64,000 bases of DNA. Source: Chrysomallon squamiferum (lineage: Eukaryota; Animalia; Mollusca). Made by a program: the position numbers and the translations under genes. The notes under the pieces are model-generated. The model searched no databases. It worked only from the letters and a program-made list of their open reading frames with translations, and was not told the origin of the DNA. The stretch lies in the NCBI GenBank assembly GCA_012295275.1, contig CM022665.1, forward strand, positions 11,966,001 to 12,030,000, given 5' to 3'. Shown here one piece after another: positions 1-64,000 of this stretch; the stretch's first letter is position 1; each line of letters starts with the position of its first letter.

Positions 1-9
1 GGAAATGTG

Positions 10-2731
10 ATGTTTATTGACTTGCCAGATGAAATAATAACTGTTATTTTTTCATACGTGCCAGCAAAAGACCTCGTAAAACGTTGCAGTCTAGTAAGTA
101 AAATGTGGAATAATATTATCAGTGAACAAACATTGTGGAGATTGAAATGTCAAAATGAAAGAAAATATATTCCTTCTGTGATGCCTGTACCAGATGACTT
201 CAAGAAACTGTACTTCTTCAATCCTTTTGCTAGAAATTTTCTCAAAAATCCTTGTGCTGTTGGTAAGAAGTAGTTAATTCTTTACTAATATTATCTATCA
301 TTCTATGGTGCCCAGAAATGCATTCAAAGGAAAAACTAAAATGGTAACTATAACACTAATGTATCATGATTTAAATTAGAAATAACCCTATAAATTAATG
401 AGCAGAGCACACTCATCTGAAAATTTGGAAATTAAGAGATTAAGATGATATTTTATTTATAAGAAAGAGAAAATTGATGAAAAATCCTGAAGTTCATTTT
501 ATATATTATATATTAACTGTATATATATATTTTTTTTTAGATGGGCTTCTACACTGGACTGTAACACATAATGGAGGTGATCGATTTCTTGTAGAGAATA
601 CTCCTTCAGGAGCAATGCCACTTACAACAGCTGTAGACATTTCATTCTATGGTAAAAATAAATTAATAAAATTTAACCGTAGATCCTGATTAGTCTTTGT
701 CAAAAATTTGTTATGACGAATCTGTTAAATAAAAAAATAATTAGAATTTTAATCTATTCATTATTAATATATTGAGATATGAATAAAGTCACATTAATGA
801 TACATTAATACATTTTATTACAAATTGTTATTACCTGTCAAATATATTATTTTTGCCTATGAAGATGGTATCATTTGTATGTCCATCACCAGATGTAGTG
901 TATATGCACTTAGAAAATATCTACAACAGCTTTTAACAAATAGACATTTAGAAATAACTTAGGACTCCTAAGGTAGATTAATTCTGCAATCCATTATGCT
1001 TCGATTACTGAACTAAAAGATGCAGCACAACATAACCACAGCAGAAGTGAATTTTTCATTTTATTAAATATAAACAGAATTACAGTTGTTTTGACTTTTT
1101 GTAATTAACTAGGTTAGTATATAATCATTTTGACGTTTTATTTCAGATCGTGCTAAAAACTGGGCAACTTCATATGCATTGTGTGAGAAAAAGCAAACTG
1201 TTGATCTAATAAAAGAAGGATGTTCTGAAGAGATACTTGACAAATACCAGCCTCCAATTCAAGTTTCTGAATGGTAGAACCAGTCCTTGTTATTATGTTA
1301 AATGTTTGGATTTATCAATAAGTCAGTAGTTTCTTTTAGCTGAAGTAAAGTTAAATGATTACTTTTGCTATGAAAAGTGTAAAACTTTACCACATTAATT
1401 TAAGCATTTGTATAACCATAAACAGAAGAAAAAAAAATAATGTAGTTTATGTTCAAAGCAGGTAAATGTTCAGTGTGTAATCAGCTTTAGAAATTTTGTT
1501 TTATTATTTATTTACACTACAGAGATTACATCCTATGACCCATCATCTCTATTGTGGGGCACGACACAGTTGACTGTTAGAGCATCCACATAAATTGTCA
1601 CTCCCTCTTAGTGGACTCATGTAACAGATCACTTGCTGCTAATCAGAAAGAGTAGCAGTGGGTTTCTTCTCTTCTTATGTCTGATGTAAATAAAATGGGA
1701 TATGTGGGTTGATAAACAAAATATTTCTTTCCTTCCTTGCATGATTTTTTTCAGGCCTTACTGTAACAGTGAACTGCAGCTTGCATCCTAAACAATAAAT
1801 TACAATGCATTGTTTAGTAGCTAATAAGTAAGTTCAGATAAGCAGGCTTGTAAATGTTTTATTCTATTATTTGGGACATTCTGGGTTTTTTTTTCCTACA
1901 GGTATGCTGGAAGATTTGATTGTGGGTGTGTTTACTATCTGAGTGTTAAACTGCTATCTGCTAGTAATAGAACACTGAAAAAATTTAAGGTAGAGAAACA
2001 GATTGACCAGTGGGCAGGGAAAGAGTGGGAACAGGTAATATTGTTTTTGTCATAATAATTATAAAATTGTGAGGTTGAGCTGTTCTTTACAGGCCTATAG
2101 TAGTATTTTTACCTGTTAACAGGAAGTCATGTTTTGAATCCCTTCAGAAAGGGTTTTATTTCTGACAGTATTATTTTGAATAATGACATCTCTTGAAATT
2201 AATTCTGTAAATTCAAATAATTTAATTTTATATAATAAATTCATATCTGAGAGATTTAACATCCATAGAAAGCCTGATAATTATTTAAGATTATTTCAGT
2301 TTGTCTGGAAATAATATTTTTAATTTCTTCAAATATCAGTCAAGCATTACCTAACCCTGCAGAATGATAACAAGTACATGGTATATTAAGCACTGATATG
2401 TGATATATGGATATATTTTATCAGGTTTCAGTTAAACATTTTATTTATCATCATTTGTACTGAAATTTTATAATTTTATGTCAGGATGCTTCTTAACTTT
2501 GAATAAAACTTTATTTTGATTTATTATTTTGTTCAGTTCTAATTCACATATTGGATTTGATTACAACAACAATAATAATACCTTGAATTTCAGACTGTGC
2601 ATACATTTACTGATTATGGACCTGGTGTTCGTTTTGTGGAATTCAAACATGGTGGAAAGGACACTCAGTTTTGGGCTGGTCATTACGGTCCAAAGTTTAC
2701 ACTTTCATCAGTGCAGTTCCATTTTACGTAA
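10..2731 (+). CDS. F-box protein with FBA (glycan-binding) domain, FBXO2/FBXO6/FBXO27/FBXO44 family; 5 coding exons: 10-262, 541-651, 1147-1273, 1902-2034, 2594-2731 (253 aa)
   Basis: F-box motif LPDEIITVIFSYVP..L...CSLVSKMW in exon 1; FBA motifs NFLKNPCA, W....GGD, WATSY.LC.KKQTVDL..EG...E.LD.YQPPI.VSEWYAGRFDCG, HTF.DYGPGVRFV.F.HGGKDTQFWAGHYG. All introns are GT-AG and the phases join to 762 nt ending in TAA. 5' UTR and promoter lie outside the window. The specific vertebrate paralogue cannot be assigned. Confidence 0.93.
1552..1737 (+). mobile_element. Degenerate SINE-like fragment in F-box gene intron 3
   Basis: GC-richer island containing gatcacttgctgctaatcagaaagagtagc...gggtttcttctctc...taaataaaat...atttctttccttcc, resembling from memory the core and tail of a tRNA-derived SINE common in gastropods; not verified by a database search. 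Confidence 0.5.
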
Positions 2732-4839
2732 TCAGCCTTTATTTATACTTTCATCACATCAAAGCAGTTCTCCTTTACATACATTTTTGGTATGTTAGTA
2801 TACTGTGATATTCTTGATAGCATTATTTCCAGATGGTTGTGAAAATATTAGTACTAGTAAGATATGGCAGGTTTGTCCAGAAGCTTTACAAATTATATTA
2901 GATGCAATACTTTTTCACTTAGAGAAGATTTCTGAAATATTCAAATCACAATTATGTTTACATATGTAGCTGTATTCTTGGGTATCATTAGCTGAAAAAA
3001 AAGATACAAAAAAAAAAAGGTATTATTTTCGGACAGCAAGACAGGTGAGTTGATGTTTTGAATAAGGTCATAAAATGACATAAAAGAGATGCATTTAAAA
3101 TTTATTAATTTGTAACTTTTATGATTCATTTAAAATGTTGTATTCTCCTGTTTCATTCAAGCAATATTACTTTTCAGGACTATAAATATTTATTTTTGAA
3201 TTATGTAAAATAAGGATTTTGACTGTATTGTTGCATCAGAAAAAAAGGATCAAGATGTACATTACCCCAAATATTTTGCATTGTAATTTAATTATGAAAA
3301 TTTGAAAATTATTTGAATATTTACAAGTACTGATAATTTTAACAGGGAAGGATGATATTTTTTAAAACACTTGTTTATTTTTTATATTCCATGTTGTCTT
3401 TCACATCAAAAGGAGGGGCAGTGCTCTACATACCCTCTTTGTAACCAATTCTACTGTTAAATCAAAAGATACTTCAACTATAGTAATTAAAGGAATATAT
3501 CCTCAGGTTAAAGAATACTAATGGATATTTCTTGGTAGTTTTAAGATTTCATTTTTTTTCATATATATATGTGTTTTTAAAATCATGTTGTTCCTCTGAA
3601 ACATTAAGCAATAAATCAGTTTAAAAATTAGATTACTATGAGAAAAAAAAAGGATTAAATTATCCACTAATCATATCATAAAGCCATAACATATTTAAAT
3701 TTATTTATTTGTTCCTGTTTAATTCATATATGAAATGGGAAATCAGGGTATTTATTAAAAATGTTGTTGTGAATGCTGAAGGTTTTATATTTCTGTTATT
3801 ATGTATGACACTGCTTATTACCAGATTTTTTAAGAGTGTATGATTCCTTTGATCAGTAAATGAACTGTTATTTTCTGGTTGTTTTATTAATTTTTTGACA
3901 ATGATAACACCAAATACATGAGACATACATACAATTTTGTTTAATTGGTAACAGAAACAGAAAATGAAGAAACTGAAAAAATTTAGTTACTTCCCAGAAG
4001 CATCTTACTATTTTAACAGTACTTCAATACCACATTTTTAGTTATTATGAGTCAGACAAAATATTTTGTTATGAAAATACAAGAGAACTATTATTTTCTT
4101 TCCTGCAGGTAGATAATGGTATATTATAATCTTCAGTTTACAGTCATAACAGCTGATAGACATCAGGCAATGACATTTTTAAGTAAAACACAAAATTATT
4201 AGGCATCTTAGTACAACTGCTGTCATGATGATATCTAAGATGACCCCTGTTGTTCTTTTGTTATCATTTAAAACTGATTTTTACATACGTATATATATCA
4301 CAATAAAAAGTAAAATAACAATCAAAAGTACGATTTGTTACTATTCTAAACTATTAACAGTTTGATTCTTAAAATTATTGTGTGTAAAAGAACCACCCAC
4401 TAGGTTGCATTCATATTCTTGGAAATAATAGATTTAACAATAACCAAGCTTTAGTATTTTTCATAATTATATTAACTGAACAGAAAGGAAAAAGTTTTAA
4501 ACTGAATATATAACAAATGAAGTTTTTAAAAATTATTTTTTGTTGTTTTTACAAATGAAATAATACTTCTGATAACTGAATTACATTATTATACAATTCT
4601 TTTGTAAAATTTGTCTAAAACAAAATGCCCAATGTAAATGCTTCATAAAAAAAAATTGTCTTTTTTAATCTTTCTAATGGAATCATTGTCATAATTGCAA
4701 ATATATTATTCCTTTTAATCACATCACAGATTACATTTTTATTATAATAATACTACTGTATGTTTAATTTTTAAAATGATAACATATATGGTAATATGAT
4801 TGTCAACTGTAATGATAAAGACAGCTTTGTCTGTAATCC

Positions 4840-7800
4840 CTAAAGTTTATACTTAGAAGGAATAACTGCTGCTAAATTTGGCCTATCACCAATGACAAGA
4901 ACTGTGTCATCAATATGTTTTCTTAAGTGTTCCTCCACCACCTGAAAAAAAGAACAGAAAAAGATACTAATATTTTGTTGAGCAGCAACTGTGACAATCT
5001 AAAATACAGGTCATGCTGAATTCATGAAAAGTTTTCTTTTAAAAATGTATTAATAAATGTAAATGCGTAACTACCATAGTATTGTTTTCTGTGGAGATCC
5101 ACTGGGGACAATCTTTCCATGGACATCTCATCATGTTGGTGTTAGGCAGAGTATGGTCAGTTAAAATATGATGCAGGAGGTGATCTCGCAAACCAAACAC
5201 ATAGTTGCAGCCAGGACTCTGAGAAAAAAACCCCAACAAAATAACTTTTAAACTTTTATGTTACCACTTTTATGTTAACTTTTAACATACAAATAATCTT
5301 CAAAGACTTTTTGAATGATAAACTGATAATTTGAGGAGGCATTTTAATAAACACCAAAAAATAAGATAAAACTAGTTGTTATTCTGCTTAAGACATAATA
5401 ACAATTTGTTCAGATATTAATAACTGAAAATTAATTAATCTGATGCATTAACTTTTAAATGCAGTTTGTGGAAGCTGATAAGAATCAGTAATGGCTCTTT
5501 CCCTGAAATTCAGTTTTAGCCAGAACTGTTTTCTCGACATATCCTAAACAAATGATAACAATTTTTTTTAAATTGTTTTGATTAGTATTTATGTACAAAA
5601 ACACCACCAGAAATACATTATTAAAATTTAACTGATAACAGAATTATAAAAAACAATTACAATTTTTTTTTTAAATTGTTGTGCAGGTAAGATATGTTTT
5701 TTTTTAATAACCCCTGATTAATAATAAGTATTTTAATTATAATTCCTATATTTTGTTGCCCCTTCTTTCTTTGTCAGTCTAACATTAAAAAGTCATAAAC
5801 ATTTTTAAAACAGCCGCAGAATCAGCCTGTTAGTTGACTTCAGCTGCAGTTTTGCCTCTCAGGTTTTGAGTTACAGTTCCCCACCACAGGGAACCAGGCA
5901 CTGACTGCTGTTGTGCTAAGCATTCTCGGCACGACAAGCCCAGCCGATTCTTGTCACTGTGGACAGCAAACCCATGTGGTTCTGTATCCAGTCCCAGTGA
6001 CACGAGAATGGTCACAGTACTTGTTTCAGATCTAGAATAATTTCATAGATTATGTTTCGATCTATACCATACATGGATCTGTAAATTTAATTAACTAAAT
6101 TAATTAGTGATAATTTTAAAATAATTTTACAGTATTTGTTTCTGTGATAGTTGATCTATTTATGTTAATTAGTGACAAACAAAATAATTTCATACTGTTT
6201 CCCATATGTACTAAGACCTATTTTTATTAATACAGACCACTAGATTAATTAATTATAAAAAGTGATAGTTCAATGAATTTTAAATAAAAACAGAACATTC
6301 TGCATTTGAATCAGATCAATTAGTAATAGAAAATACAGAATTAATTTTATTTTTAAGCATACTCACTTGAAAATAATTACAAATATGCCTCCCGAATTCC
6401 CCCTCCCAAAATAAAATAAAAAACCAAGTTCTATTTTAAAATATATTACAATAATTTTTTGATATAAAATTCTGTAAACTAATATCTGGGGGAAAAAAAA
6501 GAAAAAAGCCAAAAAGGATTTTTGTAATGAGTTACTCTTACTCTGCAGCTCCAGTTTTTGTCCAGTTCCAGCTCAATACATTCCACTTCACCTTTTCTGT
6601 TACCAGTGTACAACTGCAAAATGAATGAACATTCTGACACATATTTATATTATTGTAATAGTATCTAAGAGTAAGAAAAAAGTATATTTCACAATGACAA
6701 CATACAAGACAGCAATCATCTTTTACTTTCACCTTCCTATAACAGGAACCATAGACCTATTACAGGAAAAAGGCCAGAGAATGCACTGATTAGCATCATC
6801 ACTATCGTTTTAAGTATTCTATCGCTGAGCTTTAATTAATGTAATTTTAAATACATGATTTCTATGAAACGCATTTTAAGTCACTTCACCTAACCACTAC
6901 TAGAATTTTGGAAGGAACTAAGACTAGTTTTAGCAATTTTTAATTACATGGATTTTCATATCTACATAAAATAAAACAAAATAATATGCTACCCACTAAT
7001 CAGGCTTTCTCATTAATGATTTTATCACAATAAATAATCATACACAAAGAACAGTTGTGTTTTGATACTCTTTTCAGAATGGTAGCAAGTTTTAATAACA
7101 TTAACATTTTTGTACAAAATAACCAAATGAAAACAAGAAACTGATTTTTTGCAATTTAGCCTATCATTTTTATTAAGGTAAATATTAAATTTAAAAAAAA
7201 TAGAAGAGAAAGATTTATTGTTAAAAAGCAATAATTACCTTGTTACCATAAATGGCCATATATGTAATTGAACATTTCCCAGCTCCATAGTACATCTGCT
7301 TTAAGGTACGTTTCTGTAAAGTTTAAAATCAACAAAAGAAAACTATTTTGATTAAAACATATTAGTGTCAAGATAAAGTTATTAAATGTATGCCTACATC
7401 TGTATTGTCAACTTTAAGGTGTTTACCTAGGGACAATCTATTACTTTTCAAAACAGACTTCCAGTAATCAATCAACCATTATTGCAAGTGAAAAGTTAAG
7501 CACATTTACTTTGGGGTTACAATCCAAAATCCTGAAATTCTAAGTTCAATACAGGGTTAGTATTGGATTGTTACAAGTAACAGAAAACTAAAAAAAATGA
7601 CTGTAATGATTTTAAATCTTCCCAATTAGATTTGCTTATGAGAAGTTACCAGGATTTGACCCTAGTTCCTATCAGTCTTATGACCAATAATTTAATAAGT
7701 TACTGATCCCAAAACCCCCCAAAAGAATAACTCTCATTAATACACTTTTGTACAGACACACATAATGTCAAAACCACGTTTTGCTTCACAGACCAATTTC

Positions 7801-10800
7801 ATTAGTCACAGAACAACAAAATAATCAATATGCTGGTGAAATACTCAGTAAGAATGAGTAAGCCAACAGTTGAGTTAGCTCACAAAAATCAATTTTGTGT
7901 GGAATTCCTTTCATTTGATTCATTAAACTAGTCAGTTCTAGCTGATGTTATCAGTCAGAATACAGGTTTCTGTGCCAGTTAATGAAAGAAAAGACCAGAT
8001 TATTAACTTGCGTAAAGAAATGGAAATATTTATTTTACAGCACCTGAGCAAACATCGTCCTCTTTTTGGAAACAAGTATATGAAGAAACCAGTATATTGC
8101 AGATGTGTATTTGGAACTATGATAGCAAATAACATCATATATACTTCAGGCTATATGAATGCTATAGAAACATATTTCAAGAATCTAATATACTAATATC
8201 CATACTGGAAGCCTGTTGGTCAAAAACATGCATATTTAAGTATATATAATTCTGAACTCAGAAAAGTATATATTTTGATTAAGCAATACATTGGAACTTC
8301 ATGTATTTAATACATTAATAATTAAATAGCATCATATGTTCCTCAATATTTATGTTGAAACTTTAGAAAACAAATATGCCAAGAAACCAGGTGATGAACA
8401 TCTGCTTTTCACACAGGATGTTAAAAATCTTCATATTTAACTATGAATATAATTCTGAGTTTGACTTCATTTTAATAATGTAATATAACAAGGATAGCCG
8501 GATGTCCTTGTTTTGGAAGGAAAGATCTGCTTTTGAGCATTCTGTCCTTCATTCTGCACCACATCCACAACAATAATTTGTCCTTTTTTGTGGCTTGTCA
8601 AAAAGCTGCCTTACTTTATTTTAAACTATTAATTTCTTCCAGTTCTTCATTTTTAATGAATGACAGCATCAGTGTAATACATAGAGAGCATATTAAAAAC
8701 AAATTAATTTTAGTGATATTTGACAAATAAATACTACTGAATATATTTTCTATGGCTTGATATATATTTTCAACTCATCATAAAACATAAATCTTAAGGC
8801 TTTAGTAATTAATTTGTAATGTACTATAATTTCTAATATGAGTATTTTGGTTATTATGAAGTAAAAATGCATTCTCATTATATACCCCCACTCCAACCAA
8901 CCGACATAAAACAGCTGTGTCCTTTTGAGAGATTTGGAAATGTATATGCTAAATGTAATGGAAATATTTCTTTTTTTAGACACCAATGCTTTTGAAGTCT
9001 ATAATGGGTAAATCAGGCTGAACAACACATATAATTTTACAGAATTCAAGATTATATAAGACGAATGACATAAAGGTGGTCAGTGAATTTTAATATAAAT
9101 CATTTGATCCATCATCTAATTAAACTGTCAGAATCAAAATATTAATACAATAAAAAATAATTTTCAGAAAATGAACATGACATCGTTCATTTTGATTATA
9201 TCTCTGTGATACTATGTAACTGTACAGGATATGTTCCTGTGATGTAAAAATGCTATGTAATTAGTTTGGAAGAACAAAATTACTAATAAAATAGTGACAA
9301 ACTGCTGAAATTGTGCTCATGAACAAAAACTGTGTTCAAAATATATGTTAGTGAGGTAAAAATGAGGTTAGTTAACAAAAATAGTTTACAAAAATCCAAT
9401 TACTAGTAAAATAAAGACAAACTACAAAAACAGCATTCATAAGCAAAATATCTGTATTCTACCAAAGATCTGCATCTTACATAAACAGTTTTGTAGTAAT
9501 AGTTATGTCATTAATTTACAAGCATTCAATTATTCATCAAAGAGGGCAAGAATACAGTAAATCATCGTAACAACATTATAATTTCTATTTCCCCAAGACA
9601 GTTTATTTTCAAGCTTTGTCTGATGTAAGAAAAACCCAGTAAAAAATGAAAGTTGGTAGAATAATATATATTAAATATGTATTAATGTTATTTAAAAATA
9701 TATTTCAATGTTCAAACACCAAAAAAACATAATAGGCAAACTAGGTGTACACATAGGGCAACAGAATGAAAATCTTTATATATATTATAATGTATTATTT
9801 CAGAAAATCACTGATTTATCATTTATTAATATTACCTGTATATCAAAACATCGCACCAGACCATCAAAGCCTGCTGAGAAAAGCAGATCATTGTAAATCC
9901 AAATACTGGTTACTATACCCTTATGGTCAGAATATGTCCACTCCAAGTCACCAGTCTACAAAAATATTCAGGTAAAAATTAACATTTGGTTTAAATAAGT
10001 TTATTTACTGTTTTGTGATCATTTAGCAGTTACAAGTCTATACTGAGGCCTCACCTTGCATTTTAGAAATATAAATGCCAAGATTAAATCACAAAAAATA
10101 AAATATTAAAAAATGTTAAATATTAATTTAGGCAAGCAAATTCAGGTTTAACCTTTATGGGAATTATTAATTGATTTGTCAAATACAATTTAATATGATA
10201 ACATTCTGAATGTAAGATCTCACATACCTTCAAAATATTTTAAAATTAATTTTTAACATAAGTAAAATAAAAATGTAACAAAGCCTGGCTTTTACATGTG
10301 CTGTCATTTCATACAGATAATAAAAAAAGGCTGTGCAACAACATATTCTGTCTTTCAACATACTTTTATTGGAACATATTTTCATCCCACTTCTACAAAT
10401 AACAATTTGCTAATAAATAAAACAGCAGCCCAAATATATCTCCACATATCTGTTATATAAATGACACACTTTACTACTATTAAAGATTAGTGCTGAGGGT
10501 GAAATAAATGCAACACACAGAATTGTACAAAGTGAAATCAAAGAATTTGTATACCACTTTATTTTAATTCACAATTTAAATAAAAAAATTGATAACTTAC
10601 ATGTAGATCATGAACCATGATGGTTTTATCCCCTGAACCACTGAAAACATAATCTTGGGAGGCCTGCAATACAAAATAACTAAATGAATATAATTATTCA
10701 AAATCATTTACAAGGTAATCATTCAAAATAATTAACTCAAGCAATATAGTTTTCTAATATCTTTACTAACGTAAAACATTATTTGCACTTGTTTTTATTT

Positions 10801-13800
10801 TTCCTGTGAAATTTAAAGTTCATTTGTAAACAAAACATTGCTATTGTAATGAAGTTTTAAAAACAAATTTAAAGTATTTTAAATTAGTATTTTACAAATT
10901 AAGTAACAAACCTTAACAGAAAATACTGTTTTTCTATGCCCAGAAAGAATTCTAATGGGGAGACCAGAATGTGCATCACAGACTGAAATAACAGAATCTT
11001 GGGCAGCTATACATAGTAATACTCTCCCTGCCTCTTTGGTTGTTGTGATGCTGTGAATAGGTTTGTCAGCACACCTGAAAACATCCTTAATTCTGTTATT
11101 CTGAAAAAAAGAGAAAAAGAAAAGAAAATTGAAGGAAGATGATTATGGCAAGTCACAAATGTAAAGTAGATAAAACATTCATGAAAAGAAAAATATACCT
11201 AATATTCTTTTTTGCAGGAATTACAAAATTATTTATAATCCAAAGGATTGTTTCATATAAAAAATAAGTCACTATATATAGTTCTTTTTAAAACACAATC
11301 CTTAATTTAAAAGGAAAGAAAATGAAAGTGTTTTATTTTCACATGGTTTATTATTTCAAGACTTTCTTCTTCCAGCTGAATTTCAAATCAAATCCATAAC
11401 AAACAATATTAGAAATAATTATTGCTAACATTTCAACATTTTCTGTATATTACTTTTAAAATTTTTTTTTTTAAAAATGAAAAAATGTTTTCTCTCCCAG
11501 AGTTTAAAGAAATATATATATATATATATGTATCTTAATATGAATATATTTTGAAATACTGTTAATAACCTTATTTTTCACAACATGGACTTCTCCATTA
11601 GCTAATCCCAGGTAGACAAAGGTCCCACATGCATGCATGCACTGGATAGTACTTTTAACTGAAACCGAGTCTATACACTTGCTTTCCTAAAATAATAAAA
11701 ATGATGATGATGATGACAATACAGATTCTTACAATAAAATAACAGAAAATGCTTGTTAGAAATTATAACAGATTTTCAAATTTTCCTTTAAATAACTTAT
11801 TAACTCATACATATAGAAAATAATGAGGCTTTATTGGTAAATGCATCCTTGAAATGTTAAATTACTTAGATAAATTGAAATTAAATTTATATTTATTATT
11901 CAAAGAATGATTAATTAATTTAAGAAAAAGACAGAAACTTTTAATTTTTCAAACTAGATTAATAGAAACTTTTTTTTTTGCAAAAACGATGACAGAAAAT
12001 TTTACAGAAGGAAAAGAATTTTTGTTTTACAGAACTGATGACAGTAATTTTAAAAGAAAGTTGAAGTGTATGCCATATGGGACATACTTACTCTAATGTC
12101 AAACACTTTAAGCATTTCTGATGTTCCTCCAACAAACAACTTTACAGGAAGTTCATCCATCTTTGTTTCCCCAATAACCATATATTCTCCACTAGCTCCC
12201 TGGTATTCCATTACACACTGTCCAGACTGAAAACAAATTTCCAAAGCAGTAAGTGAAATATATCTAAAAACACATAAACATAGCTGTAATTCTTAACTTG
12301 CTACACATACAGGTATATACATATATGTATCTTTACTGTCTTCAGTTCCCCCTTTTCCCATGCCCCAATGTTTCTGTCTATCTCTATTTTTGATATTTTT
12401 CATCTAAAGTTAACTGTTATAATTAATATTTAATCTTAATCATTTGACATGAATTTTTAAATAATTATTTAAAAATATTTTCTAACAGTATTAATGTTTA
12501 AAAATTCATAATGCTGAGTCTTTTATGCACTACTTAATGCATGACATTTATTATTCAACTTTTGTCTCTTTTCTCACTGAAGATGGACTTTTTAAAAATC
12601 TGCAAAACTGTGGCATAGAAAATTAAATTTACTCACAGTGATATCAAATTTTTTAACATTTTCTTTTCCTTTATAAGCAATATAAAGTTCATTCTGGAAC
12701 ACATGAAAATATGATACTGGTGTTTGTGCTCCATGGAATGACATTTCATTCTTAGAAGAGTCTACATCATTGCTGGCTGCATTCACATCAACACCTGAAG
12801 GTCTGACATGCTCCGGTTTTACCTTCAGCCTTGCAAAAACAAAGAAAATTACAAACTGTGGTAAAGTTGCTAGAACAGTATTTAATAATTAACATGAGAT
12901 TAACATATACTATTATGTATTTGGCAGAAATGAATATATACTTAAATTCTGTTTTAATTTAACTGATTTATCACTCCATAATTATCCTTAAGAACAAGAT
13001 CTGTTATTGCTGATGGGTATGCAGTATGGCCAAATTGTAACTTTCTTTGTTATATATATATTTTTTAAATGTGGACAAATAAACAAATAATTCTACCTTC
13101 AAGAAAATTCTTTAAATCCTTTTCAAATTAATTCTAGAGTATGTCTTCATTTATTTTACAATTATCTTATTTTTTCTTTTTAATTTAAACATCATATTTT
13201 TATAATTTAATATTAATTACAAATTATTTCCGTAAATTATATTCCAGATGCTTTTTCTCAGAAGAAAAAAAAATTTAAAAAAAGGAAATAAAAAAACAAA
13301 AAAAAAGTATATTTTTGACTGCTGCATTTTAAAACACCAAAAACCTGAAAATGTACTGAAGTAAAAAAAAGGTGAAAAAGTAGTAATTACATTATGATTT
13401 GCATTGCAAACAATATTTAAAATTTCACAAACCTCTTGGGATTAATATCTGTATTTTCTTCTTCAGATTTTGTTGTCTGCTTTGCATGATCCTTCATTTC
13501 ATGATTTCTGTCATCCTTAATCTTCAAAGACTCATCAGAATTGTCCTCATCAGACTTACTTGAGAACACCAACTGCTGCTTCAGTGATGACAGACTCTGG
13601 TCTTTGCTCTCATCAGGTGAAGCACTTTCAGAAGAACTTGAGTCTACCCAGTATTTGTGTTTTCTGTTTGCTAACAAATCCCGTTCTTTCTTGCTCTTCC
13701 TTTTCTTTCTAAGAGAAGGTGAGGTTGAGCCAGCTTCCATCACTACAGAATCCTGCTGCTGTTCAGTGTGCTGGTTAGTAATTTCTAGTTTTTCTAAAAC

Positions 13801-16800
13801 TACTGAACAGTGTTTCAAGATTTTCCCTGGTGTATTGTCTGAATTTTGCCCACCATCTTCAACTTCCAGCATTTTATCTCCATCAGATTGACTGGCTTCA
13901 ACTGTATCAAGAGTGGTTCTTTTAACATCATTTTGACAATAATTCTTAATTTTCTCTCCCAAAGAAGAATTACTTGCTATACTCCCAAAATCTGACTCTT
14001 CACGTAGGGTTAGGTGCCTGGTACGGTTATCGTTTGATCCAATATCCAAATCCTTCATGTGAAAATCAGAGGAAGAGTTAACCATAGAATCAGCAGAAGA
14101 ATCAAAACACACTGAAGATACCATCTTCGGTACATCAATATTCTCTTTCTGATTTAAATAAACATAAGACACAGCATTGACATGATCTAGTCCTCCCAGA
14201 TTGGCTGCAACCTTTTTCAAGATGTCTGCACTATCCAGATCACCTGTGATTGTTCCTAGATACTGAACAGGTAATGATGTGCTCTTCTCTACAGACACTT
14301 CTTCATGTGAGTTTGGAACCACCTCAGTCTCAGAGAGTCTATGACTGGACAACATCTGTGTTTCAGTATTTCCAGACTCTGACAGTGTTCTGCATGCTCT
14401 TCTGCCTGTAGAGGATAATATCGGCCTTTCAGACAAAACAGAATCAGTTTTATTTTCAAACCTTGATCCATCACTTACTGTACAGGATTTTGAAGATTTT
14501 AACATGCCAGCATTAACATCTTTCACATTTCCTGATTTATGTTTAAAATAGTCTGACTTATTATCTTGGTTTGATTCTGCAACAGCACTAGATGAAACAT
14601 CATCAGAAATTGGAGGAGTCACTCTTTCTTCTTTAATTGGTTGCTGAAGAATAACCTTTGTTTCTGAACTGTTTCTTGCTCTGTCTTTTGAGCTGGAAGT
14701 TGTAGCAGAATCAGAATTTAATTTCTGTTTCATTTTAGATAATGTAACATCGTCCAGAAGAGAAACAAGATGTACTGAATTTGATTGTTTGTGATGAGAA
14801 ATACCAGATTTATTTGGTCTTTGTGCTGAACTCAGTGAATCAGAACTGGCTGGTTTCTGACTGCTAGAACTGAAATCTTTTTTCTTCTGTTCTGAATTTT
14901 GTGATGTAAGGCTGCCTGACATCTGACCTGTTAAATCACTTTGTCGCTGAATTGGACTGACTAATGCAGTACATGCTTTTACCTGATTTGTGCAAGTGAA
15001 TGATGGACTGATTTGTACTAAAGGAGCCACAGAAGCAGCTGCAATCTGACTGACAGAACTGTGTGAATTCTGTTTCAGTAATTGTTTGGTTAATGCTGAT
15101 GGTATCTGAGACTTTTGCTGAATTTGAATACTTGAACTCGGTTTGCTAAATACACTGTGTTGCTGAATGTCATGGTTATGGCTTAATGCCTTAGCTGCTG
15201 ACACCACCAGACTGTCAGTATCATTAGATACAGAAACAGTACACTGTGATGATGGGTAATCTGCTAAACCAGTCCCTGATGTGCAAATGACTGCTCTGGT
15301 TGCACCATTTTGGGGAGTAAAAGATTCTGCTGAAACATCTGCTGATGATATTGAGACATTACTAAATTGTTGCTGAGCAGTTTGCTGAAATGATGGCTTA
15401 GATGCTCGTATTGTGTTCTGATGTTCACTGCTGCCTGGTACACTAGATGAAGTCACATTTTCTAACACACTGTTAATCCAGCTATTCTCCATATGTAAGG
15501 ATGCCATTGAACGTGGACCACTGATACAGTGGTTTAATGTTCTGTCACTTTCTACAACAGTAGACAGAGATGCTGAAGATGAGTTTGATGCTAGGGTATC
15601 TGAAAAATTAAAATAACAGTGAAATGATTTCATTGTTAGAAATTCTGTAAATATGCCAGCTAGCCATCAACTTACTTATTACTAAACTAAAACCAATTTA
15701 AGTTGTAATATTTTATGCATGAAATGAAGGATGAAAAACAAAAATCAAAAGTAATCCACAAGATTATTTTTCAAAATTATCTAAGAAAATTTGAAAAGAG
15801 TAAATAAGAATAATATAAATCTACCAAATAAGTATCATGACAATTTTACCTTGAAACAGTCTAGTTGTTGTTGTTTATTTTTTATATTTTTTAATATTTT
15901 TTTTAAACTTTTCTTTAAAAAAACCAAACTTACTATTTATGAGTTGAATTCTTTCTTCTCTCAAGCTTCTGATTTCATCTTGAAGCTGAAAAAAATATTA
16001 AACAATTACCAAAAAATGTGTTTTTCACATAAAACAAATTTGTAGACTTTTGAGTTAGAAAAAGGCAACAGGATACAAACATTATACATCTCAAATTAGA
16101 ATCAGATACTATGATGTTATCCCAATACCCACTGCTGTTACAGTCTGAAGTTATTTCTTTTATATCTATTTTAATATCATTATTTGAACACTGCAGTAAC
16201 TTAAATCATGTATCACCATTATAAAATTAAAATTCACCATAACAAACCTAAAATTAGACTAGTATTTTAACAATTTAAAATTTGTGTTCTGGTATGATTA
16301 CCTTTGTCTGTCTGTTGTCAAAATTAGCCAGGTGACTGAGTATTTGTTGCAGCCAATTGTGCAGTCGTGCCATTCTCATTTGAACACTTTCTAACTCAGC
16401 CTGCTTCTCCTCTTCTCTTTGTGACAAAGAAATAATTGATGACAGAGTGATGTCTGACAGTGATCCAGAAGGTGCTGTTGAGTGGAGTGATGAATGGTAC
16501 GTTGATGAGGATGTCATAGTAGACCTTATTTCTGATGATGTTACAGCAAGGTCAGGACCTGGATCTGCTGATTAAAAACATATAAAAACAAGTGAAATGT
16601 GATTGGCAACGATGCTTGCAGTAATTCCATTCATTATCTTTTTTTTTTTTTGTTAAATACAAGAGAAAAATATAAATGAAATGAGCTAATATTTAAATAC
16701 TCATTGGGATATAAGTTTTTAGAATTTGATTCAGTAGTCTGAAATTCAGTGCTTGTTTGTACACGAAATGTACACCATTACAAAATTGATGTTGAACTCA

Positions 16801-17016
16801 AAGACAACTGATAATAGTGTCTACTTAATACTATGTCTATGAAATATATCTGAAATAATCAATCAGAACGATTCTGGGGTAATTTGAATATGAGATAGTT
16901 AATCTGAAAAACTGTATTTTTCACATACCTGTGTGGGAGGACTGTTCATGGCCATTAATTGTAGTATGTTCAGTTCTTTCTTCTGAAGAAATTTCCTGAT
17001 CAACAGCAAAATCTCC

Positions 17017-17050
<34 letters not shown>

Positions 17051-17051
17051 A

Positions 17052-17096
<45 letters not shown>

Positions 17097-20000
17097 AAAA
17101 AAAAAAAAATAATGAAACAAACAGGTTGTTTTATTCAACAGCATCTCCATTTGGATTTCATCAAATACTGGCAACCAAAAGATAGGTACTCTGAAATACT
17201 GTCTTTCATGGATACTGTTTATCTTTACTTTGGTAACACAGCATATTTTATTTTACAACTTTAGACAAGAAAACACATATTACAGCCTTTGATAGGTAAT
17301 TTTGGTACAGAGCTTGAGAAGGATTTGTATTGTTATAGATCAAACTTTATGACCAGCATTCTAACCTCTGAATTAGTCCATTAAAACTAATAAGTAATTT
17401 AAATATATAATTATAACAAATATAAACAAAAACTTAATGGGATACGTGGTAAAAAAAAAAAAAAAAAAGGTATTTTTTATGTTATGGAAATGAAATAATA
17501 CCCTTTTGTTACCATAAAAAAGTTGTACTAGTTTATTTTTTATGACAAAGGGTTAATTTTTCTGACTTTTTTCAATATTATGGTACTCCATTTCATGAAC
17601 ATCTCCAACCCAAACCTGCATACATATATCACTGAAAGAGCTGGGTTCATTATAGACATGTGTTTCTACAAAACAACTGAAAGAAATTAGTCTTTACATA
17701 CTTCAAAAGAAATATATATAATTTTTTAAATAAAATGTTTTTCTTTCATATTTTGAAACTACATAAAAGTTATTCAAAAGTTACAAAAAAGAATAGTTAA
17801 TTCTTCCAAGATTTTCTTTCTGTCATTTTGTAGTGTTTGTTTCTAAATATTCCAAATATGGAATCTCTAACACAATTAGTTTTCATGCAGCATCTTCATA
17901 AAAATGTTAGGATAGTACAAAAAATGGTATGTTATAATAAAAAAGTTTTTTTTACAAATGAAGTTTTATAAACAACATTTCCATCTATTATGCTTATAGG
18001 GATGATGTTATGCAGTATTATTATGTTATCTGTGTATATGCATTTCCTTTTACAAAAAACCTGAAACATTTATCTGAAAAAGTAAATTCTTAATATATTT
18101 TTTACTAAATGGTCAAGTCAGAAACAAAAAAGATTTGGTTTATTTTTGTCATATTTTGCCTAATGTGTCCCCTCAACAGAGGTATTATGTGTTTGTATCA
18201 AAGTTATAATGTGAAATGAGAAGATGATTCCCCTTATGTGTCTAGAAGTCAAAGTTGTTTCTTTTATAGAAGAAAAAGTAGGTGGTGGGGAATTATCACA
18301 TTTGAGAATTAAAGTTAATAATTACACTTCTATTCTGGCTACTTTCAGCAACAGCTGCTCCTGTTTCCAATGGTGTGGGGGACGGACTAACCAAATCAGC
18401 CAATGTTAACTCCCTGCTATCCAACACTGGTTCCTGTTTGGCTGGTCTCTCATTGAAATCTCCATCTACATCCATCAGCTTGTCTAAACTGGACTGCTTT
18501 GCAGTATGCTTTTTATATGGCAACGTCTTAGATTTTGATGAGTCTGCTGTGTCGAATTCTGCAATATCATTCTGAATCAATTCTGCAATCTGCATTTTAA
18601 CCTGAGGTGATAAATCTTCCAGTGTTATTTCCGACATTTCTTCCTCGTCAAAATCAAAGCTGTTATTGTCATACAGGCCACTTAACTGTATGTTCAGGCG
18701 AGAAGGTGCCAACTTATTCTGAGATTTACTGTGTGAACGAACAATCTGTGCCAGCTGAAGTCTTTCTTTTCTCGACCGTGGAGCGTTAACCATTTTTGCA
18801 AGAGAGTCTTTACTCATTGGTCCTTTATCTTTTCCGAGAGTTCTGCCTGTTAGCTTTGGATGCTGTGTTCCCTCCTGAGTTTTTTCTTTCTGAGTGTTAT
18901 TTTCACATGATGATCTAGCAAATCGTTTAGTTCCTCTAACACTGCTTTCTATTTCATGCCGTATTTTGTCAATGCCCGATTTTGAAGGAAGAGGTAATGA
19001 ACTGATCCTGGCTTCCTCACTATGCGAGATTTTCACCACCTCTATATTTGAATCATTATTTTGTGAATGTGATGATCCTAAAATGTCACCATTTTCTGTT
19101 AAAGTTGTTAGTGGTGATAATATTTGTTCATTAGCATCAAGATGTCCCTTTAAATATGCTTTATTGGTTTTGGTTAATACAGCAATCTGACTGTTCAAAG
19201 CTTTCTGTTTTTGGTTCAAGAGTAACTTATTTTTAGTCTTCTGAGCATTTTGACGTTTTTCTCGGAGTTCTCTGCAAAGTTTTTCTGCAGTTTCTAACAC
19301 GCTATTTCTTGAAGAGGTCTGATGACAATTTTCTGATATTTCCTCCTCTGTAATTTTATCTGATTTCTTTCCTGGAGAAAATCTTGAACTACTTGCTGTA
19401 TTCTTAGGTGAAGCTTTGCCACCAAATCTTTGTCTTATGGGAGTAACAGTTCGTTTTCTTTGCACAGGGCTGCTGACTTTTTGACCAGCTGAATCTTTTG
19501 AAGATGATACACATCGGTCAGAGGACACAGCTTCAAGCTGATTCTCTGAAAAGCCTAAACTTGCATGTGCTAACTCAACAAATGGATTTTTATCAGTGGA
19601 TGTTTTCAGGAAATCTCGGCTTGGTGAATTTGCAGGTGAAGCATGGCGTTTACGTAATTCTGAAATGAATTCAGCCTTCTTAGAAGCCTTTGATGCTGAT
19701 GACTCCCCTTCACTATCCCGAGATCTCTTGCGTCCACTTGAATGTTCCAAAGGTTCTGGATTTGAACTAGAGACAACTGGAGATCCTTCTCTGCTTTCAT
19801 TTTTGTCTGATCCTTCAGCAACCTCATGGTTTTTAAAAGATTTGGTTCTGCTGGCAGCATCATCTGGTTTGACTTGATTTCCAAATGCTTGACTTGGCAT
19901 TCTTTTCTTGCCTGAACTATCTCTTTTATTTCTGTGATGATAATTCATTTCTTCTTCATATGTATAGAAAGGAGGTGGCTCCCTATCCCACTGAGCATCA

Positions 20001-21995
20001 TGCCAGTGTGGGTTCTCAAAACTAGTGTCATCAGAATAATCAGGATGACTGTGATGAAATGATGAGTGGTCCCACTTGTTGGACTTAGCAAAGTCTCTTG
20101 GAGGTCGTTCAATTTGGCCACTTTGAGAATATCTATTGAAATCTCTTCTTTCATTAGAAAACTGTCTTGAATTTCTTTTATAGCCATCTCTAGGGCTGAA
20201 ATCCTTGAAATATTCATCGTTAGGATGCTCAAAGTGTCTCTTACCAAAGTCTCTTGGTGGTCGTTCTAGAGGATCTCTACTGTATCTGGGTCGAAAGCCT
20301 GAAAAATGGTAAGGAGGAAAATCTCTCTGTGGTTCAAAATACTCATGTTCTTCAAAATTAGATCTGTTGGCAAATTGTCCATGCTTGGACCACTGCTTAC
20401 TGTAGTGTCTTCTGTATTCTGGTTGAGGAGGATATGATCTCTGGAGAAAATCGGGATTTGGTAGGAAGTTTCTAGTGGTAAATGGATAAATATCATCGCT
20501 GTGATCTGAGTTATGCCAAGATGAGTCTCTGATGTTGTTGTTACCAAACTGAAAAGTGTTGTCACTGTCAGTCAGATCTTGCTCTGGTTCTCTACAAAAC
20601 AAAAACATATTTCTAAACTCAATTATCAATAATTGTTTTGTTAATTTAATACTGTATCACATCACTGTGTTATTACAAATAAAATGATTTGAAGACAATG
20701 TTCTAATTAGGACTCAAATTTATTAAACCTCTAACTTTATTGAAAACCTATCATAAAGAAAGCAAATCTATACGTTGCTTTCTACATCTACAGATGATCA
20801 AGAATATTATTAAATGATAACCAGGCTGTTATGAACAATGTTATGTAAATATGGTACAACCTTTTCCCTCTAATAAATGAGCCATTTGGAAGGGTTACTG
20901 AGAATGGACCATGGCTTAAAATACCTCAATGACTGATTTGTTGGAACATTTGTTGCCTGTTTCGCACTGTTATCTTTTGTCTTTTTACAATCCTCTGCAT
21001 ATTTTTCAATGGCTTTCTGGTGTTTTTCTCCAGTAAGATGTTTTCTGTATTCACTAATTGAGGAACAAGTTGCATAACAAAGTGTGCAATTGTGTAATGA
21101 ATTTCTGAAAAGAGAGAAATAATCATTTAAGTAAAATGTTTTTGCTAAAGTGATCCTTGCAGTACTAAAATGGGAATAATTAAATTGCTAATTCTGTGGG
21201 TTTAATTATTTATCAGGATTACCTTGTGACATTCGAATGATTAAAATATAAGATATTACAATCTGAATGAACAGGCAATTTATTTTAGTGAAATAAGCAT
21301 TTTGATATTACAAATAAATACATACTTTTTCTTTTCTTCAATTTTCATATGATGCATCAAAGACCAGAAATGTTCTTTCAAATCCTGTTAGAAAAATATT
21401 TGTTTAAAGAATCATATAGTTTTTGCAGAATGATGGTATCACAAGCTCTCAAGTGGTTATTCATTCTCAGAGGAATATTTCTTTGATAAGAATATAACAA
21501 ATCAATTTTATAATCCAAACATACATTAGACAGTAGGTATGTTACTGGTGATATACCAACTTGCACTAGAATGGTACAACCATTTGTCATTTCTATTAGA
21601 CATGTTTGCCTATGACATTTATTTTCAGTATATAAAGAATTATTTTATTTAATAAAATGGTTAAATATTTCATTAGTTTCCACAAAAGTGTCATTTATAA
21701 ATATATTGGACACTGTTAATATCAGTAAGTACAAATAAATGTTTTTCAAATAATAATAATAAAACATTATAAATATTAAATTTAATTTTTATCTCCAACA
21801 GTAACAAGTAAATTTTATATCTGCTTGAATATGAAATCTGGCTAACATTTTATTTTTTTTCAAGAATGAAACAAACAGTAACAAAATAACATTAAATATA
21901 ACCACCTGTTCATTAGTGTATGAAAGTTTGCACAAGTTACATGTTTGAGAAACATTTTCTTTGTCTTCCTTTGACTGTATCACAGGTTCTGTCAT
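4840..21995 (-). CDS. ZNF106: Zinc finger protein 106 orthologue (C2H2 fingers + WD40). Coding exons in transcription order: 21906-21995, 21326-21384, 20925-21104, ~18326-20591, 16929-17016, 16302-16567, 15934-15985, 13433-15599, 12637-12829, 12092-12226, 11570-11686, 10912-11100, 10601-10663, 9836-9955, 7239-7313, 6542-6613, 5075-5218, 4840-4941 (6378 nt, about 2125 aa)
   Basis: N-terminus CNLCKLSY..EQDLKEHFWSLMHH and CTLCY......EYRKHLTGEKH; conserved coiled coil LSQREEE...LQDEIRSLREERIQL; WD40 repeats (DAHSGLPIRILSGH, VFSGSGDKTIMVHD, LFSAGFDGLVRCFD, LYTGNRKG); C-terminal CRSPGCNYVFGLRDHLLHHILTDH...RCPWKDC...VVEEHLRKH, closely matching the ZNF106 C-terminus. Exon phases close to a multiple of 3. 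The donor at 18326 is weak and is the least certain boundary. Confidence 0.9.
5811..6030. other. GC-rich intronic island with strong predicted secondary structure (candidate ncRNA or structured element, unidentified)
   Basis: About 50% GC with several CpGs in a CpG-poor intron. Visible stems: ATTCTTGTCACTGTGGAC with GTCCCAGTGACACGAGAAT; TGCCT/AGGCA enclosing CTCA/TGAG and GTTCCC/GGGAAC hairpins. Confidence 0.45.
17020..17110. repeat. poly(A)-(AAT)n-poly(A) low-complexity tract, forming the polypyrimidine tract of ZNF106 exon 16929-17016
   Basis: Directly visible simple repeat next to the AAG acceptor on the minus strand. Confidence 0.9.
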
Positions 21996-22954
21996 CGTCT
22001 ATGAACTAGTACCATTTAACAGAAGGAGATCTAGTACAGTATAAATCTAAATGTGAGTATCAGTTGTAAAAAACAAATGGTAAAAATATTATGTATAAAC
22101 ATTTATCTGCTGAAGAAATACTAACACACTGTTCATTGTAAACTGCATAGTTATACTGCAAACACCTTCTGTTTAAAACTATAAACAGATTAGAGTGTAT
22201 CCATATGAAAAAATATATTCTTCATTGGTATGCATGAAGTTGTCTTGAAGAACCCAATTAAGCTAAAATTGCATTACATAACTTCAGTAATGTATTTTTC
22301 CCCAGAACAAAATGTATATAATAATATATAATTTTGATTTTGTTTTTTTTTACCTTAAAATATTTTTCATAAATTTTATATTTTAACATGATTTAAGAAC
22401 AAAATGCATGATTTCATTATATTATATAAATAATGTAGTTCTGATATATATATATTTTTAAATTATTATGATTAATAATACTAATTACATTATGATTCTC
22501 AGGTCTACACACGTTCTGACAAGTCACAAGCGGGTCAAAATTGATAATTAACAAAATACGTAATATGCATCACGATACACCTAATTAATGAGTTGATTTT
22601 AATTAGCATTTATAGTAATGAAATAAGATACGCCTTTTTAAAAAAATGTATTGAAAGGAACAAGCATCAGGCATACGTCAACAGAGGTTCTGAACAAAAA
22701 CAAACTAACAAACATGTCTTCCATAGTTCCTTTTCTTTTAGTGAAATTCCTCCACGATAGCTATTTTTTTTTCAAGAGCGTTAAAAATAACATTACAAAA
22801 TGTTTTTGGGTTATATGTCATCCATGTAAGGTTACTATTGGTTTTTGTGGGGGCTTTTTTCTTCATATAATTAGAAAGAATCCAGAAGAGGGAAAATAAA
22901 CCTTTTTCATTTTTGGGGGAAATTGTATTACAAAATTAAAACCAAAACCAAATA

Positions 22955-23045
22955 GCTAAATGTGCGCGATTTTCCGCCTTCTTCGTAGGGTAGTTGTCCG
23001 TCATTTAACGCACCTCAAACAAATTCTCGAGAGATTCTCCACGAA
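22955..23045 (-). promoter_or_regulatory. Candidate ZNF106 promoter (CpG-containing island)
   Basis: Local CpG enrichment (gcgcgattttccgcc, ttctcgagag) about 1 kb upstream of the ZNF106 ATG in otherwise CpG-depleted DNA; TTTCCGCC resembles an E2F/ETS site. TSS not determinable. Confidence 0.45.
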
Positions 23046-23055
23046 TACAAATATT

Positions 23056-23092
23056 AATAAAATAAAATAAAATAAAATAAAATAAATAAAAA
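23056..23092. repeat. (ATAAA)n microsatellite
   Basis: Directly visible pentanucleotide repeat. Confidence 0.85.
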
Positions 23093-24504
23093 TCTACGTA
23101 TCTATCAATACTGTCACAAGCACTAATATTTTATTTTCAGTCAACTATTTAACGCAATACCCCAAACCATTAAATTAGTATACGTTCATCCTATCTTGAT
23201 TCAAGTTAGAATTTGAAGATATGTTTAATTTTGTAGGATTTTAATAATTTATTGTCAAATGCATTTTTCGACAAATAAAAGCAGTTTTCTTCATCGAAAA
23301 AAAAGAAGAAAAAAAGAGAAGACATCTATTTCTCAGTTAAGAAACACTGATACACACACACGCGCGCACTTTAACCAGCGGTGTAGCATGGAGAGCCAGC
23401 GGCCAGGGCAGGGCAAATACAGCGCCCGCTTAGTTAGCCCTCTCGTAGTCCTTTCCACCACTCCGGTAGTGGACCCCTCCCCCCAGCCAGGCAAATGTAT
23501 TTTAAGAAAATAGTGACATAATTGAAGTATAGGGAGATTTTCTTTGTGAAGAGCAGGGCACGCTATTTTATTACAACCTTTTATTTTTTATTTTTTCCTT
23601 TGATAATTTTGCGCCTGGAACCACCTTCCCGGTGACACCGATGACAATACCTGGGATCAGGAATAATAACTGAATATTAAAATTCATATATTCTCACGAA
23701 ACACGTATTCGTGCTAATTATCAACTCTCATGTGTCGAAGTCGGATTATATGGGCTTACCTAGTTGCACTGAACTCCTCAGGCCTAAAAGAAAAAATAAT
23801 AAAATAAATAAAACAGATGTTCACCGTGTGTAACCTCTCATTTTCTGAATGATTTCAAGCTGAACTGGATGCCAGCTTCACATTTTGGTTTGTTGATGCA
23901 GACGGCATCACGGCAAGCATTCAAATACTACTATTATTATTATCTTCTATGTTTAACTTCTTTTAAAATATTCGTCTTTCTGCTCAGGCTATTAATAAAA
24001 TCAGTTATACACATTATACAGTGAGCATTTACTTCCCATATGAATACTCTACAAGAAGTATATTCACATATCTTAATGAGTAAAGAAATAAACTGTTGTA
24101 TAGATTCTTTTACACTTCATCAGAACTGATCAAACTGATAGCTATGCGACATTTATTCACATTCTAACACTCAGCCTCTAGTGTTATAATGGTTAAGGTT
24201 CTCTTGTTGATACCAAAACATGGTGACTAACTAGCTAGTTAAATAATTAATTAATTAAAGAATAATTCTTAAAATTATTTTATTATTGCATTTAATCATT
24301 TAATTCTGGACATAATTATAAGGAACCATCCTTGTATCAAAGATAACTACAAATAATACAATGTTTTTAACATTAACATATTTTTAAATCTCCGTCAACT
24401 GGATGGTTCATATTAATATTAAAAACTGAACAAGAAAACTGAAATATCTAAAAATTCGATCTTGTCAAAGGATGTAAGATTTAACCTCTGACTGACAAAC
24501 CGAA

Positions 24505-24649
24505 GAAGTATATATGCGCATGCTCAGTGGTGTCTCCGAAAATCGTATAGGCCCTTTCAGTGCGAATTTATGTGACGTCAAGCCGGCGGCCATTTTGGGC
24601 GATTTGTCAATTTATTGACACACGTTAATACATTTAAGTGGTTTGGTTG
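24505..24649 (+). promoter_or_regulatory. Candidate SNAP-25 promoter and non-coding first exon
   Basis: NRF1-like TGCGCATGCT (24515-24524), perfect CRE TGACGTCA (24573-24580), YY1-type GCGGCCATTTTG (24586-24597), then a consensus donor TG|GTAAGT at 24649/24650 that could splice to the acceptor at 28040/28041. Confidence 0.65.
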
Positions 24650-26709
24650 GTAAGTAATCTCTGACTGAGAAGTGAAAGTTTTATTAGGAATAAAATAACA
24701 AAATAATAAGATAGGGAGAGAGGTGACATTCTTATTTGTTTCGTGGCCTTATGCGTATTTACGAAATAAATCCGGTCTAAATCAAAACAATATTACTGCC
24801 ACTCACTTCGGTGACATTTTTGCGATGGGTACATACGCCAAATATTTTTTACTATGAATCGCTAAGTATCCGAATTTAAGTCGTAGTTTCGAATATATAC
24901 ATTTAAATCGTGAAACGTATGTTTTACCAAGAACAATTATACTGGGTAATGAAAAGTAATTAATATTGTGTCGTCTGCTAGCACTGTAAAGTAGGTGTAT
25001 CTGAAGCAATAACGAGAAAGATTGATATTTTATATATAACAGTTGAAACCATATTCGTTTCTTCTTCTTCTTTTTTTCTCTCGTATTTTGTATTCTGCCA
25101 CTGTTTATGATTTTCTGTCCTGTTGCCATAACTTGAAGATACAAGCAGTTCTTCAGGTTGGTCTGTAGTGAAAGAATAGGCTGAAAAAGTGAAAAGGAAA
25201 ATAAACAGTTCATTATTCACAAAGATCTCTTGTGAATTGTTTAACACATACAGTTCAAATTTCATTTTCTTGTTTGCTTCAAAATTATATTATTATGCTA
25301 TGGCAATCTTGCAGTTCAGGCCTACTTCTTAGCAGAGGTTTTGCTCAGTATCTTGCTATGAGGTTTTTTGCAGATATAAAAAGATCATATAAAAATTTAT
25401 TTACCAATTTTGCTTGTTAAGCCTGTTAAATCAATCAATTTTTAAAACATTTACAGAGGCAGCTATACTAGTGTGGTAACTGATGTACCTGAAACAAGTC
25501 TAATTTTCTTTAGATCAATTTTTATTAACAAAATGAAATAAATAAAATATAATGTAATAAAAAGCCACAAACTTTTCAGAAAGTAGACCGATGCTGCCCC
25601 TTAAACTAGTTTTGATTATGAAGTACTTTTTTTAAAAATAAAAGTTGCAAAATATGTAAAACCTCAGCTAACAGAGAATAGATCTAAATTGCAAGATTAT
25701 CTATGCTGCCTGTTAATACATTACAAGGTCTTAAATTATGTCAGAAATAAATGGGTTTTTTTTGGTTTAATCTGAAAGGTTAGTGAACTAAGGCAAACAT
25801 TTCCTTCAAAAGGCAATATAATTTTTATCAAGTTTTTGTGGCTGCAGCTTAGTTATAATTGAATCACTTGTACCTAGTGGCTGCTGAATGAATTTATAGT
25901 TTATAACCTTTTTTAAATTCTGTCCTGCTGTGGCATTTCTTGTTTACAAGTAAAGAGAACAAATACCTAATGTTATTTTAAGGCACCAAGGCAGGTAAGA
26001 AGGGCAACTATGGTGTAATTTGAATCCTCTTTGTGTGTGTTTGTGTGTTAACTTCATGAAATTTAGGATATTATTTGATTAATTACATGGTTAAAATAAT
26101 TTTTGCAACCATATGAACTAAATTTTGAATAATTTATCTTTTAAGAGTTGCACAAATTTAAAAACAACATGCAACTTAAAATATTATTGGTTAACATTTT
26201 GTGATTACCATAATATTGTTTAATAATTTATTAAGTAGCAGCTGGTCTGTTACATTAAATGTACTTACATATTGGACAATTGTTTGTGAAAAAGACCGGT
26301 ACAGACATAATACAAAAACAGTCATTTCATTATCTAATAACATGAAATGGGCGAGTTATAAAATTAAAATGGATATAATAAAATAATTGTTTGAAATACT
26401 CTGTGAAAAGTATAGTTAAAAAGCTATGTCCAAGTTTCTTTAAATTTTAATATACCTTGTTTTAGACCTACTAAACTTAGAAAGTATACATTGTCAATCA
26501 AGTATTATTATCCTGTTTTTATAACATATAAGGACAAAGAAATCATGTGAACAAAATGTATATAATTTTTTTTGTTTTTCTTTTTATGCAAGCCTTTCTC
26601 TGTGTAAAATTTTAGCCCAGGAAGTTTGTAACTACATTTACCTATGAAAATACTATATTCTCTGCAGATATAAACAAAAAAAAAAAAAAAAAATACAAAC
26701 TTTTTACAG

Positions 26710-27732
26710 AAAAAAGTAATCGTGCATAATATAATGTTGCATATAATTACATGTTTTCAAAATAAGAAAAAAAAAATAAGTATATTTTGGTCAGGTCACA
26801 CCTCACATATACATTTTATTCAGGGTACACAATTTTGTTTTGCTATTTTTTTGTGGCCATATGATAATAACACAATTTATGTTTTTGAAAATGAAAAACA
26901 CTGGTTGCTTTACCATTTGAAACTTTGGAAAATCACATTTGTTTAACAGAATACAAAGGTTATGTTAAACCAACATCTTTGTGCTGTTGGTATGCTGAAA
27001 GAAGGAATGGCACAAAACAAAGTTACCTGCTAAATTCTTTTCATTATCAACAACAGGGCATCAGCCATGATTTGCCAAGGGCTGACCATCTTCATTTGAT
27101 GTCGTATCAACAAGATAACCATATAGTATGATGGTTTGGTGTGGTATTGCATCTCATGGACAGACCCAGCTTGTCATTATCAATGATGGTTTGACTGGTA
27201 TGTGTTACCAAGATGATATTGTTTGACCTTATGTCCTACAAGGTGCAGGGATATAACACTGAATTACAGCAGGATGACATCTGCCCACATATTGAACTTG
27301 CTGAAACAGACTTCTTAAGACTGCCTGTTTCTCCAGACATCTCACCAGTTGAACATGTCTGGCGTGAAATGAAACAATTAGAATCAGCATGTAACACTTG
27401 CCCAGTTGGAACAAGCTTTGATTGAAATACAAAACTCCATCCCATAAGTTTTTTTCAACCATCTAGTTTTGTCTGTGGGTGCTACTGCCAAGTCTGTTTC
27501 AACACTAATGGTGGTCACAAACCATATTGACTCTGAATTATCTTTTTCTACCACCCCTCTTTGGGCTGTAGCATAGTGCTTAGTGTTAACATGTAATGAT
27601 TTTGAGTTTCCAGTTTCAGTAAATAAACATTTATAACACACATGCCAAAAATTACCTTGTTACTTTCTAAACAGATGTGTGTGTATACACACACATACAC
27701 TAAGCTCTGTTCATGATGTACAGTTACTTTAA
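26710..27732 (+). mobile_element. Decayed Tc1/mariner DNA transposon, copy 1 (transposase pseudogene remnant)
   Basis: Fragmented Tc1 transposase motifs MVWCGIASHGQTQLVII, LQQDDICPH, PVSPDISPVEHVW with stops and frameshifts; degenerate inverted termini (aaaagtaatcgtgcat.. / ..atgtacagttacttt); similar along its length to 32840-33920. Confidence 0.8.
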
Positions 27733-28100
27733 TTTTTACACTTTTTCTTTATTTGTCATGATATTTGTTTTCATTGCATTTCTGAATAATAATAATAAGG
27801 TTCATGATGTTTTTGTATTTGTCTCAAAGTCTGAAGTAACAAATAGGGATAAAAATCAAATTGTTTTCTTTCTTAGAATATAAACTTTTATAATTTAAAA
27901 CATAATACATAATAATAAATGATGTTCTGACATATAACACTATTAAATGTACCAAATAATTAAATTTTAAAAATAACTTTTTTGTTGGTAACTAAATACG
28001 CCAGTACATTATTTCTTAATAAAGGTTTTCTTTGTTTCAGAGCTAAACATATTTGACAAAGCCCATTTTATCAGTGTACTAAAATAAACAATACTCAAAA

Positions 28101-28172
28101 ATGGCAACTGAAAATGACATGCGATCTGAACTTCAAGAGCTGCAGATGCAGGCTAATGTAATCACTGATGAG
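28101..28172 (+). CDS. SNAP25: SNAP-25 first coding exon 2a: [24 protein letters not shown]
   Basis: Acceptor tttcag at 28040, aaaATGg start, donor GAG|GTAAGA; resembles the SNAP-25 N-terminus MAEDADMRNELEEMQ...DE. Confidence 0.93.
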
Positions 28173-31100
28173 GTAAGAAAATTATATACTAATATATGAA
28201 ATTCTTGAGCTATACTGAACCTAAGAATATACCATTATTTTGATTAGATTTTATAGTTTCACTATTAATTTTAACATTTATGGCAGGTACCACTTTTTAA
28301 ATTTGTTTTCTAAACTCGCATTACATTAAGTTGAAAAAATATTAAATAAAACCATTTTAATAAACGTGCATTTTTATAACTTATTACAAACAAAATTACA
28401 TATATAACACAAGTGAAAAATGTTGGATCTTTTGATCCCGAGATTATTTTTTTCTGTGCTATGACAATTATTTGGATACCAGAAGATGCATAAAGTAGTA
28501 ATCTTTTGAAATTATTGGATGCTGAGGGGTTGCTTCATATAAACTACTGGATTCTTCAGTCACAAAAAGAAATAAGAAATGAATAAAAAAATTCACTTGA
28601 TCTATTGAATCTTAAACAGGGAGTTTTTATTCAATAAAATGAATTTAGATTTACCTGATTTAAGTAAAACATATGGTAAAGAACTTGTTCCAGGAAAGAA
28701 AATGGGGTTAAACAAAAAAACAAAATTGATTTATTATGAATTTGATTAATATCTGAAAAACATACCTTGCAGGAAAATAGTTGTACAATTAGTAGGCCTT
28801 TGTCTTAGCAAAGGCACCATTTTTAGTGCATAATGAACAATTTTCCCCATACCAGGATGAAGCTTGACATACTAGTGTACTTTTAACAAATGAATGCAAA
28901 TTGGGTTGTAGATGCAGAAGTAACATGGAGCCCTTTTTGTCAAATGTCTTTGATGCACGATCCTCTGATAGCAGTTTCACCCTGCCATTTGCAGGTATTC
29001 AAAAACTTTGTGTGAAACAGCTACTCCACAGTAAGAACATTCTTTTAAAAAAAAAAGATATATATTTTTTGAAGATTACTATGAATATTGAATATTCAGG
29101 CAGTTAGCAATGTCTTTGCTCAGAGAATCTGCACAAAACTAGGCCACTAAACTTCCCTCTTGGAAATTTAATCAGCATAGTCGGAGAAAAGTCACATTTT
29201 ACAAGCATCCTAAAAAATCTGTAAAAACACACCAATATAAATTACATAAACTTAACTATGGTTCTGGAGAAATTGATGATCTTTCCACAAATTCTCAGCT
29301 AACTCATGAACAAGTCATTGGTACCTGACATCATTCTGTGGGATTCCCTGGTCAAAACCAAGATGAATATAATTAAGCTTAAAAATACATGTTTCATATT
29401 TTTGTTTTGGGAACAGAATCCTAACTTGTACAATAAAATAATATAAAACAAAAATATTTATTCCTTACAGAATTTAATTGGAATATATAACAAAGCATAA
29501 TAGGTTTAATATAATTTTAATTATTTTGTATTAGTGGAAGTACTATTGTTTATTCTAACTTGCAAGATCATGGTAAATGTTAGGTTTTTTTTCTAAATTC
29601 ATACCTCATTTTAAGCAATTTAGGATCCTATATATAGTGAAAAAAAGACTTAATGAATTTAAGACTTAATCTGCCTTTCAGATTATTGGTAACTGTGATT
29701 TGGGTTAAAAAAACAAAAGCTGCAGCTGATTTTGGCTTGTGACTGAAAATAAGTTGGATCTTGATAAATAATAATATTAATATTAATGTTCTCATTATCC
29801 ATCCTATTGTAACTCATTCTAATAAAAGTAATAGTAATAACAACTGAAACAGGATCTCTAATCAGAATCCGGTGAAATCAGAAAGTGGGAAAGGCCGTTT
29901 TCATTTGTGAACCTATTATTTTGTGGTTTATGAAACATCTTGCTCAATAATTCAGTTATCATAAAGCTTTTTATTGATATTTTTGTCAGTTCACAGGCTG
30001 TTGCTAGTACTATCAGATTTCTGACTCATTCGCCCATGCTGTTGACACTTAATATAAAATAAAACAAATGTTTGTTATTGAATTAGAAAATTAGGTCTGT
30101 ATTCATGGTCTCAGCAAGCAACAGATGATGCCACTGTGTAGATAATATTGCAAAATAAATATGGATAATAATACAGCAAAATATTAAAGTTAATATTTTT
30201 TTTATATCAGTTGAAAATGAACAAAGTACACATGTATTGTAAAATACAGTTCTTGCCATTATGAGTTGTCTCTTTATAGTATCTGTAATACATAATCTGA
30301 ACAAATATATATATTTTTAATTTTATTATTATCTTCCTTAGCACAGCTCCCAAGCCACTATTCTGAATAATTATCATTTAGAAAGTACGTAGGAAATTAT
30401 GTGTGGAGCCAAAGGCATGATAGCTCAGAAACGGCATGGAATCAGTAATTTTGTAATGTTCTGTATTACTAGGACATTTCTTCTGATGTCACATTGAAAT
30501 GGTTCTCTGATAACTAATTAAAAACATAAAGTGACAAGTCATAAATTATAATTTGTACTTAAAACTGGAACTTTTGTCCTTAATTTGACATTTGTTAGGT
30601 TTTTTTATGCTTTTTATTTTTTATTTTGTAATTGATGGAGCTTTATCTATTTTTCTGATTAAAATGAAAACTAAATGCCAAAATTAATGGAATTTTGTCT
30701 GCCAAAAAATCAAATGTCTACATTTTTGGAGCTATTAATTTTTTTAATAAACAGTTGAGTGGCAGTGTCACAAAAAATAAATACATGTTGAGTAGTGAAA
30801 TTTTATTTCCACTTGGTGATAATATTTCTCAAAATCTGAAAATCCTTGGTGAATCTTTTCTGTGGTTATTAAATTCTGTATTTTTTGGAACTAGTAAACT
30901 AAAGTAATTAAATTGGTTGGGTTTCACAAATAATATTAATATTTACAGAAAATATGCATTTGCATGTCATTTACATTATTAATTTTTTCTGAGCTTTTTA
31001 GAGTATAACAACTGGTGTTTTTTTTTAAATTTACAGTTCCATGTAAGATTCAGAATTTATTTAATTGACAAGCAATGTTTTGATCTCAGATTTTAATCAC

Positions 31101-34100
31101 AAAACAAATATTAGAAATTAATAGCTGTTCAGCAAAATTCAGCTTCCAAAACAATAATTTTTATTATTACTATTATTATTTTTTAATAAAATAATAGTTC
31201 AAATTATTGCAGATTTTTCATCTTTTTTGTTAACTGGATTTTAAAAACCCATAACAAAAACATTAAAATGATGAAACATGTAAGTTTTGGAATGGCTCAA
31301 GTTAACTGAACATATAATTTTCCTTCATAAATAAAATTTTGTAAAATGATAAGTTAAATGTTAGGAATTAATTTTGTGGGGGTTTATGGTGTTTTTTTTT
31401 AATTTCCCCCAGAATGTTTATATTACTAATGTAAAATAGCATTTATGTGTATGCATTTCTGACAAGTTGTGTATTTGCACTAAATTACTGACCTGCTTCT
31501 AAGTCAACTTAAGATTTTACCAAAATACTGAAAGAAATGCTCATCAGCATCATTTCATTTTATGTAAGTTTTTTAAAATTATTATTTATACAGGCGTTTA
31601 TCAACAATCTGTAAACTCCATTGTTAATTTGCTAGTTGGGAGTACCTTCCATATTCACAATAAAAGCAAATACTGGAAGTTACTGTTTTTTTTAATAATA
31701 TACTATTTTTAACAAATAAAGAAAAAAACAAAACAAAAACAACTGTAACACATATTTATATATATCTGTTTCATAAATGCTTCTTTTCAAGCATCTTCCC
31801 ATTCTTTCAGCTGTGCTCCAATTAAAACTCATGCAGCCTTTTCTTTGGGTAGTGGTTTTTGTTAAAAAACAACCACTGGCTTTAGTTTTGTCCTATCAGT
31901 CAAACAAGCTAAAATCATGGTAAAATGTATCTCATCTCCACAGTTTCATTGAAATGGTTCTTCCTTTCATACAAACAAGGTAATTTCCTGGCATTTCAAA
32001 AAACAAAACATTGGCATTTTATCCATGTTACCAATATTTATGATAAAATAAATCACTTTCTTTTGTTTATTTTTGGGATACAGATATAATACCCCTAGGA
32101 CAAAAGTCCTCCCAATCCAAAAATGTTCAGGTGAACAGAGGCCACTAGTGAAAAAAACAACATAGTACAAGTGCACTCCACTTAAAAAAAAACATTCTGT
32201 CATTGACTGATATTTTCCCTGACACATAATTATCAAAATCATGGAATTCTTTTAATTAGTTATTCAGTCAAGTAAACTGGGAGTAATCAGCTTTAATAAC
32301 TGACTAACTTTAAAAGTAATCCATATTCAAGTGAACTGATATCACCATGATAATTATAATCAAAAGGTGTTAAACAAAGTTAAATACTTAATTTATTTTG
32401 CCATGGTAGTGTGAGACACTATGTGACATAGTATACCTTAGAAAATACAAAATGATTTTGTCGTGAATCTAGTTAGATCTGGAGTTCTGTCAGCTTTTGA
32501 TATTATTTTCAGAATGAAAAAAATCCCATCATAAACTGGTACATTATCTCATTTTGGATCATGTGACTCCATGCTTTGGTATAAAGTCTCAGTTCAGTTT
32601 GCATCCTTCATCGTAATTGTAATCACTTTCAGTTATTTTGTATTAATTATGTTTTTATTAGACAAACACATTAAACTGATTCATAGTTATGCCATTGTTA
32701 TAGTGATATTGATAAAGATACGTAGTATATATACTTTAATAAAGTGTGTGTTTGCAAAGTTACTTTTTATCTATGTCAGGGCTTTTGTCCTACCTTGTTT
32801 TTTCACTGGGGGGGCTTTTGTCCTACTTTGCAAATGAGCTTATGTGCATGATATAATGTTTCATACAATTACAGATTTTCCAAAATTAGAAAAGGGAAAA
32901 ATCAATACATATTGATGAAAGTATTGTCTTTGATATTCTGGTCAGTTCACTCCTCACACATACATTTTATTCAGGGTGCGCAAATTTAGTTTTGCCAATT
33001 TTGGGGCCACATGATAAACACTTTGGTTTTGAAATTGAAAAAACACACAATGATTGTTTAACCATTTATAACTCTGAAAAATACAAGGATCATGCAACAG
33101 GAACCATTCCTGGGTTAAGACCAATTAGTGCCAGGATCACATCAAACTGGTTATGGAAACCCAACATCTGATGACTAGCCATACTCCCACTTTGGCTTCT
33201 ACACAATCAGCAGGCCTGCTTAACATTGTGCCAGCAACATCTAAGGTTCAGGCGACAAGACTGAGACAGTACTGTTCACAGATGATTCCAGGTTTCACCT
33301 GGACAGCTGTGATGGATGTGCAGTGGCCTAAAGACATCAAGAGGATTGTTTTGTCAGTGTTTGCATCATTCAGCATCACTGTTTGGATGGGGAAGTGAAA
33401 TGGTTTGGAGTGGTATCACATCTCATGGACTGACCCAGCTTATCATTATTTGACTGCTATATGCAACCAAGATGACATTTGACCTTACCTTCTACTCTTT
33501 TCTCAAGCACAGGGATGTAACATTGTATTACAGCAGGACAACATCCGCCCACATATTGAACATGCTGTAACTGACATCTTAAGAAAACAGAACATTGATG
33601 TTCTTCCCTGGCTCCCTGTTTTATCAGACCTTTCACTAATTGTACATATCTGGGATGACATGGAACAGTGTTTACATTGTAACCAGAATCACCCTGTAAT
33701 GCTTGCCAAGTTGAAACAAGCTTTGATTGAAATATAGAACTCAATCCCACAAATCTTTTTCAACTCTCTAGTTTTGCCTGTGCAGTGCTGTTACCAAGCC
33801 TGTATGTATCAATGCTAATGGTCACACACACCATATTAACTCTGTGAATTAACTTCTTATACCACCCCTCCTTTGGGCCATATATTACAGCTCTGTTCAT
33901 GATGCACAGTTACTTTTTTCCATTAGTATAGTTTATATTCTGCATCATATAAATTGTTTACATATTACCATGATTGAAGTCTTTACTAAAGACACTGAAA
34001 TTTACAAACTACAGTAGAATGCAAAATTACACTAATATTTATTATTGAAAATCTGACTGAGCAAGAAGTTTAAATATAATCATTTGTTTTACACACAATA

Positions 34101-37100
34101 TGTCAGACTATATGATGTGTGGATTATTAAGAGATCTTTGTTGTATTTAAATGATAGTGAAAAAATAGGTAACTTTTCCACATTATCAAAAGTCTTGGTA
34201 TAAAACAACAAATTTTAACTTTGACACCTAATATAAAATTTATCACTGAGAATAAAATATTTTTGATTGTTTTTAACAGAAAAAAATAAGACGTACAAAT
34301 TTATAAATATTTCTGCCAGAAGGATAGAAAAGCTTAATCTAAAATCTTCCAAGGGTAGAAAAGCATAACCTAATATTTGATGAAATATTTAATTTAATTT
34401 TATTTTATTTCATTTCATTTTTAATTTCAATATTTATTTAAATTTTTTATTTTTTTTAATTTCGATTTCATTTAAGTTTGATTTAATTTTAATTTAATTT
34501 TATTATTATTATTTAAACCTATCTTTTGTATTTTTAATCAAGGAGTGCAGTGGCAAAAATAATCTTTATTCTTTAGGCCTATTCCAATGTGATTGACTTC
34601 TACACCAAATGTAAGAATAATGTTGAATACTTCTTTACAAGAAGAAATTAGGAAGGCAGTAATTGGTAATCCATGAGACCTCTTGACATAAGTATGTGAC
34701 AAAAAAATAAATAAAAATTATTTCTCCATCATTGGAAAGAGCATTGAAAAAAAATAAAATAATACCATACTTTAAAATTAATGGTATTTTAAACACCTTT
34801 TTTCTTTCTTTCCTTTTTTTTTTCTTCCCCACCACCCAAGTTTTATTGAAACAATACTTCAATTTTTATTTTATTATTTTGTGTGTGTGGAAACCCTGTA
34901 TAAGTATTACACATGTTGCCTATCATTACTGAAGTATACATGTTGAGAAAGGTTTCGTCAAGTTACCAGTGCACAAATGTAGTACAAAGACTGAGTTATT
35001 GAGTTGGCAGTTTATATCCATTCTGAGACTTTTGTTTGCCAAATTATTTTTAGAGATTGAATCATTGCTATTCTACACACAACCTTTTTCAGCAAATAAA
35101 TTTATTTTAAGTTGTTAGTAAATTGTTTAACAATGAATTTGGTTTTTTATTCATTGATATTTCATTACATCATATTTCTTTTTTTCCTCTTTTATCTTTT
35201 GTCATTTTAAAATAATAGTTCAGTCAATGATTCTAATAATTAAGTAGTCTGTATCATACTGGACTTTTCTATTGTGGAGCATTATAGTATATATCAGGAG
35301 TAATCACAAATCATAATTTAATTATATATTTTGAAACATTTAAAAAAGAAAAGAAAAAAAAGAATGAATATTAAATGACATGTTTATACATTTAATATTA
35401 TTATCAGATGTAAAGCACATTGGTTTTATGTAATGTTGATACAAGAAAGGAAACCTGCTGCTACAGCTCCAAAATTGTTCTTACTGGTTTTGTATGTTAT
35501 GCATAGAATCTTTTATGTGCAATTTTTCATAGACTGGAAAGCAAATACACATACTTCATTGACTAATTCTGAAGCAGTCCCTACAAGAATTTTGTGCATC
35601 AGACAGCATTGTATCAGGAAGCTTAACACTGTTTATTTTTTAAAATTAAGCAGAATTTGTTAACATTATGGATTTTTAAAATTTAATTATTTAGAAGGTA
35701 ATATTTGTTTTCTTTAATGACAGTTTTATGGTCCTTTAATCAATTTTCTTTTATCACCTTTTTATTGATAAACATTTGATAAATTTACAAATGAAATCTA
35801 CCTACATTTTATCATTAGCATCTGTAAATCTTTTGTGTAAAATCAGTATATGTCACCCTCTGGAGTTAACATCGTTTTTAATAAAAAAAATTTAAAAAAT
35901 TTCCATCATAGTATTGTTCATTTTTCAGTTGGCTGTTATAACATTTAAACTGTAAAAATGTATAAAATTATGAAACATTATCTAGTACTTTTATCTCGCT
36001 TTATATAATGAGATAAAGACAAAATCAAATTGCTGGTGCCAAAATAAACATGAAAACATAAGGGGGGGAAAAAAAATCAAAAGTGAGCATTAAAAAATAT
36101 TTTATATATGAGCAAATATTTCTTTAAAAATAATAAAATTACTGACATTTAATAAATAGAAACTATTTGACACTGATTACATATAGCTGGATGGTAAATT
36201 GTTGTAAATTCATCTGTATACTGATATTTTAAGTTCTTTAATCTATATTTACCCATTGTAGCACTTTCACTTTTCTTTGTAATAATGTTGAGTAATGTAG
36301 TTACAACACAGAAAACAGAAAATAACAAATGTAGCCAGAAATTGTTACTCCATTGCATTTCTGTATATCTGCTGAGCAAAGATGATATAAATTGCGTATG
36401 CATGTTGATTTCACACTGCAATCAATACATGAACAAAATGCCTATGATGATTGATTTTGTTATGATTCTGTTAGTGTCTTTCTAGTTTATTTTACAGTGT
36501 ACTTTTTCCGAAAGGTCTGGGCATAAAAAATTAATCATAATCCGACTCCATGACCATATTTATAACAGAATTATTTTCCAGTCTATTCCATCAGCCTATG
36601 AATTGCTCAGCATTGTCTATTGTAATGCAGTTCAAAGAGTCAGACTCATTAAAGGCACAAACCAATAAGCTCATGCCATCTGAGTATAAATCTTAACAAT
36701 GGAATTACAACAAGGATGTGCGCATACAGTGTTCCATATTTAATGTCATGTGATGTTTGTAGATTCGGTTCCACTAATAACAGCCTTTCTCACTGTGGTT
36801 TGGATCTTAGCATGGTTATACAAGCTTGCCATAGCTAGTCTTGAAGGAATCCTAGACATATGCACTATTACCACACGTAGCAATTGATTGGCATTCTCTG
36901 GATATGTAGTGTTTAACATGATTAGTACATAACAGCTTGTTGACATCTAAGCTCTGTTTCATGGCAGATAGCTGGAGTTTACCTGCAATTTAAAGCCATT
37001 TCACTTAGTCTTGGTAATTAACGTGGCTGTATGCTGGCTTTGGAGCCTCACTGTAGATTTCATAATTTGATCACTTGTTTGGTGTTACTGTACAAACTGT

Positions 37101-40100
37101 TCAACATTTTAAGTGCCTATTACACATATGTATTTTAAAAGCCTTGTACATGTGGGATATAATTCTTAGTGTTATTTTGCTTTTCCACTGAATTGGCTGG
37201 ATATACTTTGTGGTATCTAACGGTGTTTTCTAAACATCGTTGGAGGTTGTCTTTTACTAAGTAAATGAGCAATGCACAAGTTCAAAATGGTGTGGGTCCA
37301 GCAGGTGTTGACATGGATAGTATGGACCCCGAGGCAAGAGAGCTCATGGTTCAGATAGAAGACAATGTCAATGAGGTAGATTATTTTTATTTTATCTTGT
37401 TAATTAATTAGTATTCTTGTCAGATTTAAATTTTGTGATATTTAATAAATGTTCATGTATGGAATAAATTTTATTATGAATTTAAAGTAATTTGTTACTT
37501 GTAATTTCTTGAATCAGTAATGAAAATACTAAAAAGGTTTCTTCCATTTAGCTGAAATTTAAAATTACTATTAAATGATGGTCGAATTACATTTCTGAAC
37601 AGAATACAGAAAAATGATTACATAATAATCTGTCTTTTTAGAATAATAGATTTTAAATGTTTTTCATCATACATTATTGCTTTCTTTTTCATCTCTTTTC
37701 ATAAGAATTTTCATAATAATAATCTATATGAAACTATATTTTGTAGACTTGAGTCTTTTGGTAAACCATATAAAAATAATGGATTAGTAATATATTTTCA
37801 GTAAACATACCATAAAATTTCTATATATATCTGACTTTAGCCCTATTGTTACATTATCAAGGCGTTTGTTAAAGAAATTATTACTGTGTTGTTGGGTTTT
37901 TGGTTTTTTTTTTAATTACTTTGATAAGGACGGAGCCAATATTTGGGAGCTTCATTTGTCTTGTGACTAGTTGCAGATGAAACAAATTCAATTAGAGGAC
38001 TTTAAAAATCGATATGCATTGGCAGCACAATATTTCAACACTTGTTAATGATTGCATAATCTTTTTTTATTTTTTTATTATTTTTTTTTTTCATAACAAA
38101 TAAAAATACAGTTTTAATTATATGCAAAATAATATTTAATTTGGATATAGAAAATTAACTTTATACCCACTCCTTAGTTATTTACAAGATATACAGTTTT
38201 GAAGTACATTTTATTTGATCATTTTGTCATGAAATACTGTAATGTAATGTGTAAAACCAATAACCTAGTTTTAATGTAATCATAATATATGCAAATGTAA
38301 TGAACAAAAAATAAATGAATTATATCCAGCTTTAGATTCAATGTGAATTACAGAATCCCAAAGTTCACGTTATAGAATGAAAAAACCCAGAAAAACCCCC
38401 CAGTGTTCTACTTCTCACAAGCAGCATTTCAAAGACTTTAGGTTTCCTGGTGTGTATTCCATGATAAATTCCAGCCTGTAGTTTGACCATAGGGCATGAA
38501 AACAATTCTGTTATTCCCAAACGTTATCTGAAAACAGATTGGAATATGTGAATCTTTTCAGATGAGCTAACAATAAGGAAAACAAATTCAACATTTCTTC
38601 TTTTTTATATCGGATTTATTGAACCAATTCTCTGCTTTATGGAATGAATATCTTCTAGCTGTACATGGAATCTTTTGACAGGATTGACCTTATAGGGACA
38701 CATTTAAATGAAGTATTGCATATTATTTTGTATATTAAATTGATACATTTCCTATTGTTTACATAGAGGTATGTCAGATCTAAATATGTAAAACCAGTAT
38801 TAAAAACTACAGAAATTATTATGGCTTACATTTATTTGTGTAGTTGGTAATGTTTACATTAATAAAAAGGAACATAATCTAACTTAAGCTAGAGGAATTT
38901 ATCTTACTAAACTTAAATTTATTATAAAATGTCATACACTATGCCAATTTTCTTCCTTTTTTCAGTTTTTTCTTACTGACTTACATTCATTCATTTGTAC
39001 ATAGTTCTATTGATTTCTAACCTGTTTAGACACCTTTTGCTTCATTGTTTTATTCTAACACTTATTTTTCATTGATTACTAATGATTTCTCTTGTTTTGT
39101 CAGAAACATATGCCCTGTGGACAAATACAGCAAAATGTGTACAGAACATTTACTTTTTAGATATTATTTATTTATATAATAATATTCTATCACTTTGGCT
39201 TATCCGTAACTTGATAGTTATTTCAGCTCTTTTATTAATATATAATAATAAAATACAAGGTTTAAAGATAATTATTTTGTATATAATGTGCTTGTCAAAT
39301 TCATGTTTGTCAACTACAGCATAAAAGAATCACCATTTGAGCAGTATGTAAGTGTATCAGCATAGTTATTGATTATTTGGTGTTACCCTTCTTTGTGTTC
39401 TGGTGTTGATTTGGATCTATATGAATACTGTATTCTATAATAAATGAGAAATTTATCTCCTTTCTCATTGGTAAATGAACCTCCCAGGACCATCAGGGGT
39501 CTGTCATGCAATGATTAATGCCTGAATGTTTTCCTTTGGGTATTTGTTTGGCACTACTTTATGCAAAATCCCAAGATAACATCTGTTTGGAAATGTGACA
39601 ATAATGATAATACATTGTTACATCACAATAGATGGTCTTCAGGTTTGCCATAAAATAGTTATGTTTTCTTACAACATTTTATGTCATTTATACACCTATA
39701 AAATGATGATTTAAAGTTACTCAGTTAATAATAATGACAATTGTTTCTTTTTATCTGATAACAATAGTTAATATTTTACGATAATTGGCAGTAAATAAAA
39801 ATATTCTTCCAAAACCAGTTTAACTTTGCTTTCTTTTCATTGTTTGTTGTTGTTGTTATTATTATTATTAATTTTCATATAATTTCCTGCAGAATATTTT
39901 TTTTGGTGGGGGGGGAATTTGATGTTTTAACATTTTTATACGTTAATTTTATCATGTTAGAGCAAATAAACTACTTGCTAAACATAGCAGTGTGGCAAAT
40001 AAAATTGTCCAGACAAATTACCGATATACTCTAGATAGAAACCTTAGCTGTGTTTTATCAATGCCAATTTAGTTACAGTTGTGTTTTCTAAGCCAGTGAA

Positions 40101-43100
40101 TAAAGTTAAATAAATTACCCTTAATAAAGTGTTAAATCTTTGAAACAGAGGAAATAAATTTTGTTATGGTTCAATCACCATTATTATTATTATCAGAATT
40201 TAAATTCATTAAACTTGCTTCTTAGAAAACTGCCTTGAAAGTCAAGATAATTATTTATTATAACAGTTTTGCAATCATGGTGTTCATATAACTAATACTG
40301 TTGTGTTTCTGATAGACAGTTTAAATGATACAGTGTTTGTCTCATTAAAAAAGTTCTTTAAGAATAATTTAATTTCATCTGTAATAAATGTTGGTTGTTT
40401 TATTCTTTAAAAAGTATGTGTACTGCAAAATTAAGTTCATTAAAGTATTGTGAATTATTCAGTTAGTACATAAAAAATAAATTATAATATTTTGCATGTA
40501 TTTCCAAGGTCAGTTGTATGCTACTACTAATTCAGCCTGCATGGAAAACCTTAACTCTAGGCTTCAGTTTTCATAGCTGGAGTAATTAATTATGTATGTT
40601 TTTAAGGCTGGTGGTTTTGCAGTGTTTTATTTTTATTTTTATTTTTATTTTTATTTTTATTTTTATTTTTATTTTTATTTTTATTTTTTATTTTTATTTT
40701 TATTTTATTTTTTTTTTTTTTTTTTTTCAAATTCTTTCCTGGATTATTATCTTGCTCCAAGCTAGTTACGTTTGACATTAAATTTTAGGTTTGGTTGTTA
40801 CTATTATGAATAAACAGAAAATTGAAAACTAATATGACCTTTGTAACTAAATAATTATTTTGCTTTTGGTATTAGTAATAAATGAAATACTGTATACAGC
40901 ATTTTGACTCTATGCCAAACAGCCATCCATCACTATTTAATCCAAGATCCTGTCTTACTAAGAAACGCCAATATATGATTACTGCTGTTTCCCTTGTCAT
41001 ACTAATGTATTATCTAAAATCAGCAGAGAAATGAAATGTTATCATCATCAGTTAGGATAATCTTTGTCAGCTTATTTTTCAAAAACACACGAAACAATGT
41101 TGTCCTAATAGTGTTTTGGGAAGTGTCTTTTTTTCTTCTAAAAATAGTAAATTAATGGGTACTTGAAAAGTTAAGTGTCTGCTAAAAGATAGTTGAAATT
41201 ATTTTAATAAAAGTTAATTAACATTTTGCATTGAGAAAAGTTCATGAGTATGGTGCAACAATTAATCTGTCATTTAGCTTACAAACTAACATTTTTATGC
41301 AGCAGTTGTTTTGTTTTGTTTTTTGTTTTTTTAATGATATAATTATTTGGAATATATGACAAAACTCATATAGTGATTTAATGTTTTACTTAAGATATAT
41401 ATCATTAACAGTGTGATTAAGAGAAAGCCTAATTATTAACAAAGAACATTTTGGTTTTGTTATTAGAATGGCTACATTAATTTACTTCACTGTAATCTAG
41501 GATTTCTTTTTATTGTATTAATATAATCAATACATATACTGTCATGTTTGTGCCCTAAGAGAGCTTATTATAATTAGAAATGGAATTAATTCTTATTCTT
41601 TCCCCATATGACTATATAGCCATTATTTTCCAAAGGACTTTCAGCAGCAATGAAATTACTTTTAAAATAGAACAGTATACTGTTACTAATATCATTACAT
41701 CTCTGATTAACAAAGCTTTAAGAAATCCCCTGATGTAAGGTAATTTCAATCCAAATTTTATTACCTTGAACTGGAGATAGTTTTATTTAATCTATAAATA
41801 AAACTTTTTTCAGAGTAAGTCTGAACTTCAAAAAGTCGAATGATTTGTAATTCACAATCATTTTGAAACTAAAAATGCAAAATTAAACATTTAACCAAAA
41901 TGTTCTAATTCAGAATCCAAGTAGAATTTCATAGAATAATTTCATCTCATTCCCCCACTTTTTTTTTTCTTTTCTTTTTTCTTCTTTTTATGTTTATGTA
42001 CATATGCACACAAGTGCACACACACTCACACACAAACACAAACACACTTGATTATAATATAAATTAAATATTTTGAATAGATGAGAAAAGTTTCATTTAA
42101 TTGATAGTGGGGATCAAAACATAAGGTTGATATCAGCATACCAGATTTTTAAAAATAACTTTCTGTCTTCATTACTTAAGTTTTATCCTTTAAAACAATA
42201 AAAAAAAATTTAAAATTTAAAATGTTTATTTTTTTTAATTATTATTATTATTATTATTATTATTTTTTTTTTTTTTTGTTATTGCGGATATAATTCATTT
42301 AGCACCAAATAATTTAATATCAAGAGTTCTAGATATTTTGATTTATCATTAGAACAAAAGAAAAAGTTATATTACGATGAAATGTATCTATACAAACACA
42401 TATGTACATACACACACACACACACACACACACAGTGACACATATATATTGACAGATTTCAAATTATCAACTGAAGACATTTTCCCATTGATTGTTTGGG
42501 GGCTCTTTAAAATTTAGATATTTAACCATATTCATTAGCCTTTCCGTTTGGAGATAGCAGAGGTAAATCAACCTATTTTTGTTTTAGATCAACATAAATT
42601 ATCCCCGAATAAATATATTGCATACTTAATACTATCTTGACGTCAAAGCTTTTCTGGTCAATGAAATATTTGGCTTGCAGTGGTAATACACACAATTTTT
42701 CCACAATCCATCAATAAAACATTAACACTTCTTTAATTAGAGCTCAAGACATTGATGATTCCCAGGATACTGCAAGGCAATGATTGGGATATAATGGTTT
42801 GCCTAGCAAAGACAGTAGTCTTAGATATGAGTCTCCATTATAGTTATCTGTGATAATGATTGAGATACACACAAATTTACAGGTACAAATGTGTGAGGTC
42901 AGGGTAATAAATATGCAGATATCTTAAAATATGCAGATAACAGAAATGTGGTTTTGACATTGACAGAGCCTGTGATAGATGTAATAAACAAGGATAATAA
43001 TAACTATCTGACATGAAAGCATTAATTTGATTCATTGACATGCATAACATATATAGCAGTAGATTAATTATATATCTTCTTTTAACATATATTTGTAGAA

Positions 43101-46100
43101 AAAAATTATTGTCCATGTTTTTGGATTTTCAACAAGTAAATAAATAAATAAATAAATATTAATAATTAAAAAATAATAGGTATAAATATAGCTTAATTGT
43201 ATAGAAAGAAAATGACTAAATAACCCAACATATATATATATTTGTTTTCTTATTTTTTCATAATGATTTTTTATGTTTTTTGATACACTCTTTGAAAAAA
43301 CCCAGTGTTTTACTTCTCACAAGCAGCATTTCAAAGACTTTAGTTTTCCTGGTGTGTATTCCATGATAAATTCCAGTCTGTAGTTTGACCATCAATGGAA
43401 ATACTCTTATAAACATTCTTAAAAAGGCAATATTTTAACTGTTGATAACATTTGGCATTTCAGCACAACAGCTGCTTGTTATTTTTTTTTCACTTTGGCA
43501 ATAGATAAAAGGTCATTTTGGTTTACAAATATTATATATATAAAAAAAAAAAAAAAAATTTTTAATTTGAGCAACTATTTTTTTTTCTTTGTTAAATGAT
43601 TTTTTTAGTTTAATGAAAGTACTGTTAATGGTGCATGTGCACATTATTTTGTTTACCATTGCATATTCCAAACTACAAAATGTTCTAAAAAAATCATTTA
43701 CAAAAGCTGACAAATAAAATTTTGTGCAAAATAATTATTTTATAATTAAATAGCATTTATTCTAAATATATTTTGAAGAAGTTGGTTAGATTCATATTGT
43801 TTTTAACATTTCCATCATATACTTCTAGGGAAGATCTTTATTTATTTATTTATTTTTTATCATTTTTTTTTTTTTTTTTTTTTTTCAGTCTCTGGAAAGC
43901 ACACGACGTATGCTGCAGTTATGTGAAGAGGTAAGATTCATTTTTTGTTTCAAAATTTTTTGTTTAATTGGTTTTAATTATATTTTAATTAAAAAATGTA
44001 TATATATTATATAAACAATTTTAGTTTAATTATTAATGGAAATTTTTTTATTTTTTATTTATTTTTTATTTTAATGTATTATGAACATTTTTTTAAAATG
44101 TGAATGATTTTTGAAGGAAATAAAGAATTTTAATTTAGAAATACTTATTTGTTTAATACATTTATTATTATTATCATTTCTTTTTCTTTTTTTTTTTTTT
44201 TTTTTAGTAAAATATTTGATTAATAAGTTTTTTGTTTGTTTGGGTTTTTTCTCCTTCTTTTTTAGTTTTTTTAATCCAATATTTGGTCAAAGTTACATTT
44301 TTTAATACATGAATGTAAAATTTAAAGCAGTAGTTTCTTTATTTTCATTTTACCTTCTTACATTTCAAAATATAATTTGTTTTTTATTTCATCTGAATTA
44401 ATTTAAAATCAGAATACCAGGAGTTATTTTATTTTATTATTTGTATCATTATTTATTTATTTATTTATTTGTTCGTTTTTTTATTTATTTTTTTAAATAT
44501 GGTGGAAGAATAGCTGCAACAATAAACAATTTTCATTTGTGTTTTTTTATAGTTTTAGAAAACTTTTCAAACAAAGGGACTTAGTAAACTGTAAAGTCAT
44601 TTAATTATTTCACCTAACATGCAATAGTTTCAATAAGTATAAATCTTATGAAAACTCGTTTTATTTGTTGCATCTGCTCTGTTGTTCAGAGCAAGGAAGC
44701 GGGCATCAAGACACTTGTTATGCTCGATGAGCAAGGAGGTAAGATAGCTATCAGTGTGTCCAAGTGTTTAGTATGCCAGTCAGAACAGTTCAGAGAATGC
44801 AACCAATTTATGGTGTGTATGTAACTGATAGTTAATTATGTTTAACAGTAATGGTGATGAATCAGCTTGAGATCAATTTCCCCTAGATAGAACCAATTAG
44901 CTTTTATTTTTTATTTTTTCAATGGTACTAGTTGGCAGAAGCTTTTGTCATTTTTTTATTTTTTATTTTTTTATTTATTTTACAAAACAGTCCTTCTCAG
45001 CTCTTGTGTTATTGAAAAAAAAAAAAAAAATTGAATGTTAGTTTCACAATCAGTTAAATTGGAATTCATGAATTAATTTCAATCTTAAAGTAGATAAAAA
45101 TAATGAAATAAAGTTTCTGCTTTGAAGGACTGTTTTTATCTTTTGCTGTTGTCATCACCTCATACCTGTTATTTTAGCTAAAATGAAAACCTGAAAAATA
45201 ATGGAGATAACATTAATATTTTACTAAGTTCTCTGAGCAGTTTTGAATGTTACATATTGTGAAGTGGTCTGATATAGTCTGTCTACAGATGTGTAAATAT
45301 ATAATATTTGGTTTTGCACATTTATAATGTTTGTTGCAACACAGTTATTTTTAAAGAAGAACTTGTAAAATTATTGAAATGAAATTTTTAAAACTGTTTT
45401 TGTTTTTCAGGAATTTGACATTTTATTTATAAAGCAGTGTAAAATACAAAAATAGTCATCAAAGCTGATCTTTTGCATCCACTTCTGGATCAAGTTACTG
45501 TTAAAGTCATGTCTTACAAATATTTGTTTATTAATTCCCAGAAAAAAAATCTGAGAAAATCTGTATAATTGCAAAATTCTTTTAGTTTCATAAACCAGTT
45601 ATGTTTTTCAGTGATGACAAGATAATTATTGTTATTTCAAATTTACAAAATGTAGATAATATTTGAATGCATGAAATTGTACATTTCATTTATTTAAGAA
45701 TGTTTTTAATGTTGTTGTTTTTTCTTTCTTTCTTGACACAAGTAATGTTTTTTCTGTGCACTGTATTTACACCAGTGAAGTTTGCTGCAACGATTTCAGA
45801 TTTCATGAAAAAAACAGAAGAAAAAAACCCAGAAATAAAAGAATTAATGTTTATCATTAGAGACATTACATACTAAAATAGCACATTCCCACACATATAT
45901 TATCTCAAACACATTAAATTAATGTAAAAACAAAGACTAATCCACAACAGCCAACATATTCCCAGAACATACCTTTTTTAATTTATTAATTTTGATTTTA
46001 AAAATTTTATACTTAAAAATAATAATTGTCAAAAGAAGAAAAAAAACAAAAATTATTTATAAGAAAAGATTTAATTTTAATGTCATAAATGGATTAACCC

Positions 46101-46827
46101 TGAATGATGCATAGGTGTACAAGTCAACCAAGCATGTTTTATCTTGCAGGCATAAGAAAATAATTAATATTGTTTGTATACATTTTACAGTTGTGAAATT
46201 ACCAATTACACTTGCAGCAAACTTGTTAAATTCCCTAAAAATGTGTAAAATCATAAGTTAGCTTTAGAACATAGATGTTATTAATATATGTTACCCCAAA
46301 CCCTTTTTGTCATTTACAGAAAGCTAGTATTCCAACTTCACTGGTAAACACGATAGATTTGCTGTTGTCACCGTGCTTTTAGTTTCTGTTTGTCTGTTGT
46401 AAATTTCAGAGCCAGGATGTGGGAATCAAAACTATAGTAATGCTGGATGCTCAAGGTGGTAGGTACTCCACAGAAGTTCTTATTAGCACATCTTCGTGCA
46501 TTTAAAAGAAAAAAAAAAGAATTTGAAGTATTTAACACAAAATTCAGTATTACTAATTTTTAATCAAGTTGTTCTCCCCAATATAATCTGTTCATTCATC
46601 CAAATGAATACCATCATCACATTGCATTTAAATTCAGTTAAGTTCAAGTGTCAGCTCTGAGAGGTAAAAAATAAAATAAAAAGAGAGATAAATTTTAATA
46701 TTTAAATATTATTGTAGAATAAGAACTATAATTATAAATAATTTCATCTGCAAAAATTTTAATAATTAAATAATGCATGCATACAAATATGATTTATTAC
46801 TTTTCATTATATTATTTATTTATAAGT

Positions 46828-46877
<50 letters not shown>

Positions 46878-49800
46878 TACATATATATTACTTATCTTTC
46901 TTAACAAAGGCAAAATGTTGGAGAAAGATAAAATATTTCTTATGCAGATTGTAAAATCACATTTTCAATTTGTTATTTGGCATGGGATTTTAGTAGATGT
47001 TACAGATTCATAAAAATCTAAATATTCCATCATTAAGTACTTAGGGGAAAAAAATTGAAATGGATTTCTACAGCAGATAAAAACATTTTAATCTGTGGAA
47101 ATGTTATATATATTTTTTTATACTTTACTTGTTTCTGATTTAAAGTACATTGTAAGGCAGTTGCTAGAAAAGTTCTGAGTCTGTTTTAAAAGAAATGCAG
47201 AAATTAATTGTGTAATCTTTAAAATGTGCATATATATGCACATGATGTTATGGTCTTGTGAATATGTTGCTAAGCTATGTATATAGTTTTTAAAAATTAA
47301 TAAATAAAAATCTTATGGGAATATCTGTATGTATTGTAAATGTTTATGCTTTTTGTTTGCTTTTTTTCTAAAATTAAAAATGTGTATATCATTTCGATAA
47401 ATTTAAAATCTTTTTAATAGGGGTGTGGGGAAATTCTTTCCTGTTCTTAATCTTTTGAGATCTTGTTAATTTTAATGAAATAATAATAACAGTAGATAGT
47501 ATCAGTCCATTATGTTCTAATAATTAATAATGATGATAAGAAGATAATGATGATGATGATGATGATAAAATGTAAAAGCTCAGTTTCTTGTAGAGAGTAA
47601 TTAGTGAAAGGTTCAAACGGTCTGTCATTCTACTTCTTGGAAAAGGGACTTTTAAAATCTTGTTCATTTGCTGCTGAACCATGATTGTACATTAAAAAGG
47701 CTGTCATGATCATAGATAATATGGCAGATGCAAGCATTAGGACCAGGCATTCAAACAGATGCAGTCCATTGTCTTGTATCTGATCAATAAATTGTTTGTC
47801 TGAAAGATGCATCAAGGCACGAAGAACATGCTAGATTGCAGTTTTATAACAAAATTTAGACAAAATTTTGTTACAGTTAAAACATAAAATGTAAGATTAA
47901 GTTCCAGAATATTTTAGAAAATATTATAGTGATTCTCTGTGGACATGAATTGATCAAATTTATAGCACTAATGCCAAGTTAAGAAATCATGTTTTATTTG
48001 TTCTTCAAACTTCTGCATCCGTAGTAAATAATATATGGACTTTTTTTTTCTTTTTTTTTTTTTCCATATCAGTACTGTTTATTGATTCTTTATAAACAGA
48101 AATCCAAATCCGAACCTAGCTAATGTTTAATCTAATATGATGTATAATACATATGATTTATCATTTCCAGCTTTTTTGTGGTTTGCTATCACTGGACATA
48201 GGTAATCTGAATTCAAAATTGGAAATAAGTTGCATGAAAAGAATACATTTCTTTTTGAGGTTTTAAAACTGAAATGCTCTCTAGACATCACAATTACCTT
48301 TTTGTTTCTTCGGCACAAAATCTTTAAAAAGCACATATGGTATATCATAGTTAATGAAATAAGGCAATTATTGGGCTCAGACTGCTGCTGTATGTAATAA
48401 TATTAAGCAGTGAGGATCTTTAGTCACAGGCCATGTAACAGAGACAATGAACTATTGATGTTAAACATGAAACAAAATTACTTTAAGTAATAAAGATGTT
48501 TCTAAGTTTATTAATTCATTCTGTTCATTAATGTTAATTTTATTATACTTTTTTAAGGCATTAGTACAGTCATGGGCAAACTGTGGCCTGCCTAATTTCA
48601 CAAGGAAAATAACATTAATTCAAATTTTATAAAATGAGTCTATTTTGTATCTACTAATATACTAAAACACATATCATTTTTTTATTATAACGATTCCTGA
48701 AGGAAATGAAAATGAAAAATTTCTTAGAATAAACTATGTAAAAACACAAAATTGCCTAAATTAGTACCTGCGGCCTGCCTGAGGATGAGCCATGATTCAT
48801 GTGGCCTCCTTCTTGAAATAGGTTGCCCATGCCTGCTTTAATAGTTATTACTTAATACAGAGATAATTTAATAACAAACACAGGGTTGTTACATTTGATT
48901 CTTGAGGTTTTTTCTGATGGGTGGATTAATTTTTTTTTGGTGATGATATCCATAATTAATATTATTTAAAGGTTTTAGGTCAGATTAGTGTTGGTTCAAA
49001 GACTAGACTATATGGCTATGGTGTAAATGGCTCCAGAACAGTCTTATCTGTTTGTCCCATTGAGTTATTTCTCATCCAAGTCAAAGGCTATGTTATGTCC
49101 TTTCTGGATTGTTGGAAGGTGTATTAATAAATAAATTATGAATACACTGCTGTATTGCTGCTTGTTAAAAAAGTATAGTTCATACATTTGTTGCCATTGG
49201 TTTTTTTCACTGTATGTGGTCTTAAAACTAATCACATCACAAGAATATCTGAGTACATCATTAAATACATAAAGTCTTTCTTCTTTCTGGATCAGATTTG
49301 TCGAATTCCACTGAACTTCAAATATTCAGTTGAATACAGTGTTACCTTTTTTTCTTTTCTTTTTATTTTATTATTACTATTATTATTATTATTACCATTT
49401 TTTTGTAAGTCTAAGAACAAATGAAACAGTAGAAGTCATGAGCAAAGAAGCCATGGAACAATTAGCATATACGTTTATTCTGCAGCTAACCTTTCATGAC
49501 TTTAGCTAAGACAGTAATCTTTGTCCTTTGTGGATATAAACACAAAAATAAGTTAACAAACCAACTAACCGATCACACCAGTGTGTGTAGATAAGATGTC
49601 TAGAGTGTGCCTGTTTAACAGTCAGGCAATTACCGATATGATCTCTTTAGGGATAAGATGTCCACTAATTTCTTTGGTCCTCTGGAACACTCCTTACTGC
49701 AGAGTATTTCAGGATAATAAGATTACTGAATAAATAACTGCCCTAATTCAAATTATACTATTCAGAAAAGAAATGTGCATATTGCACTTTTGCTAAAAAT

Positions 49801-51225
49801 CCATAAATATTGTTCTGTGTGGCTTTTCAACATTAAAGCATTAGAAATTTTCTGGCTAGTTTAAAATAGAAGTAAAAAAGGAATTAACGGCATCCTATAC
49901 TTGTATTTGTTAAAATCTTTGTAAATACATTACATTACTGTGTGTGTATTATTATTTTTTTTTTTAATGTAAAAGATATTTACACATTCAATCATAGTAT
50001 TGAAAAATATTAGCAGCCCGATTTAGATGTCTTTTTTTGTTTTTTTTCAAATTATTTGAATCTTCATTATCTAATCTTTGATTCTGTCATTTTATTTAAA
50101 TATCTATGCTCAGTTCCTTGAAGAAATTGTGGCTTTATGAATGATTTCAGTTTCACTGTATCTTTTGTTTGATAACGAAGCTTAGTTTTGTGGGCATAAT
50201 TCTGAATTTACTCGATTGTTTCTATTATTGGACATTCAGTTGGCATTAGCTGATTTGAAGAAGACAGTTTATCAATATGGATGAGTTTGTGTGGTTGGAA
50301 AACATAATGGTGCTGGCCTTGCTTATTAGCTGAACTTAATGATGAGACACTGGTACACGCTGAACATCAATACATTATAACACATATTAACCAATAAGGT
50401 TCAGAGAAGCTAGATTTTTCCTTTCATAATTGTATGGCTGCTATAATAAATGTTCTTACTCATTTAGCTTTTATGCATATGGCATCACTTAAATCTCTAT
50501 CCTGAATTAAAGATAAAAACATGATTAATATTACCACCATGACCATCATCAACAACACTACATTTATTCTCAGAACAAAGATATCTTCATAATACATCAA
50601 GAAACACATATAATAAATTAACCTTTAAAGGTCTTTGTTTTATTTTGTCGGACAAAATAATAATTATTTTATAGTACACTATTCATCATTTTTATACTGG
50701 TCCTTGAATGTGTACTTTAGCTTCATATTGATAACATATTTTTCTTTCCTTTTTTAAAAAAAATAACAAAACACACTAACACATGCAATCTGCAAAGGCT
50801 TTCTGCTGTAGAATTTATGCCAGTTTTTATCATTATGTTCTTACATTAATGTCTCTTAATCATTGTCAGATATGACCTTAATTTTCTTGGATAACTTTTA
50901 CATAAAAACTAATATATAATATTGTTGATAATATAATAATAATAATAAAAACTATACTGTATTTTGCTTCATCCTACACAATAAAAGCATAAGAAGACAC
51001 TGGTTAGTTTGATTTAACAGTGAATACATTATGAGTGAAAATAAAAAATATATATATCATTTTTAAAATGAATAAATTCTAATATTTTGTATAACCTAAT
51101 GTATTTCCCATTTCAAACGCATTTTCCTGATACTTCCAAATTCTAAGGAGACCTTCCACCTTGAACAACAGTTTTACTAACAAAGCCAATAAATGTAATT
51201 AGTTTTTTAAATTGCCTTATTACAG

Positions 51226-51279
<54 letters not shown>

Positions 51280-54200
51280 GTACTGAAAGATAAATATTCT
51301 AAGTTTCCAAGACATAATGTTTTAGTGTTTTTAGTTGTTAACTCTGTTTCTGATGTTTTTTCTGATTGTTCTAAAATTTACAGGTATTTCTAATGACATG
51401 TTGTTTTTGCAGAACAACTTGATCGTGTGGAAGAAGGAATGGACCAGATTAACAAAGATATGAAAGATGCTGAGAAAAATCTGGAAGGAATGGAAAAATG
51501 CTGCGGACTTTGTGTACTTCCATGGAAAAAGTAAGCAGTTCTAAAATTATTTGGATAATAATAGTTCTAACGTATTATTTCATTTTTAATACTGTGACAT
51601 AAAAGATAAAATGATTTTTAAATTATATATCAAAAATGTTCAATCAAATAGAATTATCCCTGCATTGAAGCAGTTATTTCAATTCACTGTTGGGCTAGGA
51701 TTGTCTGGAAACTGACATTTCATTGTAATCAAAACGAAACAAAAAAAAAAGAAGAAGAAGAAAAAGAAAAAAGAACAAACAGTTCTATTTACTCTGTAAA
51801 ACAAAAACTGTCTAATATATCAAAGGAAATAATTGTTTATCATGGAGTAAATGACAGAGATGCATGCATGGTCATTACTTCTGAATCTTCTCTCTCAAAT
51901 ATTTACAGTGTATGATTGATACCCTAATTGCAGACTCCACTTGTTTGTATTTTGTCTCTTTCTGTTCAAATTCTGTAGTGATTGAAGTTCTAAGTTTTAG
52001 CCTTTCACTGGTGATTATTTTCAGCAGTGGTGCAGAAATATTATTAGTGAGACATTTTTCAGAACTTCTGAGATCTTTTCCATTGAATCAGAAATGCAAC
52101 ACCTTGATCTGCAATCTTACAATCAATAGTAATTTACTGTAATTATTACAATTATCAGACAAAAGTATGTATTTGTCATAGTTACTATTTGTTGTCTTGC
52201 TTCACATGTCTATCAGCACATGAATGTAAATAATATTGTTCATGTTTAATTAAATTCGTTTAGATTAGATTGTATAATTTCAAGGTTAAACTGTTTTATA
52301 AAATATGAGTTATTCTGGATATTTGACAAACACTATTCATGATTTCATCTTACTTCCTCATCACAACACTAAGCAAAAGGCTGTATCTTGAATAAATGTC
52401 AGCTGGTTCTTTAATCAGGTGCCAGTTAATCATGTAAACAGATTGAAATTGTCATTTCTTAAATGACATCACCAGTCCTTCTTTGACTTGCTTGACCATT
52501 ATTCTCAACATGCATGGTGGCATGTGTCCATTAAGCACCCTTAAAAGTTATTTCTCTTATCTGATCGTGTTGAGTTCAGGAAGTTTTAAATGAGATTGAG
52601 TTGTTAGCTTGAAAGGAAAGATAATGGAAATAGCCTTCATCCATATGGAACACAAGTACACAGTGAAATAAAAACCATTTCTTTGATGTAATGTGAATTT
52701 CTTTTTGAAACATTGAAAGACATTTCTGTTTTTGACAGATGAAATCATGTTAAATATTGTGTTATACAAAGAAAGTTAAAATGCTGCCATGTTAAATACA
52801 AATATGATTGGAAGTCTAACTTTAGAGCAGTTTTCTGATGGATATGTTAAAGTATTAATAAACATTTTTCAGGATGGATGAATGTGAAACATAATAAATA
52901 TGATGAATATAATATTAAATATATTTTTACATGTAAAAATGTTATATTTCAGTTAACTAATTTTTAATGTTTCTTCAGTTACTTCATTTTAAAACAAGTG
53001 AGGTATGTATTGTTACTCTGAAGTATAACTAAAATGTAAATAATATATTTTGTTCACTGACTAATAATTTTTTTATTTCAGCTTAATATTAAGTATAATA
53101 CTATTAGGAAGAGGAACTGGTGAATTTTTGTTATTTTAATGTTGTTTTTTTTCTTTATTAGAAAATTTATTGTTTTAGTATTATAAGGGAAATTGTTATA
53201 GTTAAAAGTTTTGCAGGAATTATTTTTATCTTACATTTCACTACATAACTTTTATTACTGTGCTCAGTATTAAAGATATTTGCAATTTATCACTGAACAA
53301 ATTACTTCAAATCAACTCGGTTAGTCTACGAAGTTGTTTGAATAAAATTGATCTAGACACTGAATACCTTATTAATAAATTATAATGTAGATTCTGAGTT
53401 ACAGAGCCCTCAAAAAACATTAATGCTTTGTTTCTGGTGTTTTAATCTGCAGAGGTAAAAATTTTGAAAAAGGTTCTGACTACAACAAGACATGGAAAGC
53501 CTCAGAAGATGGCGAAGTGAATGCTTATGGACCAAGGGTAATAGTTGCTGATGCAAATCAGGGTCCAGGAGGTGGATATATTACCAGGTATTTTTATGTC
53601 ATGCTCATCTTTGTTTTTCAGGGGTAAAAATTTTGAAAAAGGTTCAGACTATAATAAAACATGGAAAGCCTCAGATGATGGTCAAGTTAACACTAATGGA
53701 CCAAGAGTAGTTGTAGGGGAACAGCAAGGGTTTCAAGGTGGCTTCATCACAAGGTATTTCTCGAAGCTTGCCTTGTGGATTAGTTGTAACCAGGCACCTT
53801 CTTGTGAAAAAACAGGATACAATTGATGTCAGTTTTATTGTCTTCATTACAAACAAGATGAGAGCAAAGATGGTTGCCTGGTTTCAACAAGAATCCATGT
53901 TTTTCCTCTTTGCATCCTTTTTAAAAAATTTTGTATTAGTTGCAGGGTTCCCATCTGATAAATAATAACCAACATTAAAAACTTCAAAAATTCTAACCAA
54001 CAGCAACTTGTTAACAGGTTTGGCAGTTTTCATATATAAAATTCTTATGGGTACCCTTGCTCTTCTGCATCATTTTACTGCATTTTTGGAAGTTTGCACA
54101 AATATTCCATTTTAATATTATCACCACCAGTGCAGTGATTAATTTGTTAGAGAGGATATTTTTTCTAAGCATCCTGTTAAATGTGCTACAGATATAATTA

Positions 54201-57200
54201 TACTGTTTGTTTGAGATTCCAATAAATAGTTACTTAATTTTTAATTTTTTATTTTTATTGTTATTTATTTATTTTATTTTATTTTTTGTCTCAATAAATA
54301 AATAAATGAAAACAGAAAAAAACAAAGATTTATATTATTGTTCACTATTTCTTCAATTTCTAGTAAAATGCTTTTAATACAGTGTAAAATTAACTATTAG
54401 TGGATGCCTAGAGCAATATCCAGGCAGTTACTAACTTAATCACTTTTGCATCCTGTTAATTTGCCTAGCAAGCTATAAAGCTGGTTTTGACTTAACACAA
54501 GTCACTAGTGCCATGATTTTGCATATTTGTAACTTCATTACTATGCCTGATTTTGAAATGATATTGTGTAGTTTCTAGGATACTTTTATTAAATTTAATT
54601 TTATTCTTATCTTTATGTGCCAATAGTGAAATTTGCATCTTGGACATTTGCATGATAAGTGATTTAACTTATTCATTTGGCAGCGATGTCCATACATAAA
54701 CCAAGATTTCAGATGAATAATTACTACATTCACCCTTTAAAACTTTGAGTTATAAAGCAAAATTACCTTTTTTCCTTGGCAATTCAGAATTAAAATCTCA
54801 CTCACTCTATCACACTAACATCACTTTCCTTAATTTTGATAATTAACTGCATGTATTATCATGCATGTCATACATTTTTAATATCAAAATAACACCTTCC
54901 ACAAATTGTACACTGCCAAACAAATTCATCATCAAAATTACTGAACTTCAGATTCATTATCAGGGTTATTTATATAAAGTTGATTATATTTCTAAATATT
55001 TATCACTGAAGTATTCCATTTTGAGTATAAATAATATACAATTTCCAACATTAGAATTCTAAATATTTTATTAAAACAAATAATAATAAAAAGTTTTAAA
55101 TTAAAAGTTTATATGAAGTGAAATTTTAATTAACATATTTACTAACATAACTATCTCAAACTACCTTGTTGATAATAATGCATAATGTAAGAAAAAGAAA
55201 CATGATTCAAATTTATGCAAATGTTTACACAAGAATACTTGCACACAGAAATATACTTAGACATGAACACAAAATATGGAGTTAATGATTTAAAAATGTG
55301 AGATAAAATAAAAATACATATTTTTAACAGTGTAAAATGACTTTCAGTTTTTGTAGTTTAGAGGATGCTATTTTGTTACAATAGTTTTATTCTACTTAGT
55401 ATATTTTGCACATTTTTTTCATTTATTAGTTATAGTCTTTCTTACTTTACAATTTACCTCTTACTGCTGTATCTTATTATACATATATATAATTTTTTTT
55501 TTAAATAGTTTAATAATTTACTTAAAAAACTTAATATATCACCTACATTTTTTAATGGCATTTTGTTAATTTGTTGGTTTCATTTAGTTTCTCAAATATA
55601 TTTGGGTGAGCAGTTATTCAGTAAAATAATTGCAGTATTATTATTAAATCTGCATGGATTACTTTAATTGTATTTTGAAAAAACAATCATTTCATAGGAA
55701 AAAACAAAGTACCATTAGTAATAATATATAGATTATAAGCAACTGAACAATTTGCTTATATAAAGTGTATTTTATATTTGTCTTCTCATTTTTTTTTTTC
55801 TAATTATTGTTTTTATTTTACTTAAATAATAATTTTCTCATAAGCTCATAACCAGTAAATAAATAAATAAATAAATAATACATACACTGTGGTGTAACAG
55901 CATCTTTTGAATATTTTAACATAGAATAAAGATTTATAATAGTAACTATATAGTTTGTATTTCTGCATATAAGAATTATCTTGAATCTTCAGTTTAGTGT
56001 TTAGAACTTAAGATGTGTCTGGAATAACACTGTCTTTACAGTATTGGTTCTGTACAAATTTCTTTGTGAAATACTGAAAGCAAGTTTCCTGATACATTCT
56101 TTAAAAGCTATGCATAAAGTTGATTGATTTCTTTCTTATTTAAGAAGGTGCTTACCAAGTGCATTTTATTTAAACCAAAATTATGCACCACAGCTTTACA
56201 AAAACCCAGACAAAAAATAACATTAGGAGTCTTTTCTAGCACTATTTGTCATGCAAGGTTATGTTTTCAGTAAAAGGTTAAGCATGAACAATTTTCAATA
56301 TATGCTTAACATTAAATCAAATTTCTTGTTGATGCTGTAATTAAAGATAAGTATAAATGTACTTAAATCTTTGAGTTTGAACAAACATTTATGAACTTCA
56401 CCGCTATTGTTGCAAATCTATAATTACAATTAGATAACCTTTTTTAAAAAAAACAAATAATTAAAATATATAAGATGTATTCTTTTTTCTTTTTTTTCCG
56501 TATGAAATTTTGTTTTTTTTAAATATTTTGAATAATGACCAGTAATATTTATATCCACTGTAAAATCTACTGTGACTAAAAATCCGTGACTGTTATATGC
56601 CAGTGATTTTCTCAGTGAAAGTAAATAAGTAAGAGAAAATAAATCAAAATAACCACTTACATCATTCTGTCATGTTCTGCTTTTGTTTCAACATTTCTTT
56701 TCATACAGTGTGGCTATAGACTTAGTAAATTATAGTCATAAATCTGTATTCCCAAATAAAATACTTTAAAGTACCAAAAATGTATTCATATTCTTATTAC
56801 TGCATAATTTTAATTTACTCTTCTTTCTTTTTCTTTTTTCCTTTTTTTTGTTTTTTGTTTTGTTTTCATTCATTTAATAACTATAGTAATATGATTCTTA
56901 AGATTTATTACTTACTCTAAAAAATTGTATCTACAATAGAAACCAATCAAATTAACTGTTCAGGTTAAAACAGACTGTTTTAATTCAATGAGTCTTTATA
57001 GTATTAAATATAAATATTTTTTCTTAAGTCATCATTTGAAAGGAAATCTATTTGCTTTCTGTAAAACATGTTACAAGTGAAATAGACCTATGTCTGTTAC
57101 AACTGTTATACAGGGAACTGAGCAACATTTGTCTGTTGATAATACTAGCTTCACAGACATGAAATTAACTGTTATTTGATGGATGCTGAATCAATATTTA

Positions 57201-58771
57201 TACACACATGCATTCTGCCAACATTTCCATTTGTTGAGTTTATTTGCTTTAGCATTTATGGACCTGAACAGTGTGCCCATATGTTTGAACAGACATTTAA
57301 GTAAATGTTCATTTATTAACTGTACATTGAAATGGTCATGAAGATAAAATTCAGATCTTCACACTTTCATTGGGACATTTCATTAGGCCTGTTCTTTATT
57401 GTTAACCGAAGTTTTACTGTCTTCTTATACTGGCTCATAAAAATAAGGTATTGTCCATGATCTAAAAACATGTAAACCACATAGGCATATCTGTATTACT
57501 TAACTGGTAATATAATTTCATTGTGTTGGACTTTATTCTCTTTGAAATTATGTTTTAGTGCCATATGGACACAAAGATCAATATATGTTACTATTATTAA
57601 GTTGACCTTAAAGGCTATCACTTGAAAACATTTGCATTTAAAAATTCGTTAGAAATTATAAAACAAGGTGTTACGTAAAACTGATATAACTGGCTGTGTG
57701 AGTTCATTTCAGGTTTTTAATACTTCAGTTAATGTTTCTTGTTCATTGTTTCTGTCATTAAAACTAAAAGAACTTACTGAAACTGAATACTCAAGAAATT
57801 TGAGTATCTCTGGTTAAAATAATTGCAACAAAGAGTGTCTTTGTACTGCAAGCTAGGACATAAGACTACCAGTTGAAAGTTGTTTTCAGCTGAATGTGTC
57901 TATCAAAGACAAAGGCTGGTACTGTAATTACATTATGCTTGGAGCCAATTATTGGTTATCTGTAAGGCTAGCTGTCTAATTTGTACAAGGTTAAATGATA
58001 CACTGTTAAACTAAAAAGCCACAGATTGCTGGAAATTAGGATAATGGCTATATCACCAGAAGAACATTGACATCCTCTCAAAAGGCTTTCTTACTCATTA
58101 ACCTTTTCCTTTTTTTTTACATCTAACAATCAAGGATAGAAGCATTGTGTCTCTCATTAATCTTTTGTTGATTACAAGATGCTGTTGAAAAGATACACAG
58201 TAAGCTGATGTGTACACTATTACAATTAGAACAGCTGCTTTCATTATGATCACAAAAGCAAACAAAGGGTATAAGAACAGTTTTATATTCATTAATATAA
58301 AATGTGATGTCAAGAAAACTTTATTTTTATCTGAGATGTTCTGTTGAAAAGTAATGTCAAAGACATAAAACATATTGACATCTTGATTTACCTTTCATGC
58401 TTAGAGTAAAATTACTTTTAATGAAATTAATTAGTAATTATTAATAAATATAGATTGGTGGTCTCATATATTTGTTAAATGTATGAGAGATGCCAGTGGT
58501 AAGTATTTAAGATTCAAACTGACTAGGACATTCCTGGAGAGTAGAACGTTTTAAAAATAAAAAGAAACCTTATCTTTTGATACATGTTCTCTTGTATGCC
58601 AAAAAGAGGTAAATGCTATGTAAGTATTAAACTATTTTATTATATAAAAATGGATATTTTTGATTATTTAGAAATACATTACCTTTGTTCTACAGTTTTT
58701 ATATCTGTCTATATATGTAATTAACATGTAATTAACATTTATTGTGTTTGTGTGAATGTGCTCATTTTGTG

Positions 58772-58806
<35 letters not shown>

Positions 58807-61800
58807 GCTGAAAAAATATGTTCATGTATTTGTTTTAATATTAAGGATAACAAATGATGCTAGAGAAGATGAAATGGAACAGAACATTGTTGAAGTGGCA
58901 GGGATGATTGGCAATCTTCGTAACATGGCCATAGACATGGGCAGTGAAATTACTTCTCAGAACAGACAAATAGATAGGATAAACCAGAAGGTAAACTTTT
59001 AAAATTTATTATTATAAATTTTTGCAGTTTTGTATTGTTACTGGTGATATCTGTAAATATAGCTTTTGTTCGTTTATTTATTTATTTACTTAGTAACAAG
59101 AAAAAAAGAAAAAACGAAAGTAAAGAATTAGGCTATGTAAATTTTTAATGACTATTACTACTATTATGGCAATGCTTTCTAAGCAATAAATTCTTTTCTG
59201 AACTTGATTATTTCTTTTTATAATAATAATAATTTAAAAATCGCATAAATATCCCATATTATTTTTTTGTTTGTATATTGTAAATTGTTAACCAAATACA
59301 ATTAGTCATAAACTCACATTACTATTTTAGGGTTTTGTGTTTAATTAATATGATAGGATATTCACGTGTAAAAAGTGTTAATGTTAACACATTTCACTGA
59401 TCCAATCATTATATTTGTCTGATCTTTAGCTAAATCATGTCTAGCCTTCAATTTTTCATCATCCAGCATATAATAGAAGGCTGTAAAATGTTATTTATGC
59501 GTAAAGATATTGCATAACTTTACAGAAATGCTGGGCATGATTAATCTAGAAGGTAAATGCCTTGCAATAAAAACCTTTTTCTATTATGAAAGTATATGTA
59601 ATTTAACTTCTAAAGATTTTACATTATTGTTACAAGAAATGCACAGTAGTGTAAAATAAAAGAAGATACATATACACTCTGTAGTTAACAGACACAAAAG
59701 TCAAAGTTCAAGAGATTTTCTTGATGTTATACGAGTATCTTTTTCTGGTCATTCATTTGTTGGACATAAAGTGTCTCAAGTCACATTAAAAGGAGGCACT
59801 GATCATGAAAATTAATCAATTATTAGGAAATATTTATTTCATTGTCAAAATGTTGCTGAATAGGTGTTTGGCACATTTCTCGTAAGCCTGTTCATACAGT
59901 TTTTAGTTTCGTTTTTATATGCTGTATAAAACACTACCATGCAGAAAAATTCATTAACTGTTACAATACTATAATGGGCTGCCTATTGGGAATGTTATTG
60001 GCAGATGAACCTTCAGTAAAGTGCTCTGTTAGAAATCGATCTGAGCATAATTTTGTCAGCAGTCTTTTTGAATGTTTTAAAAAAAAAAAAAAATTATTAT
60101 TGACATATTAAAAACTAGATTAATAAAATAAATTTTAAATTCATCAGATAGTTAAAAAAAAAAAAAATTAATTTTGAGTTAAGATGACTGAATTTGTCAG
60201 ATTTCTGCTAATTTAAAGGTAATTCTCAGGAATGAAAGTAAATATATATGTGAACTTCAGTTTTAAAGTCTATTTTACTAATAGCTTTACATATTCATAA
60301 TCAAAATTCAGTTTCACTGGTTAAATGAAATGAAATTTATATTTGTGTTCATGTAAATTTACATAATAAAAATACAGTTTCAGTGGTTATGAATAGATAA
60401 AGATTTCATGTAAATTTATTAAATTCAGATGCCTTAAATTAAAAAGATTTTTGGCCTTGGGAATATAATGCAGTACTAAGTACTGCATTAAAGTTAAAAA
60501 CAAAATAACTATATGACAAACATTTGAACATTTTTTTAAATTATATTTATTTATTTTAACTGGTAGATTATGATTAAGCTTATTTCATCTAATAACTTGA
60601 TCTTTCAGGCTACTTCAAATGAGACTCGCATCTGTGAAGCAAACAAACGAGCTACCAAAATCCTCAAAGATGCTTAGAATATATCAAGTGATTATCAGTA
60701 CATATATATATATATAGATAGATAGATACAGATATATTTACAGCATGCATTATTTACTTTATTCTAACCATTTTTTCTTTCGTTTTGCTTCATTTTGTTA
60801 AAGGCATGTGGAAATTGTGATGGCCTCTGCAGCTTATTATTATTTACTAATATACTTATTTTATTCAAAAAAACAAAACCAAAAAATATTACCAAATATT
60901 TTATTGCTTTTATCTGTAGGAAATAATCCTTAGACTGGATTCCTTTATTGCTTCTTAAAACTCAGAATTCTATGTGTACACCTGCTCAGCATGTAGTTTT
61001 TTAGAGCATAAAATGCTGTAAATTTTCCATAATTAGTACATTATTGTAACTGTAATTTATAATTATACTAACAGCAGTTATCCAGAGTAAAACAAATTTT
61101 AGTATATATTTATTTTATTTTTGCGATTATTGAAATATATTTTGAACTTGAAACTAGTAACACAGTACTGTTAGGGTTATTTGTTTTCTAAAACTTTTTA
61201 TTACAGACCACATATGTAAGCCATCAAATTTGTGCTGTTTAACTCCAAAACACACTGTATTTAAATTTTTAGCATTTTTTATTTTTGTTTTGTTTATATT
61301 GTTTGTTGTTTTTTTACATAGTTTAGAACTTTTTTTTTTTTTCTGTCTTGTGTTTTTAACATTTGACAAACTAAATCTTTAATCTGTGATATTACAGAAC
61401 ATGATAATCATGAACAATCTGACAATTTTTAACAGAATATTATAGGAAGATCTAAATACTTTTGAAACAGTTGTAATTAATTCCTTAGGTATTAATTCTT
61501 ATCTTTGCTAGAAAAAACATTTTTCAGAATTAAATGAACTAAGAATTAATAACACATAACTTTAAAAAAATACATTAAAAGATATATTTGTACATTGTTT
61601 CAATTTCTTGCTTTCCATCTCATATAAATGATAAACATCTATACATGTTTAGGTAATTTCAGATTCATGTTGCAAGACGTTTCTTTCAATAATAATTTTA
61701 TATTTTTTAAATTTATTATTACTATTTTTTTAATATAATTTCTTTAAAAAGCAGTTGAATGAAATTGTTCCAGTAATGGGAAGTAACTCAGTTTGTCATT

Positions 61801-62547
61801 ATAAATTATCACTCTCTTTACTTAAATGTTCTGACAAATATATGATTAAAATTTAGAATAGATTAAGTTATTGTTCTTTTAATACAGAGTATTGATTTGT
61901 AAAATGTACTTCACTGCCTGACTGAACTTCAGTGTTTATAGTCTGTTCTGAAGATTAGTTCCATTCTGTGATTGTATCATACTTTGCACTTAAGCAGTTA
62001 GTTCTGTTTTAATATGACAAAACATATTTGTTGTTTCAGATTTGACTGTCTTTATATTTATTTTGAACCAGTTATATTTCTGAAGTCAATTTTCAGTAAT
62101 TGTACCATTTTTTCTGTCAAAAGAATAACATTTTCTGGATTTTTATATATATTTATATATTATATAAGTAACTTGTATCTCAAATTTCATTGCATAATAC
62201 ATTGTTGCAATGCATAGAGTGTTCAAAAAAATTGTTAATAATTAATTTCTTAATCTGTAAACCATACAAACTGATGAAAATACTGTACCATGTTATACTA
62301 AACCTGATTATAAAATTGTTGCTCTTACAGATTCTTACTTATTTAGAATTTTTTAATTTTTTAATTTATTTTTGTTGTTATTGTTTCTGCTGCTGCATGG
62401 GCTACTGCATGTTTTTCATTCTGATTTTAGAATTCAGTTTTATTTCATTCATTTTTTAAGTTATGTTTTTACTTTTAGGCTGGCAAGTTGAATGATCGAG
62501 TGGAATCTGCAAATGTCCGTACAACAAAAATTCTTCGGAACCTTTGA
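28101..62547 (+). CDS. SNAP25: SNAP-25 (Qbc-SNARE) gene with duplicated alternative exons; e.g. 2a-3-4a-5-6b-7-8a gives 208 aa
   Basis: Exons encode [44 protein letters not shown]...[22 protein letters not shown]...[36 protein letters not shown]. Exon sizes 72/42/49/118/145 nt and their phases correspond to the vertebrate SNAP25 structure as recalled. Confidence 0.97.
32840..33920 (+). mobile_element. Decayed Tc1/mariner DNA transposon, copy 2
   Basis: Motifs [41 protein letters not shown] interrupted by stops and frameshifts; shares 5' (ggtcagttcactcctcacacatacattttattcagggt) and 3' (agctctgttcatgatgcacagttacttt) sequence with copy 1. Confidence 0.85.
37265..37375 (+). CDS. SNAP25: SNAP-25 alternative first coding exon 2b: [37 protein letters not shown]
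   Basis: 111-nt open frame from aaATG to a phase-0 donor GAG|GTAGAT. The C-terminal part ([12 protein letters not shown]) aligns in register with exon 2a ([12 protein letters not shown]). GC-rich codon-like composition in an AT-rich intron. Confidence 0.75.
38398..38490 (+). repeat. About 92-bp direct repeat, copy A (copy B at 43301-43392)
   Basis: cccagtgttctacttctcacaagcagcatttcaaagacttta...gtagtttgaccat; about 3 mismatches to copy B. Confidence 0.9.
40625..40727. repeat. (TTTTTA)n microsatellite ending in poly(T)
   Basis: Directly visible. Confidence 0.9.
43301..43392 (+). repeat. About 92-bp direct repeat, copy B
   Basis: Near-identical to 38398-38490. Confidence 0.9.
43889..43930 (+). 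CDS. SNAP25: SNAP-25 exon 3 (single copy): [14 protein letters not shown]
   Basis: poly(T)-CAG acceptor, GAG|GTAAGA donor, 42 nt. Confidence 0.96.
44690..44738 (+). CDS. SNAP25: SNAP-25 exon 4a: [16 protein letters not shown]
   Basis: ttcag acceptor, G|GTAAGA donor, 49 nt, contains the zero-layer Q of the first SNARE motif. Confidence 0.95.
46410..46458 (+). CDS. SNAP25: SNAP-25 exon 4b (duplicate of 4a): [16 protein letters not shown]
   Basis: tttcag acceptor, G|GTAGGT donor, same 49-nt length and phase, 11/16 residues identical to 4a. Confidence 0.92.
46830..46886. repeat. (AT)n/(AC)n microsatellite
   Basis: Directly visible. Confidence 0.9.
48567..48835. mobile_element. Non-autonomous hAT (Charlie-like) MITE
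   Basis: Terminal inverted repeats CAGTCATGGGCAAACT / AGGTTGCCCATGCCTG, subterminal (t/c)ggcctgcc motifs, degenerate 8-bp flanking duplication cattagta / ctttaata (6/8, central TA). Confidence 0.75.
49010..49288 (+). mobile_element. Highly degenerate SINE-like remnant
   Basis: cccattgagttatttctcatcc..tcaaaggctatg..ttgctgct..tgtggtctt..gagtacatcattaaata; resembles the same SINE family as 1552-1737 (recalled, not searched). Confidence 0.4.
51228..51275. repeat. (GT)n microsatellite upstream of SNAP-25 exon 5
   Basis: Directly visible. Confidence 0.95.
51413..51530 (+). CDS. SNAP25: SNAP-25 exon 5 (single copy): (E)[38 protein letters not shown], with the palmitoylation Cys cluster
   Basis: ttgcag acceptor, AA|GTAAGC donor, 118 nt. 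Confidence 0.96.
53453..53587 (+). CDS. SNAP25: SNAP-25 linker exon 6a: [44 protein letters not shown](R)
   Basis: ctgcag acceptor, AG|GTATTT donor, 135 nt, phase 2-2. Confidence 0.93.
53622..53753 (+). CDS. SNAP25: SNAP-25 linker exon 6b: [43 protein letters not shown](R)
   Basis: ttttcag acceptor, AG|GTATTT donor, 132 nt, phase 2-2; tandem duplicate of 6a. Confidence 0.93.
58769..58807. repeat. (TG)n microsatellite just upstream of the SNAP-25 exon 7 acceptor
   Basis: Directly visible. Confidence 0.9.
58846..58990 (+). CDS. SNAP25: SNAP-25 exon 7 (single copy): [48 protein letters not shown]
   Basis: AAG acceptor, AAG|GTAAAC donor, 145 nt; second SNARE motif with zero-layer Q. Confidence 0.96.
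60609..60677 (+). CDS. SNAP25: SNAP-25 terminal exon 8a: [22 protein letters not shown]
   Basis: ctttcag acceptor, phase 0, TAG stop; canonical SNAP-25 C-terminus (compare ADSNKTRIDEANQRATKML). Confidence 0.95.
   Translation, partial: ATSNETRICEANKRATKILKDA
62479..62547 (+). CDS. SNAP25: SNAP-25 alternative terminal exon 8b: [22 protein letters not shown]
   Basis: cttttag acceptor, phase 0, same 23-codon length as 8a, conserved A.....R(I/V)..AN.R.TKIL pattern, TGA stop. Confidence 0.88.
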   Translation, partial: AGKLNDRVESANVRTTKILRNL

Positions 62548-64000
62548 GTTCTTATGGAGGGTGGTACATTCCTGCTCATTAGATGGACATTTTATTGACA
62601 AATACTCTGTAGAATTTGTTTTATTACCCTAACCAAGTATAATCACTTACAATGAAGATTCAAATGTATATTAGACAATTTGGGACTTTACTGTCAATTT
62701 TTCATTGGCTATCAATCATAATTAATAATTAGAAATTTTATGTTGTAATTTTACTAACACTGTTTGGGTGAAGAAAGCTCTTTTAAAACAAAAAAAATGG
62801 AAAGGAAAAAATATAAAGCTTACATCAACACCCAAACAGACTTAAATTTAAATTATTGAATTGATTAATAATGTATTGTGCAATATTAGATTGGCATTGA
62901 TATGTTATTTATTATATTTTAGAAGAGCTGTATTTTCTTGATTAGTTATTAGAGTGATCTGTTAGAGATTCTGTTAAGTGTAGAGGTCCTAACCAGCAGT
63001 GTGAAATCCATTAAGCTCAAATAGCTTGATCATTCCAACCAAGTTTCTGCCCTGTATTTTGTTGTGCTCACATGTATGTCCTAGTCTCCAAACATTTAGA
63101 ACTTTAGGGAATGTATACTGAATAATTTTCTTACACTGCTTATTTTTTTTTTTTTTTTTTTATAATGGCCACTAACCAGATTTTAGCTAATTATAACAAA
63201 TAATATTGCAAACATTATTCAGTTTGTTATAGAAGTTGTTTCTGTTTTTGCCAATTTTATGTCTGATTTTAATATTAGCAATTTAATTATTAAATAAAGG
63301 ACTACAGTTGCTTAAATATTCATCTTTAGTAAATGTATGACCATAAGATAGATAACCTCTGAACAACCATTTAGTTCAGTTAAATACTAAACTTTTTCAT
63401 ACAGCTTTTTTCCTTTTTGTCTGTGAGCTTATTATAATTTAAGGACCTCTGTTACTACACTAAAGCCCATATTTAAGATTATATAAAATGTTACTAATTT
63501 GGTAGGTGTCATTTTTAGTGGGTTTTTTTTTTTTTATATATATATATATATATATAATATATATACTATGTATATCTGTAAAGTTAATAGTATTAAAACT
63601 GATGAATTATGTAACTTAAGGAAGCACTGTTTTGTTTTGTACATACTGCATTGGTATGTTGAATTTTCTTTCAGTATTTCACATGTTGATTGGTTTGTGT
63701 TTTTATATTTTTATTTTTTATTATTTATTTGTTACTTTGTTTTAAGATTACCAAAAACAGTCTTTTTCCTTAAGTCTAGTGCACATCAGACCTACGGACT
63801 GAACAAAATATTTAAGCAACATTTTGCTCAGCTAACACCTGACAATAGACATGTTTATTTATGTTTGTCCTATTTTTATTACCTTGTTGGAAAAAAAATA
63901 AAAAAATAAATAATAATAATAATTAATGCAAATTTATTTATGAATTATATCATGGAAAAAGCCTAAAACAAAACATACAAAACTATGGGTTTTTTTCCAA

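Follow-up and report, generated by a model that had tools for sequence, protein, structure and literature searches.

Accounts of SNAP-25 isoform diversity usually centre on vertebrates, with exons 5a and 5b and the protein SNAP-23 as the main characters. As described in PMC2581893, the vertebrate SNAP-25a/b switch consists of a tandem duplicated, mutually exclusive exon that recodes part of a SNARE helix; a gene of the same family with exons of this kind lies in the 64,000 nucleotides of the Chrysomallon squamiferum genome that we analysed (hereafter, the window). The duplicated vertebrate exon is exon 5, whereas exon 5 is single here, as the sequence-only reading of this DNA had proposed, and the alternatives are exons 2, 4, 6 and 8, which can be combined. 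The SNAP-25 orthologue of C. elegans has alternative N-terminal first exons used by cell type (ric-4a and ric-4b), that is, one choice rather than several, and both of these first exons are neuronal (PMC12084653). Also comparable are the RefSeq 'SNAP-25-like' isoform sets of Gigantopelta (X1–X4), Haliotis (X1–X8), Mercenaria, Mytilus, Lineus (X1–X16), Apostichopus (X1–X7) and Diadema, which share the exon 2, 4 and 8 types and are the product of automatic annotation alone. As Mercenaria also has two exon 6 types, a gene that offers four choices is not peculiar to this snail. Our literature search, which did not extend to most subscription journals (including older papers on SNARE evolution) or to supplements, found no description of these exons.

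Gene layout and coding potential

The window contains a single plus-strand SNAP-25-family gene with 11 coding exons (2a/2b, 3, 4a/4b, 5, 6a/6b, 7 and 8a/8b; 28101..62547; Table 1). Its assignment to the Qbc-SNAREs (SNAP-25/SNAP-23), a family marked by two SNARE helices and a connecting linker that bears a cysteine cluster, follows from PF00835 matches above cut-off in both 6a and 6b; Q53 is retained in both 4a and 4b, and the Gigantopelta orthologue aligns with solved SNAP-25 over residues 25–218 (E 1e-65). The intact splice sites and matching phase noted earlier hold across all coding exons, with AG acceptors on exons 3–8, GT donors on exons 2–7 and the same phase within each pair. Sensitive tblastn with each exon detected exons 3, 5 and 7 just once within the 64-kb window, in line with their earlier description as single. 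All 16 exon combinations (16/16) translate in silico without an internal stop into products of 208–222 amino acids, so that the earlier figure of up to 16 isoforms stands as a coding potential that is best read as a ceiling.

Table 1 Positions of the exons and related features in the window
Feature	Position	Strand	Description	Basis
Candidate exon 1	24570..24649	+	Putative non-coding exon, start uncertain	Consensus donor at 24650; exon status inferred
Exon 2a	28041..28172, CDS from 28101 (24 aa)	+	Canonical SNAP-25 N-terminus	20/24 identical to Gigantopelta
Exon 2b CDS	37265..37375 (37 aa)	+	Alternative acidic N-terminus	31/37 identical to Gigantopelta RefSeq X1/X2
Exon 3	43889..43930 (42 nt)	+	Single	Sequence
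Exon 4a	44690..44738 (49 nt)	+	Residues 39–54, including K40, L47, V48, D51, E52	Sequence
Exon 4b	46410..46458 (49 nt)	+	Q40, I47, A52	Sequence
Exon 5	51413..51530 (118 nt)	+	Single; holds the cysteine cluster	Sequence; 38/38 identical to Gigantopelta
Exon 6a	53453..53587 (135 nt)	+	Linker variant without known orthologue	Pfam PF00835, 42.4 bits
6a–6b gap	53588..53621 (34 nt)	+	Predicted unspliceable (too short)	<50 nt steric criterion, as given in PMC5740500
Exon 6b	53622..53753 (132 nt)	+	Linker variant annotated in Gigantopelta	41/43 identical; PF00835, 42.8 bits
Exon 7	58846..58990 (145 nt)	+	Single; most of second SNARE helix	Sequence; 94% to Gigantopelta
Exon 8a CDS	60609..60677	+	Proximal last exon, N188 type as in vertebrate/squid SNAP-25	Sequence, tree
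Exon 8b CDS	62479..62547	+	Distal last exon, L188 type	Sequence, tree

Partner exons are identical at 11/16 residues for exon 4, 32/43 for exon 6 and 9/22 for exon 8, scores that none of 2,000 shuffles matched, and pN/pS is 0.15/0.73, 0.14/0.64 and 0.52/0.81, respectively; with their shared phase, these three pairs are tandem duplicated exons. Exons 2a and 2b agree at 6/24 residues, a likeness reached by 503 of 2,000 shuffles (that is, no similarity above chance). Alternatives are thus present at all four places at which duplicated pairs had been claimed, but 'duplicated' is limited to three of them. Given that 2a and 2b each have their own ATG and 8a and 8b each their own stop, these are alternative first and last coding exons rather than internal cassettes, and would shut each other out by position. 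Exclusive use of exon 4 would be enforced by the reading frame, which both double inclusion (stop at codon 71) and skipping (stop at 55) shift. Joined 6a and 6b would stay in frame, yet the 34-nt gap between them is predicted to block the joining. By sequence logic, a bar to double inclusion is therefore built into both internal pairs, as in sterically enforced exclusive exons, for which the threshold for the donor-to-branch distance (<50 nt) comes from human data (PMC5740500). Records of relatives show one-or-other use of exons 2, 4 and 8.

At the 5′ end, exon 2a resembles residues 1–24 of vertebrate SNAP-25 chains weakly (E 0.23), and exon 2b could be reached through an acceptor at 37261 or have a separate promoter. 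Candidate exon 1 lies in the sole CpG-rich stretch (13, 30 and 27 CpG per kb at 22–25 kb versus 0–8 from 25 to 64 kb), and a promoter there is likely to be common to a head-to-head ZNF106-like gene. Of the words sampled from 53400–63300, four RNA runs from a single study and a further run of unspecified kind contain 0.44–0.83; as coding exons make up just 550 of these 9,901 bases, this is not taken as evidence of splicing. Rfam gave 0 matches.

Exons 4 and 8 and the synaptotagmin interface

Residues K40, D51, E52, E55, Q56 and D166 belong to the synaptotagmin interface, and SNAP-23, encoded by a separate gene in vertebrates, differs from SNAP-25A by K40Q, L47I and V48T, as set out in PMC8967716. 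The best PDB match of exon 4a is squid SNAP-25 (1l4a_C) and that of exon 4b is SNAP-23 (1nhl_A), the latter by a small margin (E 0.016 versus 0.06). From 4a to 4b the interface changes by K40Q, L47I and E52A, the first two of which are also found in SNAP-23 (2/3 of the SNAP-23-type changes). Exon 4b shares Q40, K45 and I47 with SNAP-23, and 4a shares K40, L47 and E52 with SNAP-25; SNAP-23 has T48 and E52 where 4b has V48 and A52. Exon 4a would thus keep the full primary interface (K40, L47, V48, D51 and E52), and 4b is predicted to bind synaptotagmin more weakly and to give a SNAP-23-like form. These swaps are consistent with the production of synaptic and general-purpose forms from one gene. 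Among the taxa compared, 4a is near-invariant at the interface positions, the very sites at which the second exon varies; 20 of the 22 taxa that have at least two exon 4 variants combine one K40 exon with one non-K40 exon. An exon 4 tree was ruled out by length (16 columns versus 20 needed).

Exon 4b need not be calcium-blind, as SNAP-23 still supports calcium-triggered fusion with Syt2 (PMC8967716) and E52 is retained in the 4b-type exons of Patella, Biomphalaria, Mercenaria, Lingula, Diadema and Apostichopus. Q40 also occurs in amphioxus, a tunicate, hemichordates and the divergent representatives P0323 and P0328, in which no K40 form was seen, so Q40 may be the ancestral state.

In the exon 8 tree, molluscs and nemerteans contribute 12 L188-type rows that fall together on one side (support 94/89), and a clade of 8a and 8b of this gene is rejected (p-AU 0.021). 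Transcript L001 has 8a in its open reading frame and, 1.1 kb further downstream, an exon of 8b type with an acceptor, in the same a-then-b order. Exon 8b had no PDB match at E ≤ 10. In 51 transcript-type records, which are not independent, K40 occurs with N188 in 16/20 and non-K40 with L/V188 in 23/31; as kinship among the species, a 4b-biased query and short-read assembly all push the association (51 of 52 records, p 2e-4) upward, it serves as a hint only. In a metagenome scan that kept 79 loci (mostly transcripts) of 251 relatives, two exon-8-like segments were present in 5/79 and two exon-4-like segments in 0/79.

A somewhat unlikely alternative to the division between synaptic and general-purpose forms is that the exons are real and old but adjust release between neuron types or developmental stages instead of setting neurons apart from other cells, the likeness of 4b to SNAP-23 being retained ancestral sequence. 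The use of ric-4a and ric-4b in different neuron types (as PMC12084653 describes), the groups in which Q40 alone was seen and the function of SNAP-23 with Syt2 would all fit such tuning. It accounts less well for a near-invariant 4a beside a second exon that varies at just the docking positions, and for the K40–N188 and non-K40–L/V188 pairings, non-independent as those records are.

The exon 6 linker pair

Exons 6a and 6b appear constrained (pN versus pS, Fisher p 4e-7), a ratio too low for either copy to have drifted freely since duplication, and 6a has an open frame, intact AG and GT and a length divisible by three. That 6a is nevertheless a silent or decaying duplicate, leaving three working choices rather than four, is unlikely given this constraint, although two observations lean that way: 6a (like 8b) is absent from all four Gigantopelta RefSeq proteins (4/4), and 27 hits to 6a included no orthologue and no protein closer than 77%. 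These absences suggest that 6a may be rarely used. Neither 6a nor the 34-nt spacing occurs in any of the invertebrate RefSeq and other records compared.

Most molluscs sampled have a single exon 6. The exon 6 tree, although mostly unresolved, places 6a, 6b and Gigantopelta exon 6 on one side (79/84, not starred), and the exon 6 pair of venerids groups with neither 6a nor 6b. The 6a/6b pair is likely to have been added later than the others, though before Gigantopelta split off, and it is the sole pair that may be local to this lineage. Its close spacing, apparent constraint and a 6a without known orthologue are the less ordinary features of the gene.

Age of the alternatives and a model for their use

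Molluscs, nemerteans and echinoderms have annotated isoforms with alternatives for exons 2, 4 and 8, a brachiopod has them for exons 2 and 4, and insects for exon 4. At least two variants are present in 15/23 taxa for exon 2 (a 16th was discounted because the difference arose between pooled amphioxus species), 22/27 for exon 4 and 19/23 for exon 8. The variants group with their own type from other species, not with one another within a species, and each of exons 2, 4 and 8 is much more similar to its type elsewhere than to its partner. The conserved a exons bias the four-point test used here toward orthology. Squid SNAP-25, crystallised as 1L4A, has 4a- and 8a-type segments. The a and b choices need not go together across exons, given that a Lymnaea record (P0037) has 2b, 4a and 8b; Gigantopelta RefSeq isoforms combine 2a, 2b, 4a and 4b in all four ways. 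This 2b has 0–1 of 10 diagnostic residues in common with 2b-type exons of bivalves and deuterostomes, which may therefore have separate origins.

As three of the four choices also occur in database records of other molluscs, ribbon worms and echinoderms, they are likely to be old rather than an invention of this lineage, and the earlier proposal that this lineage built its forms independently does not hold. Independent origin of all four pairs in this snail lineage is very improbable: the grouping of 6a and 6b with Gigantopelta exon 6 and the single exon 6 of most molluscs favour it, but it is contradicted for exons 4 and 8 and can hold solely for exon 6. An assembly artefact of merged haplotypes or paralogues is highly improbable (a haplotype artefact had already been called unlikely), given a synonymous divergence of 0.64–0.81 (far beyond alleles), single exons 3, 5 and 7 and the same alternatives annotated inside single genes of other species.

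We consider it probable that the window holds a SNAP-25 gene of gastropod type with four alternative exon pairs, three of them likely inherited from at least the mollusc–nemertean ancestor, in which the choice of exons tunes fusion proteins for fast calcium-triggered release or general secretion. Besides the docking face, this choice would recode the N-terminal extension (exon 2), the linker (exon 6) and the membrane-proximal end of the second helix (exon 8).

ZNF106 carries zinc fingers at both ends and WD40 repeats ahead of the last pair (PMC2837044 and PMC4706115). The neighbouring gene resembles it in architecture, with Pfam matches below cut-off and only one N-terminal finger seen; an ESM Atlas search with its sequence gave generic C2H2 clusters, and no sequence search named it ZNF106. 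ZNF106 adjoins SNAP23 in sheep and cattle gene lists. We tentatively raise the possibility, itself rather doubtful, that an ancestral bilaterian gene, head-to-head with ZNF106, already used exon choice to make both SNAP-25-like and SNAP-23-like proteins, that vertebrate SNAP25 (which kept 4a) and SNAP23 (which kept 4b and the ZNF106 address) are frozen splice forms, and that molluscs retained the whole switchboard and gained a linker switch, 6a/6b, that is sterically locked. If so, gene duplication would have fixed two older splice forms.

The records indicate that many invertebrates diversify SNAP-25 at exons other than the vertebrate one, including the synaptotagmin docking face. Such natural variants could be used to examine how release speed depends on the docking face, in molluscan neurons that are classic synapse preparations, and studies of 'the' molluscan SNAP-25 would have used one of several forms.

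Architecture and probable use of the SNAP-25 exon pairs

The window carries one SNAP-25-family gene on its + strand. As the sequence-only reading had described it, this is a single gene with four a/b exon choices in matching phase and 16 possible isoforms: partner exons share a phase and 16/16 combinations are open. Exons 3, 5 and 7 are likewise single, with no second copy of any of them within the window. The further claim that all four pairs are duplications stood for exons 4, 6 and 8 (11/16, 32/43 and 9/22 identical, respectively; 0/2000 shuffles reach each) and is not supported for exon 2, in which 2a and 2b are identical at 6/24 positions and 503/2000 shuffles score as well. Two degenerate remnants, which we take from translated fragments to be Tc1/mariner-like transposase, lie at 27000-27560 (upstream of exon 2a) and 33000-33850 (between 2a and 2b).

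Features of the SNAP-25 gene and its ZNF106-like neighbour in the window
Feature	Position	Strand	Remark
Candidate non-coding exon 1	ends 24649		CpG-rich stretch
Exon 2a	28101-28172	+	coding
Exon 2b	37265-37375	+	coding
Exon 4a	44690-44738	+	coding
Exon 4b	46410-46458	+	coding
Exon 6a	53453-53587	+	coding
Exon 6b	53622-53753	+	coding
Exon 8a	60609-60677	+	coding
Exon 8b	62479-62547	+	coding
Exons 3, 5, 7		+	further coding exons of the SNAP-25 gene
ZNF106-like gene, C2H2 finger	20870-21187	-	
ZNF106-like gene, large exons	18296-20656, 13417-15666	-	
ZNF106-like gene, closing finger pair	~4900-5260	-	

In each of the duplicated pairs, synonymous sites have diverged more than replacement sites (pS 0.73 and pN 0.15 for 4a/4b, 0.64 and 0.14 for 6a/6b, 0.81 and 0.52 for 8a/8b). 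In the closest named relative, Gigantopelta aegis, exon 7 is identical at 45/48 positions and exon 5 at 38/38, and its RefSeq isoforms contain orthologues of 2a (20/24), 2b (31/37), 4a (16/16), 4b (15/16), 6b (41/43) and 8a (22/22). The 6a and 8b types occur in 0/4 Gigantopelta RefSeq proteins; other molluscs commonly have exons of the 8b type, and the best match to 6a among 27 hits is at most 77%. From such sequence comparisons, we infer that each exon is used in Chrysomallon squamiferum.

Age of the pairs

Named proteins from 23 taxa were cut into exon-sized segments, to which four insect gene models with two tandem exon-4 segments were added. At least two variants were found for exon 2 in 16/23 taxa (15 without amphioxus, in which the difference is between pooled species only), for exon 4 in 22/27 and for exon 8 in 19/23. 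This wide distribution, together with the rejection of window 8a and 8b as one group (p-AU 0.021, exon-8 tree), contradicts, for exons 4 and 8, the earlier proposal that this lineage built its pairs independently; that proposal may hold for exon 6 alone. Four-point scores favoured a/b orthology in 15/16, 22/22 and 18/19 cases for exons 2, 4 and 8, in a test that leans towards orthology because the a exons are conserved.

On a stricter count, residues specific to window 4b recur (2-4/5) in most molluscs, Lingula, nemerteans and echinoderms, with 1 in Pecten and 1-2 in insects, and pair 4 probably dates to the bilaterian ancestor. Those specific to 8b number 2-5/10 in molluscs and nemerteans and 0-1 in deuterostomes. 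In the exon-8 tree (22 columns, 37 rows; bootstrap not fully settled), the 12 mollusc and nemertean rows with L188 form one side (94/89, just below the starred level); given this grouping and the rejected 8a+8b group, pair 8 is likely to be at least as old as the mollusc–nemertean split. Of the 10 residues specific to 2b, 3-5 recur in gastropods (Gigantopelta excepted), in a chiton and in both Lingula and Lineus, and 0-1 in the bivalve and deuterostome sequences. Among lophotrochozoans pair 2 is an old feature; its homology with the exon-2 variants of other groups is only putative. Exon 6b is nearer to Gigantopelta than to 6a, and 6a, 6b and the Gigantopelta exon form one weak tree side (79/84), so that pair 6 is likely to be a younger duplication that preceded the split from Gigantopelta. 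The two exon-6 types of Mercenaria isoforms group elsewhere in the tree.

Larger sets also occur: five exon-4 variants in Lineus (P0020 protein cluster), and three each in Mytilus and oysters (P0110 and P0052 clusters). For exon 8, three variants are found in Liolophura, Mytilus, oysters and Diadema. In Crassostrea virginica (P0091) and Babylonia areolata (P0228), the multi-exon gene seems to be accompanied by a second SNAP-25-like gene.

Predicted consequences of exon choice and partner exclusion

Numbered as in vertebrate SNAP-25 when exon 2a is used, exon 8b differs from 8a by S187 to K, N188 to L and I192 to V; we take position 187 to be a kinase site and 188 and 192 to be core layers. Exon 4a has K40, L47, V48, D51 and E52, and 4b has Q40, I47, V48, D51 and A52. 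The synaptotagmin primary interface includes K40, D51, E52, E55, Q56 and D166, and SNAP-23 differs from SNAP-25A by K40Q, L47I and V48T (PMC8967716); the same interface has been modelled for C. elegans in a preprint (10.1101/2025.09.30.679486). K40 and non-K40 forms are both present in 20/22 taxa with several exon-4 variants, the exceptions being Pecten (both K) and Choristoneura (neither), and the best PDB matches are squid SNAP-25 for 4a and, weakly, SNAP-23 for 4b. Interface residues, variant pattern and PDB matches thus suggest that 4a would be the strong-docking and 4b the weaker-docking form. Against a simple neuronal/non-neuronal split speak the findings that SNAP-23 still supports Syt2-triggered fusion (PMC8967716), that both first exons are neuronal in C. 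elegans (PMC12084653), that several 4b exons keep E52 and that a Lymnaea record combines 2b, 4a and 8b.

With both exons 4 (49 nt each) included, translation would end at codon 71; with neither, it would end at codon 55. Inclusion of both 6a and 6b would stay in frame, but their joining is predicted to be sterically blocked because the 34-nt gap is below the donor-to-branch distance of 50 nt that PMC5740500 takes as its steric criterion. Exon 2 variants supply the start codon and exon 8 variants the stop codon. Should exon 2b be spliced in through the AG at 37261, a 2a-2b junction would be followed immediately by a TAA in frame; alternatively, 2b may have a promoter of its own. The related transcript L001 uses an 8a-type end and has an 8b-type exon with acceptor 1.1 kb further down, in the same order as in the window. 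Arthropod-type SNAP-25 transcripts (L029 659-790, L052 783-915, also L054 and L055) carry a pair of exon-8 copies with a mere 3-4 bases between them; these last-exon duplications seem to be recent and to have arisen separately.

Known isoforms, the neighbouring gene and vertebrate SNAP23

Mutually exclusive exons in SNAP-25 are of a known kind (PMC2581893), the alternative first exons of C. elegans ric-4a/b have been described (PMC12084653), and exon 2, 4 and 8 alternatives appear in automatic annotations. Two Carcharodon SNAP-25-like isoforms, X1 and X2 (P0261, P0471), differ only in the exon-5 segment, in contrast to PMC2581893, which dates the exon-5 duplication to early bony fish and reports that it was not found in the ray Torpedo. 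A literature search, with most subscription journals outside its scope, found no description of this invertebrate exon architecture. The multi-exon architecture is real, mostly ancient and already annotated, and apparently undescribed in the literature; the fresh points are the 6a/6b pair with its 34-nt spacing and the ZNF106-like neighbour.

This opposite-strand gene (~4,900-23,800) begins with an N-terminal C2H2 finger; two huge exons of low complexity and several WD40-like ones follow, and a pair of fingers with a CPWxxC motif closes it. The CpG-rich stretch at 22-25 kb separates it from the SNAP-25 gene, to which it lies head-to-head, the orientation that ZNF106 and SNAP23 have in mammals. 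Tail-to-tail with it, at 1-2800 on the + strand, are exons of an F-box protein, which we take to be FBXO6/44-like with an apparent FBA sugar-binding domain. The basis for naming it ZNF106 is its architecture, its Pfam hits being below cut-off; the layout matches that of Zfp106 (PMC2837044, PMC4706115), ZNF106 adjoins SNAP23 in sheep and cattle gene lists (PMC8355708, PMC10384200), and a SNAP23 homologue has been placed in the same region (PMC4806994). Should the identification hold, the ancestral location would be the one that SNAP23 has retained in vertebrates.

Taken together, this position and exon 4b suggest a scenario that we consider possible but rather doubtful, in which an ancestral bilaterian gene beside ZNF106 would have made SNAP-25-like and SNAP-23-like proteins by exon choice, and vertebrate SNAP25 and SNAP23 would be frozen splice forms (4a and 4b). 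Against it, the amphioxus, tunicate and hemichordate records showed the Q40 form only, Q40 may be the ancestral state, and 16 residues are too few for a tree. Under the same tentative scenario of frozen splice forms, molluscs would have kept the switchboard and added the sterically locked 6a/6b.
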